From the IMG/VR virus record IMGVR_UViG_3300028800_000083: a stretch of 64,000 nucleotides of DNA. One strand, given 5' to 3'. The stretch is from a virus. The notes beneath the pieces were generated by a model that saw nothing but the letters and a program-made list of their open reading frames with translations, was not told where the DNA came from and searched no databases. Below, piece after piece: positions 1 through 64,000 of the stretch; the first letter of the stretch is position 1, and each line of letters begins with the position of its first letter. The position numbers were made by a program, and so were the translations under genes.

Positions 1-1
1 G

Positions 2-205
2 TACGAGCACGCGCAGGTCGTCGTCGAGCACCCCGACGGTAAGCTCTACCAGTTCGAGGTGCGCTACGACGACGAGCACGGCATCATCCCGTGCCTCAGT
101 CGGCCAAACGAGCTGACCGAGGCGGTCGAGGTCGAGGCGGTCGAGGTCGTGACGACCGTCTATCGTCCGAAGGGCACGGATGGCACGACGGGGGCATCTC
201 CGTGA
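2..205 (+). CDS. hypothetical protein, C-terminal fragment (5' end outside window)
   Basis: Frame 2 is open from the window edge to TGA at 203-205. Composition is coding-like (YEHAQVVVEHPDGKLYQFEVRYDDEHGIIP...). The stop overlaps the GTG start of the next ORF. Confidence 0.4.
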   Translation, partial: YEHAQVVVEHPDGKLYQFEVRYDDEHGIIPCLSRPNELTEAVEVEAVEVVTTVYRPKGTDGTTGASP

Positions 206-435
206 TCGGCGGTGTCCTGCGCGCGTTCGTCTTGCCGCTCGCGCTCGGTGCCTTGATCGTGCTGGCCGTGACCTGTACCTATTGGGTGATGGAGCCGCTG
301 CTCGCGAGCCGCACGGACTACGTCCGAGGTCTGTGGGAGGGGGCCGTCGTCGTGACGGTCGTCAACGCGGGGAACGCGATCGCGAGGCGCGTGATCAGGC
401 ATGTCGACGCACAGAAGGAGGACTCACGTGACTGA
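202..435 (+). CDS. small membrane protein (one predicted TM helix)
   Basis: GTG start at 202 overlaps the upstream stop (GTGA). Hydrophobic stretch VLRAFVLPLALGALIVLAV. Confidence 0.4.
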   Translation: MIGGVLRAFVLPLALGALIVLAVTCTYWVMEPLLASRTDYVRGLWEGAVVVTVVNAGNAIARRVIRHVDAQKEDSRD

Positions 436-1033
436 AGAATCGCGGCCCCAGTGGTCTGACGAGGTCGTCGCCGAGAGCTTCCGTGCCGAGGTCCGCGCGC
501 GCTTCGAGGCGCACAACGTCGCGTACCGCGCGCGTGAGGCGGCCGAGCTGGAGGCGGTGTTGCTCGAGCATCCCGACAAGCGCGGGCAGCCCGGCTACGA
601 GGTCCGCGACAGCCTTGCTTGGTACGTGTACCAAGCGTCCGAGGTCCGGATCGACCGGAACTCGGTGTCGATCGTCCTGCCGCGCGGGATCCACATCGGG
701 GTCGACCTCATCTACATGTTCGACCACACCACCGTGGCTGGGGGGAGTCTTTCGATCGGCGCGACGATCGTCGATGGCGAGGCGCGGGCCACGATCGAGA
801 TCATGCTCGTCGCCACCTGGGACGATGCGATGGACGTCGCGTGGCGCAAGGAGGGCCACGATCGCAAGCACGTTTTCGTCGAGCTCTTCGAGGACGACGT
901 TCACACCCTCTGCGGTTTGATTGACGCGCGCGCCGACGCGGACGCCGAGGCTCTGAAGGTCCGCTCCGACGCGGACACCGAGGTGCTGAAGATTCGCGCC
1001 CGGTTGAAACTGGCATTGGAGGTCCTGTCATGA
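428..1033 (+). CDS. hypothetical protein
   Basis: GAAGGAGG Shine-Dalgarno sits 6 nt upstream of GTG at 428 (alternative ATG at 401). 201 aa with coding-like composition. Confidence 0.55.
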   Translation: MTEESRPQWSDEVVAESFRAEVRARFEAHNVAYRAREAAELEAVLLEHPDKRGQPGYEVRDSLAWYVYQASEVRIDRNSVSIVLPRGIHIGVDLIYMFDHTTVAGGSLSIGATIVDGEARATIEIMLVATWDDAMDVAWRKEGHDRKHVFVELFEDDVHTLCGLIDARADADAEALKVRSDADTEVLKIRARLKLALEVLS

Positions 1034-1287
1034 ACGACGCGCTGCCGCTGCCCCCACCTCCCGGCGTCCGTGTCGACTCCTACGGAGACCACTACCCGGT
1101 CGCCGTCACCGCGCAGATCGTCGACGTCGGGGACCCGGACCGTTGGCGCCTCTTCATTGACACGTGGACCTACGACGCTGTTCGAGGGCTGTGGTCGCGC
1201 TCGTCGTTTGGTGACGGGCTCACGTCGACTGAGGTGCGAAGGCTCTTCGAGCACGTGACCAAGCACGCACCTGGGGTCCTGCCGTGA
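1030..1287 (+). CDS. hypothetical protein
   Basis: ATGA overlap with the upstream stop; 85 aa. Confidence 0.5.
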   Translation: MNDALPLPPPPGVRVDSYGDHYPVAVTAQIVDVGDPDRWRLFIDTWTYDAVRGLWSRSSFGDGLTSTEVRRLFEHVTKHAPGVLP

Positions 1288-1622
1288 GCCGCCGCGTGTT
1301 CACGCAGGCTGAGCGCTGGAGCCGCGCGATCGACGGCGGAGCGGACGTCTACGGCGAGGACTCGTGCGCCTACTGTGGGCGTCCCGTGCGCCCGGAAGCT
1401 GTTCGCCTGTACACGGCGCGCACGAACGACGGCGAGTGGTGGCTCGTGTCCGCGGACGAGGACCTCGCGGGCGCTGAGTGGAAGGACTTCCAGACCCAGC
1501 TCAACGGTAGCCGCGCGCCGACGCTCTTGCCGGTCGGTCCCGACTGTCTGCGCGATCACCCGGAGTTCGCCTTCGCGGTGGCCGAGTACGCGGGGAGCGG
1601 CCGGAGCCGGAGGACCTCGTGA
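1284..1622 (+). CDS. hypothetical protein (CxxC pair)
   Basis: GTG start in a GTGA overlap with the upstream gene; 112 aa; contains CAYCG. Confidence 0.5.
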   Translation: MSRRVFTQAERWSRAIDGGADVYGEDSCAYCGRPVRPEAVRLYTARTNDGEWWLVSADEDLAGAEWKDFQTQLNGSRAPTLLPVGPDCLRDHPEFAFAVAEYAGSGRSRRTS

Positions 1623-1828
1623 CGCGCGGATCGGGGGTCCACGACGACGTCTCGAGGCACTTCGGAGTGTGCTCGCAGTGCGCGAGCGTCCAGCCGGAGA
1701 GCGTCCGTGTCGCGCAGCCTGAGGCGCTTCGGCGGACCGTCCCCGACGACGTGCTCGTCAAGCTGTGCCTCGCCGGCCGGTCGATCTATCGGGCGTACCT
1801 GCGCTGGCTCGCGGAGCCCGACGAGTGA
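1619..1828 (+). CDS. hypothetical small protein
   Basis: Start overlaps the upstream stop; 69 aa; contains CSQC. Confidence 0.4.
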   Translation: MTRGSGVHDDVSRHFGVCSQCASVQPESVRVAQPEALRRTVPDDVLVKLCLAGRSIYRAYLRWLAEPDE

Positions 1829-1986
1829 GCGCCTCCAGCCGCGACTACGACCGGGACCGGGCCCTCTACGACTACGCGGTCCGGCGGGCGCTGTCCGTGT
1901 TGGTCGGCTATGCCGCGTGCCGCGGTCGGGGCTGGCACCATCTCGCCGACGGTGAGGTGATCGTCGCCGCGGAGATGGAGCTGTGA
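1825..1986 (+). CDS. hypothetical small protein
   Basis: GTG at 1825 overlaps TGA at 1826-1828; 53 aa; continues the chain of coupled ORFs. Confidence 0.3.
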   Translation: MSASSRDYDRDRALYDYAVRRALSVLVGYAACRGRGWHHLADGEVIVAAEMEL

Positions 1987-2162
1987 CGGCCGACGAGGTG
2001 ACAAGGGCCCCTGTGCGCGTGCTGCCGTGTCCCTTCTGCGGCGGGGCTGGCCATCGGTCCGCGCACGAGCACGAGCGCGGCATCGCTGTAGTCTTGGTGC
2101 TGGGACGAAGTCGGGCCGTGGCCGTGGCCGTGGCGCAGCGATCAGCGAGGATCGTCAGCTGA
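1983..2162 (+). CDS. hypothetical small protein (CPFCGG zinc-ribbon-like)
   Basis: GTG at 1983 overlaps the upstream stop; 59 aa; ends just before the first CRISPR-like repeat. Confidence 0.3.
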   Translation: MTADEVTRAPVRVLPCPFCGGAGHRSAHEHERGIAVVLVLGRSRAVAVAVAQRSARIVS

Positions 2163-2179
2163 TCAGATCAGGTGATGCT

Positions 2180-2887
2180 GTCGAGACCACGACGAGGTCT
2201 CGCATCGATTGCGCCGTTCTAGCTTTCTAGCTTGTTATGCAGGTACTTCTGTCGAGACCACAGCGCGGTTTCGCATCGATCGCGCCGGGCGCCGGGCGCC
2301 GAGCGCACCGGTCCCCACTCCGAGGTCGAGACCATCGCGAGGTCTCGCATCGAGCACGCCCGCTTCCGTGTCTCCTCTACGTCGAGACGTCGAGACCATC
2401 GCGAGGTCTCGCATCTCTCGCAGCGCTTGCGCTGATCTGTGCGTCCGTGCGTCCATCCCTCTACGTCGAGACCACAGCGAGGTCGCGCATTTATCGTTAC
2501 GTGCTTGTGCTTGAGCGAGAAGCGAGAACGGTCCGGGGTCCGGGGTCCCGTGTCCTGTGTCCCGTTATCCGACGCCGACGCCGACGCCCGACGCCTTGTG
2601 GACTTTGTCGAGTGTCGAGACCCGAGACCCCAGTGAGGTCTCGCAGCGGTGATCTTCGTGCGCACGTCGTCTTCGAGACCACCGCGAGGTCTCGCATTGA
2701 TCATTGATCGCGCCAGGCACCAGGTAGCGGCTCTTCGCTCTCCGCTCTCCGTCTCCGTCGACTCAGCGATGATCCAGTCGAGACCACAGCGAGGTCTCGC
2801 ATCGAGATCGCGTTGGCGAATCCACCGATTCACCTCAAGAACGTAAGCGTTGTCGAGACCACAGCAAGGTCTCGCATCGTTCGGCAC
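2180..2887 (-). CRISPR. decayed CRISPR remnant with B-type repeats (~10 degenerate units)
   Basis: Units such as gtcgagaccacgacgaggtctcgcatcgattgcgcc and gtcgagaccacagcgaggtctcgcatcgagatcgcg recur at irregular 60-90-nt spacing. They are clearly derived from the array B consensus and are heavily mutated. The remnant abuts the first A-type repeat at 2909. Confidence 0.6.
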
Positions 2888-2908
2888 TACACACTACACG
2901 GTCAAGAA

Positions 2909-5821
2909 GTCTCGGTTGTTAACCAACCGAGCGGGTACGATCATAGGGTGTCCCTTAGAGCCTTAGACAGTGCAGTAGCTTCCTGTCTCAGCCGTCAACC
3001 GGCTGAGCAAGTGCGACCAAGGGCCTCGGGCCTCGGGCTTGTGCCCCTCGGGCCTCGGGCCTCGGGGGTCGGGGAGAATGCACGGACTCCCACTCGTCTC
3101 GGGCGTCGACCGACCGAGCAAGTCTTGCGGTTTGCGGTGTGCCGGTGTGCCGGTGTGCCGGTGTGCCGTGTGCCGTTGCTCAAGTCCCGGTCGTCAACCG
3201 GCCGAGTGACCGAGTCTCATGGCACTGCGCTGTAATCCCCTTGCTGTCTCGGTCGTCAACCGACCAAGCAGGTACTCTCGCTACATGCACATGCGCGCAC
3301 TGGCACTCACTGACGTCAACCGTCCGTCTGAGCGTCTGAGCTGCAACAAGCTCAAGGCTGGTCTCGGACGTCAACCGTCCGAGCAGGCGCGATCACTCCG
3401 AAGCTCCGTAGGCATAGCTGTCTCGGACGTCGGACGTCAACCGTTCGAGCAGGTGTCGATCATCCGCACGAGTGTCGAGTGTCGAGTGTCGAGCGCAAAC
3501 TCGGGATTCTCTGTCTCGGACGTCAACCGTCCGAGCAGGTGCGATCACCTACCAGGGTGAGAGATGGAAACAATCTCCGTCTCGGGCGTCAACCGTCCGA
3601 GCAGGTGCGATCACTCTCATAGATCACGTGCTCCAGCCTCCAGCCTCCAGCCTCCAGCCTCCAGCCTCCAGACGTCGGATCAGGCTCGTCTCGGACGTCA
3701 ACCGTCCGAGCAGGTGCGATCACCTGCCCCCCTGCCCCCCGCAGAGGCCGCAGAGGCGCAAGAACTCTCTCGCCAGTCTCGGACGTCAACCGTCCGAGCA
3801 GGTGCGATCACAGGCAGGTTCTCGCCTGGCTCCCGGCTCCCGGCTCCCGGCTCCACCTAACCAAGGTGTCTCGGACGTTAACCGTCCGAGCAGGTGCGAT
3901 CACCCGCTCGCTGAGCGTGAGCGTGAGCGGCCGATCGTAGCGGGTGTCTCGGACGTCAACCGTCCGAGCAGGTGCGATCACACGCGAGCATCGGGTGGCG
4001 CTGGCCCTCTCTAAACAATGCGTCTCGGACGTCAATCGTCCGAGCAGGTGCGATCATCTTCTGGACGCACGACGACAGATTCGGGATTCGGGTTGGCCCA
4101 GTCTCGGACGTTAACCGTCCGAGCCGCATCCCATGCGGCAGCGGCCCGATCCCTTGTCTCGGACGTCAACCGTCCGAGCAGGTGCGATCACCTCGCACGG
4201 GCGCGCGAGCCGTGAGGCCGTGAGCCGTCGATCGAGCTCAAGTCTCGGACGTCAACCGTCCGAGCAGGTGCGATCACTTGTGCGCGCGCATGCCGCGGGC
4301 GGCGGGCGGCGCGTGGTCTCGAACGTCAACCGTCCGAGCAGGTGCGATCACACGACGACGAATCAGCAGGCAAGGATAACTGCTGGTCTCGGACGTCAAC
4401 CGTCCGAGCAGGTGCGATCACAGGGGACGGACATCTTCGTGTTCGATCTTGGCACGCCTCGACCTCGAGCCACCTATAGTCTCGGACGTCAACCGTCCGA
4501 GCAGGTGCGATCACAAGCCACCCGCGACGCCTACGCGATGGAGCGTCGAGTCTCGGACGTCAACCGTCCGAGCGTCCGAGCAGGTGCGATCACACGCGCT
4601 GTACATCGGCCCCGGCGAGAAGTTCCGGTCTCGGACGTCAACCGTCCGAGCAGGTGCGATCACACGCGACCCGTGACCCGTTGCGCGAACGCGCGAACGG
4701 AACGGCCGGCTCCTCGTCTCGGACGTCAACCGTCCGAGCAGGTGCGATCACGCTCGGCGGCCAGCTGATCAGCACGCGCGATCGCTTGTCTCGGACGTCA
4801 ACCGTCCGAGCAGGTGCGATCACAATTGGCGATCAGTTGCGCGCGGCTGCGCGCTCGTCTCGGACGTCAACCATCCGAGCAGGTGCGATCACCCGCAGTT
4901 CGGGCAGGGAGCGTCCTCAAAGATCTGTCTGTCTCGGACGTCAACCGTCCGAGCAGATGCGATCACCTTCGACCGGTAGCGCGAGCGCTCGGGTACTTGT
5001 GGTCTCGGACGTCAACCGTCCGAGCAGGTGCGATCACGCGTCTCGACGGGGTAGCGCACCGAAATGGTCCGGGTCTCGGACGTCAACCGTCCGAGCAGGT
5101 GCGATCACGAGGTCAGCCGGTGTCCCAAATGCGGCGCCTTCGGGTCTCGGACGTCAACCGTCCGAGCAGGTGCGATCACTTGTGACGCATGTGCTCGCGG
5201 CTGGCAGCACTCAGTCTCGGACGTCAACCGTCCGAGCAGGTGCGATCACAGGATCACGCGCGTCGCCTCGTTAATCAGTCCGTCGTCTCGGACGTCAACC
5301 GTCCGAGCAGGTGCGATCATGCGAGAGCCGTGCCCGTCTGAATCACGATCTCCCAGCGTCTCGGACGTCAACCGTCCGAGCAGGTGCGATCACCGGCCGG
5401 GCGAAGCTTACCCGTTCAACTATCGAGTGTGGTCTCGGACGTCAACCGTCCGAGCAGGTGCGATCACAGGTGCCGCCTTTTGCTGCGTGTACAGGCGTTG
5501 GCTGTCTCGGACGTCAACCGTCCGAGCAGGTGCGATCACTCACCCATCGGACTGGCCAGTCCCTGGAGATCGGGTCTCGGACGTCAACCGTCCGAGCAGG
5601 TGCGATCACACGTCGTGACCGATCTAGCGATGACTAATCGGTTCGTCTCGGACGTCAACCGTCCGAGCAGGTGCGATCACCCTCGGCGCTGCGCGTAGCT
5701 GGTCTGCCCGTCTAGTCTCGGACGTCAACCGTCCGAGCAGGTGCGATCACTCGCAGCAGGCGATCCTCAAGCTGGCGCGGCCGATGTCTCGGACGTCAAC
5801 CGTCCGAGCAGGTGCGATCAC
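2909..5821 (-). CRISPR. CRISPR array A, ~40 units, 36-nt repeat GTCTCGGACGTCAACCGTCCGAGCAGGTGCGATCAC (plus-strand reading)
   Basis: Regular ~71-72-nt period with unique 34-36-nt spacers between 3361 and 5821. Repeats are degenerate and spacers irregular in 2909-3350, so that is the old end and the effector-proximal right end is the young end. The repeat contains the inverted repeat CTCGGACG/CGTCCGAG. On the minus strand the hairpin sits at the 3' end of the repeat next to the spacer, which is the type V-like arrangement. Strand is inferred. Confidence 0.9.
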
Positions 5822-5970
5822 CGGAGTTTCTTATTCAGTTGTCAAAGAAGGCACTTGCATCCTTCGATGCAGGCACCGGTAGCTTTACTCCACGCTCGTG
5901 CGTGTCGCGAGGGAGGACCCCTCTGAATGCTGCTGTACGGCCTGAGGTTTCGGGGGCGCATGAACCTCTT
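5822..5970 (-). promoter_or_regulatory. candidate leader or intergenic region between effector A 3' end and array A
   Basis: 149-bp stretch with lower GC (cggagtttcttattcagttgtcaaagaagg...) directly flanking the best-conserved terminal repeat. Contains the hairpin TGCATCcttcGATGCA at 5856-5871. Confidence 0.35.
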
Positions 5971-7908
5971 CTACGCGGCACGCCGCACCTGCGGCACCGG
6001 ACCGCTCGACAAGCCGTGCCTGTGGAGGAGGTTGCGCGCGGCGTTCGCGTCCTGGTCCCAGGTCCGAATGCACGACGAGCAGGTGTGCTCGATCGAGGCT
6101 GCCGCGTCGAACGCCTCGACCGAGCCGCACCACGCGCACGCCTTGGTCGAGTCCGCGGCCTGCTCGGCCTCGACGCGGGCGCCGCGTTTGGGGGCGGCCT
6201 TGAGGATCTCGGCGCGAAGCTCGCCGGGAGCTGCAAGGCGGCTCATGCGGCGCTGCTCGCGCCCGTCGGACGGGTCGCCGTCCTCCGGCGCGGGCTGCTC
6301 CCAGCCGTCGACCTCGGTGAGCTTCATCGAGGTGTCGTGGTTCGACCCGCTCTCGATCAGGATCGTCGCGTAGCGGGCGGTGAGCTCGGCGGCGATCACG
6401 CGCCACACCTCACGGCGGTGGGCGATCAAGCGATCGCGCTGGTGCTCCTCCCAGTTCTGGAGGTGTCGATCTTGGCGCGCCCACGCCTGGAGCACGGCGA
6501 GGATCGGACCGTCGCCGTCGATGCGGTTGGCCGTCGAGCCGAAGTCCGAAGGGTTGCACTTCTTGCCCTCGGCGCGAGCGACGCGCCAGGCGTCCCAGTC
6601 GATCCCAGTCCAAGCGTCGACGAGGGAGGCGAGCTTGCGGGGGGCGCGCCACTGCGCCAGGCTGCCGACGCGCTCGGCCATCCACGCGGGGGTCTCCCGG
6701 TCGAGCAGCCAGGCCGCGAGGCGGTCGCGCGCGGTCTCGAACTCCTTGTCGCGGATCGACGCCAGGTCGTGGACCTTGGCCATTCCCGTCAGCAGATCGT
6801 CGGGCACACGGATCTCGCGCTCGTGCCCGTGCTCGTCGACGAGGTAACCAACGCGCAGACCGACCTGCACGCCCTGGGCGTCGAACAGCCGCCGCCAGCC
6901 CAGGTCGATCGCGCAGGTCCCCTCGCCGATCGCCACCGGGCAGGCACGAAAGCGCTCGCTCTCGAGCGTGAGCTGGAACCTCCACTCGTAGTGACGGCCG
7001 ACGCGCTTGCGCACGACGTACGCCCACTTGATCACCGCGTCCTTCGGGATGGGTCGGTGGAGGGTGAGGGGGAAGCGCGCGAAGATCGGCTTCCGGTCAG
7101 GGTGGCTGCCGACGCGCAGGTCGACGTACGTCCGTGCCGCGTGACGGCGCAGGTTGCGCGGGAGGCACGCGGCCTCCTCCCACGTGGCGCACGCTCCGAC
7201 CTCGGCGCGCGGGTGCTTGTCGGCGAGACCAGGGGTCCCCAGCCGGAGCCGGGAGTCCTGCTGCGACAGCAGCTCGCTGACGGTCATGCCGTAGATTCCC
7301 GGGGCGCCGTCGCGCGCGATGAGCTGCGTGCCGATCGATCCGGTCCCGTCGTAGCGCTCGAAGTGGAGCGGGCGCTTCGCCGTCTTGACGGCCTGCTTGA
7401 CCGAGTTCTCGACGCGGTCGTAGGTGCCGGTGCGCAGTCCTCGCTCGATGAAGGCGCGGCGGGCCTCCTTGCGGCGCAGCGCCGTGAGCGCGCGCGCGGC
7501 CTCGTAGCCCGGCTGGAGCTGCGCCGCGCGAGACGCCTTGGCCTCGCGCAGCTCCGCGCCGCACAGGGCGCGGAGGTCCTTGGCGCGGGCGAGCACCTCG
7601 CGCTCCGCCGTCAGGTCCGGGGCAGCGACGCCGGACTTCGCGGCCCGCAGGTCGTCGTAGGCGTCGTCGACGGCACCCGCCGCGTCCTCGTAGTCGCGGA
7701 GGGCCGCACCGACGATCGGATCCGCGAGCTGGACGCCGCGGAGGTCGTCCCAGAGCTTGTGCTCGATCTCGACGAGCGTGTTGCGGTACTGGTGCGCGAG
7801 GCGGAACTGCTCTTCGACGCGGTTCACCTCGGTGATCGGAGGCAGGCAGCGGTACGAGTAGATCCGGGTCGGGACGTCGGAAGTCTTCTTCCTGGGCTGT
7901 CGCGGCAT
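5971..7908 (-). CDS. TnpB-like RuvC nuclease, putative type V CRISPR effector (Cas12-family, subtype unresolved), copy A
   Basis: ~646 aa from ATG at 7908; the longer in-frame ORF reaches 7980. TnpB-like N-terminus (PTRIYSYRCLPP). RuvC-I is AIDLGW, with the Asp codon GAC at 6904-6906. RuvC-II is ILIESG. Zinc finger CAWCG..(14)..CSSC is followed by RuvC-III DQDANAARNLL. A 40-unit array lies 150 bp downstream on the same strand. Confidence 0.75.
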   Translation of the reverse strand: MPRQPRKKTSDVPTRIYSYRCLPPITEVNRVEEQFRLAHQYRNTLVEIEHKLWDDLRGVQLADPIVGAALRDYEDAAGAVDDAYDDLRAAKSGVAAPDLTAEREVLARAKDLRALCGAELREAKASRAAQLQPGYEAARALTALRRKEARRAFIERGLRTGTYDRVENSVKQAVKTAKRPLHFERYDGTGSIGTQLIARDGAPGIYGMTVSELLSQQDSRLRLGTPGLADKHPRAEVGACATWEEAACLPRNLRRHAARTYVDLRVGSHPDRKPIFARFPLTLHRPIPKDAVIKWAYVVRKRVGRHYEWRFQLTLESERFRACPVAIGEGTCAIDLGWRRLFDAQGVQVGLRVGYLVDEHGHEREIRVPDDLLTGMAKVHDLASIRDKEFETARDRLAAWLLDRETPAWMAERVGSLAQWRAPRKLASLVDAWTGIDWDAWRVARAEGKKCNPSDFGSTANRIDGDGPILAVLQAWARQDRHLQNWEEHQRDRLIAHRREVWRVIAAELTARYATILIESGSNHDTSMKLTEVDGWEQPAPEDGDPSDGREQRRMSRLAAPGELRAEILKAAPKRGARVEAEQAADSTKACAWCGSVEAFDAAASIEHTCSSCIRTWDQDANAARNLLHRHGLSSGPVPQVRRAA

Positions 7909-7920
7909 CCGTGAATGGCT

Positions 7921-7948
7921 AACAGGATGATAGACGTTTTGCAAGGCT
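7921..7948. promoter_or_regulatory. conserved motif copy 1 (GCTAACAGGATGATAGACGTTTTGCAAG), 13-40 bp upstream of effector A ATG
   Basis: A 28-nt identity with the copy at 18211-18238 and 21 nt shared with the copy at 22314-22334. On the minus strand it reads TTGCAA-N17-TAGCCA and ends 13 nt before ATG 7908. Confidence 0.45.
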
Positions 7949-8011
7949 TCGTGACGGCGGTCCCCCTGGGACAGAGTCACTACCCCGGAGCGTACACGGC
8001 GTCCGATTCAC

Positions 8012-11000
8012 GTCGAGACCACTGCGAGGTCTCGCATCGATCGCGTGATCGCCTGTTGGTCGAGGTTTCACATCGATCGTGCCGCCTTGCCGTGCCAGGT
8101 GAGCAAGCGCTTGCACACGTCGAGACCACAGCGAGGTCTCGCATCGATCGCACCAACCTGAAATCGTCGGCGCCTTCATCCGGACGATTCGTCGGTCGGT
8201 TGAGACCACAGCGAGGTCTCGCGTCTCGCATCGATTGTGCCGAGAGTCGGCGCGGAGTTCTACGTTGACTTCTTCGGGTCGAGACCACCGCGAGGTCTCG
8301 CATCGATCAGGCCCGGCAATTTCATTGGCCGGAACTCCCAGTACCGGCTGGTCGAGACCACCGCAAGGTCTCGCATCGATCCCAGCCCAAATGTGAATCC
8401 GTCGAGACCACCGCGAGGTCTTGCATCGATCATCGATTGGGCCTCCCGCCCGCTCGCCAGCTCGCCGGGTTAGCAGTGGTCTCGACGAGCGGATCTACCG
8501 CGAGGTCTCGCATTGATCGTACCCCTTTTCCCTCGCCGTTTTCGCGGTCGTTGAGACCACTGCGCGCTGCGAGGTCTCGCAGCGATCGGGCCGAGCGGCC
8601 GAGCGGCCGAACGGAGCTGCCCCCAGCTCACGCGCTCGTAGGCTGATCGACCGGCTCGTCGAGACCGCCGCGAGGTCTCGCATCGATCGTGGCACTTCTT
8701 CGGGACCATACCCGTCACCTTGAGGAGAACTCGTCGAACCTCGTCGAGACCACCGTGGTCTCGCATCGATCGTGCCAATCGATTCGCGCAACGTCGATCG
8801 TGTCTGATTCGACGAGCTCGGGGCGAAGCGGTCGAGACCACAGCGAGGTCTCGCATCGATCATGCCTGTGGTGACGAAAAGGGCTGACAACGGTGACCTG
8901 TGGGTCGAGACCACAGCGAGGTCTCGCATCGATCGTGCGTCGGTGACTTGCTTCGATCGTGTCTTTGTCGGGGGCTTGCGCGAAACTTGGACCATGGGCA
9001 GTCGAGACCACAGCAAGGTCTCGCATCGATCACACCTGCGAACGGCGAGCTTCACAGTCAAGACGGCGCGCATTGATCTTGGCAGGCTTCAAGTTTCAAG
9101 TCCCTCGTGCGCCTTATCGTCCGTATCGTCGCGTTCTGGTCGAGACCATCGCGAGGTCTCGCATCGATTGCACCAGGGCTGCTCTGTGCCCTGGGGGCAT
9201 GCTCGGTGCTCGGCTGCTCGTCGAGACCCCTGCAAGGTCTCGCACTGACCGGAACTGATTCGCAACCACCTGTCGAGACCACCGCAAGGTCTCGCATCGA
9301 TTGTGCCGTTTGTACGTGAGGTTGATGAGGGGACGTCGAGAGTCGAGACCACCGCTCCTCATGGCAGCGTCGGGGTGGACCAACGACCAACGGTCGAGAC
9401 CACCGTGAGGTCTCGCATTGATCGTGCCCCCTTCTTGGGCCAGCAGGCGTCCTCCGTCAAGTGGTCGAGACCACAGCACAGCGAGGTCTCGCATCGATCG
9501 CGCCTCGATATCGCGCGGGCGCGCGGTGGTGGCTCAATGCTCAATGTTGTCGAGACCGTAGATGACCTGCGGCATTGCGGCACATTGAGCGTGGTCGAGA
9601 CCACAGCGAGGTCTCGCATCGATTGTGTCACTCGGCGATCTCGTTGTCCGTACCCCGTCGCCGCAGTCGAGACCACAGCGAGGTCTCGCATCGATTGTGC
9701 CCGACCTCGTGATTCGTGATTCGACGTGAGGATGGAGATCCCGGTGTCGAGATCTCGCGTCGATTGTGCCGTGGACGCCAAGTGGAGCGAGAGCCTTGGT
9801 AAAGCTGTCGAGACCACCGCGAGGTCTCGCATCGATCGTGCCAAGTAGGCTGCACATGAGTCGATGGCCGTTCGGCGTGTCGAGACCACCGCGAGGTCTC
9901 GCATCGATCGAGCTTGCGCACAGGTTTTCGAGACCACCGCGAGGTCTCGCATCGATCGTGCCGTGAAGACGTAGTCCCCGCGCGGCGGACTCGCATTGTC
10001 GAGACCACCGCGAGGTCTCGCATCGATTGTGCCCGTCAGCCTAAGCACCCTGTCGCGCTGGGAGTCGAGACCACCGCGAGGTCTCGCATCGATTGTGCCG
10101 CCTAGGCGCAGGCGTCTCACCTACGCAATCGCTAAGTAGAGACCACCGAGGTCTCGCATCGATCGTGCCGGGGGGCCGGGGATCGTCGACCGTCGGCCCA
10201 ACTGCGGACAGTCTAGGCGAGACCACAGCGAGGTCTCGCATCGATCGTGCCCAGCGCTTGCTCGCTTCCTCTTCGCGCGCCGATGACGACGTGTTGCGGC
10301 GGTAACAGGTAACAGGTGCGCACCGGGTGTTTGGGTCGAGACCACAGCGAGGTCTCACATCGATTGTGCCCCGGCTAAGCTGAAGAACCGTGACCCCAAA
10401 CTACGGCGAGTCGAGACCACAGCGAGGTCTCGCATTGATTGTGCCCCGTGACCAGGCTCGAGTACGTCAGCTTCAGCACCGTAGGGTCGAGACCACAGCA
10501 AGGTCTCGCATCGATTGTGCCAGCCTCAGGCTCCGCGTCCTGCTATTCCCGTTCGTCCAAGTCGAGACCAGCGCGGTCTCGCATCGATTGTGCCACGTGC
10601 CACGCGAGCCGCATCCCAGCCGTCAGGGTGTCGAGACCACCGCGAGGTCTCGCATCGATTGATTGTGACGCCGTGCAGCGCGCCAAGAATCGGGGCGATG
10701 CCAGTGTCGAGACCACCGAGGTCTCGCATCGATTGTGCCGTACCGCCGCGAGCGCGCCTTGACCGACGTAGAGCGTGTCGAGACCACCGCGAGGTCTCGC
10801 GTCTCGCATCGATTGTGCCGCGACACTCGCCGAAGTCGACCTCCGATCCCGACCCTGTCGAGACCACCGCGAGGTCTCGCATCGATTGTGCCTCCGCACC
10901 GTGCGCTGCGCGCTTCGGTGTCGTCTGGTCGAGACCACCGCGAGGTCTCGCATCGATTGTGCCTGCCGGCCTGCCGGCCTGCCGGCATCGCGCCGACGTC

Positions 11001-14000
11001 GTGGACGTGGGCACACCCGTCGTCGAGACCCCCGCGAGCACAGCACCGATCGTCAACTGGTCGAGACCACCGCGAGGTCTCGCATTGATTGTGACCGCTC
11101 GGGTCACCCACCATCTGCCGTGACACGATCTTGTCGAGACCACCGCGAGGTCTCGCATCGATTGTGCCGACGGACGCGGACGTCGTCGAGAAATGTCGGC
11201 CCTTGTCGAGACCACCGCGAGGTCTCGCATCGATCATCGATCGTGCCTTGCCACGACTACGCATGTGGCTCGGCGGGTCTGCGCGTGGGGCCACACCTCG
11301 GACTGGTCGAGACCACCGCGAGGTCTCGCATCGATCATGCCGTTACCTGCTAAGACGGTAAGCAGGGAGGTCGTCGAGACCACTGCGAGGTCTCGCAGCG
11401 ATCGTGCCCGTGAGGTCTCGCCCCTGCGACGTTGGGATCGGTCGTTGGTCGAGACTACCGCAAGGTCTCGCATCGATCGTGCCGCAACAGAATTCGTGAC
11501 GGCGCCGATACTCGGAGCGGTCGAGACCACCGCGAGGTCTCGCAGCGATCGTGCCCAGGCATCTATCAAGGCTACGCTTGCACGGGCGCTCGTCGAGACC
11601 ACCGCAAGGTCTCGCATCGATCGTGCCCTTTGCTGTCATGTGTCCTCTTCTTCCTTCTTCCTTGCAGGTTGTCGAGACCATCGCGAGGTCTCGCATCGAT
11701 CGTGCCGCGCGGTCGCGCCGTCGCGCGGGACGCGATGCTGTAGTCGAGACCACCGCGAGGTCTCGCATCGATCGTGCCGCTCGCGTAGCGAGGTGCCAAC
11801 GGCGTTCTTACGAGGTCGAGACCACCGCGAGGTCTCGCATCGATCGTGCCGCCCAGGAGCGTCAGAGTGTCGACCATTTCGCCGTGTCGAGACCACCGCG
11901 AGGTCTCGCATCGATCGTGCCGTTCAACCCGCACTCGGGCAAGCACAAGACGCTCGGTCGAGACCACCGCCGTGACGGATGAGCCTGTTGCTGTTGGGCA
12001 GGCCTACGTCGTATTGGTCGAGACCACCGCGAGGTCTCGCATCGATCGTGCCCTGGCTGTCCTTAAGACGAGGCCCCTATGGACCGAGAGTCGAGACCAC
12101 CGCGAGGTCTCGACCACATGGCTCCGGCTCTGGTCGAGACCACCGCGAGGTCTCGCATCGATCGTGCCGTCTCCACGTTCACGCCGCCCTCCCACGCGAG
12201 CCAGTCGAGACCACCGCGCGGTCTCGCATCGATCGTGCCGTGCCACGTGCCACGTGCCACAGCAGCAGCGAGCCCAGACTAGACAGTTCGTCGAGACCAC
12301 CGGGAGGTCTCGCATCGATCGTGCCAGTCGGTCGCTTGACCATGGCTAACCTCAAAAATGTGTCGAGACCACCGCGAGGTCTCGCATCGGTCGTGCCCTC
12401 GATACGGACCCGAGAAACGGAAACTGGTTTTTCAGTCGAGACCACCGCGAGGTCTCTCATCGATCGTGCCGGCCAAGTCTTCCTCGGTCGTCGAGCGCCC
12501 GCCGGCCTTGTCGAGACCGCCGCGAGGTCTCGCATCGATCGTCGATCGTGCCCTCTTGTAGACCCAGCCGTGTAGCCGATAGAGCTGCTTGTCGAGACCA
12601 CCGCGAGGTCTCGCATCGATCGTGCCGTCTCGTCGCTCGCCATGCTCGCCGGCACACCGAACCCGTCGAGACCACCGCGAGGTCTCGCATCGATCGTGCT
12701 CCCAGGCGAGCGAGTCGAGGTAGTCGCGGACCGGGTGGGTCGAGACCACCGCGAGGTCTCGCATCGATCGTGCCGCACGCGGGCGCGCGCTCGGTGTCGT
12801 TGACCGTTGACCGAGGAGGTCGAGACCACCGCGAGGTCTCGCATCGATCGTGCCGCCGTGCAATTGCGGACGGCCGATCTACTTCCGGTGGTCGAGACCA
12901 CCGCGAGGTCTCGCAATCGATCGTGCCGGTCGAGAGTGCGTGACCGAAAACACGGAACCGGAGGCTGGTCGAGACCACCACGAGGTCTCGCATCGATCGT
13001 GCCGTACAGGTTCGCCGTGGTGCCCTTGGGCGCACCGTAGTCGAGACTACCACGTCATAGCGGCCGTCGAGACCACCGCGAGGTCTCGCATTGATCGTGC
13101 CGCGACCTCGTCGAGGTGCCGCTCGTCGTTCATTCTTGTCGAGACCACCGCGAGGTCTCGCATCGATCGTGCCTTGCCTAGCCGCCGAGGCGTTCGGCGA
13201 CAAGACAGCGGGTCGAGACCACCGCGAGGTCTCGCATCGATCGTGCCGCGGCCGGGCAGGAGGGCAGGAAGTTGAACGTCGAGTCAACTTTGTCGAGACC
13301 ACCGCGAGGTCTCGCATCGATCGTGCCGAACGCCGAACACTGCTGAGCGGCAGGCGATACTCCTAGGGCAGTCGAGACCACCGCGAGGTCTCGCATCGTC
13401 GCATCGCTCGTGCCTGCAACGCGCGGTTCGCTCAGCGGGGGTTGGAGGTGGTCGAGACCACTGCGAGGTCTCGCATCGATCGTGCCCGCGACTCGTTCGT
13501 CGTTCGCCGCGTCGGCCGTAGTGCGCCGGGTCGAGACCACTGCGAGGTCTCGCATCGATCGTGCCACGCGCGCCAAGTCGGTCCAACTAAGAGCCCCAAT
13601 CGTTGTCGAGACCACCGCGAGGTCTCGCATCGATCGTGCCCAGCCGACCGAATTCGCCACTGCATTTACGACGCTGTGTCGAGACCACCGAGAGGTCTCG
13701 CATCGATCGTGCCGAACGCGGGCGCGTCGGGCTCGAGTTCGTTCCATTGGTCGAGACCACCGCGAGGTCTCGCATCGATCGTGCCGCGCGCATCGTGCGG
13801 CAAGCGTGCGGCAAGCGTGCGGCATGAGCTTGTCGAGACCGCCGCGAGGTCTCGCATCGATCGTGCCTTATCGTCGGACTTGCCGATCCCGAGCTGCCCT
13901 TTTGTCGAGATCACTAGGTCTCACATCGATCGTGCCGGTTATGGCGCCCTCGTTGTCGCAGTGCCCGTTCTCGTCGAGACCACCGCGAGGTCTCGCATCG

Positions 14001-15906
14001 ATCGTGCCGATCGTCGACGTGGAACGTGGAGGCGCGTTGGCGCAACCGGAAGTCGAGACCACCGCGAGGTCTCGCATCGATTGTGCCCGTCGCGCGCTCG
14101 CCCGATATCGATGAGCCCAACGTGTCGAGACCACCGCGAGGTCTCGCATCGATCGTGCCGGGAAGTAGGCTGCACATGAGTCGATGGCCGTTCTGCGTGT
14201 CGAGACCACCGCGAGGTCTCGCATCGATCGTGCCGTCTAACGTGGCTGCTCACCGGAGCCGTGGTTCGCTGTCGAGACCACAGCGAGGTCTCGCATCGAT
14301 CGTGCCTCGGGAATTCCAAGACCTCCGTCAGCGGTTCCTCTCGTCGAGACCACAGCGAGGTCTCGCATCGATCGTGCCGGTGTCAAACGTGCGATGGAAC
14401 AGGCGGAGGTTTAGGTCGAGACCACCGCGAGGTCTCGCATCGATCGTGCCTGAACACGTTCTTGCCGTTGGCGCCTTCGCCATAATGGTCGAGACCACCG
14501 CGAGGTCTCGCATCGATCGTGCCGTTGTGCAGACACTTTGCCGTAACGACGCCGGTGTCGTCGAGACCACCGCGAGGTCTCGCATCGATCGTGCCGAACG
14601 ACTCGAAGGTCGCGACATCGACGCATCTGTCGTCGAGACCACCGCGAGGTCTCGCATCGATCGTGCCCGCGTGCGAAGCAGAGATGCCCTCGAGCAGTCG
14701 CTCGTCGAGACCACCGCGAGGTCTCGCATCGATCGTGCCGCTGCGCGACCGCGACGAAGCTCGTCGTCCTCATAGATGCTCACGTCACGTCGAGACCACC
14801 GCGAGGTCTCGCATCGATCGTGCCACAGGAGTAGACACGGATCCACGGAGGAACCAATGGGTCGAGACCACAGCGAGGTCTCGCATCGACGACGTGATCG
14901 CCCGTTGGTCGAGACCACCGCGAGGTCTCGCATCGATCGTGCCAGGTCGGGCTGGACCTTGGCAGTCGAGACCGCTGCGAGGTCTCGCATCGATCGTGCC
15001 GAAAGCGGCCGGGTCGGGCGCGGGCGCGATCTGCGCGTCGAGACCCCCGTGAGGTCTCGCGTCTCGCATCGATCGTGCTGTTCAGGATCTCAGCCGCAGC
15101 GAGCGAGGTGTCTATGTCGAGATGTCGAGACCACCGCGAGGTCTCGCATCGATCGTGCCCAGCAACGAACCCGGGCTAGAGAGTTCGAACCCATGTCGAG
15201 AGTCGAGACCACCGCGAGGTCTCGCATCGATCGTGCCGATCGCCGCCGCGATTGAAGCAGCGCTCGTCTCTGGCGTCGAGACCACCGCGAGGTCTCGCAT
15301 CGATCGTGCCTGATCTGAGCGGCCTTGTCGATCGGCTCAAGGTCGAGACCACCGCGAGGTCTCGCATCGATCGTGCCGGCTCGGACGCATGACCAAGAGC
15401 GTTACGTTCGATGTGTCGAGACCACCGCGAGGTGCCATGACCTCACCATAGCGCGCCCGCGATCGTGCCGACGAACCCGAATTCCTCCGCCGAGGACAAT
15501 CCGTAGGTGTCGAGACCACCGCGAGGTCTCGCATCGATCGTGCCGGGGCTTGGGCTCGATCCGCGCTACACGATCTCGTCGTCGAGACCACCGCGAGGTC
15601 TCGCATCGATTGTGCCCGCCTGACGGTACGCCGCCGGGGCGGAGGGCTGCGTGTCGAGACCACCGCGAGGTCTCGCATCGATTGTGCCCTCGACCGTCTC
15701 GTGCCAGCCCTTCGGGATTCGCACGTCGAGACCACCGCGAGGTCTCGCATCGATTGTGCCCACTCTCGTGGTCTCGTGGCAATACCCACTCGACGTGCGT
15801 CGAGACCACCGCGAGGTCTCGCATCGATTGTGCCGCGCCGCTTGTCCGGTGGCGACCAGGACTTCAGGATGTCGAGACCACCGCGAGGTCTCGCATCGAT
15901 TGTGCC
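8012..15906 (-). CRISPR. CRISPR array B, ~108 units, 36-nt repeat GTCGAGACCACCGCGAGGTCTCGCATCGATCGTGCC (plus-strand reading)
   Basis: 72-74-nt period with unique 36-39-nt spacers. Repeats are degenerate in 8012-9100 (old end) and near-perfect toward 15906, which is the end next to effector B. Palindrome GAGACC/GGTCTC. Sub-variants ...GATCGTGCC and ...GATTGTGCC occur in blocks. A few truncated repeats are present, for example at 12090. Strand is inferred as for array A. Confidence 0.9.
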
Positions 15907-15927
15907 TTCGATTGTCAGAGAACGAAC

Positions 15928-16199
15928 CATGCTTATCCGGTTGTCACCCCTCGCGGGCGCGACGGATCTCCTTGATCTTTCGCTCGGCGCGCTTCGCAGA
16001 GGCTCGCCATTCAGCGAGAGCTTCCGTTGGGGTGAATTCTTGAATCGTTCCGCCGACGTTGATCACGGACGGTCGCTTGCCCAGAGAGGCGGAAAGAAGC
16101 TCGCCCATTTCGGAGCGGATGATTTTAAGTTCACGTTCGAGTCGCGATGCCATTTGATGTCTCCCTGATCACGTTTGGGGTGTTAACCGGATAAGCATG
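15928..16199. mobile_element. MITE-like insertion (272 bp) with 23-bp imperfect terminal inverted repeats and 8-bp target-site duplication GAACGAAC (15920-15927 and 16200-16207)
   Basis: Left end CATGCTTATCCGGTTGTCACCCC versus right end GGGGTGTTAACCGGATAAGCATG; 21 of 23 positions match as reverse complement. Identical direct repeats GAACGAAC flank both ends. The interior has lower GC. It sits between the last array B repeat (ends 15906) and the effector B stop (16212). Confidence 0.65.
15944..16153 (-). CDS. small ORF inside the MITE (69 aa, coiled-coil-like, lower GC)
   Basis: MASRLERELKIIRSEMGELLSASLGKRPSVINVGG... The only ORF of 60 aa or longer within the TIR-bounded element. Codon usage is atypical for the surrounding DNA. 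It may not be expressed. Confidence 0.3.
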   Translation of the reverse strand: MASRLERELKIIRSEMGELLSASLGKRPSVINVGGTIQEFTPTEALAEWRASAKRAERKIKEIRRAREG

Positions 16200-16211
16200 G
16201 AACGAACGATC

Positions 16212-18167
16212 CTACGGCGTTGCGGGGCTCGGCGCGAGCGGCTGCTGGTCCTTCCGCCGGTTCCGCCGCGCCGGGGCCTTCTTCTTCGTCGAAGGTGCCG
16301 GAACCTTGGGGTCGAGCGGCCACCCGCTCTCGCCGCGCGCGACGGCGCTCGCGGCGGCGAGCAGGTTTCGGCTCATCGTGATGTCCTGGTCCTCGGCGTG
16401 GCCGCAGTTCTCGCAGCGGATCACCCGCTGCACCCGGTCTTCCCGCGAGACGTCGCGGTGGTGACCGCAGGCCGCGCAGTCGAGCGTCCCACCGGCAGCG
16501 TCGACCTCCAGGTCGACGCTGCCGTACTTCTTCGCGAAGTAGCCGACGCGGGCGCGGGCGCGCCCGGGCCCCAGGATGTTCACGCGGCGCGCCGTCTTCT
16601 TGCGCAGCTTCTGCTCGTCCTCGTCGTGCTGGTCGTCCTTCTCGACGAGGCCGGTCACGTCGAAGTCGTCGCGGGCGACGACCCCGTAGCGCTTGGCCAG
16701 CTGGACCGCGACCGCGGTGACGCGGCCCTCGACCTGGCGCTGCATGCGCTCGAGGCTCGGCACCTCGCGGTGGAGCAGGTGGACGTCCTGCTTGCTCCAC
16801 GCCTCCAGCGCCGCGAAGGCCGGCTGGTCGCCGTGGATGCGCTGGTCTCGCCACTGCCGGTGCAGGCGGACGTACTTGCTGGGGGCCCGCCAGTTGTGCA
16901 TGTGGCGGCTCTCTTCGCGGAGCCACGACGTCGCCGGCAGCGACCGGGCGTAGGCGAGGATCATGTCGCGGAGCACGTCCTGGTTCTGGTCGCGGATCGA
17001 ATGGATCGAGTCGGCCCAGGGTTTCACACCGAGCACGTCCTCGGGGATCACGAGTTGCCCCCAGAGCGGGCTCGCGGGGTCGTTGGGGTCGAGTGGCGCG
17101 GTGGCGCTCCACGTGAGCAGGCGGATGCCCGCCTTCTTGCCCTCCTCGTCGAAGAGCTGACGCCAGCCGATGTGGACGGCGACCGCGTCGTGCGGGTGCG
17201 GGTGCGGGGTGGTCACGGCCACGGAGCCCTCGACCTCAAGCGTGAGGTACCAGCGGTAGCGGAGCCCGGTGCGCTCGCGCCGGACCACGGCCCACTTGAC
17301 GACGTCGTGCCCGAGCTGGAGGCGGTTCTTCGTGCGCGGGGACTGGTGCAGGAGCAGGTGCATCTGGGCCCAAATCGGGCGGATGGTGCCCGGCACAGTC
17401 CCGACGCGGATCGCGAGCGCGTGGAAGCGCTTGCCCTTCGTGGCGGCCTCTCCCGCGCGCGGCCCGATCTTGATGACGTCTCCCGGGTTCCCGGCGACGT
17501 CGATCGCGCGCCCCTCGGCGTCGACCGCGGCGGGTCGGAAGTGGTCGACCGGGGCACCCAGCGAGTACGCGACCGATCCGATGCGCAGCCAAGACCCTTC
17601 GCCGCCGATGAGATCGTCGGCGTAGACGGACTTCTTGGCGGGAAGTGTCTTGCCGGTCCGCGCGTCGATGCGCGCGTTCTGCCGCTGGAACTGGACGGCG
17701 ATGCGGCCCACGTCCGGGGGGAAGTCCGTCCCCACGAACGTGGTCCGGCCGTTTTCGTCGATGAGCCCTGCCTTGTCGATCGTGCGCCGCGCGAAGTCGG
17801 CCGCGTCGTCCGCCTTGCCGAGCGTCCCCCACATGGCTCCCGCCTCGATCGTCGCGTCGCGCACGGCCTTGAGCGCGCGCTTCTTCCCCGCGAACACGCG
17901 CTCGCGGAGGGCCTTGAACTCGTCAGAGGCGTGCCACGCATCGCGGGCAGCTTTCCCAGCCTCCGACTTCCACCACGCGCCACGCGCTTCGACGGGTACG
18001 TCCCTGGCCGGGTAGTCGATGAGCGCGCGCCGGAGGAAGCGCTCGCGGTTCTCGATGAGCGCGATCTGTCGGCGGTAGCGCGCGCCGAGGCGCACCTGCT
18101 CGCGCAAGCAATGGTCGTCGGCGGCCGTCGCCGGGAGACAGAGGAACTTGTACACGCGCATCGTCAT
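16212..18167 (-). CDS. TnpB-like RuvC-fold protein, putative type V CRISPR effector paralog B with divergent catalytic residues
   Basis: 651 aa; about 30-35% identical to copy A over its full length (RVYKFLCLPA N-terminus, WRAPSK, AWSKQD, KRYG blocks). RuvC-I reads AVHIGW, with His codon CAC at 17172-17174 where copy A has Asp. RuvC-II reads VVARDD. Zinc finger CAACG..CENCG is followed by EDQDITMSRNLL. A 108-unit array lies downstream on the same strand. Confidence 0.75.
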   Translation of the reverse strand: MTMRVYKFLCLPATAADDHCLREQVRLGARYRRQIALIENRERFLRRALIDYPARDVPVEARGAWWKSEAGKAARDAWHASDEFKALRERVFAGKKRALKAVRDATIEAGAMWGTLGKADDAADFARRTIDKAGLIDENGRTTFVGTDFPPDVGRIAVQFQRQNARIDARTGKTLPAKKSVYADDLIGGEGSWLRIGSVAYSLGAPVDHFRPAAVDAEGRAIDVAGNPGDVIKIGPRAGEAATKGKRFHALAIRVGTVPGTIRPIWAQMHLLLHQSPRTKNRLQLGHDVVKWAVVRRERTGLRYRWYLTLEVEGSVAVTTPHPHPHDAVAVHIGWRQLFDEEGKKAGIRLLTWSATAPLDPNDPASPLWGQLVIPEDVLGVKPWADSIHSIRDQNQDVLRDMILAYARSLPATSWLREESRHMHNWRAPSKYVRLHRQWRDQRIHGDQPAFAALEAWSKQDVHLLHREVPSLERMQRQVEGRVTAVAVQLAKRYGVVARDDFDVTGLVEKDDQHDEDEQKLRKKTARRVNILGPGRARARVGYFAKKYGSVDLEVDAAGGTLDCAACGHHRDVSREDRVQRVIRCENCGHAEDQDITMSRNLLAAASAVARGESGWPLDPKVPAPSTKKKAPARRNRRKDQQPLAPSPATP

Positions 18168-18195
18168 TGTTGGGCGCCCCGCTGTCGCACGTGCT

Positions 18196-18238
18196 GTTGT
18201 TGCATTGACGAACAGCTAACAGGATGATAGACGTTTTG
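18196..18238. promoter_or_regulatory. conserved motif copy 2 (TTGCATTGACGAACAGCTAACAGGATGATAGACGTTTTGCAAG) between divergent effector B and RHH-like gene
   Basis: Nearly identical to the copy at 22302-22339. Quasi-palindromic ends (TTGCA..ACG / CGT..TGCAA). Possible -35/-10 readings in both directions: TTGACG-N17-TAGACG on plus and TTGCAA-N17-TAGCTG on minus. Confidence 0.5.
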
Positions 18239-18421
18239 CAAGACGCAATGTTCGAGCCGAAGCAACAAGCCGCGGAGAAACTCAGCCACTACATCGGTGC
18301 GCGCGTCACCGACACCGAAGAGTCGTGGCTCCGCGCCGAGATGAAGCGCAGAAAGATCACGATGAGTGACTTGATGCGCCTCGCGCTCGGCAAGCTCTTC
18401 GTTTCCAAGAAGACGGGGTGA
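18224..18421 (+). CDS. small ribbon-helix-helix-like protein (possible transcriptional regulator)
   Basis: 65 aa. The C-terminal half, MSDLMRLALGKLF, resembles the CopG/RHH fold. Transcribed divergently from effector B; its start lies within the conserved motif. Confidence 0.4.
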   Translation: MIDVLQDAMFEPKQQAAEKLSHYIGARVTDTEESWLRAEMKRRKITMSDLMRLALGKLFVSKKTG

Positions 18422-18786
18422 CCTTGGCGATCGAGTGCAAGGAGATGCACGAGTGGGCGTCGTGGCGTGACGAGTACACCCTCGCCGACGTCGAGAAGGC
18501 GCTCGCGTTCGCCGGCCTCAAGGGGTGGAAGTTCGACCACTGGTCCGACGGGGACGCGCAGTTCATGCACCCCGGGCCGGTGACGTTCGACGACCTCGCC
18601 AAGCTGCGGGTCACGTTCACGCCCCGGAGCATGGTCGTCGAGGCGGTCGTCGACCAGGACGCGGAGGACGAGCGGTTGGTCGCGTGGGAGCGCGCGGGGG
18701 CTAACCCGCTCGACCGTGGCGCCACGGCCTTGATGGTGCTGGTGACGATGAGCTGGAACGAAGTCTCCGACGCGGGGGCCGCCTGA
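18418..18786 (+). CDS. hypothetical protein
   Basis: GTGA overlap with the upstream gene; 122 aa. Confidence 0.5.
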   Translation: MTLAIECKEMHEWASWRDEYTLADVEKALAFAGLKGWKFDHWSDGDAQFMHPGPVTFDDLAKLRVTFTPRSMVVEAVVDQDAEDERLVAWERAGANPLDRGATALMVLVTMSWNEVSDAGAA

Positions 18787-19388
18787 TGGCCGACGCGTGC
18801 GATCACAAGCGTCGGATCGGGAACCACCGAAGCTCGGCCCTCACGGTCTGCCACGTGTGCCGCGACTTCCTGTGCTCGACCTGCGGCGCCACGATCGACT
18901 GGTACGAGGGGCTCTGCTGCGCCAACCCCGGCGCGCAGTGGCGCTACTGCACGAAGCCCGCGTGCGTTGAGGTGGAGGCCGCGTACCACGGGTTGGACCT
19001 CGACGAGATGGTCCGCTGTCGGGAGGCGCTGCGGGAGAAGCGCGTGCTCAGGCACCTCCAGGATCGAGGGGGCCACGCGGCGTTTGACGCTTTTGGTCCG
19101 CGCAGTCGTGTGGTCGAGGGGTCGTCTTCCGCGACGTCCGTGACGGGCCAGGGCACCGCGACGAGTCGTCCGCCGAACCAACGCTTCATCGAGCCCGTCG
19201 CCTTCGTGCTCGACCCCGGCGAGGCGTGCTGGTGCAACCTCGGTAAGGATTGCGACGGCAGTCACCAGGTCTGGATCGAGGAGCCCACGAACATCTGCGG
19301 TTTCTGCGGCGAGGAGTTCCAGATCTCCGCGACGGACCCCCACTTCTTGAGTGGCCGCGGACCCCGCTGCCCGACGAGGGCGGCATGA
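18786..19388 (+). CDS. hypothetical Cys-rich protein
   Basis: 200 aa; multiple CxxC pairs (CHVCRDFLCSTCG, CGFCGEEF); start overlaps the upstream stop. Confidence 0.5.
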   Translation: MADACDHKRRIGNHRSSALTVCHVCRDFLCSTCGATIDWYEGLCCANPGAQWRYCTKPACVEVEAAYHGLDLDEMVRCREALREKRVLRHLQDRGGHAAFDAFGPRSRVVEGSSSATSVTGQGTATSRPPNQRFIEPVAFVLDPGEACWCNLGKDCDGSHQVWIEEPTNICGFCGEEFQISATDPHFLSGRGPRCPTRAA

Positions 19389-19624
19389 CGGCTGATCCGG
19401 AATACCGGATCGCCTACGACGTCGAGCGTCACAAGGTCGGCTGCGGCTTGGTCCAGGCCGCGCTCGGCGGTGACGTTCCGAAGGTGCTGTTCCACGATTA
19501 CTTCGGCGACGGGCGTGCTTGGACGGTGGCGGCGGGTGATTGTCAGGTCTACACGATCCGGCGGAGCCAGCTGCCGGCGCTCGCCGCGCGCACGCTTCTC
19601 GGACGCGAGGAGACGAGGGAATGA
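19385..19624 (+). CDS. hypothetical small protein
   Basis: ATGA overlap with the upstream gene; 79 aa. Confidence 0.4.
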   Translation: MTADPEYRIAYDVERHKVGCGLVQAALGGDVPKVLFHDYFGDGRAWTVAAGDCQVYTIRRSQLPALAARTLLGREETRE

Positions 19625-19782
19625 CCGACGAGGCGCAGCTCGAAGGTGAGCGGCTGAAGGAGCAGATTCTCCGACTGTTCCCAGTTTCCGGGAGGCTGCG
19701 CAGGATCTGTGACTGTGTCGGGAGGTGCGCTAGCGAGGGCGCCGCGCTGGTGTCCCGAGAGGCGGGGGCAGCGCAGCGGTGA
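19621..19782 (+). CDS. hypothetical small protein
   Basis: ATGA overlap; 53 aa; bridges to the helicase gene. Confidence 0.3.
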   Translation: MTDEAQLEGERLKEQILRLFPVSGRLRRICDCVGRCASEGAALVSREAGAAQR

Positions 19783-21182
19783 CGGTGACGATGCGGCTCG
19801 AGGAGCGTCCGTACGAGGCGAAGGCCGTCCGAGACCTCCGCGTCGAGCTGCCGGCGTACAAGCGGGTGCTCGCCGTCGCGCCCACCGGCGCGGGCAAGAC
19901 GGTGATCGCGACGCTCTTGCTCGCGGTCGAGAAGCGCTGGCGTCGGGTGCTGTGGCTCGCGCACCGCGCCGAGCTGGTCGGACAGGCGCGGGAGAGCCTC
20001 TTTTCCCTCGGCGTCCCGTGCGGCGTGCGGTGTGCGTCGTACGAGGCGCTGCATCCCGACCACGTCGATCGCGAGGCCCGTGTGCAGGTCGGCAGCGTCC
20101 AGACCGTGTCGCGGCAGGAGGTCTTCGACGTCGACTTGATCGTGGTTGACGAGGCCCATCGCGCGATGGCCGACTCGTACCAGGCGATCGCGCGACTCCG
20201 GCCCCGCGCGGAGGTCCTCGGTCTCACCGCGACGCCGCTTCGGATGGACGGGCGCGAGCTGGGAGACTTCTTCCAGTCGCTGCTCGTCCTCGCCAAACCG
20301 AGTGAGCTCTACGCGGAGGGTTACCTCGCGGAGCCGGTCACCTACGCGGCCGGCCCGGAGACGCGGGCGTTGCTTGCGCAGCGTCTTCGATCGGTCCGCG
20401 TCAAGGGTGGTGACTTTCAGTTGGACGCGCTCGGTCGTGCCGTGAACACGACAGACCTCGTGGGCGACGTGGTCAGCGAGACTCGTCGCCTGGCGCCTGG
20501 TGTGCCCAAGGTCGTGTTCGCGGCGACGGTCGCGCACTCGAGAGAGATTGCGGAGCGCTTCTCGGGAGTCGGGGTCCGCGCCGCGCACATCGACGCGGAC
20601 ACGCCTACGGACGATCGGTCGCGCGCCTTGGCGATGCTCGCGTCCGGGGAGCTGGAGGTCGTCTGCAACGTCGAGATCTTGACCGAGGGTTGGGACCTCC
20701 CCGTCCTCGGTGCCGTCGTGGTGGCCAGGCCCACGTGGAGCCTCGGGCGCTTCATGCAGATGGTCGGTCGTGTGCAGCGGCCCGGCAGCGGCCCTCCGAA
20801 GTTGGTCCTCGACCATGGCGGAAACGCCGACCGGCTCCAACACTTCCCTGGCGAGGACGTTGACTGGAAGCTCGCACGAGGCTCTCGAAAGTTGAAGAGG
20901 AGAGCACCCCCGAGCGTGCGTCTCTGCGTCGCGTGCTGCGCCGTCCTACGGGAGACTTGCGAGGTGTGCCTCCACTGCGGCACGGCGCAGCCCCGGAGCA
21001 CGAAGCGCCTCGTCGAGGAGCACGAGGCCGAGCTGGTCGAACTCGATCGTGCACGCATCGAAGCGCTGCGGAGGGGCGTGCGTCAGCGTGCAGAGGAGGT
21101 GGCGCGGAGAGTCGGAGCACCTGCGAGCTGGGTGGACACCGTGGTTGAAGCTGTGGTCCTGCGCGGTGGGAGAGGGCGCTGA
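19779..21182 (+). CDS. SF2 DEAH-box helicase (ResIII/Rad25-like) with C-terminal zinc ribbon
   Basis: Walker A APTGAGKT, DEAH box (VVDEAHRA), motif III TATP, motif VI QMVGRVQR, C-terminal CVACC..CEVCLHCG. Confidence 0.85.
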   Translation: MTVTMRLEERPYEAKAVRDLRVELPAYKRVLAVAPTGAGKTVIATLLLAVEKRWRRVLWLAHRAELVGQARESLFSLGVPCGVRCASYEALHPDHVDREARVQVGSVQTVSRQEVFDVDLIVVDEAHRAMADSYQAIARLRPRAEVLGLTATPLRMDGRELGDFFQSLLVLAKPSELYAEGYLAEPVTYAAGPETRALLAQRLRSVRVKGGDFQLDALGRAVNTTDLVGDVVSETRRLAPGVPKVVFAATVAHSREIAERFSGVGVRAAHIDADTPTDDRSRALAMLASGELEVVCNVEILTEGWDLPVLGAVVVARPTWSLGRFMQMVGRVQRPGSGPPKLVLDHGGNADRLQHFPGEDVDWKLARGSRKLKRRAPPSVRLCVACCAVLRETCEVCLHCGTAQPRSTKRLVEEHEAELVELDRARIEALRRGVRQRAEEVARRVGAPASWVDTVVEAVVLRGGRGR

Positions 21183-21187
21183 CGTTG

Positions 21188-22276
21188 ATGGGGAGCCTGA
21201 AGTTTGAGTTGCCGACTAAGCAGTGTCAAAACTGCGAGCGCCTATTCGAGCGGCGTGTTGATGAAGCAGCTACCAACTACAGGCGCAGAAAGACGTGCAG
21301 CTGGGAGTGTCGGAATGCATTGTTAGCTTCGTTGAGGGAAGTGCCTGGCGTCCCAGTCCCCGCCTTCCGAAGATGCGCTGAGTGTGGCGAAGACTTCGCG
21401 CGTGGTCCTGACGAGAAGGCGTCAGAATTCTTGCGGCGGGCGACGTGTAGTCGTGTTTGTGGGAGACGTCAGGCGGCCAAGACGAACTCGAAGCATAGCA
21501 GGGAGTTGTCGAAGGCGTGCCGTAACTGTGGGGACGTCTTCTTCCGGCAGCCCGGGATTTCGCCGGCAGCCTTCGCGCGACGTCGTGTCTGTAGTCCCGC
21601 GTGCCATCAAGCGAGCTTTCGGCTAGCGACAACGGCTGATGATCTTGAGCGTACTTGCGTCGTGTGTGCGGCGGTGCTCGTGCAGCGTCCCAAAGAGAGC
21701 ACCCGCGAATTCTTGGAGCGACTGACCTGCGGAGTCCGTTGTGGCAGCGGTTTGCGCAAGGCACGCCTTCCCAAGAAGCTTGTCGACTATTATGGCGTGA
21801 CGTTGGCCTTCACAGAGGTTGTTGAGATAGAAGGGAAGAGCAAGTGGGCTGTAGAGCGCGCGATCGATCGCGGCAGGATCCCAGGCGTCGGCTGGATTGC
21901 GAGCGCGCCGGTCGCAGCACCCAAGAAAAAGTATTCCGGCCCGTTGGTCAAGACGTGCAGTGTTTGCGGTATCCCGTTTCCGCGTACGCCGAAGAATGCC
22001 AGTAACTTCGCGGTGCAGACGGTGTGTGGCGCGACTTGCCAGGGCGTTCGCAATCGGCTGGTCGTCGATCCCAACAGGCGTTGTCTGGCGTGCGCCAAGT
22101 TGCTGGTATGTCGCGCGCTGGAGCCGAATAACGACTTCGCCAAGAGGCTTACGTGCAATCGTGCCTGCACGCTGGTGCTCAAGAAACGGGGCGCGGCGAC
22201 CCTGGGGCCCAAGGCGCGGATGACCAGCGCTGGCGAGGCGCGTGTGCTCGGCTCTTTGCCCCCAGCGTCGGATTGA
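21188..22276 (+). CDS. zinc-ribbon repeat protein (six tandem ~50-aa CxxC..(T/V)C..C modules)
   Basis: Six repeats of CxNCxxxFxR..(21)..TCSxxC (CQNCERLF..TCSWEC, CAECGEDF..TCSRVC, CRNCGDVF..VCSPAC, CVVCAAVL..TCGVRC, CSVCGIPF..VCGATC, CLACAKLL..TCNRAC). Lies directly downstream of the helicase. Confidence 0.7.
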   Translation: MGSLKFELPTKQCQNCERLFERRVDEAATNYRRRKTCSWECRNALLASLREVPGVPVPAFRRCAECGEDFARGPDEKASEFLRRATCSRVCGRRQAAKTNSKHSRELSKACRNCGDVFFRQPGISPAAFARRRVCSPACHQASFRLATTADDLERTCVVCAAVLVQRPKESTREFLERLTCGVRCGSGLRKARLPKKLVDYYGVTLAFTEVVEIEGKSKWAVERAIDRGRIPGVGWIASAPVAAPKKKYSGPLVKTCSVCGIPFPRTPKNASNFAVQTVCGATCQGVRNRLVVDPNRRCLACAKLLVCRALEPNNDFAKRLTCNRACTLVLKKRGAATLGPKARMTSAGEARVLGSLPPASD

Positions 22277-22301
22277 GGACGTTCCTGTTGACGTCTCCAC
22301 G

Positions 22302-22339
22302 GCTGCATTGACGAACAGCTAACAGGATGATAGACGTTT
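22302..22339. promoter_or_regulatory. conserved motif copy 3 (TGCATTGACGAACAGCTAACAGGATGATAGACGTTTGG), upstream of gene 22386
   Basis: A 36-nt identity with copy 2. Lies in the 110-bp intergenic region about 47 bp upstream of the AAGGACGA-ATG start at 22386. Confidence 0.5.
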
Positions 22340-22385
22340 GGCCGGCGCACTCGGTTTTACGAGCGCTCTACAAAGGACGACACGC

Positions 22386-23213
22386 ATGGCGAAGCAACAA
22401 TCCGACTCCACCGAAGTGCACATCGTCAACGTCGAGCGCGGCAGGGTCACCTTCCACCTCATCGGCACCGCGCCCCTACTGCACAACTGCCTTAACAACA
22501 AGGCCCGGCAAGAGTTGCTCCTGCCGTCGGGTCGCAAGACCGAGGCCGAGCGCAAGACGACGCTGAAGCACCAGCCCCTCGAGGAGTTTCGCTCCTCGAT
22601 CTACTTCAATCATCGGCCCGAGGGTCCGACGCTCGTGCAGCACCTGTCGAGCGCGTTCCGCGGAGCGATGCGCTCAGCCGCGCTCGACTTGCCCGGCGTC
22701 ACGAAGGCCGAGATCGGGCGCCTGCTCTGGGTGGATGGAGACCGCGTCGACATCTACGGCCACCCACAGATCGACATGCGGATTGTCCGCCAGGCCGGCA
22801 TGAACCGCACGCCCGACGTGCGCACGCGCTGCATCATGCCCGAGTGGGCGTGCGCGATCACGGTGTCGTTCACCAAGCCCCAGCTCAAAGAGCAAGCCGT
22901 GGCGAACTTGATCACGGCTGCCGGCCTCTACATCGGAATCGGCGACTATCGGAACGAGAAGGGGGCCGGCAACTACGGGTTGTTCCGCGTCTGCGCGGAC
23001 AAGGATCCGGACTACGTGCGGATCCGGAAGGCCGGTCGTAAGGTGCAGGAGGCCGCGATGAAGACGCCCGAACCATTCAACGAGGAAACGGCCGAGCTCC
23101 TGACGTGGTTTGAGGGTGCGGTGGCGGAACACCGATCCTTCGCGCCGCTCACGTCGGCGTCGGCGTCGGCGAAGGGCAAGAGGCGCGGCAAATCGAGCGA
23201 GGCGCCGTCGTGA
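22386..23213 (+). CDS. hypothetical protein
   Basis: AAGGA RBS then ATG at 22386 (the ORF-track start at 22338 is less likely). 275 aa, coding-like. Confidence 0.6.
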   Translation: MAKQQSDSTEVHIVNVERGRVTFHLIGTAPLLHNCLNNKARQELLLPSGRKTEAERKTTLKHQPLEEFRSSIYFNHRPEGPTLVQHLSSAFRGAMRSAALDLPGVTKAEIGRLLWVDGDRVDIYGHPQIDMRIVRQAGMNRTPDVRTRCIMPEWACAITVSFTKPQLKEQAVANLITAAGLYIGIGDYRNEKGAGNYGLFRVCADKDPDYVRIRKAGRKVQEAAMKTPEPFNEETAELLTWFEGAVAEHRSFAPLTSASASAKGKRRGKSSEAPS

Positions 23214-23680
23214 CGAGCGCGGAGCGGCGGGCGATCGCGCAGAGGTTGGAAAAACTGACCGCTCGCGGCGGCGGCACGCTCACGGCGGCGGCCGTGGTCG
23301 AGGACGCGCGAAATTCGACGAGCCCCCTGCACGCGAGGATCTTCGGGCTGTCCGACGCCGAGGCAGCCCACGAGCACCGCCTCGACCTCGCCCGCCAACT
23401 CATCCGATCCGTCCGCGTGACGGTCACCGTTGACCAGCGTCCACTGTCGGTCGTCGCGTACGTCCACGCCTCAGGTGGCAGCAGCAGCTACGTGCCCACG
23501 GCGCATGTCGTCGACGTGCGCACGCGTGGAGTGGAGACGCTCCGCGTGGAGTTCGAGCGCGTCAAGGCGGCGATCGAGCGCGCGCGCGACCTCGCCGACG
23601 CGCTCGGGCTTCGCGCCGAGTTTGGCGAGATGCTTGCTGACGTGAAGGCGCTCCTCGTGCCGCTGCGGCGGGTGGCGTGA
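23210..23680 (+). CDS. hypothetical protein
   Basis: GTGA overlap with the upstream gene; 156 aa. Confidence 0.5.
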   Translation: MTSAERRAIAQRLEKLTARGGGTLTAAAVVEDARNSTSPLHARIFGLSDAEAAHEHRLDLARQLIRSVRVTVTVDQRPLSVVAYVHASGGSSSYVPTAHVVDVRTRGVETLRVEFERVKAAIERARDLADALGLRAEFGEMLADVKALLVPLRRVA

Positions 23681-23699
23681 CCGTGACCGCATGACGACA

Positions 23700-24005
23700 G
23701 GTCCTCGGTAGATAAGGCGCGGCTTGGTTGGGCATGGCGAGGTAAGGCCTGGCGAGGTAAGGCTGGCATGGGGCAGGGCGAGGCCCGGCTTGGCGGGGCA
23801 GGGCTCGGCACGGTTGGGCGAGGCGTGGCAGGCAAGGCGTGGCCGGGTAAGGTCTGGTTAGGCAAGGCAAGACAGGGCTTGGCAGGCGTGTCAAGGCTAG
23901 GCAAGGCTCGGCTCGGCTCGGCTCGGCTCGGCTGGGCACGGCAGGCACGGTGCGGCGCGGCAAGGTTCGGCACGGCAGGCGCGGTTCGGCGCGGTTCGGC
24001 GCGGC
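23700..24005. repeat. ~300-bp G-rich tract with 5-nt periodicity (GGNNN)n, including perfect (GGCTC)x4
   Basis: ggcga ggtaa ggcct ggcga ggtaa ... ggctc ggctc ggctc ggctc ... ggttc ggcgc ggttc ggcgc. All six frames are open. Lies immediately upstream of the sigma-factor ORF. Confidence 0.7.
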
Positions 24006-25718
24006 ATGGCAAGGCTGGGCCTGTATTCTTCGCGGTCCGTCAGATCATTAGCGAGATCACTCTACGGTTCGCAGCTTGGCGCCTGGAGGCTTGCAACCTC
24101 TGCTAGGGTCGCGGCATGTGCGACGAGCGGCATGGTCCTTACTGAAGGCGCGCGCTTCGTCACGCCCCGCGTGCGATCGCGCCTCCCGCTGAAGCGTTCA
24201 CTTGCGGCGGTGGGTGTGGCTACGCGGCGACCGCTACGTCTCACGGTTCGAGGACTCGCACCAAGAGCCTTGGCTTCGCAGCAGCCGGCCAAGGGTGCCT
24301 CCGAAATGGAGATTGCAGTCGTCGGTCGTCGACCGACTGATGATCGAGACGGTAAGTCTGTCGCTTCACCTGTTTCAACTCCTGCACATGCAGTGCTTGA
24401 AGACGCAGTAACGCTTGGGCGCCAGCGCAGCGCCGCGGCCAGGGGATCGAAGGTCGAAGGCCGCCGTGTGAAGGGGGCTGTGAAAGGAGTTGCTGTGAAG
24501 GGCTCTCCTCAAGTGAGCCCTTTCGTGGCCGAGAGTATTGCGCCCTCGGTACTGGTCCCCCCGGCACCGCTCCAACTTCAATCGCGGTCGTCGCTTGAGA
24601 CTGCGAAGCCCCCCGCGGTTGCGGCGGCGACTGACCCGCGTGTCCAGCAGGCGGCAAGCTGCCTCGATCGCGTGTCGTCGAAAGGGGTGCTCTCGCCCGA
24701 CGAGGTGAACGACCTGCACCAGTCGATCGAGGTGCTGGAGGTCGAGACTTGGCGCCTGGCGCTGGGTTCCGAGGAGTCATCGACCGCGACACGTCGTGTG
24801 ATCGATCGGTACGTCGCCGCACAGGCGTCTTCCAGTCATCCGTCTCCGCACATCATCGCGCTGCGCTCGATCTTGGCAGCCCACGACGGCCACGGGATGA
24901 CCTGCGCCTCCTTACGCGCGGCCGACCTGGACCTCGAGCTGATGATGCTGGTGGTCGTCGAGCTTGAGAGGCTGCGTCAGGTTGTCGAGCCCCTGCGCCG
25001 AGCGCACGACGCCGCGCAGCGGCTGCGCGCACGGTTCGTCGCCGCGAACATGGGCCTCGTCCACAGCATCGCCCGCAAGTACGCCTGGTCAGCCACGCCG
25101 TTCGCGGACCTCATACAGGACGGCACGCTCGGGCTCATGCACGCGATTCCGCGCTTCGACCGTGCGAAGGGCTTCCGTTTCTCGACGTACGCGTTGAATT
25201 GGATCCGTCAGGGGATCGTGCGGCAACTCCACGATTGTGGAGAGAACGTGCGTATCCCCGTCCACGCGCACGAGAGCTTGTACAAGATCAACAAAGCTCG
25301 TTCGCATCTTCGCGCGCAGCACGGGCACGATCCATCGGACGCCGAACTCAGTGCAGCGACGGGCATCAAGGTCGACGTGATCCAGAAGCTCGGCAAGGGG
25401 ATCGTCGGGGAAGCACGCATGTCGCCCGAGGTGACCGATCGCCTGTTCGGCAAGCTGCCCGACGCGGCAGAGTCCGCGGTGGATGTGTTAATCGCGGGCC
25501 AAGACCGTGCGGTCTTGCACGCCGCGATCGCCAAGCTGGCCCCACGCGAGCGCCTCGTGGTCGAGCGGCTGTACGGGTTTGTTGATGACGGCGAGGGGTG
25601 CACGCTCAGGGAGGTTGGCGAGGACGAGGGTGTGTCACGCGAGCGCATTCGACAGATCCAGGCGGCGGCGATCGCGAAACTGCGCAAGTTCCTGCTAGCG
25701 TCGGGAGCACGCGGATGA
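24006..25718 (+). CDS. sigma-70 family RNA polymerase sigma factor (RpoD-like) with long low-complexity N-terminal extension; true start uncertain (possibly 24306)
   Basis: Region 2 reads DLIQDGTLGLMHAIPRFDRAKGFRFSTYALNWIRQGI. Region 4 reads LREVGEDEGVSRERIRQIQAAAIAKLRK. The first ~300 aa are Ala/Ser/Val-rich low complexity. Confidence 0.8.
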   Translation: MARLGLYSSRSVRSLARSLYGSQLGAWRLATSARVAACATSGMVLTEGARFVTPRVRSRLPLKRSLAAVGVATRRPLRLTVRGLAPRALASQQPAKGASEMEIAVVGRRPTDDRDGKSVASPVSTPAHAVLEDAVTLGRQRSAAARGSKVEGRRVKGAVKGVAVKGSPQVSPFVAESIAPSVLVPPAPLQLQSRSSLETAKPPAVAAATDPRVQQAASCLDRVSSKGVLSPDEVNDLHQSIEVLEVETWRLALGSEESSTATRRVIDRYVAAQASSSHPSPHIIALRSILAAHDGHGMTCASLRAADLDLELMMLVVVELERLRQVVEPLRRAHDAAQRLRARFVAANMGLVHSIARKYAWSATPFADLIQDGTLGLMHAIPRFDRAKGFRFSTYALNWIRQGIVRQLHDCGENVRIPVHAHESLYKINKARSHLRAQHGHDPSDAELSAATGIKVDVIQKLGKGIVGEARMSPEVTDRLFGKLPDAAESAVDVLIAGQDRAVLHAAIAKLAPRERLVVERLYGFVDDGEGCTLREVGEDEGVSRERIRQIQAAAIAKLRKFLLASGARG

Positions 25719-26386
25719 GGTCCGTCGTCGTCACTGGCTACGTCGAGATCCCAGACCACCCTCGTGGTCGGGAGGAGTACGAGGGCCTCGGCGCGCGGCT
25801 CGCTGACCTGCGCGCCGCGCCGGTGAGCCTCGCCCGGTGCGCGCTCGACGAGTGCTGGCTGGACGTGCACGCCCGCGGCGTGGGCGTCCGGGCCGCCGAC
25901 GGGGGCGACCCCGCGAAGAACTCGCTCGCCTACCACAGCGTCCAGCACCAGAAGACGGCTTGGTTGGCGGAGGCCGCGGAGGCGTACCCGTGGGCGGAGG
26001 TCATGGTCTGGGTTGACTACGGGATCTTCCACCAGCCCGGCATCACCGTGGAGGTCCTCGACGCCTTCCTGCGCCGCGTCCGTCCCGATGAAGAGGTCGC
26101 GATCCCCGGCGCGTGGGAGCGCGCGGACGTCGCTGCCTCCGTCTCCGCCTCCGCAGAGTACCCGGACTGGCGCTTCCTGGGGTCGTCCCTCGTCGTCGCG
26201 CGCCAGCTCGCCGAGCCGTTCCACGACGCCGTCCGCGCGGTGACGCTCGCGCGGCTCTCCCGCGATCGCCTGGTGACGTGGGAGGTGAACGACTGGGCGG
26301 AGGTCGAGCGGCGGGGGACCGTGCCCATCCGGTGGTACCAGGCCGACCATGACCACACGCAGTTCACGAGCTACCCAGACGCATGA
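25715..26386 (+). CDS. hypothetical protein
   Basis: ATGA overlap with the sigma factor stop; 223 aa. Confidence 0.5.
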   Translation: MRSVVVTGYVEIPDHPRGREEYEGLGARLADLRAAPVSLARCALDECWLDVHARGVGVRAADGGDPAKNSLAYHSVQHQKTAWLAEAAEAYPWAEVMVWVDYGIFHQPGITVEVLDAFLRRVRPDEEVAIPGAWERADVAASVSASAEYPDWRFLGSSLVVARQLAEPFHDAVRAVTLARLSRDRLVTWEVNDWAEVERRGTVPIRWYQADHDHTQFTSYPDA

Positions 26387-27033
26387 AGGTCGCGGTCTAC
26401 ACGGCGATCACTGCGGGCAGGGACTCCGTCAAGGATCCGCCGGTCCACGAGGGCGTCGACCGGATCTTGTTCACCGACCGACCGCGCGACCAGCTCGGGC
26501 CCACCGTCTGGGACGCGCGGCCGGCGTGCGCGCTCTTCACCGACCCGCGGCGGAACTCGCGGGCGCACAAGATCCTCGCGCATCAGTACCTCGACGAGTA
26601 CGACTACTCGCTGTGGATCGACGGATCGGTCTGGCTCCGCGCGTCGCCGCGCACGCTCGTCGCCGCGCACCTGCTCGACGCGGACGTGGCGATGTTCAGG
26701 CACCCGGCGCGCAGCTGCCTCTACGTGGAGGCGGCTGGTCTCGCGGGCGCGGGGTACGACGCCGCCGAGACGTTCGCCGACCAGGTCGCGAAGTACCGTC
26801 GAGTCGGTTACCCGGCCGACAACGGCCTCAACGAGTGCGCGGTGATCCTCCGGCGGCACAACGCGCGTACGGCCGCGTTCAACGACGCCTGGTGGTCGGA
26901 GTATTGCCGGCACTCCTGCCGCGACCAGGTGAGCGTGAACTACGTCGCTCGATCGACCGGCGTTCGCCTGGCGCTCTTGCCGGGCACCGTCCAGGACAAC
27001 CCGGGGATCGTCTACTACGAGGGGCACCTGTGA
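26383..27033 (+). CDS. hypothetical protein, possible DUF616/TOD1-like glycosyltransferase fold
   Basis: Start overlaps the upstream stop. N-terminal MKVAVYTAITAGRD resembles the YTAIxGxYD signature. The family assignment is tentative. Confidence 0.5.
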   Translation: MKVAVYTAITAGRDSVKDPPVHEGVDRILFTDRPRDQLGPTVWDARPACALFTDPRRNSRAHKILAHQYLDEYDYSLWIDGSVWLRASPRTLVAAHLLDADVAMFRHPARSCLYVEAAGLAGAGYDAAETFADQVAKYRRVGYPADNGLNECAVILRRHNARTAAFNDAWWSEYCRHSCRDQVSVNYVARSTGVRLALLPGTVQDNPGIVYYEGHL

Positions 27034-27293
27034 TCAAACCGTGGCGCTGGATCGATCGGACGGGCGGCTTCTCGATCCGTGGTGGCCGGTGGGAGCTGGT
27101 CGACGGGCGCGGACGCGATCGGGCAACGATCTGGGAGAATGCGGCCGACCGCTTCACGTGGCACACGTGGGACGAGCAGGGTACCGGTGGCGAGAACGAC
27201 GTGGCCGTGTCGCTCGACGACGCCAAGCGCCACTGCGTCGCGGCGATCGTGCTCCAGGGCTGGGCGCCGGGTGGCTGGGAGGTGAGGTGGTGA
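27030..27293 (+). CDS. hypothetical small protein
   Basis: GTG at 27030 in a GTGA overlap; 87 aa. Confidence 0.4.
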   Translation: MIKPWRWIDRTGGFSIRGGRWELVDGRGRDRATIWENAADRFTWHTWDEQGTGGENDVAVSLDDAKRHCVAAIVLQGWAPGGWEVRW

Positions 27294-28271
27294 CGTGGTG
27301 AAGGGCCTAGAAACGGCGTGCCCCCGTCGTGGCACGCGCTACGGTACGCACTCGTGACGCAGCTCGCGGTCATCACCGACGTCCACGCGGACGCGCACGC
27401 CCTGCGCGAAGCGTTCGCTATTGTCGACGTCATGCTGCGCGAGGTGCCCGTGCGTCGTGCGAAGGTCGTCCCGCTGCGCAGCCGCGCGCGCTCCGCCTAA
27501 TTGACTGTCAGACCCGCCGTGATCCGGGCGTCTCACGGGCATGCAGGCCAGAGAATTCATCATCGCGCTCGTGCACGTCGACATGGAGCACGGTTACGCA
27601 GGAGACCTCATCGAGGGCGTGGGAGCGCGTGGCTCCGTCGTCACGCGCTGTGCTGGAGCGCGGCGCTTCAAGTCGCTCAAGCGGGCGCTCGACGCGGCGC
27701 AGGGCTGGACCTGGTACGCGGACATCGTCCGGGTCATGGCCGTTGAAGGTTGAAGCGCACGGGAAGCGCGGATCTTTCTTCTTTCTTGACCGTCAAACCC
27801 CCTCACGCGAAACTGAGGTCGTGCCACGAGTCTCGAATTTTGTGCGGGAATTCAAGGGCATGCGGGGATTCAAGGACGGCTGGTACTACAGGTTGACTGA
27901 GGGATATCCCTGGATCGGACCCTTCGTGACAGAGCGCATTGCGGGTCACGCGAGAGCGCATGTGACCAGTAACGTCAGAGACGTCTGGTCTGAACCACCG
28001 CAGTGGCTCAAGATCTCCACGTCCGTCGCCCTTGGTCGTCTCTCCCTGATACCGCCCCGCGGCGCCCCCGCATTTAAGATCCCTGCGACGAGCCTGCACA
28101 CGGTCCCGGTCCCGGCATCAGCGCCACTTCAATCAAACGGCTACCAAGCGCGACCACGACACGCATTGTCCGCCCGTCAAGAAGCCCCCGTAGGGCGCGA
28201 TAAGAGCGCTGCTCCAGAAGCGGTCATGGTCCCGCGTCGGCGCGGTTCACGAACAGTCTGATGCGGGTCTA

Positions 28272-28296
28272 GCTGTTGCCCGTTTATCGAAAGGGC
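28272..28296 (-). terminator. candidate hairpin downstream of gene 28322..28837 (GTTGCCC-N11-GGGCAAC)
   Basis: 7-bp GC-rich stem; no U-tract. Weak. Confidence 0.2.
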
Positions 28297-28321
28297 AACG
28301 TCGTGCGCTCAGCGCTCAGCC

Positions 28322-28837
28322 TCAGCCTTCCTTCGTGTACTTCGTCCCGCGCGGCATGCGGTCCACGGGGGGTAGACCGTCGTGGCCCCGCGTCGAGTTG
28401 TAGTCCCACAGAGCGTCACGTCGAGCGTTGGGCAGGGGGCCGCGCACTCGCGTCGTGTAGCTGCCCACCTCCGCTGTCGGAGGGACCGTGACGACGTAGA
28501 GCTTCTTCATGGTCGCGTGCGCACGGGGGTTCTCCGCGCCACCAGCGTGCGCGGTGATCTTCGCGCGGGCGCGCGCACGGGAGGGAAACGTGCCGAGATC
28601 GACCTCGTTGCTCGGTCCCCAGGACTTGTAGTCGACGCGGTGCCCGGTCGGCACCGTGACGATCCAGTAGGCGCCGTCCTTCGTCCGCACGTCCGCCGTG
28701 CCGAGGGCGTGGCTGCCGACGACGGGGCCCCACACGCTCCGAGGTGTCGAACGTTTGGTCGCGTGGCTCGTGGGCTTTCCCGCGAGAGCTTCGTTGATCT
28801 CGCGTTGGAGCTGGGCGTGCGTCTTCTTGGCCGTCAT
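28322..28837 (-). CDS. hypothetical protein, member of the KKTxAQLDREIAEAL-motif family (motif at N-terminus)
   Basis: Begins MTAKKTHAQLQREINEALAG; 171 aa. Confidence 0.55.
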   Translation of the reverse strand: MTAKKTHAQLQREINEALAGKPTSHATKRSTPRSVWGPVVGSHALGTADVRTKDGAYWIVTVPTGHRVDYKSWGPSNEVDLGTFPSRARARAKITAHAGGAENPRAHATMKKLYVVTVPPTAEVGSYTTRVRGPLPNARRDALWDYNSTRGHDGLPPVDRMPRGTKYTKEG

Positions 28838-28889
28838 TGGTTATCCCGTCGAGTCTATCGAAGGCGGTAACAAAGCGCACATTTTTTGC

Positions 28890-29237
28890 TCACGAAGCGA
28901 CCCGCGCCTTCGCCGCGCGTTCGGCGTCGGCGTCACGGGGCGCGGGCGCGATCGAAGCGTCAGCCTCCGTGAGGTGCGCGTGCGCCGGGCAGAAGTCGCG
29001 TCCTCCCCGGTCCTCGCAGCGCCAGCCGTCCTTGTTCTCCGCGATGCACCGGATCAGGACGGCGTCGCGGTGTAGCGAGAAGGCCGTCTCGCAGCGACGG
29101 TCGAACAGCATCGTGCCGCCACAGAGCCGGCAGGCGACGCCGGTCACCGCAGAGGAGGTCGCGACCTCCGCCTGGCAGTCCGTGCAGTGCAGGAGCGCCG
29201 CGTCGCACGAGATCGTTGTCACCACCACGACGCTCAC
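28890..29237 (-). CDS. hypothetical Cys-rich protein
   Basis: 115 aa; contains CxxC..CRLCGG..C..H. Confidence 0.45.
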   Translation of the reverse strand: MSVVVVTTISCDAALLHCTDCQAEVATSSAVTGVACRLCGGTMLFDRRCETAFSLHRDAVLIRCIAENKDGWRCEDRGGRDFCPAHAHLTEADASIAPAPRDADAERAAKARVAS

Positions 29238-29274
29238 CCTACCGAGGCTCCGATCCTGATCGCAAGGTCCAAGA

Positions 29275-29919
29275 TCACGCGCGGACCTCGACGCGCATGT
29301 GCACCATCGTCACGCCGTCGAGCAGGGCTGCGGGCACGTCGAGCCGCACGCCGAGGGCTTTTGCCGCGAGCACGAACACCAGTGGGATCGGGCCGCCGGT
29401 CAGCGAGCCGAAGGCTTGGGCGCCCGCGAGCGCGGTCGCGTGCTCGATCTTCCGCAGGTCGACCAGCGCGATCGGCTTGGGCTCCGCGCCCGGGCCGAGC
29501 TCGCAGTTCTCTGGGGGTGAGACCACCATGTGGTAGCGGCAGACCGTGGGGCGGACCGCGTAGACCTCGCAGCGTCGGTCCGGTGTCAGGAACATGCACG
29601 GGAGCTGGCGCTGGAAGAAGGCCACGCGCTCGCGCTCGTCGAGGACGTTGACGCCGGCGAACGCGGTGAGCTGCTTGACCAGCTCGCGCTCGAGCGCGGG
29701 GCGCCGCTGCTCCCAATCGCAGCGACTCGTGAGGTACTCGACGACCGGGACCATCTCCGGGATGGTCGCGGTCGCGGGCAGCGTGCAGCAGTGGGCGCAG
29801 CCCTCCTTGCAGGTCACGCCCATCGTGGCCACGGCCTCTGCGACGAGCGGCGCGTGCTCGCGGTAGAGCTGGAGCACCACCTTGCTGGCACGCTTCGCGC
29901 GGCGACCCTCTTGGCTCAC
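29275..29919 (-). CDS. YkgJ-family CxxCxxCC zinc/iron-chelating domain protein
   Basis: GTG at 29919 with a GAGGG RBS (the upstream Arg-rich extension of the ORF is rejected). Contains CKEGCAHCC and, downstream, CEVYAVRPTVCRYHMV, which are typical of the family. Confidence 0.6.
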   Translation of the reverse strand: MSQEGRRAKRASKVVLQLYREHAPLVAEAVATMGVTCKEGCAHCCTLPATATIPEMVPVVEYLTSRCDWEQRRPALERELVKQLTAFAGVNVLDERERVAFFQRQLPCMFLTPDRRCEVYAVRPTVCRYHMVVSPPENCELGPGAEPKPIALVDLRKIEHATALAGAQAFGSLTGGPIPLVFVLAAKALGVRLDVPAALLDGVTMVHMRVEVRA

Positions 29920-30425
29920 GGGCGGCCCTCGGCGTCCCAGCGCTTCATCGCGGCGCGTTCGGTGGGACGATGGGCGGCGAAGGTCTCGGCGGAGATCGCG
30001 CGCCGCGTCGCCTCCTCGATCGCTTGCTCTCGAGGCAGTCCGGCGCCGCTGGCGCGCCGCCACTCGCGCGAGCCGTCGTCGTAGAAGCGCAGCTGGTAGA
30101 CGTAGAAACTGCGGCAGTCGTCGCTCTGCGGGCAGCCCGGGAGCCCGCAGCGAGCGGTGCAATGGGGGATGCGCAGCACGCGCACGCCGGATCGGAACTG
30201 CACGACCAGGCACCCTTCCATCCAGTAGTCCGGTCTCGTCACGAGCCACGAGCGTCTCGGTGGCCGTGCCGACCGCGTCGGGGTGAGTGGTAGTCGCGGA
30301 GCCGGCGGCAGGCAGCCGACGCAGAAGCAGTGCGCCCACACTCGGGAGTCCGCGCGCGGGCCGATGACGGGCACACCGCAGCGCTCGCACGCGCCGCGCG
30401 GCGTGCTTTGACGTGGAGAGGACAT
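29916..30425 (-). CDS. hypothetical Cys-rich protein
   Basis: MSSPRQSTPRGACERCG...; ~170 aa; start overlaps the upstream stop by 1 nt. Confidence 0.45.
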   Translation of the reverse strand: MSSPRQSTPRGACERCGVPVIGPRADSRVWAHCFCVGCLPPAPRLPLTPTRSARPPRRSWLVTRPDYWMEGCLVVQFRSGVRVLRIPHCTARCGLPGCPQSDDCRSFYVYQLRFYDDGSREWRRASGAGLPREQAIEEATRRAISAETFAAHRPTERAAMKRWDAEGRP

Positions 30426-30661
30426 CAGGACCCTTGGCAATGCTCGTGCTCGTAGTACGGGTTCGACACGTACGGCCTGTGGGACTTGCTGGGAGCGCGA
30501 GCGCTCGCCACGAGCTGGGCTCCGAGGATCCCCAGGGTTCCGAAGCCGATAAGGATGCCGAACATCTCGACGAGCACGTCGGGCTTCTTCGCGGAGTGCC
30601 CTTGCGGGTCCTCCACGACCTGACCGGCCTGAGTGGCGCCGTAGTACCCGCGTGCGTTCAT
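30425..30661 (-). CDS. small membrane protein
   Basis: 78 aa; TM segment VLVEMFGILIGFGTLGILGAQLVA. Confidence 0.45.
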   Translation of the reverse strand: MNARGYYGATQAGQVVEDPQGHSAKKPDVLVEMFGILIGFGTLGILGAQLVASARAPSKSHRPYVSNPYYEHEHCQGS

Positions 30662-30739
30662 TTTTTCATACTAGCGTTGGGTCGAGAGGATGTGTCGAAG
30701 TTTCATCGACGGAAACTGCACGACCAAGTCCCCTTCCAT

Positions 30740-31107
30740 TCAGTAGTTCGGTTTCGTGGTCACGTCGGCGCCTTCGCTCCGCGCGGCTTCTTCTGGCCGC
30801 GGGCCACCTCGTGGGCCGCGAGGCGGGCGATCGTTTCGCTCGTGTTGTCGCCGATCCGGCACACGTAACACGTTGGAGGCGGTGGTCGCGGCGACCCGTC
30901 CCCACCGTCGACGCCCCAACCCGCCGTCGCCGGTCCGCCGCAGCTCGTGCAGACGGAGTCGTGCGATCGGAGCAGCCACCCGTTGCCGTGGCCGACGACG
31001 GGGACGACGTCGCGACTGGAGTCATCGAAGCCGAAGCACCACGGGCAGCGGTTGGACGGACAGCGCGTGAAGTAGCCGTGGGGGCACTTCTCCGCTGAGA
31101 GGCTCAC
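30740..31107 (-). pseudogene. frameshifted or truncated paralog of the Cys-rich gene 29916..30425
   Basis: A ~50-bp DNA repeat (30712-30764 versus 30203-30255) encodes NYWMEG in the intact copy and NY-stop-MEG here. The N-terminal Cys-rich part (CPSNRCPWCFG) is in a different frame from the C-terminal part. Confidence 0.35.
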
Positions 31108-32222
31108 CTCCGGGACCTCTTCTTACGCGGTCGATCGTCGCCGAGCGCCACGAACTCGCGCAGGAGATCCTCCTGCTTGGGGGACAGCTTCCGCGGCACT
31201 TCGACGATGAAGCGGACCACGTGGTCACCACGCTCTCCTCCGCCGACGCTCGGGATGCCCTGGCCGCGACGATGCAACTCGTCGCCCGGCTGCGTGCCGG
31301 GACGCAACTCCAGGATCGCGGTCCCCGTGCAGTCGTCGTCGAGCGTGTCGACCTCGACCTCGCCGCCGAGCTCTGCTTGGGCGAAGCTGATCGTCACCTC
31401 GCTGGTGACGTCGCTGCCGTCGCGCGTGAAGCGCTCGTCTTCTTGGACGTGGAGGACGACGTGGAGGTCGCCGGAGGCGCCGCCGGGCACGCTCTCGCCC
31501 CTGCCGGAGACGCGGAGCGTTTGGCCGTCGTCGACGCCGGCTGGGACCGTCAAGGACAGCGTGGACTTCTCGGTCCGCGTGCCTCGCCCGCGGCAGTCCG
31601 GGCACGGGTCCTTGATCGTCTTCCCCGCGCCCTGGCAGTGCGGACACGTCGTCTGCACCATGAAGAAGCCTTGTGCGTGAGTGACCTGACCCTTGCCCTG
31701 GCACGCACGGCAAGGCTCGGGTTGCGCTGCGCCGCGCACGCCGGTCGCGCGACACGCCGCGCACCCCGCGGCGCGCGTGACCTCGACGTCCTTGCGCACG
31801 CCCCACACGGCCTCGCGGAAGGTGAGCCTCAGGTCGAGGCGCAGGTCGGCACCGCGCGTCGGTCGGCGCGAGTTGCGACCAAAGAAGTCGCCGAACAAGT
31901 CGCCGAACGCCGAGAAGATGTCGTCGACGTTGTTGAAGCCGCCGCTGAACCCCGCCCCTGGTCCGTCGCCGGGGGCAGCGCCGCCGCGGCGGATCCCGTC
32001 GAAGCCGTGGCGGTCGTACGCAGCACGCTTGTCGGTGTCGGACAGGACCTGGTAGGCGTTCGCGGCCTCCTTGAACTTCTCCTCGGCGGTCTTGTCTCCC
32101 GGGCACTTGTCGGGGTGGTACAGCTGCGCGAGGCGGCGGTAGGCTTTCTTGAGGTCGGCTGGCGTCGCCGCGCGCGGGACGCCGAGCACCTCGTAGAGGT
32201 CGCGAGGCGCAGACGTGCTCAC
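31104..32222 (-). CDS. dnaJ: molecular chaperone DnaJ
   Basis: J domain [32 protein letters not shown]; four CxxCxGxG zinc-finger repeats; C-terminal substrate-binding region. GTG start at 32222 (the longer ORF to 32294 has a spurious Arg-rich N-terminus). Confidence 0.9.
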
Positions 32223-32536
32223 GCCGTGCCTCCGGGAGCCTGCGGCTGGCGGAGGACCGCTCCCGCCTCGAGCTTGGGGATCGCCAACTCGCACGAGCGC
32301 AGCTCGATGAGGAGGTTCTGCGGCACGACCTGCGCCTTGCTCAGGACCTCGTCGACGAGGCGGCGGGGTTCCACGACGGCGGTCCGGAGCTTCGCCAGCT
32401 CAGTGTCTCGCTCGGCGCTTCGCGGTGGTGTCGCGGCGGTGATGAGCATGCAGGTTTTGGCCCACGCGACCTCGTCGATCAGGCGATCGATCAGCTCGCG
32501 CGACGGGCGGTTTGGGGGGTCGGAGCAGGCGGGCAT
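32219..32536 (-). CDS. hypothetical protein
   Basis: 105 aa; 4-nt overlap with the dnaJ start. Confidence 0.4.
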
Positions 32537-32733
32537 TTGCTGGGGAGTCTACTCGGTGGAGGGTGGGAACCTGACACAGATCCGCGCCTCACCGCCATCG
32601 TTTCGATCCTGGGCCTTGCCATCACACCGAGTGCACGTTTGGAGGCGCCCTGCGCCCTGGCGCCTGGCGCCTCGGAGGTCAGCGGTCAGCGGGGTGCCGC
32701 GTGATCGCGTATAAGCGACCTTGAGCCGGCGCG

Positions 32734-34071
32734 GTGCTGGCCGACGAGGAGCAGGAGATGCCGGAGCAGATCGAACAGCTCGACGCGACCCGAAGTGTCG
32801 CAGATCACCACGCTTGGTTCGTTGGAGAGCTGGACCGGCTCGCCAGCGCCGTCAAGCTGGACCCGACCCACGTACCGTCTGGGCTGCTCGAGATCATCGC
32901 GAACGCACGCGCGCACTCGGAGGCGCTCGTCGCGAACCCGCTGCACCGCGAGCCGATCGCGGTCGTCGGTGTTGACCCACGGACCGCGGGCATGATCGAG
33001 ATGCACGCCGCGCTCGTCCAGTCGGCGCACGCCGAAGCGGCGCTCGCCGCGCCGAACAACGTCCCCCCGAAGCCCGACAGCTGGTTGCAGCGACTTCGTG
33101 ACCGCATCTTCGGGCATGCCGAACCCAACGCTCAGCGCTACGGTGACTTCGACGTCCACTGGCTTGAAGCACTCGCCGAGCGCCTCACCGCGAAGAAGGC
33201 CGCCTTTTCGACGGCTCCTCCCGCCGACCTCGCGATCGGCGCGGGCAAGGTGCGGCTCGCGATCGTCGGTGACTGGGGAACCGGTCTGCCGGAGTCCGAC
33301 CTGATCGGCACGCACATGCTCGCGACCGATCCCGACTACACGATCCACCTCGGCGACGTCTACTACGCCGGGACGGTCCCCGAGGAGGAGCGCTACGTCG
33401 AGTTGTGGCCAGGCGCGCCCGGCAAGTCACTGTCGCTCAACTCCAACCACGAGATGTACAGCGGGGGTCACGGCTACTTCGAGGCGACTCTCGGGAGCGC
33501 GAAGTTCGCGCTCCAGCAGCACGCGAGTTACTTCGTGATGCGCCACGAGCACTTCCTGATCATCGGGCTCGACTCGGCGTACTACGCTGACGACTTCCTG
33601 TACCAGCAAGGCAACCTCGACGACGTCCAGCTGCGGTTCGTCCGCGAGCTCGCCGCGGCAAACCCAACCCGCAACATCGTCATCCTGACGCACCACCACG
33701 GGCTCGACCTCGATAACGCGCCGACGCGGATGTGGAGCCAGGTGCTCGGCGCCGTCGGCCGGCCGTTCCTGTGGGTGTGGGGACACATCCACGCCGGCGT
33801 GGCGCACGAACCGCGGCCGTTCCCGTTCCCGGTGTTCGCACGCTGCGTCGGCCACGGAGGTGTGCCGCATTCGCCGTTCACTGCGGCCGAGGCGGCGACG
33901 TATGCTTGGGCGGAAACGCGCCTCGCCGATGATCGCGACGAGGCGAAGCGCGCGCTCAACGGGTTCTACACGCTCGAGATCGACGGCGCCACGCTGACCG
34001 AGCGGTTCATCGACGAGCGCGGTGACGAGACGTACTCGTCGGTGGTGTTCCGCGGACCGCCGACGCGCTGA
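32734..34071 (+). CDS. calcineurin-like metallophosphoesterase
   Basis: Motifs LAIVGDWGTG, IHLGDVYYAG, SNHEMY and WGHIHAG. 445 aa; start may be at 32758. Confidence 0.8.
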   Translation: MLADEEQEMPEQIEQLDATRSVADHHAWFVGELDRLASAVKLDPTHVPSGLLEIIANARAHSEALVANPLHREPIAVVGVDPRTAGMIEMHAALVQSAHAEAALAAPNNVPPKPDSWLQRLRDRIFGHAEPNAQRYGDFDVHWLEALAERLTAKKAAFSTAPPADLAIGAGKVRLAIVGDWGTGLPESDLIGTHMLATDPDYTIHLGDVYYAGTVPEEERYVELWPGAPGKSLSLNSNHEMYSGGHGYFEATLGSAKFALQQHASYFVMRHEHFLIIGLDSAYYADDFLYQQGNLDDVQLRFVRELAAANPTRNIVILTHHHGLDLDNAPTRMWSQVLGAVGRPFLWVWGHIHAGVAHEPRPFPFPVFARCVGHGGVPHSPFTAAEAATYAWAETRLADDRDEAKRALNGFYTLEIDGATLTERFIDERGDETYSSVVFRGPPTR

Positions 34072-34079
34072 CGGGGGGC

Positions 34080-34427
34080 TCACCGCTTCGGTTCGTAGCA
34101 GCGCCCTCCGGCTCCGAGCGACGACCCGAGTTGCCCGCGGCGCCGCATCGATTCGAGCACCGAGCGCGTCCAGGTGCGCTGCCGCTCCTTGGTGGCCCAG
34201 CGGAAGTCCTCTGGCATGTGCGCCTGGCGCAGGTAGTCGGCGACGAGACCGACCGTCACGCATGGTTCTTTGCCCCCGACGGTCGCGTGTCGTCTGTACG
34301 CGCCCTCGATGATCTCCGTCGCGCCGGCCTCGATTGCCGTGCGCACGGCGTCGGGGATCCGCTTTCGTGCAGCGTGCCTCGTGAGGGCTGCGGCAATCTC
34401 GGCGTCGAGTTGGGAAGTCTTGGTCAC
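34080..34427 (-). CDS. hypothetical protein, motif-family member (N-terminal VTKTSQLDAEIAAAL)
   Basis: GTG at 34427 in a GTGA overlap with the upstream gene; the Arg-rich upstream extension is rejected. Confidence 0.45.
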   Translation of the reverse strand: MTKTSQLDAEIAAALTRHAARKRIPDAVRTAIEAGATEIIEGAYRRHATVGGKEPCVTVGLVADYLRQAHMPEDFRWATKERQRTWTRSVLESMRRRGQLGSSLGAGGRCYEPKR

Positions 34428-34873
34428 CGCTGCTTGCTCTTCGGTCGGACCCACAGGACGTCCACCTCCTCGACACCGTGGTCGGCGAGAACTGACAGCC
34501 GGTGGTTCCCGTCGATCACTCCACCGTGCTGGTCGATGACGATCGGCCAGGGTTCTTGGTGCTGGTAGACGATCAGCCCTTCGACTTGATCGTACCGCCT
34601 GAGGTTCTGGCGGACCTCCTTGGCGTCGCTGTCGGGATCCACCTCGTAGTCGAACCTCGACCCGGGGTCCAGGTCGTGGATCGGTACGCCGCGAACGAGG
34701 TCCCACGTGTACTTAGACGGGGATTTGAACTCGGGGAACTTGACGGCCTTCTTGATCAGGGCGCCGTAGGACTTTGGGTCGACGCGCTCTCTGTGGAGGG
34801 AGACCAGCCACTCCGGGGCGCTCAGGGCTTCGTCGATCTCGGCGTCGAGTTGCGAGGGCTTCTTGGGTGTCAT
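34424..34873 (-). CDS. ParB-like nuclease domain protein with N-terminal KKPSQLDAEIDEAL motif
   Basis: Begins MTPKKPSQLDAEIDEALS. VIDGNHRLSVLADHG matches the ParB/Srx DGxHR signature. 150 aa. Confidence 0.55.
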   Translation of the reverse strand: MTPKKPSQLDAEIDEALSAPEWLVSLHRERVDPKSYGALIKKAVKFPEFKSPSKYTWDLVRGVPIHDLDPGSRFDYEVDPDSDAKEVRQNLRRYDQVEGLIVYQHQEPWPIVIDQHGGVIDGNHRLSVLADHGVEEVDVLWVRPKSKQR

Positions 34874-35205
34874 CGGTCTTCTGCTTCGGACGCGATCCAT
34901 TCCTGCATGTCCGCCTTCACAGCGCTCTCCGCGCAACTCTGCCAGGCATCACGCCACGCTCTGTAAGCGGCTCTCAGCTCGAGACCGCTCTTGAGGATCC
35001 CGTCAACGTCGGCTTGAGAGAGCCACTGATCGTACTGGTCCTCGTCGTTACCCCACGCTTCGCGCACGATCTTCTTGGCAGCTCCGCTGCCTTGCGGTTT
35101 GCCGAGGCGTTCCCAAGCGTCGTTGTGGTCGCTCGTGTTGAATACGTTGGCGCAGTCCTGGTAGCCGGTTCGGGCGAAGTCCCCGTAGTTTAGTCTGTCC
35201 CGCAT
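34870..35205 (-). CDS. hypothetical protein
   Basis: ATGA overlap; 111 aa; no motif. Confidence 0.45.
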   Translation of the reverse strand: MRDRLNYGDFARTGYQDCANVFNTSDHNDAWERLGKPQGSGAAKKIVREAWGNDEDQYDQWLSQADVDGILKSGLELRAAYRAWRDAWQSCAESAVKADMQEWIASEAEDR

Positions 35206-35507
35206 TTGGATCTCCTAAGAGCCTCGGCGATCTCGGCGTCGAGGCGGGCCCGCGTCCTCTTCACCGGGGGCACCGGGGTCCGTGGCACGGTTTCCAGCGT
35301 CGCGTACTTCGGGTTCATGCGCATCTCGACGGTCTTCGCGACGCGCCCGCGGTCGACGATGCGCAGTCGTCGGTGGGCACCGGGGGGCTCGACCTCGTCG
35401 CCCTCGGCGTTGACCTCGACGCCGCGGATGAAGAGCACAGAGTCGCTGGTGACGCGTAGGATGAAGCGCGTGCCGTCGTCGAGCGTGACCTTCAGGTAGC
35501 GGATCAC
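35190..35507 (-). CDS. hypothetical protein with the motif at its C-terminus (KRTRARLDAEIAEALRRS)
   Basis: 105 aa. Confidence 0.45.
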   Translation of the reverse strand: MIRYLKVTLDDGTRFILRVTSDSVLFIRGVEVNAEGDEVEPPGAHRRLRIVDRGRVAKTVEMRMNPKYATLETVPRTPVPPVKRTRARLDAEIAEALRRSKCGTD

Positions 35508-35920
35508 GTGAGCCCCTGGGCCGCGAGGAGCTGCTGGACCTCGGCGCGCAGCGCGCCCACCTCGCGGTGCAGCTGTGACCGGGGCGTGTGAGGAAACATC
35601 GGGGAGCCCAGGTTGGCGTCGAGGCCCGGGACCTCGACGTTGTCGACTTGGTCGTTCACGACCTTCGTGAGGCCGCCGAGCGCTCTCAGGCGATCGGCGG
35701 TCGGGGAGGGACCGACGGCCTCGACGGAGGCGCGGACGACCTCCAGCCGCCCTAGGCGGTACGCCTCGGAGGCGCGGACGCGGTCCGTCACGACCTCCGC
35801 CGCCGTGGACAGGGGGTCGCGGCGGTCGGTGTAGGACACCCTGCCTGCGCCGGACTCCTGCGCGGCGCGCGTCACGGCGATCTCGCGGTCGAGCTGGGCG
35901 GATTTCCGACGATCAGACAT
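35504..35920 (-). CDS. hypothetical protein, motif at N-terminus (MSDRRKSAQLDREIAV)
   Basis: ATG at 35920; 138 aa. Confidence 0.45.
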   Translation of the reverse strand: MSDRRKSAQLDREIAVTRAAQESGAGRVSYTDRRDPLSTAAEVVTDRVRASEAYRLGRLEVVRASVEAVGPSPTADRLRALGGLTKVVNDQVDNVEVPGLDANLGSPMFPHTPRSQLHREVGALRAEVQQLLAAQGLT

Positions 35921-36212
35921 CGGACCAGCCTTCCTTGCTCGCGAGGCCCTGCATGTAGCGACCGCCACGCCAGCGGTGCCACACCTCGACACGCGAGTGC
36001 TCCCCCTGACGCACGAGCTTCATTGCGGCGCGCTTCGCCGCAAGACGAGACCGAAATTCCGGTTCCAGCGGCTGCTCCTTGGTGTCGGTGAGGTAGAAGA
36101 CTCTTTCGTCGTCGCTGTCATCGTCAGACGTAGACGTGGACGCGGATCCCGCGAGCGCTGCGGCGATTTCGCGGCTGAGCTGTGTAGCGGACGTTTTCGA
36201 GCGCCTGTTCAT
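35913..36212 (-). CDS. hypothetical protein, motif at N-terminus (MNRRSKTSATQLSREIAAALAG)
   Basis: 99 aa; Asp/Ser-rich linker. Confidence 0.45.
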   Translation of the reverse strand: MNRRSKTSATQLSREIAAALAGSASTSTSDDDSDDERVFYLTDTKEQPLEPEFRSRLAAKRAAMKLVRQGEHSRVEVWHRWRGGRYMQGLASKEGWSDV

Positions 36213-36214
36213 TG

Positions 36215-36922
36215 TCAGCTTCTCCCAGGGACAATCTTGATCCGCTTTGGATCGAAGATCACCCAGTCGTCGTCCAGATGGATGCTGTCGTAACCGAGGC
36301 TCTCCAACTCATCGAGGCTATGCCGGTCGTACTCGTCCCAACCCGCGGTCTTGTCAACGTGCAGAAGTGCCTTGATCAGATGCTTCGTGCTCACGGCACC
36401 GCTTTCGCCGCGTAAGATCTTGTCCTTGTCCGTGCTAAACCAGAACACGCCCTGCGCTGAATAGCGCGGATCGAAGCGTCGGATCTGCACGTCGCTGCCG
36501 TGATACGCGGTGATGACGCGGGGATGTGATCTAACGAGGACTTTGGTCTCGCGCTTGAGCGTTGTTTCCGATGGCTGCCCCGTGAGTGCGGCGGCGACCT
36601 CGCGGTCAAGTTGGGAGGACGTCTTCTTCCTCAGCGAACTGTGCGATCTGGAAGATTCGGAGGCCCTACGGTACCACGCCGCGTCGACGACGTTGCCTTC
36701 GACGGCGATCGCGTGCAGCGGGCCGTGCTGACTGTTGGCCTCGGCGACGGCGTCGCGCTTCGTCGCGAAATCGTCGCCCGCCTCGTCAGCGTACGTCGTG
36801 ATCTTGCCGGACGGGTAGAACACGTCGTAGTCCCACCGGCCGTTCAAGCGTCGGTGCACGCGCACCCGCAGCGAGTCGTGCCTGTCGCGGTAGACGTAGT
36901 CGGCGTGCTTGCGCGCGGTCAT
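36215..36922 (-). CDS. two-domain hypothetical protein with the motif internal (RKKTSSQLDREVAAALTGQ at ~aa 96-115)
   Basis: 235 aa. The motif separates an N-terminal ~95-aa domain from a C-terminal ~120-aa domain. Confidence 0.5.
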   Translation of the reverse strand: MTARKHADYVYRDRHDSLRVRVHRRLNGRWDYDVFYPSGKITTYADEAGDDFATKRDAVAEANSQHGPLHAIAVEGNVVDAAWYRRASESSRSHSSLRKKTSSQLDREVAAALTGQPSETTLKRETKVLVRSHPRVITAYHGSDVQIRRFDPRYSAQGVFWFSTDKDKILRGESGAVSTKHLIKALLHVDKTAGWDEYDRHSLDELESLGYDSIHLDDDWVIFDPKRIKIVPGRS

Positions 36923-37254
36923 CTTCCGCCGGGAACGTCGAGTGCGACCTCACGCCCCATCGCACGGTAGTGAAGACGGCGTTCGTCGATGTTGTCTTGC
37001 ACGTCCGGCGTGGGCGTCTCCTCGGCGTCGTCGAACTCGCCGCCGTTGTCCGAGATCGTGTAGCGCTCCTCGTCGTCCTCGTCCTCGTCCTCGTCGTCCT
37101 CGTCGTCGTCCTCGTCGTCGTCCTCGTCGTCGTCCTCGTCGTCGTCTTCGTCGTTGTCCGCATGCACCGAAACCGAGATCGTCACTGGCTGCTTCGCGGC
37201 GAGCGCGGCAGCGATCTCACGATCGAGTTGGGCGGCGGTCTTCTTACGCTTCAC
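36919..37254 (-). CDS. highly acidic protein (DE-rich run) with N-terminal MKRKKTAAQLDREIAAALAA motif; DNA-mimic candidate
   Basis: 111 aa; contains DNDEDDDEDDDEDDDEDDDEDDEDEDEDDEE. Confidence 0.5.
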   Translation of the reverse strand: MKRKKTAAQLDREIAAALAAKQPVTISVSVHADNDEDDDEDDDEDDDEDDDEDDEDEDEDDEERYTISDNGGEFDDAEETPTPDVQDNIDERRLHYRAMGREVALDVPGGR

Positions 37255-37292
37255 GGCGTCACGCTACCAGCACGGTAAGGCGGTGCTTACGT

Positions 37293-37559
37293 CTAGGGTT
37301 TCAGGATCAGGTCCACGAGTGTCCTGATATTGTCGTCGGTCGCTCCATTGAGGCGTGCCGCTACAATCGCCAGCCCCATCAAGTGTCCGGACAAACCGAA
37401 GAGGTCGTAGCAAGGGGCTGCGTCGCTGCGGGCCTCGCATTCATCGGTGCTGATCACGCACAGCCTGTGCAGCGTAGTCAGTTGGCTTTCGAGCAGTGCA
37501 CGGGTGTGATCGATGCTTTCGAGGCACTCTTCGATCTCGATCGCGGGTTCGGCGCTCAT
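37293..37559 (-). CDS. hypothetical small protein
   Basis: 88 aa. Confidence 0.35.
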   Translation of the reverse strand: MSAEPAIEIEECLESIDHTRALLESQLTTLHRLCVISTDECEARSDAAPCYDLFGLSGHLMGLAIVAARLNGATDDNIRTLVDLILKP

Positions 37560-37664
37560 TGGCGTAGTGTCCTGGCAGGCGCTTCGATCCTCGATGAATC
37601 AAGTGGCTTCCGATTCATGTTTTCACCTCGCTATGTATTCGAGCCTGAGAAGCGTGATCGGTGA

Positions 37665-38141
37665 TCAGCGCGGTCGCACCTCGGAGCGCTTCTTCCAGAT
37701 CTCGTGGCGACGCGGCGGTTCGCCAGTCCTCCTGGCCTCTTCGAGGTCGTACTTGAACGAATACTCGACGCGCACGCGCTTCGGTGTCGCGCGCACGACG
37801 ACTCCGGGCCGGTAGCCGTGGGCGCTCTTCCCCGAGTAGCTCGGCGATTTGAACGAGACCTTGTCGCCAGGCTGGTAGTCGCGCTCGGTGCTCTTCAGGT
37901 GCGGGATGAGGGCTGGCGAGGGGTTCGCGGCGGAGTAGCCGGCACCGAGCGAGAGGCCCTGGTTCTCGACGTAGCCCTTCCAGTGCACGAGCAGGCGCTC
38001 GGCGCTCGACACGGAGGCGCTGAGCGCGTGGGCGCCCCACTTGCCGCCGTCCATCACGATCTGATCGCCCTTGCGGTAGAGCTGGAGGCCGCCGGGCTTG
38101 GGGAGTGTTGCGATCAGGTTGTCGGCTTCGGTGTTGGTCAT
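37665..38141 (-). CDS. hypothetical protein
   Basis: 158 aa. Confidence 0.45.
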   Translation of the reverse strand: MTNTEADNLIATLPKPGGLQLYRKGDQIVMDGGKWGAHALSASVSSAERLLVHWKGYVENQGLSLGAGYSAANPSPALIPHLKSTERDYQPGDKVSFKSPSYSGKSAHGYRPGVVVRATPKRVRVEYSFKYDLEEARRTGEPPRRHEIWKKRSEVRPR

Positions 38142-38144
38142 GAC

Positions 38145-38387
38145 CTAGTTACCCCAGTCGAGGGCGTCGTAGTTCGTCGAGTAGGCCGCCGTCGCGCCGA
38201 CCGAGGTCGACGTACCGCGTCGGATCCCGACGGCGCCGTCGTCCTCGACCCAGGTGGCGTGACTTTCTGGATCGATCTGCGCGTGGTTCTGCGGCTCGGT
38301 TTCGTCGGCACCGTAGTAGAAGCGCGCCCTGGCGGCGCTGCCGTCACGGTAGTTGAGGAAGCCCGTCTTGGCTCGAAGCGCGCCCAT
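38145..38387 (-). CDS. hypothetical small protein
   Basis: 80 aa. Confidence 0.35.
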   Translation of the reverse strand: MGALRAKTGFLNYRDGSAARARFYYGADETEPQNHAQIDPESHATWVEDDGAVGIRRGTSTSVGATAAYSTNYDALDWGN

Positions 38388-38397
38388 CGGGGGGATC

Positions 38398-38973
38398 TTA
38401 CCGCGGAGGCCGGGCCAGGTCTCTTTTTGGATCAGGCGGCTGGGCGACCTCCGCGAGGGAGAGCGCGACGCGCCGGAGCAGCCCCGCGGTCTCGACCCGC
38501 GCGCCGGACCACTTGCTCTCGCGGGGCCCGGCGATGAGCAGCCTTGTCGGGATGGGGTTGAGAGGTGCCCCGAGCAGAGGCAACGGCAGCGTCTTCGTCA
38601 TCATCATCAGGTCGCTCCAGATCCAGCGCGCGACCCGCGCCGGATCGCACGTCGGGTCGACGATCAGGCGGGGGAGGTGACGTCCGGCTGCGAGGTCGAT
38701 CGTCTTGGCGGTGCCGGGTGTCACCCGTGGGTCGTCGGCGTCGTGGACCACGATCAGCGCAGCGCTCGCCCTCTGTACGTTGGCCTCGGTGCGCGCGGCG
38801 TAGCTGGTCTTGTCGTGCAGCGTGAGGAACCGCGCGACGGCCTCCGGGATCTTGCCGCGCTCGTCGCGGCCGTCGCGCGGCATGTAGCCCGTGACGAGCC
38901 AGCCGTTGTCGAGGGCGGCCTCGTGCGCGCCGCGGTCGACACCCGTCTGTCCGCCATGCACGACTGTGATCAT
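38398..38973 (-). CDS. SLOG-family / putative molybdenum-carrier-like (YpsA-like) protein
   Basis: N-terminal MITVVHGGQTGVDRGAHEAALDNG matches the SGGQTGADRAALD signature; 191 aa. Confidence 0.55.
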   Translation of the reverse strand: MITVVHGGQTGVDRGAHEAALDNGWLVTGYMPRDGRDERGKIPEAVARFLTLHDKTSYAARTEANVQRASAALIVVHDADDPRVTPGTAKTIDLAAGRHLPRLIVDPTCDPARVARWIWSDLMMMTKTLPLPLLGAPLNPIPTRLLIAGPRESKWSGARVETAGLLRRVALSLAEVAQPPDPKRDLARPPR

Positions 38974-39446
38974 GGGGTCTTCGCCTCCGCCACTGCCTCG
39001 ACGCTCCTCGTCGTCGTCGTGTCCTTCGCCTGGTAGCCGATCGCGCAGAGGACCTCGGCCTCGGCAGCCCGGTGCGCTTGCTCCGCCACGGCAAGAGTGG
39101 TCTTCGCGTCCTCGATCGCGCGTGCTGTCGACTGGAGACGTTGGAGCGCCGTGGCGGGCAGCCTCCGCGCGCGCAGGTCCAGCTCGGCGAGTGCCGTCAG
39201 GATGTCACGGCACGCGAGGTGCCCGAGGCCGTCGCGATCTAGGGCGCCGACTTGGCGCGTGGCGTTCGCGAGGGCTTCGGCAACCTGGCCCCTCGTGACG
39301 AGGACGAGCGCGTGGTCCGGGTCGATCAGTAGCCTCAGCGCCTCGGCGGGCGGGAATCGTGAGCGCTCGCCGACAGCGCGCTGGCGCGGACTCCTGGAGC
39401 ACGTCGTCCGGTTGTGCCCGTCCTCGCGGCAGAGGGCGCACTTCAT
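38970..39446 (-). CDS. hypothetical protein with CCHC zinc knuckle
   Basis: ATG at 39446 (MKCALCREDGHNRTTC, C-x2-C-x4-H-x4-C); the upstream Arg-rich extension is rejected. Confidence 0.45.
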   Translation of the reverse strand: MKCALCREDGHNRTTCSRSPRQRAVGERSRFPPAEALRLLIDPDHALVLVTRGQVAEALANATRQVGALDRDGLGHLACRDILTALAELDLRARRLPATALQRLQSTARAIEDAKTTLAVAEQAHRAAEAEVLCAIGYQAKDTTTTRSVEAVAEAKTP

Positions 39447-39709
39447 GGCAGGGCCCTGCCCAGGTCGCGCTCGAGTCGCGCGCGCTTCGCCGCGCGGTCG
39501 TCCTCGTCGCCCGTGTCGCTGTTGACGTGGATTGTCGGTGCGACGTGCAGCTCGACGCGGCAGAGCGCCCCGCCGACGTTCGCCAGGCACAACCAGCGCC
39601 CGTCGAACGTCTTCAGCGCCTTGCCGACGTAGCGGATGCCAGTTGACTCGTCGACGACGCCGTCGACGTCGATCTCGGTCGCGTCGGCGTTCGTAGTGAC
39701 TTCCACCAT
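39443..39709 (-). CDS. hypothetical small protein, motif-like C-terminus (AAKRARLERDLGRAL)
   Basis: ATG at 39709; ~88 aa. Confidence 0.35.
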   Translation of the reverse strand: MVEVTTNADATEIDVDGVVDESTGIRYVGKALKTFDGRWLCLANVGGALCRVELHVAPTIHVNSDTGDEDDRAAKRARLERDLGRALP

Positions 39710-39728
39710 CAGCGCTTCTCCTTGATGA

Positions 39729-40016
39729 TCACGAGGCACGCGTCCCTGATCGGGAGGGCAGTGTCCAGCCGTTCACGAGGTACGTGCGCGGCGTGTCATC
39801 CCGCAGCGGTGGCAGCGTCTCAGCGGGCTCGCCGTCGTAGTGCCGCTGTATGGCGCCGCAGGCAGGGCACCACAGGATCGCGAGCCCGGTGAGCGGCTCG
39901 GGTGGGACGGTGTCGAGGGAGAACGTGCCTGCGATCCAGCTCGGGCGGTCGTGGGCACAGAGGTCCTTGATCCGGTTGTCACCCATCGCTTTTGCTCCAT
40001 GGGCGGAGGCGTTCAT
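39729..40016 (-). CDS. hypothetical small protein
   Basis: ATG at 40016 (MNASAHGAKAMG..); contains CPACG. Confidence 0.35.
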   Translation of the reverse strand: MNASAHGAKAMGDNRIKDLCAHDRPSWIAGTFSLDTVPPEPLTGLAILWCPACGAIQRHYDGEPAETLPPLRDDTPRTYLVNGWTLPSRSGTRAS

Positions 40017-40414
40017 CGCAGCACAACTTTGATCACGTCCGTCTTCGCGTTCATTGACGATTCGATGCCGCTGCCGCTGTTCGCAGTCAGTTCTCCGGTC
40101 TTCACGAACAAGCGCTGTGCGCCGAGGTAACCGCCATGGCCTGCGTTGTCGCCCGACACAGGCCAATAGATGAAGTGTTCCCCACGCGCCAGGGCGCCAA
40201 ACTTGAGCTTCTGGTCTGACATCGTTTGCACCGCGGGTTTTTGATCGGGCTCGTCGTCGAGGACTTCTCCGATGTCCCAGGGCGTAACTTGCTCCTCGGG
40301 TCCGTCGGCATAGCGCACGCGGTCGTCTTCGCCGTCGGGCGTGACCTTGGTGACGACGGCGATTCGCCCGTCGCGCATGCGGACGCGCGTCCCGGGACTC
40401 GGCATGAAGCTCAT
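40013..40414 (-). CDS. hypothetical protein
   Basis: ATG at 40414 (MSFMPSPGTRVRMRDG); ATGA overlaps on both sides. Confidence 0.45.
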   Translation of the reverse strand: MSFMPSPGTRVRMRDGRIAVVTKVTPDGEDDRVRYADGPEEQVTPWDIGEVLDDEPDQKPAVQTMSDQKLKFGALARGEHFIYWPVSGDNAGHGGYLGAQRLFVKTGELTANSGSGIESSMNAKTDVIKVVLR

Positions 40415-40683
40415 GGCTCGACGCTCCTGGTGGCGATCGCCCGCTGGTACGCCTCGGGCGCGTGTTCGACGCCCCAGTGCGCGCGCGTCACCCACTCGAT
40501 GAACTGAGATGCGAGGCTCTTGCCCGCGCCGGTCGCGGCGTCGATCGCGGCGTTGATCGGCACTGTCACGGCGCAGATCTCGAGGCCGGTCGCGGCGGTG
40601 AACTGCTCGCGCATCTGCGGCTCGTTCCACGCCCACAGGACGAAGTCCCGCCAACCGATCGCGTTCAGGTCGTCGAGGGTCAC
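40411..40683 (-). CDS. hypothetical small protein
   Basis: 90 aa; coupled to its neighbours. Confidence 0.4.
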   Translation of the reverse strand: MTLDDLNAIGWRDFVLWAWNEPQMREQFTAATGLEICAVTVPINAAIDAATGAGKSLASQFIEWVTRAHWGVEHAPEAYQRAIATRSVEP

Positions 40684-40970
40684 TTTTTGGTCTCACGGCC
40701 GGCCCCGCGCAGGAAGCTCTCCTGTCGGAGTCGGAGCTGCTGCTCCTCGTCGTGACCTTCGCGCAGGAGAGCACGCCGCTCGCGCTGCTTCTCCTCGTTC
40801 GCGAGGCGCGCGCGCTGCGCGCGCCTCGCGCCGTCGGCCCTGGTCGCGGACACGAGCTGCGTTGCGCGCAGGGCTTCTTGCAGGGATGACAAGCGTGGTT
40901 CTCCTTGAGGGTTACGTGAAGCGGCGGAGTGATCCGTCCGCTGCGCGCTCGAGACGGATCTTCTCGTCAT
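40680..40970 (-). CDS. hypothetical small protein (low complexity)
   Basis: 96 aa, Arg/Gln/Glu-rich; only its operon position supports it. Confidence 0.25.
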   Translation of the reverse strand: MTRRSVSSAQRTDHSAASRNPQGEPRLSSLQEALRATQLVSATRADGARRAQRARLANEEKQRERRALLREGHDEEQQLRLRQESFLRGAGRETKK

Positions 40971-41481
40971 TGTACAGCGTGCGTGCCTCGACGCTCTTGC
41001 CGTGGTCCCAGGTCACGATCGCCGTGCCCTCGTACGAACTCCCGATCGTGAAGTTCGTGTACTTGACCTTGTCGCCTGGTCGGAGCGTACGGGCCACCTT
41101 GGGCGCAGGTTCGACGCGGGTGGTGGGTATGGGCTCTTGGTGTGCGTGCTTTGGGATCGGTGGCGATCCTGGGGGCAGGGTCACCGTGATCGAGACCCAC
41201 TCGTCGACGACCTCGGTGCGGGCCTTCGCGCCAGGTACCGCCGCTTCGATCTCCTTGGCCTTCGTCCTAGCGAACTGGACCGTCCCGGGGTCGGCACGTC
41301 CTTCGACGATGTCGCCTTCGTCGCGAGACGTGAAGTGAAGTTGGTTGTCCGCATCGTCGTAAGCTTCTTCCTCGTCGAAGCCCGTCGATCGCATGAGGCG
41401 GCGGACCACCTCAAGCGCGCTCGGGCCGCTGGGACCGGCAGGTGGATTCTTCTTGCGCGTGCGTGCTTGCGTGGTGCTCAT
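40912..41481 (-). CDS. hypothetical protein
   Basis: ATG at 41481 (MSTTQARTRKKNPPAG); 190 aa. Confidence 0.45.
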   Translation of the reverse strand: MSTTQARTRKKNPPAGPSGPSALEVVRRLMRSTGFDEEEAYDDADNQLHFTSRDEGDIVEGRADPGTVQFARTKAKEIEAAVPGAKARTEVVDEWVSITVTLPPGSPPIPKHAHQEPIPTTRVEPAPKVARTLRPGDKVKYTNFTIGSSYEGTAIVTWDHGKSVEARTLYNDEKIRLERAADGSLRRFT

Positions 41482-41726
41482 GGTGACTCCTCGGCGATCC
41501 TGCGTTCGACAAGCCCTCGGCGGAGGACCGCCCACCCCTCGCGGTCCGCCTTGGTGAGGGCGCGCCGCGCCGCGGCGGCCCATGTCTCGTGGCCGCGCGT
41601 CGTGTAGAGGACCACGCCGGTCTCGATGTTGCGATCGTCGACCTCGTAGAGGCGCGCGTCACGTTCGCCCGATCGAAAGGGGACGCGCGACGTCCGCTGG
41701 TGCACGCGCAGCTCGACGCGCTTCAC
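41478..41726 (-). CDS. hypothetical small protein
   Basis: ATGA overlap; 82 aa. Confidence 0.4.
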   Translation of the reverse strand: MKRVELRVHQRTSRVPFRSGERDARLYEVDDRNIETGVVLYTTRGHETWAAAARRALTKADREGWAVLRRGLVERRIAEESP

Positions 41727-42064
41727 GCGGGCCTCCCCGTCGCGGCTCCAACGGCGTCGCGCAGCTCGCTCGCCGTGAGGTCCCTCGTGCCCTCGTTCAG
41801 GACGAACTCGGTCTTACCGCCGCGCGCGAAGTAGATGTTGGTCGTGCGTGGGCCGACGGTGACGCGCAGGTCGGTGCTCGGCAGCGCGTAGCGCGCTCGC
41901 CCCCCGAGTGTCCGGTGCTCACCGCCGGTTCCGCCGTAGATCGGCGACCGCCTCGTCGGGATCCGCACGACCTCCTCGCGTGTCGCGCCCGCCGGAGTGA
42001 AGCCCAGCTCCAGGAGCGTCGTGACGACCTCGTCGACGGTCACGGCTCGTCCCTGAGCTTGCAA
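41723..42064 (-). CDS. hypothetical protein
   Basis: 113 aa; coupled. Confidence 0.4.
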   Translation of the reverse strand: MQAQGRAVTVDEVVTTLLELGFTPAGATREEVVRIPTRRSPIYGGTGGEHRTLGGRARYALPSTDLRVTVGPRTTNIYFARGGKTEFVLNEGTRDLTASELRDAVGAATGRPA

Positions 42065-42279
42065 GCGGCGCCACGGACCTCCGTGGCGACGTCGGCCGCG
42101 CGCTCGGCGTCGGCCGTCCCCGCGATGTAGGCCGTCAGCTTCTTGGGAGGAAACCAGTCGCGGAACATCATGGTGACCTGGTGGGGCTCGTAACCGGCAG
42201 CGTACATGCGTACGCGGAGCGTGTCCCTGTAGGCGCGCGCCGTGTCGGGGTGGTTGAAGCGCAAGAACGCGGCCTTCAT
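42040..42279 (-). CDS. hypothetical small protein
   Basis: 79 aa. Confidence 0.35.
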   Translation of the reverse strand: MKAAFLRFNHPDTARAYRDTLRVRMYAAGYEPHQVTMMFRDWFPPKKLTAYIAGTADAERAADVATEVRGAACKLRDEP

Positions 42280-42614
42280 CGGGGAGACTCCTCGCCGAGC
42301 GCCTCGGCGATCTCGGCGTCGAGTTGCGCGGGGGTCTTCGTCTCAGTGGCCTGGGGCGCCTTCCTCGCGCGCCACCAAGCGTTCAGCGCTGACTGGAGGG
42401 AGGGGAACGTCGATGGGAACGCCCGGTCGGTGTGCGGCGCGAGCCACTTCTCGATCCGGTAGCGCCTGCCCTTCGGGCCCAGCCAGGCGTGGCCGACGTG
42501 CTGGAACAGGTCGTTGTCGGGCGTCCACCAGAACCCGGGCAAGACGCTGTGGAGGACGATCGGGTGCGTGGCGCCGCGGGGACCGACGTGGAATGTCCGG
42601 CGCTGCTCGGCCAT
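42276..42614 (-). CDS. hypothetical protein with the motif at its C-terminus (TKTPAQLDAEIAEALGEESPR)
   Basis: 112 aa. Confidence 0.45.
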   Translation of the reverse strand: MAEQRRTFHVGPRGATHPIVLHSVLPGFWWTPDNDLFQHVGHAWLGPKGRRYRIEKWLAPHTDRAFPSTFPSLQSALNAWWRARKAPQATETKTPAQLDAEIAEALGEESPR

Positions 42615-42616
42615 GG

Positions 42617-42820
42617 TCAGTGTCCCTTCTTCATCGGGTGAAGCTCCTCGCTGACGGCCAGCCAGACGCGACGGAGGTCGCCGCCCAGCGACGAGCTGTT
42701 CGCGTTGTGGACGTGGTAGGTGTCCGAGACAGCCTGTAGTGCCGCTGCGGCTTTACCGGTACCCGCTGAGTGCAGGCTCCGCGCTCTGTACCCTTCCTCG
42801 GGCTCTTCACAGCTTTGCAC
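42617..42820 (-). CDS. hypothetical small protein
   Basis: 67 aa; weak. Confidence 0.25.
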   Translation of the reverse strand: MQSCEEPEEGYRARSLHSAGTGKAAAALQAVSDTYHVHNANSSSLGGDLRRVWLAVSEELHPMKKGH

Positions 42821-43142
42821 GGAGCGCGCGGATCTGCCGGCCGAACGGCGTGTTCCCGACGGAGAAGCCCCGCGACTGCGCCATGTGCCCGAAGTCTTCT
42901 TCGACGCTATCGACGAGGATGGACTTCAGGAAGTCGAAGTCTTCCCAGCCCCAGCCGTGCACGTTGAACAGGTACCCGCCGCGGTGGGGGGCTGCGTTCT
43001 GGAGGGACACCTTGATCTTGGCGGCGCGCGCCTTGTCTTCGCCTTCCCACCCGAGCGCGTCGATGGACTCGATCAGCGCGTCGCGCAGCATGTTGCCGAC
43101 GTAGTAGTAGTCCTCCTTGCTATTGCGCTTGCTCGTCGCCAT
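42807..43142 (-). CDS. hypothetical protein
   Basis: ATG at 43142 (MATSKRNSKEDYYYVGNMLRD); the upstream extension is rejected. Confidence 0.45.
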   Translation of the reverse strand: MATSKRNSKEDYYYVGNMLRDALIESIDALGWEGEDKARAAKIKVSLQNAAPHRGGYLFNVHGWGWEDFDFLKSILVDSVEEDFGHMAQSRGFSVGNTPFGRQIRALRAKL

Positions 43143-43150
43143 GGCACTTC

Positions 43151-43354
43151 CTAGGGGATCTTCTGCATCCCGTGCGGGTACGGGCACGGGCACGGGGCGG
43201 GAGGCTCTTCCCCGACGAGTGGGAGCGGTGATCCCGACAAGCACTGCCCCGTGTGGTCGTGGCAGTGCCGGTGGCCGCAGTGGTCGCACGCGCCGTCGCA
43301 GAGGCTGCCGTCATACGCGCGTGTCGCCGGGCGCTGGTCGAGTGCGAGGGGCAT
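43151..43354 (-). CDS. small Cys/His-rich protein
   Basis: 67 aa; CDGACDHCGHRHCHDH. Confidence 0.35.
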   Translation of the reverse strand: MPLALDQRPATRAYDGSLCDGACDHCGHRHCHDHTGQCLSGSPLPLVGEEPPAPCPCPYPHGMQKIP

Positions 43355-43362
43355 GGGTGATC

Positions 43363-43698
43363 CTACCGCGGAACGCCTTCACGGTGACGGGTGGACAGCC
43401 TCGTCCACAGCGCGGTCGTCTCCTCGACGTGGTGCGCGCGCAGGTCCTTGTACGCGCGGCGCAGGTCGTCGAGCGTCGCGTGCTCGAGAGCGTCGTCGTC
43501 GAGCTCGTGGAAGCGCGCGAGCCTCGCGGGGCGGTAGCCGTCGCAGCCGTGGCAGCTCATCTTGCCGGCGATGCACGGGCCGCCGCGGTGCGCGTGCCTC
43601 TGGCACCCGCACGCGCAGGTTGGGTGGGCAGGGCAGTAGTCGCCGTCCTGATCGCAGGTGCAGATCTGGCTCGGCGGAGCTTCTTGGTTAGCGCCCAA
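43363..43698 (-). CDS. small Cys-rich protein
   Basis: 111 aa; CTCDQDGDYCPAHPTCACGC...CHGC. Confidence 0.4.
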   Translation of the reverse strand: MGANQEAPPSQICTCDQDGDYCPAHPTCACGCQRHAHRGGPCIAGKMSCHGCDGYRPARLARFHELDDDALEHATLDDLRRAYKDLRAHHVEETTALWTRLSTRHREGVPR

Positions 43699-43981
43699 GG
43701 CGCTCCCTCATGTCGAGGATGAGCCCTTGATGGGCTCTGTCGAGGTCGTTCAGGATCTGCGTTGTCTGAAGTTGCATGGAGGCGTAGCCCGTCAGGAACG
43801 CGCACACGCTCTGCCGGGTCCCGACGTACTGGACGTCGTACTGGAGGGGTCCTGCGAAGCGTCCAGCGGTTAGGGTCCACTCGTCTGTGCCAGGCGCACG
43901 ATCAAAGACGACTTGGAAACCGCAAGCCTCTGCCAGTGCAGTGAGCACTTCGGTGGGTAGGTTGTCTTCGATCTTACTCAT
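43688..43981 (-). CDS. hypothetical small protein
   Basis: 97 aa. Confidence 0.4.
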   Translation of the reverse strand: MSKIEDNLPTEVLTALAEACGFQVVFDRAPGTDEWTLTAGRFAGPLQYDVQYVGTRQSVCAFLTGYASMQLQTTQILNDLDRAHQGLILDMRERLGR

Positions 43982-44034
43982 TGGGTCTCAACCGGATCTG
44001 GACAGGTCTCTCGTCGGAACGTCGGAACGGCCTC

Positions 44035-44679
44035 TCACATTGACGTAGCTGGGGAGTGCGCGTCGGCGGCTACCCGCGGCTGATCCACATGTGCCGCGTG
44101 AGGCTCCTGCCGTGGGCGATCGCGCAGCGCGAGACTCCTGCCGCGGGCGATCATGGCGTGGACCTCGGCCAATCGATCGTTGCTGAGGGAGAGGCGCTGC
44201 TCTTCTGCGATGCGCTCCAGGGCATCACACAACTCGAGGATCACCGCATCGCGCGGCTCGACGCGCACGCGGCGCACGCGGTCTTTCGGCTCCACGTACT
44301 GAAGGATCGCCACCTCGTGGTTGGTCACGTAACAGCGGCGATCGTCGATCTTCTTGAGCACGCCCTCGTTCGTTAGTTCAGCGACACGTGCGCGCCACAG
44401 GTTCAGGTTCTCGCTGAGACCTGCGGCTCGTAGCACCTCGGTAGCTGAGCCGGGGCTGAACTTCCGAAAAGCCTGGATGACGATGTCGCGCTTGCGCTGG
44501 AGCCGCCCACTGTCTTCCTCGATGTGGAAGGCGTCGATGCTGGTGGGCGGATGGGCCCTGTCGAACGCACTGACGTAGGTGACGTTGTCGAGTGACGGTG
44601 TCGCGTTGGAGTCGTTGTTGTCGGGCACGTCTCCTCGTAGCACGTGGGTCTGATGAGCTGATGAGTAAGACGTATGCAC
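44035..44679 (-). CDS. hypothetical protein, possible winged-helix DNA-binding domain
   Basis: GTG at 44679 with a GGGAAG RBS; the ORF-track start at 44772 would overlap the upstream gene by 90 nt. ~214 aa. Confidence 0.4.
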   Translation of the reverse strand: MHTSYSSAHQTHVLRGDVPDNNDSNATPSLDNVTYVSAFDRAHPPTSIDAFHIEEDSGRLQRKRDIVIQAFRKFSPGSATEVLRAAGLSENLNLWRARVAELTNEGVLKKIDDRRCYVTNHEVAILQYVEPKDRVRRVRVEPRDAVILELCDALERIAEEQRLSLSNDRLAEVHAMIARGRSLALRDRPRQEPHAAHVDQPRVAADAHSPATSM

Positions 44680-44681
44680 GC

Positions 44682-45479
44682 TCAACGACTTCCCGGGGTG
44701 AGGATGCGCGTCGCGCCGATCGCGAGCTTCTCCTTCTGGCTGAGGTTGTCGACCAGGCCGCACTTGTTGCACTCCATGGCGAGGAGCGCGCGGGTAACGT
44801 CCTCGGCGCTGGAGTGCACGTTGCCGATCGGGAAGCAGTTCGAGGTCTCGCCGGCGACGATCGTGCCGTCGCTCGAGATGCTGGGCGCGCAGTTGCCGGA
44901 CATCCCAACCGCGGCCCGGGCGCGTATCACGAACAGCGCCTCGCGGACGTCGCCGAATGACCGGGTCAACGACCGTATGTTGAACGACGTGGGGGCCCGG
45001 TGGATCGGCGGCGAGGGTGGCAGCCGCGATCGCTTGAGCCGACCGAGCGTGACGAGCCGGGTCAGAGCCGGCTCGAACACGACGCGCGGGTCGTCCATAG
45101 GTACGGCCTTGGGCGCTCGCGGGTAGAACCTGGGGTCGTTGGTCACCTGGACCATCAGGTCAGGCCAGTCGGGGCGGAGGATCCTCGCGCGCAGCTCGGG
45201 GTCGTCGAGCCACAGGCCGTTGGTGATCAGGATGACCTGGTGAGCGTGGGCGAGCGCGGTCTCCAGGAACCACGCGACGTCGGGGTGCTCCGTCGCCTCG
45301 CCGCCGCTCAGGAGGAGCACCCGCGGGACCCCGCACGACCACGCGAGGCCCTCAAGCCGCGCGGTGAGAGCGAGCGCGGTGGTGAACGTCTCGCGGGTCA
45401 TGTGCTGACCGGTGACGGTCGAGTCTTCCATGCAGTGCGAGCAGCCCATGGAGCAGTAGTTGGTGATCTTGATCAGCAC
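44682..45479 (-). CDS. radical SAM domain protein
   Basis: N-terminal ITNYCSMGCSHC (CxxxCxxC) and LLLSGGEATEHPD (the GGE motif); 265 aa. Confidence 0.8.
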   Translation of the reverse strand: MLIKITNYCSMGCSHCMEDSTVTGQHMTRETFTTALALTARLEGLAWSCGVPRVLLLSGGEATEHPDVAWFLETALAHAHQVILITNGLWLDDPELRARILRPDWPDLMVQVTNDPRFYPRAPKAVPMDDPRVVFEPALTRLVTLGRLKRSRLPPSPPIHRAPTSFNIRSLTRSFGDVREALFVIRARAAVGMSGNCAPSISSDGTIVAGETSNCFPIGNVHSSAEDVTRALLAMECNKCGLVDNLSQKEKLAIGATRILTPGSR

Positions 45480-45498
45480 GCGACCTCCTCGCTAGATG

Positions 45499-46347
45499 CT
45501 AGATGCGACCAGCGGTTGGCTTCTTCCAAGCGTCGCGGTCGACGTACGCCGCGAACACGATCTTGTCCGCGTCCTTGGGGGCGCCGTTGCGGTTGATAGC
45601 GACGATGAAGGGCCCGTCGATCTTGACCGTGCGGACCGTACGGACGCCCCTGGTCACCGCGATCTCCGCAGCGGCACTCGCGCGCCCGCCGACCTCGTTC
45701 AGCTCCAGGCGGAGCTGCTCGACCGCCTGCGTGACCACGTTCGTGCCCGCGCGGAGGCCACGCATGTACTTGGCGTCGTCGCGGACGAGCAGGTCGACCA
45801 TCGGGAAGTCGAGTCGGACTTCTTCGCGCGCCGAACGACAGACCATAGCCAGCGCGCGTTCAGCTAGCTCGGCGGCGTGCACGGGTGCCGTGTCCGCCTG
45901 CTGGAAGCAGAAGCTGAAGCTCGCGTGCTGAGTGACGACCTCCACCACGGGATGCTCGCGGGGGGCTGAAGTGGACGTGTACGCGCCCTTCTTTAAGAGG
46001 ACGCGGTCGACCTCGCGTTCCCGGTACGCTTGTCCGATCGCGCGCCACTTGGCGATGATGTTCAGCGTGCTCGCGAGGAAGATGTCGTTGGGGGTGCCCT
46101 GCGTGACCTGGGCTTCCCAACCTTCGCTCTTCAACCACGCGACGTGCTGCTCGGCGGAGGCGGTGGCGTTGCGGTGGACCTCGGGCATCGTGGCGGCCAG
46201 CTCGGCGCGTCGCCGGAAGCTGCTGAGCCACGCTGCTTGGTCAGCTCGGTCAGGGCTCCCCAGCCACGTCGGGCTGCCCAGGAGATCGTCGGCCGCGGCG
46301 AGGGCTGTGGGCATCGTGAAAGGAGAAACAGCGAGGCACTTCGTCAT
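45499..46347 (-). CDS. hypothetical protein
   Basis: 282 aa. Confidence 0.5.
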   Translation of the reverse strand: MTKCLAVSPFTMPTALAAADDLLGSPTWLGSPDRADQAAWLSSFRRRAELAATMPEVHRNATASAEQHVAWLKSEGWEAQVTQGTPNDIFLASTLNIIAKWRAIGQAYREREVDRVLLKKGAYTSTSAPREHPVVEVVTQHASFSFCFQQADTAPVHAAELAERALAMVCRSAREEVRLDFPMVDLLVRDDAKYMRGLRAGTNVVTQAVEQLRLELNEVGGRASAAAEIAVTRGVRTVRTVKIDGPFIVAINRNGAPKDADKIVFAAYVDRDAWKKPTAGRI

Positions 46348-46569
46348 TCAACAGGACCTTTCGACAGGGGACAGGTTAGCGCCCATGCTTCGCAGCCGCG
46401 CGGTCTCCAGGAGCATCGGCGATGGCGGGACACAGCTTCCGGCACGCGACTTCGCTTCGCCTTCCGCCGTGTAGTACGTCAGCTGGCCTGTTCGGCCGCC
46501 GCCATAGCCGCTGCGAACAGTTCCGCAGTTGGCGCAAGCGTCGTTTTCGTTCCAGCGGTGGCGCGTCAT
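46348..46569 (-). CDS. small zinc-ribbon protein
   Basis: ATG at 46569 (MTRHRWNENDACANCG); ATGA overlap with the upstream gene. Confidence 0.4.
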   Translation of the reverse strand: MTRHRWNENDACANCGTVRSGYGGGRTGQLTYYTAEGEAKSRAGSCVPPSPMLLETARLRSMGANLSPVERSC

Positions 46570-47219
46570 GAGTTGATCAGTGCCTCGGCCTCGTCGGGTG
46601 TGCAGCGCGCCTTCACCTTGTCGACCCACGCGCGGGTCTTGGCCTTGGCCATGACGAGGTCGTGCGTCTTGCCGTGGCCCGCTTTGCCGACGACGCCCTC
46701 GAAGGTCACACCCTCGACGTCGCCGTTCCAGACGCGGTCGACGAACCCGCGCGTCCAGTTGAGGCGCCCAAGGAACCGCGCCATCGGCAGCCCCTCGAAT
46801 AGTTTCAGGTACGCGGCGGGACCGAGCAGTCCCTGCTTGTACGGCGCGACGTCGATCAGGGCGACGCGCATCTGGTCGTCAGGATCGAGGGGCTGGTTCT
46901 GGGCGTCGTGGTGGCAGCCCGCGAAGCTGCTGGGTCCCCAGTGCTCGGCGAACGCGACGACGTGCTCCCAGCGCTGGTCGACGGCGACCTTCGCCACAGG
47001 CTCCGAGAGCGTGTCCATGAAGATCTTGATCGCGCGCCCGAACTGCCAGTCGCTCGCGTCGAAGAGGCGCGTCCGCGTGCCGGACTTCGTCCACTGCTTG
47101 CGCTTGCGGCTCCACTCGAAGCGAAGGTTCGATCCGTCGAGCTTGTCGAAGACGTAAGCGTCTGGGATCTCCTGGAAGGTCATCCCTGTGGCGCGTGAGA
47201 TCGAGGGGTAGGTCTTCAT
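46566..47219 (-). CDS. ATP-dependent RNA/DNA ligase-like nucleotidyltransferase
   Basis: Motif I KxDG (YVFDKLDGSNLRF); 217 aa. Confidence 0.5.
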   Translation of the reverse strand: MKTYPSISRATGMTFQEIPDAYVFDKLDGSNLRFEWSRKRKQWTKSGTRTRLFDASDWQFGRAIKIFMDTLSEPVAKVAVDQRWEHVVAFAEHWGPSSFAGCHHDAQNQPLDPDDQMRVALIDVAPYKQGLLGPAAYLKLFEGLPMARFLGRLNWTRGFVDRVWNGDVEGVTFEGVVGKAGHGKTHDLVMAKAKTRAWVDKVKARCTPDEAEALINS

Positions 47220-47413
47220 CGCGCTCCTTTGGAGCGTTCGGTCAGCGCTCTTGATTGTTGGTGTGACAGCAGGCGCCGGCCCAGCGCGGCGGTGAGTTTG
47301 AGGATCTCCTCATTGATGAATTCGATCTGAGACCCGTCCTGGTCCGCCTCAACAGCGCGTATCGCCGCAGCGTCGAGCGCGAGCCGTACTTCCCTGAGGG
47401 TTTGTTTCTTCAC
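47216..47413 (-). CDS. small protein with degenerate family motif (MKKQTLREVRLALDAA)
   Basis: 65 aa; ATGA overlap. Confidence 0.35.
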   Translation of the reverse strand: MKKQTLREVRLALDAAAIRAVEADQDGSQIEFINEEILKLTAALGRRLLSHQQSRALTERSKGAR

Positions 47414-47940
47414 GGCGCGCGCCCCCTCTGAACAGCATCGTTTGCGCTCTTCGCTCGACCCTCCGCGGCGTGTCGCGAGGGGTAGGTCTTCGTCCCGACC
47501 TCGCGCGCCTTGCGCGCGAGCACGCGCGCCAAGCTCTCAGGCGTGGTCGGCAACCGCGTGATCCGGTGGGTGCGCAGCAACTCGCTGACGGAGCGCTTGC
47601 ACCAGCGCTCGAACGAGCACTCGATCGTGTCTTCGTCGGTGAACTGGATCTCCTCGTCGGCGAGCTTGCCGTGCCCTGACCGGCGGAGCAGTCGCTGCGA
47701 GACCGAGATCGCGGCGATCTCCCTGGAGACGGCATAGTGGTAGCGACGCCCGATGCGCGGACTCGTGATGTCGAGCCCAAACATGAACTGCCGACACTCA
47801 GCCCGCGTGGCGACGAGGAAGTGTCCGATCTCGTGCGCGGGCCACCACGATCGCGGGCCTTCCATGTAGAGGCGCTCGTCTGCCGCGGCTCCCGGGACGA
47901 AGCGGTAGGCGAGGTCCCTGATCTCGGAGAGCTTCATCAT
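47410..47940 (-). CDS. hypothetical protein
   Basis: ATG at 47940 (MMKLSEIRDLAYRF); the upstream Arg-rich extension is rejected. Confidence 0.45.
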   Translation of the reverse strand: MMKLSEIRDLAYRFVPGAAADERLYMEGPRSWWPAHEIGHFLVATRAECRQFMFGLDITSPRIGRRYHYAVSREIAAISVSQRLLRRSGHGKLADEEIQFTDEDTIECSFERWCKRSVSELLRTHRITRLPTTPESLARVLARKAREVGTKTYPSRHAAEGRAKSANDAVQRGRAP

Positions 47941-48473
47941 CGGGATCCCTCCCCGAGCCGCGGCGCAACCTTCTTGGCCACGATGTCGAGGCCGACCGCG
48001 ACGGCGACCGTGCCCGGCGGCGCGTCGCCGCGGTGGGCCAGGTAGCCGTCCCACCGCGCGCCGATCGGGTCCGACGGGTCGTGCTTCAAGTACCAGAGCA
48101 GCCGTCGGTCGACGTAGGCGTAGTGCGTCGCGCCGCCGAAGCTCGCGGGGTACATGATGCGGCGGAGCGTGATCGGTCCCTCGTGGACAACCACGTCGCG
48201 CCTCCACGCCTCCGCGAGACGGGGGTCGACGCGCTCGAAGTGGAGGAGGACCGCGCGCGCGTCCTTGAGGGTGATGCCGGGCAGGTCACCGGTGAGCGGA
48301 TCGATCGGAGGCTTGACGCGCTCCTCGCTCGTCGTCGGGCGATCGATGGGGCGGACCTCGCGGGCCGGCGGTGACCGCGTGAGCGCTCGCTCCGCGGGCT
48401 CGCGTGGAGTAGCGGCGGCGCGGGTACGCTTGGGAGAGGGCTTCTTTCGAGGGACACGCGGCTTCTTCGTCAT
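47937..48473 (-). CDS. hypothetical protein
   Basis: ATG at 48473 (MTKKPRVPRKKPSPKRTRAA); ATGA overlap. Confidence 0.45.
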   Translation of the reverse strand: MTKKPRVPRKKPSPKRTRAAATPREPAERALTRSPPAREVRPIDRPTTSEERVKPPIDPLTGDLPGITLKDARAVLLHFERVDPRLAEAWRRDVVVHEGPITLRRIMYPASFGGATHYAYVDRRLLWYLKHDPSDPIGARWDGYLAHRGDAPPGTVAVAVGLDIVAKKVAPRLGEGSR

Positions 48474-49102
48474 CGCCTGGCACCCTCCTCCGCGATGACC
48501 CACGGCGGCGAGAGCCGCCGCTCCAGCGCCTCGAGCGCGTCAGCGTCGAGGTCGGCAGCGCGCTCGGGTCGGAGGTCGGCGACCGGCTCGGTGATGACCT
48601 CGCGCTGCGTGCGCAGCGACCACTCGACCTGGCGCTTTCCCTCCTCGCCCATGTGCGGGTGGATCAGGGCGAAACACGCGAGCCCCTCGAGCGCGCTCGC
48701 CCAGCTGTGGTGGAACAGCACGCGCGATGGCGGTGCGGGGAGAGTCGCGACGTAGCCATGCAGTCGCGGGTTGAGGCGCGCGAGCGGCTCGCTGACCACG
48801 GATCGAGCGCACGCGAACCACGCGGCGACGTCGGGGTCCTCGCTCCACGACAGGAACGTGAGCTCGGGGTCGACGACGAATGGCACGTCGGGATCGAGCA
48901 ACATGCCGCGGTAGAGCGGCGCGGGGTCGATCGGGAAGGTCGCGACGAGGTCGTCGGCGACTCGACGGACGGCGTCGCCCGCGAAGCGCATGATCGTGTC
49001 TGCCTCGCCGAGCTTGCCGTAGACCGCGTGCAGCGCGAAGTTGACGTAGAAGTTGAGGTCGTCTCGGTTGCTCACGGCGACTCCGTTGTCGCGCGTGACC
49101 AC
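48470..49102 (-). CDS. hypothetical protein
   Basis: 210 aa. Confidence 0.5.
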   Translation of the reverse strand: MVTRDNGVAVSNRDDLNFYVNFALHAVYGKLGEADTIMRFAGDAVRRVADDLVATFPIDPAPLYRGMLLDPDVPFVVDPELTFLSWSEDPDVAAWFACARSVVSEPLARLNPRLHGYVATLPAPPSRVLFHHSWASALEGLACFALIHPHMGEEGKRQVEWSLRTQREVITEPVADLRPERAADLDADALEALERRLSPPWVIAEEGARR

Positions 49103-49788
49103 AGCAGCACTGCGTCGCTGAAAGGCGCCTCGTTGTAGTGGAGGCCGACGACGCGCGTGCCGACCTCGTGTTGACGGCTGTAGTGTGTGTGCCAGTGCCC
49201 GTGGATGTGCAGCGTCGGGCGGTGCTTCTTGATGAGTGCGTCGACCCGCTCCATCGACAGCGCTTGGTCGCGCTGGTAGTCGGGGGATCCCTTGGGGAGG
49301 AAGCCTGGCGGAAGATCAGGGGCGTCGTGCGTGACGAGCACGTGGACGGGGCCGGTGGCCGACAGCGCACGGTCGAACTCGGCTGCCGTGATGCTCTCCT
49401 CGGGCCACCATGCCTGACCCTCGGTGAGGAGATCTCGGTCGATCGACGGGGCGCCACCCAAGAACAGGAAGCGGGTGCCGTCCTCGTCCTCGTGGACGGA
49501 GCCTCGTGGCTGGTAGATAACGGCCGGTGCGATCAGGGTCGCGGTGCAGGCGACCACGTGTTTCCTCAGCCGTGGGTGCTGGTCGTGGTTGCCGTCGACG
49601 AAGCGCATGGTGACGCCGTGGGAGACGAGCGCTTTCGAGAGCGCCTTGACCCGCGAGTCGCCCGGCCAGTAGTAGCCCCAGTCACCCAGCTGCACGATCT
49701 CGGCTCCGTGTTGCTGCGCGCAGTTGACGGCCTGCATGGCGAACGCGATGTCGCCGTGCGTGTCGCCGACGAACAAGTAGGTCTTCAT
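49072..49788 (-). CDS. calcineurin-like metallophosphoesterase (Ser/Thr phosphatase-like)
   Basis: Motifs MKTYLFVGDTHGD, QLGDWGYY, VDGNHD and IHGHWH. Confidence 0.8.
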   Translation of the reverse strand: MKTYLFVGDTHGDIAFAMQAVNCAQQHGAEIVQLGDWGYYWPGDSRVKALSKALVSHGVTMRFVDGNHDQHPRLRKHVVACTATLIAPAVIYQPRGSVHEDEDGTRFLFLGGAPSIDRDLLTEGQAWWPEESITAAEFDRALSATGPVHVLVTHDAPDLPPGFLPKGSPDYQRDQALSMERVDALIKKHRPTLHIHGHWHTHYSRQHEVGTRVVGLHYNEAPFSDAVLLWSRATTESP

Positions 49789-49994
49789 GGGGCTGACACG
49801 TGATCGTCAATCGCGACGACCGTCCACTGGTCGAAGCTCGTCCAGCCGCAGAAGCCGCCCTCGTCGGTGGCGACCCAGAAGTCGCGGCCGTTGGCGTTCA
49901 CGACGTCGATCGTGCCGAGCTGGCCCACGGGGAACGCCCAGTGGGGCACCGTGCGACGCACGCGCTGCCCGATCCGCGGTCCGTTGGGGCTCAC
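49785..49994 (-). CDS. hypothetical small protein
   Basis: GTG at 49994 in a GTGA overlap; the ORF-track start at 50057 overlaps the upstream gene. Confidence 0.3.
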   Translation of the reverse strand: MSPNGPRIGQRVRRTVPHWAFPVGQLGTIDVVNANGRDFWVATDEGGFCGWTSFDQWTVVAIDDHVSAP

Positions 49995-50176
49995 CACCGG
50001 TGCCGCTCCTCGACGGGGTCCGGCGACGGGACCTCCTCGACGGTGTGCACGTCCCACGTCTTCCCCGCGTTGAGCGCCGCAGCGACGGCCTCCGCCTCGC
50101 GCTCGTCGAAGTGCCAGGACCGGAGCGCGCGGTCGTTGTTACGGTCGATTACGACGTAGATCTTCGGCCCTTTCAC
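49991..50176 (-). CDS. hypothetical small protein
   Basis: GTG at 50176 in a GTGA overlap (VKGPKIYVVIDRNNDRAL...). Confidence 0.35.
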   Translation of the reverse strand: MKGPKIYVVIDRNNDRALRSWHFDEREAEAVAAALNAGKTWDVHTVEEVPSPDPVEERHRW

Positions 50177-50361
50177 GTGAGCCTCCGTGCGAAGAAGAGC
50201 GTCGAGAGGCCGGCGACGACGAGCGTGACGATCGGGATGCCGAGCAGGGCCTCGCTCCCGAACGTCCACCCGACCACCCATGCGGTGAACGCGACCGCTT
50301 CGCGCGCGTTCTGATGAGCGCGAGAGCAGTGCGGCGTCATGCACGCGAGCACGTGCTTCAC
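50173..50361 (-). CDS. small membrane protein
   Basis: 62 aa; hydrophobic LLGIPIVTLVVAGLSTLFF. Confidence 0.35.
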   Translation of the reverse strand: MKHVLACMTPHCSRAHQNAREAVAFTAWVVGWTFGSEALLGIPIVTLVVAGLSTLFFARRLT

Positions 50362-50903
50362 GTCGCCTCCGTCGTCTCGATGACCGATCGGATCAACGCG
50401 TAGGTCTGAGGGGCCGTCGCGCCGACCGCCATCTCCTCACGGAGCTTGGCGACGAGCGTGGGCCACGCGACGGCGAAGCGCGCCCAGCGGGGGCTCACGG
50501 TCGCCATCTCGCCGATCCGCGCCTCGAACTCCGGGACCGCGTCGGTCAAAAGGACGCAGCGGCGGAGGTCGTCCGCGTCCCACGGGTGGGCCTTTTTGTC
50601 GCGATCGCTCAGGCCCATCGTGCTGCCACCGAGGTGGTGGGCGATCGCGTTGCTCGAGGACCCGCGCTCACCGTGGTTGACCCACCACTGGAGGCGCTCC
50701 GCGGTCGACGCGCCCTCGCGGACCGGTTCTGGGCGGTTGGCTGGCGTCGGCACGCAGCGCGCGTGGTCCTTCCGGAACGCCTCGCCAGCCGCGATGAGCA
50801 CGTTGATCGAGATCGGCATCGCGAGCGCCTGACGGACGCCGCAGTTCACGCAGCGGAACTCGTCGTTGCCGATGACGACATGCGGTGACTTCGACACGCT
50901 CAC
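50358..50903 (-). CDS. hypothetical protein
   Basis: GTG at 50903 in a GTGA overlap (VSVSKSPHVVIGNDEFRCVNCG...); the upstream Arg-rich extension is rejected. Confidence 0.4.
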   Translation of the reverse strand: MSVSKSPHVVIGNDEFRCVNCGVRQALAMPISINVLIAAGEAFRKDHARCVPTPANRPEPVREGASTAERLQWWVNHGERGSSSNAIAHHLGGSTMGLSDRDKKAHPWDADDLRRCVLLTDAVPEFEARIGEMATVSPRWARFAVAWPTLVAKLREEMAVGATAPQTYALIRSVIETTEAT

Positions 50904-51310
50904 TTCGTCACCGCCTTCGCGCGCTTCTTCCCGGGTTTCTTTACCTTCGACGGCGGGTCGATCTCCGCGTGCTTCGACCCGAAGTGGGGAGCGACGCAGC
51001 AGCACCCGACACCCGAGCCGTTCGGGTCTGGCGCGTGGGTCTCCACGTTGATCCGCGGGTGGACGACATGCCGGTGCGTCGCGCACCCCTCGGTCCAACC
51101 CGTGTGCCGCGTCGTGCAGCGGAACACGTCGCGGTCGCAGCACGGGCAGTACCCGACGGGCTCGATGCTCCACGTCTCAGGCCGGTAGTGGTCAGGGTCG
51201 CGGTCGATCTCCGCGCGCACGGCGTCGGCCATCATGCCTGTCCCGATCACGACCCAGCCTTTTGGTGCGCTCACTCGCTGGCCCCGCACGTCGGGCAGGG
51301 ATTCATCCAC
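50900..51310 (-). CDS. hypothetical Cys-rich protein
   Basis: 136 aa; CPCCDRDVFRC...CATHRH. Confidence 0.45.
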   Translation of the reverse strand: MDESLPDVRGQRVSAPKGWVVIGTGMMADAVRAEIDRDPDHYRPETWSIEPVGYCPCCDRDVFRCTTRHTGWTEGCATHRHVVHPRINVETHAPDPNGSGVGCCCVAPHFGSKHAEIDPPSKVKKPGKKRAKAVTK

Positions 51311-51552
51311 GAGCCATCACGCTCGTTGTGGCCACGCTTTGCGCCGTCGTGCTTGCAGCGCGCTTGCACGATCTCGAGCAAACCGCGCACCAGTGTCTCG
51401 ACGCGGTCGTGGTGCGTCTGCCATTCGTGAAGGAGCGCGCGAAGTGCGTCCGTGCTCTGCTTGATGTCTGCACTCTCGTTGGAGATCGTGAACGCTGTTT
51501 GCGCCGAGGTGAGTGCCTGCCCGAGGGCCGCTGCGAGGAAGTCTGTGCTCAT
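51271..51552 (-). CDS. hypothetical small protein with C-terminal CPTCG
   Basis: ATG at 51552 (MSTDFLAAALGQ...); overlaps the ATPase stop by 1 nt. Confidence 0.4.
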   Translation of the reverse strand: MSTDFLAAALGQALTSAQTAFTISNESADIKQSTDALRALLHEWQTHHDRVETLVRGLLEIVQARCKHDGAKRGHNERDGSWMNPCPTCGASE

Positions 51553-52415
51553 CACGTCTCCTTGATCTTCTTCAGGGATGCCCGCGCTGTCTTGACTGCT
51601 TCCTTGGAGGTTTTTTGCGGTTTCTCCTCGGGCCACGTCTTGAGGATCTCCAGTACACCCTCGGATCCGGCCAGGTAGCGCGGGGATAGCTCGACGTAGT
51701 GGGCGCCGGGGATCTTGAGCGCGAACAGCGAGTGAGACGCGACGATGAACTGGACCTGGTCGGCGTAGGCGCGCAGGAAGCGCCAGATTCCGACCTGCGC
51801 GTTTAGGTCGTAGCTGCGCTCGGGCTCGTCGAGGAGGATCGTCGGCTGGCCCCTGGTGCTGGTGCCCTTGAGGAAGCGCTCGGCGAGCTCTGCGCGCTCG
51901 CGCCAGACGCCGTTGACGTTGGCGCGTGAGAACTTCCACGCGACCTCCGGCACCTCTCCCGCGACGATCTCGTGCGCGAGGCGCTCGAACCGGAACATCG
52001 TCGTCTGGCCGGCGGACCCCTTGAACATTGCGTTGGCGACGCCTTCCATTCCGAAGGCCCAGTCGAACCCCGCACCACCACCGACCAGGCCGACGGCGTG
52101 ACTGGGGTCGAAGTGGCGCACGCCCTGCCCGTCGTGCGTGATCGCAAGGCCCTTCTTGAGGTCGACGGGCTCGTGGCCGCCGCCGACCAGCTCGGTGAGC
52201 GACTCCTGGGTCACGATCGGGTGGTTGCCCTGCTCGCAGTGGAAGAGGCGCGCGAGCACCTTGGTCAGCGACGTCTTGCCGGACCCGTTGCGCCCCCACA
52301 GGACGTTGAGCCCGGGCTTGAACTCGAACGACCTGGGCTTCGCGAGCGCGTCGACGCGAGCGAGCCACTTCACGGGGGTCTTGGTCGGGTCGAGGATGTC
52401 GAGCTTGTGGATCAC
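51552..52415 (-). CDS. ABC-type / AAA_21-like ATPase
   Basis: Walker A GRNGSGKTS, Walker B ILLDEPERS, H-loop ASHS; 287 aa. Confidence 0.8.
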   Translation of the reverse strand: MIHKLDILDPTKTPVKWLARVDALAKPRSFEFKPGLNVLWGRNGSGKTSLTKVLARLFHCEQGNHPIVTQESLTELVGGGHEPVDLKKGLAITHDGQGVRHFDPSHAVGLVGGGAGFDWAFGMEGVANAMFKGSAGQTTMFRFERLAHEIVAGEVPEVAWKFSRANVNGVWRERAELAERFLKGTSTRGQPTILLDEPERSYDLNAQVGIWRFLRAYADQVQFIVASHSLFALKIPGAHYVELSPRYLAGSEGVLEILKTWPEEKPQKTSKEAVKTARASLKKIKET

Positions 52416-52795
52416 CGGGCCCCTTGCTCATTCGCCCGTGCGCGCGCGGGCATCGACAGTTCGGCCACTGAGTGGTGCGGGTCGAAGAGGCGCACGCCCC
52501 GGAAGAGGAAGGCTTCCATCAGCTCGTGGCGCACGATCAACTCGGCGAGCAGCCAGCACGTCTTCACCACGGCTGTCTCGCTCGCGCCGCGCTCGACCAG
52601 TTCCTTGCGGCCGGTGCCGACGCCGACCTCGCCGGTGCGCGTGTCGGGGCGGCGGAACGTGGTGTTGACGAGCCACCCGCGCACTTCGCCTCCGGCGAGG
52701 CGCAACTCCTCGACCTGCCACTGCCACTGCATGTTCACGCAGGACGGCGCGAACGAGACCTGGTCGAGCACCGCGTGCAGGTCGGCCTCGGTCAT
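52412..52795 (-). CDS. hypothetical protein
   Basis: ATG at 52795 (MTEADLHAVLDQVSFAPSCVNMQWQWQ...); the upstream Arg-rich extension is rejected. Confidence 0.4.
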   Translation of the reverse strand: MTEADLHAVLDQVSFAPSCVNMQWQWQVEELRLAGGEVRGWLVNTTFRRPDTRTGEVGVGTGRKELVERGASETAVVKTCWLLAELIVRHELMEAFLFRGVRLFDPHHSVAELSMPARARANEQGAR

Positions 52796-52815
52796 GATGT
52801 TCGGATTTTTGACGG

Positions 52816-53094
52816 TCACGGTGCGGGTCTCTCCGCCAACGGGGCCGACCCGAACGTCTCGACCTCGCAGGCGACCTCTGACTCCTTGGGCGCGACGCAG
52901 CGGAAGTGCTGGTTTCCCGCCTGGCACGTGACGAGGTCGGAAGACGACTTGGCTGGTTCGTCGCATGCGACCGGCGTGAGCCCGCGGGCGCGGAGGTAGG
53001 CCGCGGCGTGCTGCGCCGACTCGTTGCACGGGGGCAGGACCGCGGCGAACACGACAGCGGCGAACAGCACCGCGTTCGCTAGGGTCAAGCGCAC
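52816..53094 (-). CDS. small secreted protein (signal peptide, 6 Cys)
   Basis: MRLTLANAVLFAAVVFAAVLPPC... Confidence 0.4.
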   Translation of the reverse strand: MRLTLANAVLFAAVVFAAVLPPCNESAQHAAAYLRARGLTPVACDEPAKSSSDLVTCQAGNQHFRCVAPKESEVACEVETFGSAPLAERPAP

Positions 53095-53327
53095 GGTACG
53101 ACCTCCAACTCTTCCGGGTCGTAGAAGGCGCGGCCTCCCTCGAACTCCACGCCGTAGCAGAGGCCGTGGGAGTCGTGGTGCTCGCGCACGACGCCGACTT
53201 CACCGTCGTGCCGGACCCTCGCGGCGATCGCGTCGCCCGTGTAGTCGCCCGTGCCCACGCGGCGCACGAGCGCCCTGACGTGCGTGCCGTTCTTGATCGG
53301 TGGGTAGGTCGTGGTCACGAGGTTCAC
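53085..53327 (-). CDS. hypothetical small protein downstream of the SPFH gene
   Basis: GTG at 53327 in a GTGA overlap with the SPFH stop; 80 aa. Confidence 0.35.
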   Translation of the reverse strand: MNLVTTTYPPIKNGTHVRALVRRVGTGDYTGDAIAARVRHDGEVGVVREHHDSHGLCYGVEFEGGRAFYDPEELEVVPCA

Positions 53328-54226
53328 TTGACCTGGATCATCGGGATCGAGCCGCCCGTGACCGTGGGCAGGTACCCCGACCACTTCTGCGCCTTGACGT
53401 ACTCGATGAGCTGCGGTGTCACCGAGTCGGATAGCTCCTTGTTCGCCTTCGCCTGCGCGTCGGCGACGGTCTGGATCGCCGCGGCGTCGCCCTCGGCCTG
53501 CGCCTTCTTCGCGTCGGCCTGCCCCTTCGCGACGGCCACAGCCTGCGCGGCTTCCGCCTGCTTCTTGCGGACCTCCTGCTCGCTCTGCTGCGCCTGCTGG
53601 ACCATCGCGACCTTCGCGTTGATCGCGTTGATGACCTGCTGCGGGGGCTCGATGCGGTTGATGGTGAACTGAGAGATCACGAACCCCAGCGGGCCGAGCG
53701 CCTTCTCCAGGAGCGTCTGCACCTCGGCGCGCGCGGTCTCCTTCTTGGTGGAGTACAGCTCCTCGGCCGTGTACTTCGCGAACGTGTTCTGTAGCTCCTC
53801 GCGGATGGTCTGGCGGATGTACTTGTGCGAAATGTTCTCGATGTCGTCGCGCCACTTCGCGTAGATCTGCGGCACCTTCTTCGGGTCGAGCGTGAAGTTG
53901 AGCGCGACGTCGCACTCGATGCCGAGGCCCTCGGACGAGGTCACGATGATCGACTGGTCCTCCTTGGCGCCCTCGTGCAGGCTCTTCGTGAGGATGAGGG
54001 ACTGCATCGAGATCGGGTACTCCTCGACCTCCTCGCAGAACAGATCGCGCCAGTAGTAGCCGGTCGGGATGGGGTCGTCGGAGACGCCCCCGCCGCCGCA
54101 CTTCTTGACGGAGACGCCCACGTAGCCGGGGCGGATCTTCTCCATCTTGGCTCGCAACACGGCCCCGGTGATGATGGCTGCCAGGCCGACGAGGCTGATG
54201 ACGGTGATGACGACGAATTTTTTCAT
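53324..54226 (-). CDS. SPFH (band 7 / flotillin-like) domain membrane protein
   Basis: ATG at 54226 (MKKFVVITVISLVGLAAIITGAV TM anchor), band-7 core, Ala/Gln/Lys-rich coiled-coil C-terminus. Confidence 0.7.
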   Translation of the reverse strand: MKKFVVITVISLVGLAAIITGAVLRAKMEKIRPGYVGVSVKKCGGGGVSDDPIPTGYYWRDLFCEEVEEYPISMQSLILTKSLHEGAKEDQSIIVTSSEGLGIECDVALNFTLDPKKVPQIYAKWRDDIENISHKYIRQTIREELQNTFAKYTAEELYSTKKETARAEVQTLLEKALGPLGFVISQFTINRIEPPQQVINAINAKVAMVQQAQQSEQEVRKKQAEAAQAVAVAKGQADAKKAQAEGDAAAIQTVADAQAKANKELSDSVTPQLIEYVKAQKWSGYLPTVTGGSIPMIQVK

Positions 54227-54471
54227 GGTGTCCCTTCGTTCCTGTTGCAGCCCCGGTGGTACCAGTACGGGTTGATGAAGAGGTCGACGGCGGGGTCCGT
54301 CGGCTTCTTGCAGAAGTGGCAGCATCGCGCCCGCTCGGCCGCCTCGGCTCGCGCGTTCTCTTCGCCGCGCACCTCGGGCTTGGTCTTGCGCCAGTAAGCG
54401 CGCAGCCCGAGCAGCGTGCCGAGCCCCAGCGCCACCGCGCCGACCACCACGGCGACGTCTATCGCGAGCAC
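54223..54471 (-). CDS. small membrane protein with CxxC..H..C
   Basis: 82 aa; ATGA overlap with the SPFH gene. Confidence 0.4.
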   Translation of the reverse strand: MLAIDVAVVVGAVALGLGTLLGLRAYWRKTKPEVRGEENARAEAAERARCCHFCKKPTDPAVDLFINPYWYHRGCNRNEGTP

Positions 54472-54595
54472 GTCACCCCCGTAGGTACGGTCGCGACGGC
54501 CGTCAACCGAAAGTTGTTTTCGTGATGGAACTCAACTGCTTTGGAGGCGCAGCGCCTTGGCACGCAGTGGGGTGATCGCACGGTTCGTGGGCACG

Positions 54596-55363
54596 TCACG
54601 TCGACCAGCCCTTCTGAGCGTCTAGCCAGCGCTGAATCACGGCAACGCGCGCTTCCTCGCGCGCTTTCTCTCGCGTCTCTTCGCGGACCTGTTTCTCGCC
54701 GGTCAGTTCGGCAATCGCGTCGTGCAGAAGCGTCTGGAAGATGGGGCCATGCTGCTCATAGTTTGGTGCGGCGAGGTGTGCCAACTCGTGGATGAGCGTC
54801 GCCAGATCGTCGCCAGCGTTCGCGCCGGTCGTAACAACCAGGCGCTGCAAGCCAACCCGCGCGTGACCGCTAGCGCGCTGTCGGCCACGCTGGATCATGA
54901 CCTCGTCAAGCCCCTCAAAGGCGCAAGAGCCGGGATTCGCGTGCAGGAAAGCCTCGGCGTTCTCGCGCGGGACGATCGTGCAGAGCGTGTTGCCCTGGCG
55001 GATCACGATCGTCGGCGCCCAGAGCCCGTAGCCCTGCGTGACCAGGTGCCAACGGCAGTGCTTGCAGCGCAGGGAAGCGCCGATCGGATCGGGGACGAGG
55101 CCGGCATCGCACGAGGGGCAGTAGCGCTGGCCAGCCGGATGGTTCTCGGCAAAGGCACGCCGGAGCGAGGAGAGTCGAACGATTCTCGGCACCCACGCGC
55201 GGAGCCAGTTGGCTGCGTCGGGGATCGCGCGGTTGAATGATGTCGCGAGCGCCGCGTGCATGACCTCGGTGGACGTCTGCTGGTCCTGGTGCTTCGACCA
55301 AGGACGCCGAGACCTCAGGATCCGCGCGACCACTTCGTCGACCACTTCGTCGTTATTATTCAA
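54596..55363 (-). CDS. HExxH zinc metallopeptidase (SprT/DUF45 YgjP-like)
   Basis: LIHELAHLAAPNYEQHGPIF, plus zinc ribbon CPSCD..CKHCRWH. Confidence 0.65.
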   Translation of the reverse strand: MNNNDEVVDEVVARILRSRRPWSKHQDQQTSTEVMHAALATSFNRAIPDAANWLRAWVPRIVRLSSLRRAFAENHPAGQRYCPSCDAGLVPDPIGASLRCKHCRWHLVTQGYGLWAPTIVIRQGNTLCTIVPRENAEAFLHANPGSCAFEGLDEVMIQRGRQRASGHARVGLQRLVVTTGANAGDDLATLIHELAHLAAPNYEQHGPIFQTLLHDAIAELTGEKQVREETREKAREEARVAVIQRWLDAQKGWST

Positions 55364-55406
55364 GCGTAACTCCTTGAGCAGGCGTTAACTGGATTCGTTC
55401 CGGTTG

Positions 55407-55616
55407 TTACCCGCGGCGTCTTGCGGTGAGGCACTTCAACGCGGCCATCTTCGCTGCGTACGCGATCGTCTGCATCTCGGCTTCCGTGAAACCAGGCTCG
55501 ACGGCCTCGTCAAGGCCGAGGTTGGCCACCACCTTGTCACGCTGCATGAGGTGTCCCCTGCCGCCGTCGCGTGCGTCACGTGCGTCGCGGTACCCCGACC
55601 AGTAGACGTGGATCAT
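55407..55616 (-). CDS. hypothetical small protein
   Basis: MIHVYWSGYRDARD...; 69 aa; weak. Confidence 0.25.
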   Translation of the reverse strand: MIHVYWSGYRDARDARDGGRGHLMQRDKVVANLGLDEAVEPGFTEAEMQTIAYAAKMAALKCLTARRRG

Positions 55617-55846
55617 GGTCTCCGCGTGCGGGGGCCCGGCGTCGAGGGAGGAGAAGGCGCGCGGGTTGATCGTCTTGGTCCACGCGGGGGCACGCTTCGT
55701 CTTCGTCTTCGTTTTCGTTTCACGCTTTGCGGTCACGCGCGTTCTCCTTCGTGGCTGTTGTAGATCATTCTCCGCGTCCCCATGCACTCGCGGCGAGTGC
55801 AATTTCGATCTCGTTGTGGAACGGCCCGCGTTCGGGATCGGACAGG

Positions 55847-56419
55847 TCACCGCCGCTGGCCAACCAGGCGGACTTCGTGGCGTCCATCCGACCTGCGACA
55901 TTCGCCCGTGGACGCGCACTCCACGATGACGGGGCGGTCGTCGTAGGGGTTCACGTCGTGGCCCATCCTCGCGACGACGTCGCTGATGAGTTGCTTGGTC
56001 ATCACTGTGGGGACTGGGCGCTCGAAGAGCCAGATGAGGAAGTGGCGCAGCGCGCCTGCGCGGTCCTCGTGGGTGCGCGGACCGTCGCAGCCCTCGCCGG
56101 GTCGCGCGTGGCACTTCTCGCAGGCGACGTCGCTCGGTCTGAACGGCAGGAGACCCATCACCGCGAGCGCCGCGCTCTCGCGGAGGCCGATCGCCGGGCA
56201 CCGCTCGCGGGCGCGCGCGATCAAGTCGGCGCCGTCCTTCACGTTCGCGTCGATCAGCGCGTCTATCGAGGGGTGCTCCACGGACATGATCGTCGTGCGC
56301 GTCGTCGTAGACTCCACGTAGACGACGTCGCCACGACACGAGCCGTCCGGTCGATCGTAGACGTCCATCGCCAGGAAGTGCCCGGAGAGCCCGACGGTGC
56401 CGCGCTTGGTCTCACTCAT
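55847..56419 (-). CDS. hypothetical protein
   Basis: 190 aa; CEKCH..C pattern. Confidence 0.45.
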   Translation of the reverse strand: MSETKRGTVGLSGHFLAMDVYDRPDGSCRGDVVYVESTTTRTTIMSVEHPSIDALIDANVKDGADLIARARERCPAIGLRESAALAVMGLLPFRPSDVACEKCHARPGEGCDGPRTHEDRAGALRHFLIWLFERPVPTVMTKQLISDVVARMGHDVNPYDDRPVIVECASTGECRRSDGRHEVRLVGQRR

Positions 56420-56843
56420 CGTACGCCGCCCCCAGCAGCCGCCATCGCGCGCAGGAGCCGCCGCTCGAGGATCATCAGCAAGTGCCGCGCCTGGTTGTCG
56501 GTGAGCTTGAACGGTCTGGTCATTTGACGTCCTCCTTCTGGCGCTTCACGCGCTCGACGAGGGCTCGCCGCTCTGGTTCGTGACGCTCGGCGTCGTTGGG
56601 TCTGTCGACCGTGTAGTAGTCGGTGACGACGTACACCGGGCAGCCACTGCGGTCTGCGGTCGACGTGGCGCCGGTTCGCGCCGCTGCGCCCGACGACCCC
56701 GAGCACGGCCCCCACGAGCAGGCGGAGCTTGCGCTCGTTCGTTGCGCGGATCGGCTTGAGGTCGAGCGCGTGCTTGCCGCCGAGCATGAACGCGCGCGCC
56801 CCCAACTCGACCAGGAGCTTCCAGGACCTCTCCTCGTGGACGT

Positions 56844-57665
56844 TCACGCGGCCACCGCTTCTTCGTCGACCTTCTTGGGGTAGGCGACCGGGTCGCCGTT
56901 CGCGTCGACGATCGCGAGCCGCGCGACGTCCTTGCGCAGCCGCCGGTCCAAGGCCCAGAGGTAGCGGTAGTTGCCGCGGTGACGCATGCGGCGGGCGACG
57001 CCCGGGAGCTGCGCAGTCAGCCACGCTCCGAGGTCCTGCCCGAGGTCGAGCGGGGGCACCGCGCCGTGCTCGACGAGCTTGTTGATCGCGGCCCGGTAGC
57101 CGCGGGCGCGCGCGGGGATCTTGGACAGCGTGCGATCGGAGAGCACGGTGCCGTCGGGGAGGAGCCAGATCTTCCGCGCCTGGGTTCGGCCGCCGTAGAC
57201 CGCGTTCGTGGCCTGGTAGATGTTCCCGACGTGACCGGGCAGCACCAGGGTGCCGTCGGACGCGCGGCGGGGGCACGGGTCGCTGTGGCTGACGAGCGCC
57301 TCGATACCCTTGGCGCGCAGGCGATCGAAGCAGCGCGCGAGGAACCAACTCTCGCCGTTGCCGGCCACGCTCGAGAGCAGCACGAAGCGCCCCAGCTCGA
57401 TGCCGGCCATGCGCTCGCAGGGCAGCCGTCGCAGTACAGCCTCGTTGGGTGGGTGCGAGAACACCGCGACGCCGACGAGCAGCGCTCCCTGGTAGAGGCC
57501 GAAGCGCGCGCGGGCGGCGGGGTAGCTGCCGCTGTAGTGGTGCTCCTCGACGAAGGTCCTGGGCGTGGTGTCGTCGAGCAGCTCGACGACCTCGTGGGCC
57601 CGCGTGTCGATGATCTCGCTCGGGTCGCGCCAGGTGCCGAGGCGCTGGTACCAGCGCTGGTTCAC
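56844..57665 (-). CDS. hypothetical protein
   Basis: GTG at 57665 (VNQRWYQRLGTW...EHHYSGSYPAA...LVGVAVFSHPP); the upstream Arg-rich extension is rejected. Confidence 0.45.
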   Translation of the reverse strand: MNQRWYQRLGTWRDPSEIIDTRAHEVVELLDDTTPRTFVEEHHYSGSYPAARARFGLYQGALLVGVAVFSHPPNEAVLRRLPCERMAGIELGRFVLLSSVAGNGESWFLARCFDRLRAKGIEALVSHSDPCPRRASDGTLVLPGHVGNIYQATNAVYGGRTQARKIWLLPDGTVLSDRTLSKIPARARGYRAAINKLVEHGAVPPLDLGQDLGAWLTAQLPGVARRMRHRGNYRYLWALDRRLRKDVARLAIVDANGDPVAYPKKVDEEAVAA

Positions 57666-58129
57666 GGGGTGTCTCTCTCGACGGTGGCGGCGAGTTGTTG
57701 CTTCAACCACTGGAGGCGCTGGCCGACCTGCATCTTGGCGAGCGGTTCGTGGAACGTCGCTTGGTGGAATCCCGCGCTCCGGATCGGCTGCGCGTAGTCT
57801 TTCCCGGCGTAGACGTGGATCTGACGATCTACGCCCTGGTGACGGTTCACGATTGAACCCCACACGCGGAGACCCCAGATCACGCGCCATTCCTTGGCGA
57901 TGTTGCCCATCGTGAGGTCGTACGGCGCGACCACCTGGTCGAGAGCTACCAACTCGTGCTTGGCGCTGATGACGTAGACGACGTCGTGACGGCGCTCCGC
58001 GAGCTCCAGCGTCGATCGAAACAGCTGCGACGTGTAGAACTGCCGCGCGGGCGCGGGGTGCTTGAGCTTGGGCCCCGAGCAGCCCACGAGCGCGATGGAG
58101 ACGGAGGTCACGACGGCCCTCGCTTGCAT
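57662..58129 (-). CDS. hypothetical protein
   Basis: 155 aa; GTGA overlap with the downstream gene. Confidence 0.4.
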   Translation of the reverse strand: MQARAVVTSVSIALVGCSGPKLKHPAPARQFYTSQLFRSTLELAERRHDVVYVISAKHELVALDQVVAPYDLTMGNIAKEWRVIWGLRVWGSIVNRHQGVDRQIHVYAGKDYAQPIRSAGFHQATFHEPLAKMQVGQRLQWLKQQLAATVERDTP

Positions 58130-58716
58130 GCACTTGCCGCGGTTGGCAGCGGCAGCATCAACTCGTTGGCGTCATAGACGCAGCCATGCGCCTTGGTCAT
58201 GGCCTCTCGGATCTTGGGGACCGCCCCGGTGCCTGACGCCTTGTCGACGTCCTCGACCCAGGTCACCACGAGGATCGTGTGGGGAGCGTAGCGGGGGTGC
58301 GTTGACGGGTAGACGGGGGCCATGCAGATCGTCATCAGCGCTTTGGCGTGCAATGCGAGGTGGGGACGGATCTCGGAGGAGCGGAGGGTGGATCGGACGA
58401 CCCGCTCTACGTAGTGCTCGATCTCTACGACCGGGACGGTCGGCTCGCTGACCCGCGCGCAACAGATCGCCAGTTCCAGGAATGACTCGGCTGCCCAGGC
58501 GGCCGTGGAGGTGAAGCCCTTGTCGGCCTTCGCCAAGAGGACGATCGCGTTGCCGCGCGCTGCGGCGAAGGCCGTGACGCTGCGGAGAATGCCCGCGCGA
58601 TCCGCGCGAGGGTTCGCTACTGACACCGCGGCTAGCTCCAAGGGGCACGCCTTGGCGAATGGGCAGACGCTCTTGCCCGCTTGAAGGTATTTTTTGACGG
58701 CAGCCGCTCTGTCCAT
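58108..58716 (-). CDS. hypothetical protein
   Basis: ATG at 58716 (MDRAAAVKKYLQAGKSVCPFAKACP). Confidence 0.4.
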   Translation of the reverse strand: MDRAAAVKKYLQAGKSVCPFAKACPLELAAVSVANPRADRAGILRSVTAFAAARGNAIVLLAKADKGFTSTAAWAAESFLELAICCARVSEPTVPVVEIEHYVERVVRSTLRSSEIRPHLALHAKALMTICMAPVYPSTHPRYAPHTILVVTWVEDVDKASGTGAVPKIREAMTKAHGCVYDANELMLPLPTAASACKRGPS

Positions 58717-59144
58717 CACAGCCTCCGCCGCAGGCCCCTGGCCAACTTCTTGTACGCGGGCAACTCGCGCCCGCACCAGTTGATCATGATGTCATCGATC
58801 GCGTCGGCACCGTCTGCTGTCTCGATGTAGCGGGCGCCCTCGTCGAAGCGCACCACGTGCACGGCCTTGTTGCTCCGGTCGAACTGCGTCGCGGTGGCGT
58901 CGACGATCAGCGCGCCGACGCGGCACCAGGCGTGTCGGTTCGGGAAGCGCCCGCGCTTGCCGAGGAACAACTCGTGCTTCATGTAGAAGCCGGTGCGCAG
59001 GGCGCGGGGGTCGTCGATCGCGGTGGCCACGCGCATCGCGGCGAGGCCGCACTCGCCCGCGAGGTTGCGCGGCGTCTTGGCGTCGCGCAGCAGCTCGGCG
59101 CGGACGTCGCGCGCAACGAGGGTCGTCCGCTCGACCAGGGTCAC
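58716..59144 (-). CDS. hypothetical protein
   Basis: 142 aa. Confidence 0.4.
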   Translation of the reverse strand: MTLVERTTLVARDVRAELLRDAKTPRNLAGECGLAAMRVATAIDDPRALRTGFYMKHELFLGKRGRFPNRHAWCRVGALIVDATATQFDRSNKAVHVVRFDEGARYIETADGADAIDDIMINWCGRELPAYKKLARGLRRRL

Positions 59145-59587
59145 GTTTCACCGCCATTGTCAGTGCCATAGACGGCCCCTTGACGACCGATCTCTTGCGC
59201 CGCGCGTTCCCCCGCCGATGTCCGTCGGTACTCCCAGGCGGAGCGTGTGTGACCCCCGCGCGCCCGGCGCTCGGCCAAACCTTTGCGGACGAGCTGCGCC
59301 AGCGTCGCGCTGTGGTGCGACCCGTCGGTGCCGCCGAGGAAGCGAGGCGTGCACCAGAAATCGTCGGACAGCTGGTGGTACAGCAGGTCACGCTGCCTGG
59401 GAGTCAGCGTGCGCGCGTTGAGGATCTCGGCGATTCGTGCGCGGGCCTCCGCACGCGCCCGCTTCGTGTTACCGAGCGCGAAGCCGCATGTGTTTAGCAA
59501 CGTGACGTCGCCGTCGTCGGCGCGGCGGCCCGCTTCCGCGAACAGGTCCTTGATCTGCTCGTCGGTGATCGTGGCGGCGGTCAGCAT
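59141..59587 (-). CDS. hypothetical protein
   Basis: ATG at 59587 (MLTAATITDEQIKDLF). Confidence 0.4.
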   Translation of the reverse strand: MLTAATITDEQIKDLFAEAGRRADDGDVTLLNTCGFALGNTKRARAEARARIAEILNARTLTPRQRDLLYHQLSDDFWCTPRFLGGTDGSHHSATLAQLVRKGLAERRARGGHTRSAWEYRRTSAGERAAQEIGRQGAVYGTDNGGET

Positions 59588-59805
59588 CGAGGCTCCTTCG
59601 TTTCGATCCCGAGCGTGCGGCGGAAGCAGCTCAGGTGCCACGGGCGGTACGCGGTGCCGCTCTCATCCGCGTGCTCCATCGAGACGCCGCAGTCGTCGGC
59701 CTCGATGGGCTGGGAGCACGCGAGGCAGTGCTCACCGACGGGGACGGGCACCTCCGCGATCTCACGGAGGCGCGGACGCCACGTGCCGTTCGTGAAGAAC
59801 CGCAT
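59581..59805 (-). CDS. hypothetical small Cys-rich protein
   Basis: MRFFTNGTWRPRL...CLACSQP; 74 aa. Confidence 0.3.
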   Translation of the reverse strand: MRFFTNGTWRPRLREIAEVPVPVGEHCLACSQPIEADDCGVSMEHADESGTAYRPWHLSCFRRTLGIETKEPRC

Positions 59806-60056
59806 CACGGGAGCACCAGGGGACTGGGGTTGTTGGGATTCGGCGCGGGGAGCGCAGGGCCGCAGGCGGGGATCTGGTTGCCTGCGAAGCGGTCCGGGTA
59901 CACCGGGCGGTATGCCCGTTCCATGGTCGCGAGTACGAAGTGTGCGGCTTCGGCGTCCGCTCGTTGCTCGAAGGCGACGCCGACGATCGTCGCGTTGCAC
60001 GCGCAGGCGGCGTTCCACAGACCGTCCTCGCGCTGGTGCCAGACGAGGCGCATCAC
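59805..60056 (-). CDS. hypothetical small protein
   Basis: 83 aa. Confidence 0.35.
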   Translation of the reverse strand: MMRLVWHQREDGLWNAACACNATIVGVAFEQRADAEAAHFVLATMERAYRPVYPDRFAGNQIPACGPALPAPNPNNPSPLVLP

Positions 60057-60451
60057 TTCGTCTCCGGGCGTGCGCGTATTTTGCGGTAGCTCCAGACGAT
60101 CGCGTTAGCCATGCCGATAGAGGTGCGCACGCCATTGTCGTGCGCGTAGACCGTGTATCCGTCGCGCGGCGGCGGGCGCGGACCGTATTCTTCCTCTGCA
60201 AGCCACTCCAATAGCGCGGTTCGCAGTTGGCGCTTGGTCGAGAGGACGCCGCTGATCGGCTCGCCCCCAGGCAGTCGCTTGATCCGCCATCGCCCGGGAC
60301 CGGCGATGCCGCTGAGAGGCTCGATGCGCACGAACCCGCGTGATCCACGCGCCGCTCCCCGCGCTTCGGGCGGCGGCGACGTCACGCCGTACGGCCCCGC
60401 CTCGTACGTGAAGCGGTTCAGGGCGGCGCAGGCGTCCGTGATGTCCTTCAT
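60053..60451 (-). CDS. hypothetical protein
   Basis: ATG at 60451 (MKDITDACAALNRF); the upstream Arg-rich extension is rejected. Confidence 0.4.
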   Translation of the reverse strand: MKDITDACAALNRFTYEAGPYGVTSPPPEARGAARGSRGFVRIEPLSGIAGPGRWRIKRLPGGEPISGVLSTKRQLRTALLEWLAEEEYGPRPPPRDGYTVYAHDNGVRTSIGMANAIVWSYRKIRARPETK

Positions 60452-60459
60452 CGTGAGTG

Positions 60460-60972
60460 TCACGGCGTAGCAACCTCGCCGCCTGGCTGGCGCCCCTCGG
60501 CCGCGAGCGCCTTGTCGGTCGCGTCCGTGAGCGCGTCGTACACCTCGCGCCACGCGGCGTGCGCGGTGAGGACTTCGTCGTCGGACACGAGCCCTTCCCC
60601 GGGCTGCGGTTCGCCGTCGAGGTCGCGCCAGCGGCGCAGCAGGTCGACCAGTTCGTCGCGCGTTGGCGGCTCGGGCGGAGGCGGGGTCTCGGACGGGGGG
60701 ACGTGCCGTGCGTTCGTCCTTCTGAGCTGATGACACGCGCAGCGGCAGTCGGCGATCACACAGTAGGCGTTCAGCTCCACGCCCGCTGCCGCGTCGAGCA
60801 AGGTCGCTGGCCCCTTACCGGCGCAGGCGCTGCACGGGCTCGGGCAGCGGCGGCAGGGGATGTACCGGTTGAGGGCCGGGAACCACACGCGATGGCTGTC
60901 ACCGCAGGTCACGCAACGGGGGCTCACGATTTGGGCTCCTCGCGGGTCAGCGGACATCGGCCCCGGTACCAT
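60460..60972 (-). CDS. hypothetical Cys-rich protein
   Basis: 170 aa; N-terminal cluster of 11 Cys. Confidence 0.4.
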   Translation of the reverse strand: MVPGPMSADPRGAQIVSPRCVTCGDSHRVWFPALNRYIPCRRCPSPCSACAGKGPATLLDAAAGVELNAYCVIADCRCACHQLRRTNARHVPPSETPPPPEPPTRDELVDLLRRWRDLDGEPQPGEGLVSDDEVLTAHAAWREVYDALTDATDKALAAEGRQPGGEVATP

Positions 60973-61172
60973 GGGTGTCCGGATAACGCGCGGGTGTAGA
61001 GGACCTCAGGATCCAGTGTTTGATCGACCGTGGGCTGCTGCACCCAGTAGCCGTCGAAGTCGCTGCGGCTGGAGTTGACGACCTTCCGTGCGCGCTCCTT
61101 GTTGGGGGCGATCACGAGACCCTGGCGCGATCCGTCGAGGTTCCCGACCCACATCTTGAGCTTCACGGGCAT
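60924..61172 (-). CDS. hypothetical small protein
   Basis: 82 aa. Confidence 0.3.
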   Translation of the reverse strand: MPVKLKMWVGNLDGSRQGLVIAPNKERARKVVNSSRSDFDGYWVQQPTVDQTLDPEVLYTRALSGHPWYRGRCPLTREEPKS

Positions 61173-61438
61173 CGCGGTTTCTCCGTGCCGTCAGGCCAGA
61201 TGCTTCCGAGCACAGCTTCGTACGACGTCCTGACTTCATAGCTCCAGCGACGCTTCGTCGGGAACCACTCCGCGGTGACGATGCGCTGCTCGCCGTCCTT
61301 GTCCTTGAAGACGGAGACCACGTGCAGGAGCGCGTCCACCTGCTTGACGCGACCGCCGCCAGCGCCGTGCCGCGTGGCGTGGCGGAGCGTGGTGCCGACC
61401 TTCGGCGGCCACCATGTGGGCGTCTCGCTGCGCTTCAC
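61163..61438 (-). CDS. hypothetical small protein
   Basis: 91 aa. Confidence 0.35.
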   Translation of the reverse strand: MKRSETPTWWPPKVGTTLRHATRHGAGGGRVKQVDALLHVVSVFKDKDGEQRIVTAEWFPTKRRWSYEVRTSYEAVLGSIWPDGTEKPRCP

Positions 61439-62430
61439 GGCGTCACCTCGTAGTCCGACACGACGAAGCCTTCCTCCTCGGAGCCCGCGAGCGTCGGCCC
61501 CCAGTACCAGACGTCCTTGTAGCGCCCGAACAGCCCTTTGCCGGCACGGTAGTCCTTCATGTGCCCGCGCTTTCGGTGGCGCCGCGGCGTCGAGCCGTCA
61601 CCGGGTAGCCCCTCGGACGCGATCGTGCGGGGCGTCTTGTCGAGGTCGACGCGCACCGTGTGGTACGACACGAGCGGCTTCTTGCCACTCTTCACGCGGG
61701 ACTTCTGAAAAGCGTCCGGTGCCCGGTGCTCGATCGTGTCGATGTTGGCGCAGTTCATCATCGCGAGCGTCGTCCAGCCGACGAGTGACGCAGCGCCGAC
61801 CTGCACCGACTCGTCCTGGGACAGGATCGATCCGTGGCTCATCCAGAAGTTCAGAAGCGTGCCGTCAGCGGCGACGGAGATCGTGCCGACATGGTAGGGA
61901 CCGCGCAGCCCCGAGATGTGCGCGCCGTCGTTCTTGTGGGCGAACTCCAGGAAGTCCAGCGTCAGGTAGATCCACCGGCAGCGAACGTCGCGCGAGAACT
62001 CGACGATCTTTGTCGGGGTCGCCTGCGCGCCGTCGCCGATGATCGTTCTCGCGATCTCCTCTGCCTGTGCGGGCGCGCAGGCCACGAACAGCATGCCCAT
62101 CCGCTTGGCGGTCGGGAGGCGGGGATGGTCCCACTCGACGAAGAACTTCGTGTGCGGGGGCACGAGGCACTTGAGGTCGCTCCAGAAAGCGGCGTGGGCC
62201 TCCTTGGCGCTCTTGCTGGAGCCGTCGCCGCTCAGGTAGTTGGCGTCGAAGAAGCGCGCGACGTTCGTCGCTTCGACGCACACCGCCCCGCCGAGGATCT
62301 GGCGCATCCCCGCGTTGTGCTGGAACACCATCTCCTGGTCCAGCGCGACGTCCGTGGCCGGCAGTGGCGGCACGATGATGCCGGACAAGAGCGCGTCGAG
62401 CAGGCGCGCGCGGACAGGCTGCTTGCTCAT
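61435..62430 (-). CDS. hypothetical protein
   Basis: ATG at 62430 (MSKQPVRARLLDALLSG); ~331 aa. Confidence 0.5.
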   Translation of the reverse strand: MSKQPVRARLLDALLSGIIVPPLPATDVALDQEMVFQHNAGMRQILGGAVCVEATNVARFFDANYLSGDGSSKSAKEAHAAFWSDLKCLVPPHTKFFVEWDHPRLPTAKRMGMLFVACAPAQAEEIARTIIGDGAQATPTKIVEFSRDVRCRWIYLTLDFLEFAHKNDGAHISGLRGPYHVGTISVAADGTLLNFWMSHGSILSQDESVQVGAASLVGWTTLAMMNCANIDTIEHRAPDAFQKSRVKSGKKPLVSYHTVRVDLDKTPRTIASEGLPGDGSTPRRHRKRGHMKDYRAGKGLFGRYKDVWYWGPTLAGSEEEGFVVSDYEVTP

Positions 62431-62584
62431 GGGCGCCTCGGGTCGCCGATCAGCAGCTTCGCCATGCACGTGAAGCAGACCCACAGGCCGCCGCCGAGGT
62501 AGTGGGCGCGCTGGGATCGATCTCCGTGGCCGCAGAGCTGCGCGCCGGGGTCGAACGTTTCGACCTTTGGTGACGGCGACGTGC

Positions 62585-62902
62585 TCATTCGGAGGGCTCC
62601 GGTTGAGGTTGAGGCTTACGCTGGAGCCACCAGCCCCACTGCTCGTGCTGCTTGCCGTCCGCTTCCCACGCCTCGCGTTGGGGCGCTCCGAGGAGTTCCC
62701 AGCCGTCCGCCAGCATCTCCAGGAGGCAGGTGTAGCGAGGGATGTTCTTGGGCGCAGGTGTGTAGCCGATGAAGATCTTCCCTGCGTACTCGTCCCCGGG
62801 GCGCGACTTCTTCACGAGCAAGCTCGCGTCCTCGAACGTCCAGCCGTCGATCTCGCTCCGCAGTGACGGGCTGACTGTGCAGACGCTCGCGACCTGTATC
62901 AC
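62585..62902 (-). CDS. hypothetical protein
   Basis: GTG at 62902 in a GTGA overlap; the upstream His/Arg-rich extension is rejected. Confidence 0.3.
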   Translation of the reverse strand: MIQVASVCTVSPSLRSEIDGWTFEDASLLVKKSRPGDEYAGKIFIGYTPAPKNIPRYTCLLEMLADGWELLGAPQREAWEADGKQHEQWGWWLQRKPQPQPEPSE

Positions 62903-63297
62903 GTGGTCTCCTGGTCGTGAGGGGATTCCGACCCCGGCAGCTTCATGCACTCTTTGTGCTGGCGCTCGATCGCGCGCATCGTCTCGCGCAGCCACGAGCG
63001 GATCGTGCGGATGAGCGCGTGGTCGTGCGTGTGGTATTCGAGCTGCTCGGCGACCTTGGTGGTGATGTTGAGGTCCGTGTGGGATACCGGGTAGAAGCTC
63101 GGCCACTCGGTGCCGCGGGCCGTGTTGAACAGACCGTTGATCACGCCGTGGTCCCCCAGTGCACGGCACCGGGCGTCGTAGTGATGCTTGCTGGCTTCCT
63201 TGAGCAGCTGCGCCCACGCGATCGGGATCGACACGTTCAGGCGCACTTCGTACGTGAAGCTGTCCTGGACCGGGGCGGTGGGATCTTGCGACGTCAC
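62899..63297 (-). CDS. hypothetical protein
   Basis: GTG at 63297 in a GTGA overlap; 132 aa. Confidence 0.35.
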   Translation of the reverse strand: MTSQDPTAPVQDSFTYEVRLNVSIPIAWAQLLKEASKHHYDARCRALGDHGVINGLFNTARGTEWPSFYPVSHTDLNITTKVAEQLEYHTHDHALIRTIRSWLRETMRAIERQHKECMKLPGSESPHDQETT

Positions 63298-63515
63298 GAC
63301 GACGCCTCCTCGGAGGTCATGGGCTTGGTCTCCTGTCGGCCCAGCGTCATCAAACGAACGTGGTCGTAGCCGGACGCAGCGTCCGTGCAACCCCGCCGCG
63401 CGGCGCCACGGGCCATCGTCGAGAGCAGGGAGGGCGGCGCGCCTGCCGCGAGCAGCGCCAGCGCGTGCTCGACCGCTGCGAAGAAGTGATCCGGGTGGGC
63501 AGACCGGGTGTTCAT
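63294..63515 (-). CDS. hypothetical small protein
   Basis: ATG at 63515 (MNTRSAHPDHFFAAVEHAL). Confidence 0.3.
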   Translation of the reverse strand: MNTRSAHPDHFFAAVEHALALLAAGAPPSLLSTMARGAARRGCTDAASGYDHVRLMTLGRQETKPMTSEEASS

Positions 63516-63733
63516 TGGAGGGGGAGTCCCTTCCGAGCGCAGACGTCCTGGACGAAGGGGAGGGGCAGCTCGGCGATCGTCGCGATCCGGTCGGCGGTGC
63601 ACACGGCCTCGCCCTCGTGGTAGGCGACGGTGCGCCATGCGCGCGCGACGGCGGCCTCTCGCGCGAGGATCCTCGCGGCTTCGTTCGCCGAGCTGTCGCC
63701 GGTCTCCTGCGCGACCTGGTTGATCGACTTCAC
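63512..63733 (-). CDS. hypothetical small protein
   Basis: GTG at 63733 preceded by GAGGAGG; 73 aa. Confidence 0.35.
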   Translation of the reverse strand: MKSINQVAQETGDSSANEAARILAREAAVARAWRTVAYHEGEAVCTADRIATIAELPLPFVQDVCARKGLPLQ

Positions 63734-63999
63734 GAGTACGCCTCCTCGGAGACGATCTCGGCGTCGACGGCGTCGTCCACCGGGCTCCACCAGGTCGGCG
63801 CCTTGACCAAGGCGGTGCCGGCCGAGCGGGCCTGCGTCGGGCGGGTCTGCGTCGGGGCGGGGGCGCGGGTCGTCGTGCTGCGGGGCGTGCGACGCCGCGC
63901 GCGGGTCGCGGCGCGGCGGGCGTCCGCCTCGCGGCGACGGCACGCGGCGTCGCGGGCGAGCGCGATCGTCGCCCCGTTGCTGACCGCGTTGATGAGGAT
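63730..63999 (-). CDS. hypothetical protein, C-terminal part (5' end outside window)
   Basis: Open frame to the window edge ending ..VDDAVDAEIVSEEAYS; its stop overlaps the next GTG. Confidence 0.3.
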   Translation of the reverse strand: MLINAVSNGATIALARDAACRRREADARRAATRARRRTPRSTTTRAPAPTQTRPTQARSAGTALVKAPTWWSPVDDAVDAEIVSEEAYS

Positions 64000-64000
64000 C

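What the first reader, a model, noticed from the sequence alone, without database searches (positions are those of the whole stretch)
28322..47413. Family of at least 11 small proteins sharing a 15-aa peptide motif K-K-T-x-A-Q-L-D-R-E-I-A-x-A-L
The motif sits at the N-terminus in MTAKKTHAQLQREINEAL (28837), VTKTSQLDAEIAAAL (34427), MTPKKPSQLDAEIDEAL (34873), MSDRRKSAQLDREIAV (35920), MNRRSKTSATQLSREIAAAL (36212) and MKRKKTAAQLDREIAAAL (37254). A degenerate form, MKKQTLREVRLAL, is at 47413. It sits at the C-terminus in KRTRARLDAEIAEALRRS (35190..35507) and TKTPAQLDAEIAEALGEE (42276..42614), and in a weaker form, AAKRARLERDLGRAL, at 39443. The flanking protein bodies are unrelated. They include a ParB-like nuclease domain and an extremely acidic protein. 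The motif is encoded with synonymous codon differences (CAACTCGATCGTGAG / CAGCTCGACCGCGAG / CAGCTCCAACGCGAG), so selection acts on the peptide, not on a DNA site. A portable amphipathic helix tag on many cargo-like small proteins in a phage-like region suggests one of three things. It could be a targeting or packaging signal, analogous to the T4 capsid-targeting sequence on internal proteins. It could be a shared docking peptide for a co-encoded partner such as the DnaJ at 31104..32222 or the HExxH peptidase at 54596..55363. Or it could be a protease-processing site. I do not recognise it as a described domain.
Basis: seen in the sequence. Interest (0 to 1): 0.75.

Follow-up and report, generated by a model that had tools for sequence, protein, structure and literature searches.

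The report
Shared docking peptide on huge-phage proteins
A clade of uncultivated, very large soil phages puts the same 15-residue helical peptide (KK-T-x-AQLDREIAxAL) on dozens of otherwise unrelated small accessory proteins. It looks like a portable address tag, perhaps for loading these proteins into the virus particle, and no database or paper searched describes it.

Summary
The motif is real, but the window holds nine copies, not eleven or more. One is new and lies between the two domains of the 235-aa protein at 36215-36922. The "degenerate" copies at 39443 and 47413 score as background.

All nine lie in frame on the minus strand within 28.3-42.6 kb. No other frame of 72 kb scores above 6 bits.

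The window belongs to a huge phage-like element. It lies on contigs up to 461 kb, has tail and virion genes in related loci, and carries two Cas12m CRISPR loci.

The peptide recurs about 220 times on more than 100 metagenomic contigs and in 166 protein clusters worldwide. It sits on at least 91 unrelated protein bodies, at N-termini (about 55%), between domains, or at C-termini. It is absent from 185,579 bacterial species genomes. Codon usage shows that selection acts on the peptide.

A second motif, HAT[KR][KR], flanks the helix and marks domain junctions. The same bodies occur alone or fused through these motifs. Some bodies are ADP-ribosyltransferase, PARP-like or ParB-nuclease-like domains, as in "polyvalent" injected proteins.

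Best reading: a portable docking or targeting helix, most likely a T4-CTS-like capsid-loading tag with processing sites. This mechanism is inferred, not shown.

The parts
28322..28837 (-). g171. N-terminal motif MTAKKTHAQLQREINEAL (core nt 28784-28828), followed by two HAT sites (SHATKR at nt 28751-28765, AHATMKK at nt 28505-28519) that separate two small bodies.
   Evidence: The body recurs fused behind another domain via HATRK plus the motif in P0107.
34080..34454 (-). g124. N-terminal motif (V)TKTSQLDAEIAAAL (core nt 34383-34427). The gene caller starts the gene at 34454; an alternative GTG start is at 34427.
   Evidence: 17.5 bits with the independent profile
34424..34873 (-). g149. N-terminal motif MTPKKPSQLDAEIDEAL (core nt 34823-34867) on a ParB-nuclease-like body (DGNHR).
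   Evidence: ParB_N and ParB-like PHROG hits occur among motif-protein representatives. A homologous body is fused behind the g235 N-domain in P0023.
35190..35507 (-). g105. C-terminal motif KRTRARLDAEIAEAL, then 7 residues and the stop codon (core nt 35217-35261).
   Evidence: The C-terminal position is conserved in homologues (P0006; L116 8686-9015). In L116 an unrelated gene separates it from the g111b homologue.
35504..35920 (-). g138. N-terminal motif MSDRRKSAQLDREIAV (core nt 35867-35911). The tail deviates (AVTR instead of AxAL).
   Evidence: 19.2 bits
35913..36212 (-). g99. N-terminal motif MNRRSKTSATQLSREIAAAL (core nt 36153-36197).
   Evidence: 16.4 bits
36215..36922 (-). g235. Internal motif SHSSLRKKTSSQLDREVAAAL (core nt 36584-36628) between an N-terminal beta-rich domain and a C-terminal ART-PolyVal/PARP-like domain.
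36919..37254 (-). g111ac. N-terminal motif (M)KRKKTAAQLDREIAAAL (core nt 37201-37245) on an extremely acidic body.
   Evidence: 36.6 bits. A homologous acidic body is fused behind the g235 N-domain in P0016.
42276..42614 (-). g112. C-terminal motif TKTPAQLDAEIAEAL, then 5 residues and the stop codon (core nt 42297-42341).
   Evidence: 35.2 bits. Homologues keep the C-terminal tag (P0011; L063).
39443..39739 (-).
   Evidence: 0.6 bits with the independent profile; absent from the hit list.
47216..47413 (-).
   Evidence: -4.1 bits

Best explanation
The motif is a portable docking (address) peptide about 15 residues long: a basic cap (K/R)-K-(T/S), then a 12-residue amphipathic helix x-A-Q-L-D-(R/A)-E-I-A-x-A-L. 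It is carried by an interchangeable repertoire of small accessory and effector proteins in a clade of uncultivated high-GC huge phages.

The unit 'tag + short linker + body' can be a gene of its own, with the tag at the N-terminus or, less often, the C-terminus. Units can also be strung together into multi-domain proteins. In those proteins a second short motif, HAT[KR][KR], marks the junctions.

The tag binds one conserved receptor in trans. My committed guess for that receptor is the prohead interior (scaffold or core). On this view the tagged proteins are loaded into the capsid and injected with the DNA. The HAT[KR][KR] sites would be where a maturation protease separates tag and bodies. 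This is the same logic as the T4 capsid-targeting sequence on internal proteins and Alt.

Shown:
- the motif, its specificity, its modular distribution and its helical, linker-flanked character;
- the co-occurring HAT motif;
- the phage context.

Inferred:
- binding in trans;
- the identity of the receptor;
- packaging;
- cleavage.
For: 1. Specificity. There are 9 copies in a 14-kb island and none elsewhere in 72 kb. About 220 copies score above 15 bits in 632 kb of related metagenomic loci, against a background below 8 bits. A filter-free search of 1.84 billion representatives found 168 clusters at E<=1e-3, two of them spurious. Bacterial species genomes and isolated-phage records have none.

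2. Peptide-level selection. There are 191 distinct DNA versions, all synonymous codons are used, and usage is close to background.

3. Portability. At least 91 unrelated body clusters carry it. In the contig set, 109 copies are N-terminal, 47 internal and 21 C-terminal. In the unbiased protein set the numbers are 85, 62 and 9. N-terminal starts are real: 82 ATG and 27 GTG, with a Shine-Dalgarno-like sequence upstream in 63% against 24% of controls.

4. Same body, different arrangements (P0107).
   - The g235 ART-like domain occurs alone with an N-terminal tag (P0015, P0017, P0018, P0025, P0029).
   - It occurs behind other domains via HA(T/K)KK plus the tag (P0013, P0014).
   - It occurs without a tag in low-GC polyvalent-like proteins (P0028, P0038, P0042).
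   - The g235 N-domain is fused through the tag to the bodies of g111ac (P0016), g149 (P0023) and others.
   - The g171 body occurs behind another domain (P0107).

5. Structure. AlphaFold models the tag as an isolated helix (residues 102-114, pLDDT about 83) between low-confidence linkers that join two confident domains.

6. Conserved surface. The variable positions (3, 7, 10) occupy a 20-80 degree arc of the helical wheel. The rest of the helix, including polar Q0, D2 and E4, is nearly invariant. This fits a helix buried in a groove or bundle.

7. HAT[KR][KR]. It occurs 56 times against 0.2 expected in motif proteins, but only 2 against 0.3 expected in 593 neighbouring ORFs. Of 81 matches to a looser form of the pattern, 31 directly precede the helix and 50 stand alone, often 5-10 residues after the helix or between bodies. 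HAT precedes internal copies; at N-terminal copies a start codon takes its place. This is what a cut site that frees a KK(T/S)xAQLD... N-terminus would look like.

8. Cargo types. They match proteins known or predicted to be packaged and injected. ART-PolyVal, PARP, ParB_N, metallophosphoesterase and DUF5661 appear among the bodies. The g235 C-domain resembles PARP catalytic domains and a cyanophage pre-ejectosome protein. The polyvalent-protein logic is described in PMC5512222.

9. Phage context. Tail fibre, tail and virion-structural PHROG families occur within a few kb of motif genes. Contigs reach 200-460 kb.

10. Precedent. [quoted passage not shown] The CTS is a 10-20-aa N-terminal propeptide that the prohead protease removes (PMC7411985).
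Against: - No head, scaffold, portal or prohead-protease gene of these phages could be retrieved. Neither a receptor nor HAT sites in head proteins could therefore be checked.
- About 10% of copies are C-terminal and 25-40% internal, whereas the T4 CTS is strictly N-terminal.
- The window island sits among genes that look like early or accessory functions (DnaJ, sigma factor nearby, Mom, SLOG, phosphoesterases), not next to structural genes.
- There is no meaningful sequence similarity to the T4 CTS (recalled sequence only) and no T4-type L/I-x-E cut site that is invariant.
- Cleavage at HAT[KR][KR] is pure inference.
- Most bodies have no recognisable function.
- The conservation profile is partly inflated, because about half the copies were found with a DNA pattern that required K-[ST]-x-A-Q-L-D-x-E-I-A. 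The protein-level search shows the same pattern without that bias.
Confidence: 0.4

Rival explanations
1. The helix docks the tagged proteins onto a hub that is not the capsid. Candidates are the phage-encoded DnaJ (handing clients to host Hsp70), or a host machine such as RNA polymerase, the ribosome or the replisome that the phage takes over.
For: A full-length class A DnaJ lies inside the island's gene array. Homologues 63-79% identical occur on many 200-500-kb contigs, including motif-bearing ones (332,853, 431,448 and 169,319 bp), and within 7 kb of motif genes in three other loci. Short docking motifs at either terminus or between domains are typical of hub binders. The island lies among early or accessory-type genes.
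Against: From general knowledge of DnaJ and DnaK clients, they bind degenerate hydrophobic stretches, not a nearly invariant polar and hydrophobic 15-mer. DnaJ co-occurrence may only reflect shared ancestry of the clade. No host hub can be named. This reading does not explain the HAT[KR][KR] bracketing.
Confidence: 0.2
2. The helices associate with one another in a short coiled coil or alpha-helical bundle. Separately encoded effectors would then assemble into a non-covalent 'polyvalent' complex.
For: REIAxAL is one heptad of designed coiled-coil barrels, and these are the only PDB matches to the motif profile. The basic cap and the acidic D2/E4/E7 residues are charge-complementary for antiparallel pairing. 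Fused and unfused versions of the same bodies coexist.
Against: A 12-residue helix is too short for a stable coiled coil on its own (general knowledge). The invariant polar Q0, D2 and E4 suggest a specific heterologous partner. The PDB matches are driven by repeated heptads (E 0.004-0.02) and say nothing about homology. Only 7 of 150 proteins carry two copies.
Confidence: 0.15
3. The motif has no binding function. It is a conserved junction or linker cassette that persists because it allows in-frame shuffling of modules by recombination, like the conserved pre-toxin motifs of polymorphic toxins.
For: The motif always sits at module boundaries. The same bodies appear in many combinations. P0023 keeps a scar of two abutting motifs, HATKKTPAAQLDPGTTVMAKSAAQLDREIA. 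Exact DNA runs of up to 23 nt are shared between window copies.
Against: The median shared exact run is only 8 nt and DNA identity is 66%, which is poor substrate for homologous recombination. Synonymous sites are free while the peptide is nearly invariant across 191 DNA versions. A pure recombination handle would conserve DNA, not protein. N-terminal and C-terminal tags are conserved within orthologous families.
Confidence: 0.1
4. The helix itself is only a protease recognition site for polyprotein processing, for example by the SprT-like HExxH peptidase.
For: Internal copies lie between domains. A weak SprT-like hit exists in the window. Polyvalent proteins are predicted to be autoprocessed by metallopeptidase domains (PMC5512222).
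Against: More than half of all copies are at native N-termini, and about 10% are at C-termini followed by 4-11 residues. A cut site there would have no purpose, yet the motif is as conserved as in internal copies.
Confidence: 0.05
5. It is a nucleic-acid-level element (a regulatory site or DNA repeat), or a DNA-binding arm such as the start of a ribbon-helix-helix domain.
For: The N-terminal KK preface and an LxxxIxxxL helix superficially resemble ribbon-helix-helix N-termini.
Against: All copies are in frame on the coding strand with free synonymous sites. There is no ribbon-helix-helix or other DNA-binding Pfam hit. The helix is followed by Pro/Gly/Ser-rich linkers rather than a second helix. 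The invariant acidic residues are unfavourable for DNA contact.
Confidence: 0.02

Closest known systems
Capsid targeting sequence (CTS) of phage T4 internal proteins IPI-III and Alt
   Same: A short conserved peptide is shared by otherwise unrelated, fast-evolving anti-defence proteins whose genes cluster together. T4 cargo includes an ADP-ribosyltransferase. A processing site follows the tag (PMC3012670, PMC7411985). Here the tag is mostly N-terminal and is often followed 5-10 residues later by HAT[KR][KR].
   Different: There is no sequence homology. The tag here also occurs at C-termini and between domains. No invariant L/I-x-E cut site is present. Packaging, cleavage and the scaffold receptor are untested. 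The hosts are huge high-GC soil phages, not T4-like phages.
Polyvalent proteins of phages and conjugative elements (Iyer et al. 2017, PMC5512222)
   Same: Combinatorial strings of effector domains (ART-PolyVal, ParB-like nuclease, peptidase and others) are thought to be delivered with the invading DNA. Solo and fused versions of the same domains coexist.
   Different: Here most modules are separate small genes or 2-4-domain proteins, not proteins of up to 15 domains. They are unified by a defined peptide tag and a junction motif, which a term search of that paper did not turn up.
Encapsulin cargo-loading peptides and bacterial microcompartment encapsulation peptides
   Same: A short peptide or amphipathic helix at the N-terminus, C-terminus or between domains is joined by a flexible linker. 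It directs diverse cargo into a protein shell (from general knowledge).
   Different: No encapsulin or microcompartment shell protein was seen in the window or neighbouring loci. The sequence is unrelated, and far more conserved than microcompartment encapsulation peptides.
MuF-domain polymorphic toxins and the phage P1 Dar system
   Same: Phage head-incorporation modules are fused to variable effector domains or antirestriction proteins (from general knowledge; P1 DdrB processing is cited in PMC5512222).
   Different: Those systems use a folded domain or protein-specific N-terminal regions, not a 15-residue consensus peptide shared by about a hundred families.

Membership tests
T4-type capsid targeting sequence | Short conserved peptide shared by unrelated, clustered accessory or anti-defence proteins | tested here: met
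   9 copies in a 14-kb island; at least 91 body clusters
T4-type capsid targeting sequence | Strictly N-terminal propeptide of 10-20 residues | tested here: not met
   About 55% of copies are N-terminal, but 25-40% are internal and 6-11% C-terminal
T4-type capsid targeting sequence | Removed by the prohead protease at a defined site next to the tag | not testable with these tools
   HAT[KR][KR] sites bracket the helix, but cleavage is inferred. Head and protease genes of these phages could not be fetched.
T4-type capsid targeting sequence | Tagged proteins are present in virions and injected | not testable with these tools
   Needs virion proteomics. The only indirect hint is the similarity of the g235 C-domain to a cyanophage pre-ejectosome protein.
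T4-type capsid targeting sequence | Sequence homology to the T4 CTS | not tested
   I recall the T4 CTS as MKTYQEFIAE. That is only a vague resemblance (KT..Q..E-I-A-E) and I made no alignment test. tblastn of the consensus against 50,697 phage records found nothing.
Polyvalent proteins (PMC5512222) | Effector domain repertoire typical of the class (ART-PolyVal, ParB-like nuclease and others) | tested here: met
   ART-PolyVal (2 members, best E 1.8e-5), PARP and ParB_N among 91 representatives. Homologues of the g235 C-domain carry PF18760.
Polyvalent proteins (PMC5512222) | 2 to 15 domains in one polypeptide | tested here: inconclusive
   Most tagged proteins are single-body (median 151 aa, maximum 354 aa among the listed cluster representatives). 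Some have 2-4 bodies (g235; L008 8442-9446; P0107).
Encapsulin or microcompartment cargo peptides | Co-encoded shell protein (encapsulin, or BMC-H/BMC-P) | tested here: not met
   No such Pfam or PHROG family among the listed hits (the best 25 families per scan) of 69 window ORFs or 150 neighbouring ORFs. Only partial genomes were seen.
Ribbon-helix-helix DNA-binding domain | Beta-strand, helix, turn, helix of about 45 residues; a Pfam ribbon-helix-helix family hit | tested here: not met
   No hit. The helix is followed by a Pro/Gly/Ser linker, and AlphaFold shows a lone helix.
RiPP leader peptide | Short precursor with leader and small core, next to a modifying enzyme that recognises the leader | tested here: not met
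   Bodies are folded domains of 50-300 aa. The tag can be C-terminal or internal. The radical SAM gene at 44682-45479 lies outside the island.

The most novel reading that the evidence does not exclude
A clade of 200-500-kb soil phages uses a sequence-defined 'load and cut' code. One universal 15-residue helix tag addresses about a hundred interchangeable anti-defence and host-takeover modules to the capsid (or to another single receptor). HAT[KR][KR] sites release the modules. This would be a split, plug-and-play form of polyvalent proteins, and a natural protein-packaging tag that could be transplanted.
Probability: 0.3. Interest if true: 0.85.

Novelty: new variant of a known kind. Interest (0 to 1): 0.68.

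Why it matters
If the tag is an addressing signal, its presence alone marks the whole injected or co-assembled effector repertoire of an uncultivated huge-phage clade. That is over 160 protein clusters, most of unknown function, and a ready-made candidate list for anti-defence genes.

It would also show how polyvalent proteins can be built and broken apart through defined junction peptides. And it would provide a compact, sequence-defined tag and cut site for loading foreign proteins into large capsids.

If the receptor turns out to be something else (DnaJ or a host hub), the motif would still be a rare bacterial-virus case of a highly conserved short linear motif shared across about a hundred families.

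Tried and rejected
- Megablast of 20 kb against the phage and plasmid collections found nothing.
- tblastn of the consensus against 50,697 phage records found nothing.
- The degenerate DNA pattern gave one chance-like hit in IMG/VR and 31 single, preface-less hits in GTDB genomes. I rejected all of these as members.
- The word-indexed protein search with the motif profile returned only 11 short proteins and missed the window's own genes, so it is not a census. The filter-free search is better. Two of its hits are spurious eukaryotic repeat proteins (P0054, P0177).
- A full-text search for QLDREIA, QLDAEIA and HATKK found nothing relevant.
- Pfam, NCBIfam and PHROGs have no family for the motif.
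- PF27659, precomputed on P0003, turned out to accompany DnaJ zinc-finger regions, so it is not the helix.
- A PDB profile search gave only designed coiled coils.
- I considered and dropped these readings: beta-clamp-binding motif (position 4 is R/A, not L), ribbon-helix-helix, RiPP leader, membrane-targeting helix, histone-tail mimicry, and programmed frameshifting between g105 and the downstream ORF. There is no slippery site, and in L116 another gene separates the two homologues.
- One contig look-up failed on a wrong start codon. Because look-ups accept only window proteins, I could not walk to the structural genes. The extra 8 kb fetched contains only unannotated small ORFs.
- I did not use the second structure-prediction job.

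Full report
**What the window is**

The window is 67% G+C and has no close relative among 50,697 phage or 72,556 plasmid records. The same DNA occurs on metagenomic contigs from several ENA, JGI and Logan samples. One contig is 151,752 bp, and the contig carrying the exact g235 protein reaches 461,400 bp.

Of 69 window ORFs, 37 PHROG families are hit, including a Mom-like modification protein, a sigma factor, a helicase and phosphoesterases. In related loci, tail-fibre, tail and virion-structural families lie within a few kb of motif genes.

The ORF-poor stretches at 4.2-5.8 kb and 10.8-15.9 kb are CRISPR arrays next to two Cas12m-like genes. Together this indicates a huge phage. I saw no capsid or terminase gene directly.

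**Checking the observation**

A loose six-frame pattern found nine in-frame hits on the minus strand between 28.8 and 42.3 kb, plus one spurious plus-strand hit.

- A profile of the nine copies scores them at 28-35 bits; the next best segment in any frame scores 5 bits.
- Leave-one-out scores are 22-36 bits.
- A profile built only from 180 copies found outside the window recovers exactly the same nine (16-37 bits; next best 6.2 bits).
- One copy was missed: it lies inside g235 (36215-36922), between its two domains.
- The 8 kb beyond the window end holds no further copy.

Seven adjacent, overlapping genes (34080-37254) carry a tag, interrupted only by the untagged ORF at 34870-35205.

The DNA of the nine copies is 66% identical. 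Of 305 codon pairs that encode the same residue, 119 are synonymous variants.

**Distribution beyond the window**

- The word-indexed protein search returned 11 short metagenomic proteins that begin M-x-KKTAAQLDAEIAEAL or end with the motif.
- Two unrelated ENA contigs carry three and four copies.
- A degenerate DNA pattern found only chance-like single hits, without the basic preface, in 596 Gb of bacterial and archaeal species genomes. It found one such hit in IMG/VR.
Several lie on contigs of 202, 231 and 333 kb.
- The profile finds about 220 copies above 15 bits in these 632 kb, against a background below 8 bits.
- A filter-free profile search of 1.84 billion cluster representatives gives 168 clusters at E<=1e-3, two of them spurious eukaryotic repeat proteins.

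The motif is therefore specific to a set of uncultivated phage-like elements. It is not a compositional feature of high-GC proteomes.

**Anatomy of the motif**

The consensus is (K/R)-K-(T/S)-(P/A/S)-A-Q-L-D-(R/A)-E-I-A-(E/x)-(A/x)-L. K-4, A-1, Q0, L1, D2, E4, I5, A6 and L9 are at 84-98%. This is partly inflated by the DNA seed, but the protein-level set looks the same.

Synonymous codon use at these positions follows the genes' background, with all codons used across 191 DNA versions. Selection therefore acts on the peptide.

On a helical wheel the variable positions 3, 7 and 10 fall in a 20-80 degree arc, and the rest of the circumference is conserved. This suggests a helix buried in a groove or bundle.

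AlphaFold models g235 as two confident domains joined by low-confidence linkers, with the motif as a lone helix (residues 102-114, pLDDT about 83).

**Position and modularity**

| Set | N-terminal | Internal | C-terminal | Ambiguous / contig-cut |
|---|---|---|---|---|
| 195 distinct contexts in contigs | 109 | 47 | 21 | 14 / 4 |
| Copies in 150 cluster representatives | 85 | 62 | 9 | 1 unplaced |

- In N-terminal copies a start codon lies 5-10 codons before Q. C-terminal copies are followed by 4-11 residues and a stop codon.
- The N-terminal starts are 82 ATG and 27 GTG. A Shine-Dalgarno-like sequence lies upstream in 63%, against 24% at control positions.
- With the motif masked, 165 tagged proteins fall into 91 BLAST clusters.
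- Body domains with a family hit include ART-PolyVal, PARP, ParB_N, metallophosphoesterase, DUF5661 and DUF6496. Most bodies have no hit.

Homologues of g235 show the modular logic directly:

- Its ART-like C-domain occurs alone with an N-terminal tag (P0015, P0017, P0018, P0025, P0029).
- It occurs behind other domains through HA(T/K)KK plus the tag (P0013, P0014).
- It occurs untagged in low-GC multi-domain proteins (P0028, P0038, P0042).
- Its N-domain is fused through the tag to the acidic body of g111ac (P0016), the ParB-like body of g149 (P0023, with a scar of two abutting tags) and other bodies (P0019, P0022, P0045).

The g171 body recurs behind another domain in P0107. C-terminal tags are conserved within families (P0006, P0011, L063, L116). 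In L116 an unrelated gene separates the g105 homologue from the homologue of the window ORF at 34870-35205 (g111b). These tags are therefore not split leaders.

**A second motif**

HAT[KR][KR] occurs 56 times in 241 tagged proteins, against 0.2 expected from shuffles. It occurs only twice in 593 neighbouring untagged ORFs, against 0.3 expected.

Of 81 matches to a looser form of the pattern in the tagged proteins, 31 directly precede the helix, as in RHHATKKSPAQLDREIAEAL. The other 50 stand alone, often 5-10 residues after the helix or between small bodies.

- The L008 gene at 8442-9446 has three HAT[KR][KR] sites and a fourth, degenerate one (RHHAS).
- g171 has the arrangement tag, SHATKR, body, AHATMKK, body.

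HAT precedes internal tags, while at N-terminal tags a start codon sits where HAT would be. This is the pattern expected of a junction or processing site. Cleavage itself is not shown.

**Interpretation**

The tag behaves like a short linear docking motif. It is position-independent, flanked by linkers, helical, conserved on most of its surface, and attached to many unrelated bodies.

The closest precedent is the T4 capsid-targeting sequence. T-even internal proteins are diverse defence proteins that share only a conserved CTS. The CTS loads them into the scaffolding core and is then cut off by the prohead protease (PMC3012670, PMC7411985).

Three further points fit this reading:

- The cargo types recall polyvalent proteins, which are predicted to be packaged and injected (PMC5512222).
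- The g235 C-domain weakly matches PARP catalytic domains and a cyanophage pre-ejectosome protein.
- HAT sites bracket the helix.

I therefore commit to a T4-CTS-like 'tag plus cut site' loading system as the most likely mechanism, with confidence about 0.4.

The weak points are these. Internal and C-terminal copies do not fit the T4 model. The island's neighbours look like early or accessory genes. I could not inspect any head or protease gene of these phages.

**Rivals**

- **Docking to a non-capsid hub.** The phage DnaJ is conserved in the clade and lies within 7 kb of tagged genes in three other loci. This may be shared ancestry only, and chaperone clients are not normally this sequence-specific.
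- **Self-association into a bundle.** REIAxAL equals one heptad of designed coiled-coil barrels, and these are the only PDB matches. The helix is very short, however.
- **A pure recombination handle.** Exact shared DNA runs are short (median 8 nt, maximum 23) and synonymous sites are free.
- **A protease site only.** Most copies sit at native termini, where a cut site has no purpose.
- **A nucleic-acid-level element or DNA-binding arm.** The codon analysis and the lack of any ribbon-helix-helix hit exclude this.

**Novelty**

Pfam, NCBIfam and PHROGs have no family for the motif, and the PDB has no homologue. Its sequence is absent from the searchable literature.

As a sequence family and as a two-motif junction code it is undescribed. 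As a concept it is a variant of known cargo-targeting peptides.

Noticed in passing
window 4242-5822 and 5971-7980 (-): A CRISPR-like array: 36-nt repeat GTCTCGGACGTCAACCGTCCGAGCAGGTGCGATCAC, period about 70-71 nt, roughly 15 units. It lies next to a 669-aa ORF whose best solved relative is Cas12m (phmmer E 1.2e-64). This is a phage-borne type V-M-like locus.
   Followed up: partly
window 10801-15911 and 16212-18167 (-): Several arrays of a different 36-nt repeat (GTCGAGACCACCGCGAGGTCTCGCATCGATCGTGCC, period about 72 nt) spread over 5 kb, next to a second, divergent Cas12m-like ORF of 651 aa (E 1.3e-25). The 151.7-kb ENA contig ends inside this repeat region.
   Followed up: partly
window 31104-32222 (-): A full-length class A DnaJ (J domain, zinc finger, C-terminal domains) encoded by the element. 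Homologues 63-79% identical lie on many 200-500-kb metagenomic contigs. The few named ones are binned as Kofleriaceae (Myxococcota) or Gaiellaceae. This may hint at the host lineage or may reflect misbinned phage contigs.
   Followed up: partly
window 36919-37254 (-): The tagged protein g111ac has a run of about 40 Asp/Glu residues (DEDDDEDDDEDDD...), which could be a DNA mimic. Its body is conserved in other contigs (PPVTI...DIDERR) and is fused to the g235 N-domain in P0016.
   Followed up: partly
window 38398-38973, 44682-45479, 46566-47219, 56844-58133 (all -): Accessory genes around the island: a circularly permuted YpsA SLOG protein, a radical SAM protein, an RNA-ligase-like protein (weak PHROG hit) and a Mom-like DNA modification protein preceded by a DUF6884 gene. 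These look like counter-defence or nucleotide-modification functions.
   Followed up: no
L008 8442-9446 (-); L041 (whole 5.9-kb contig): L008 encodes a 334-aa protein made of four small bodies separated by HAT-type sites (RHATKK, RHATKK, SHATKR and a degenerate RHHAS), the last followed by the helix tag. L041 packs ten tagged genes into 5.9 kb. Several small bodies share a beta-rich core ending in a 'F/Y-x-T/S-K/R-x-x-A' helix, a loose resemblance to YegP/DUF1508 that I did not test.
   Followed up: no
window 24006-25718 (+): A 570-aa sigma-70 family protein (PHROG 351, E 3.5e-53) with an unannotated N-terminal extension of about 300 residues.
   Followed up: no
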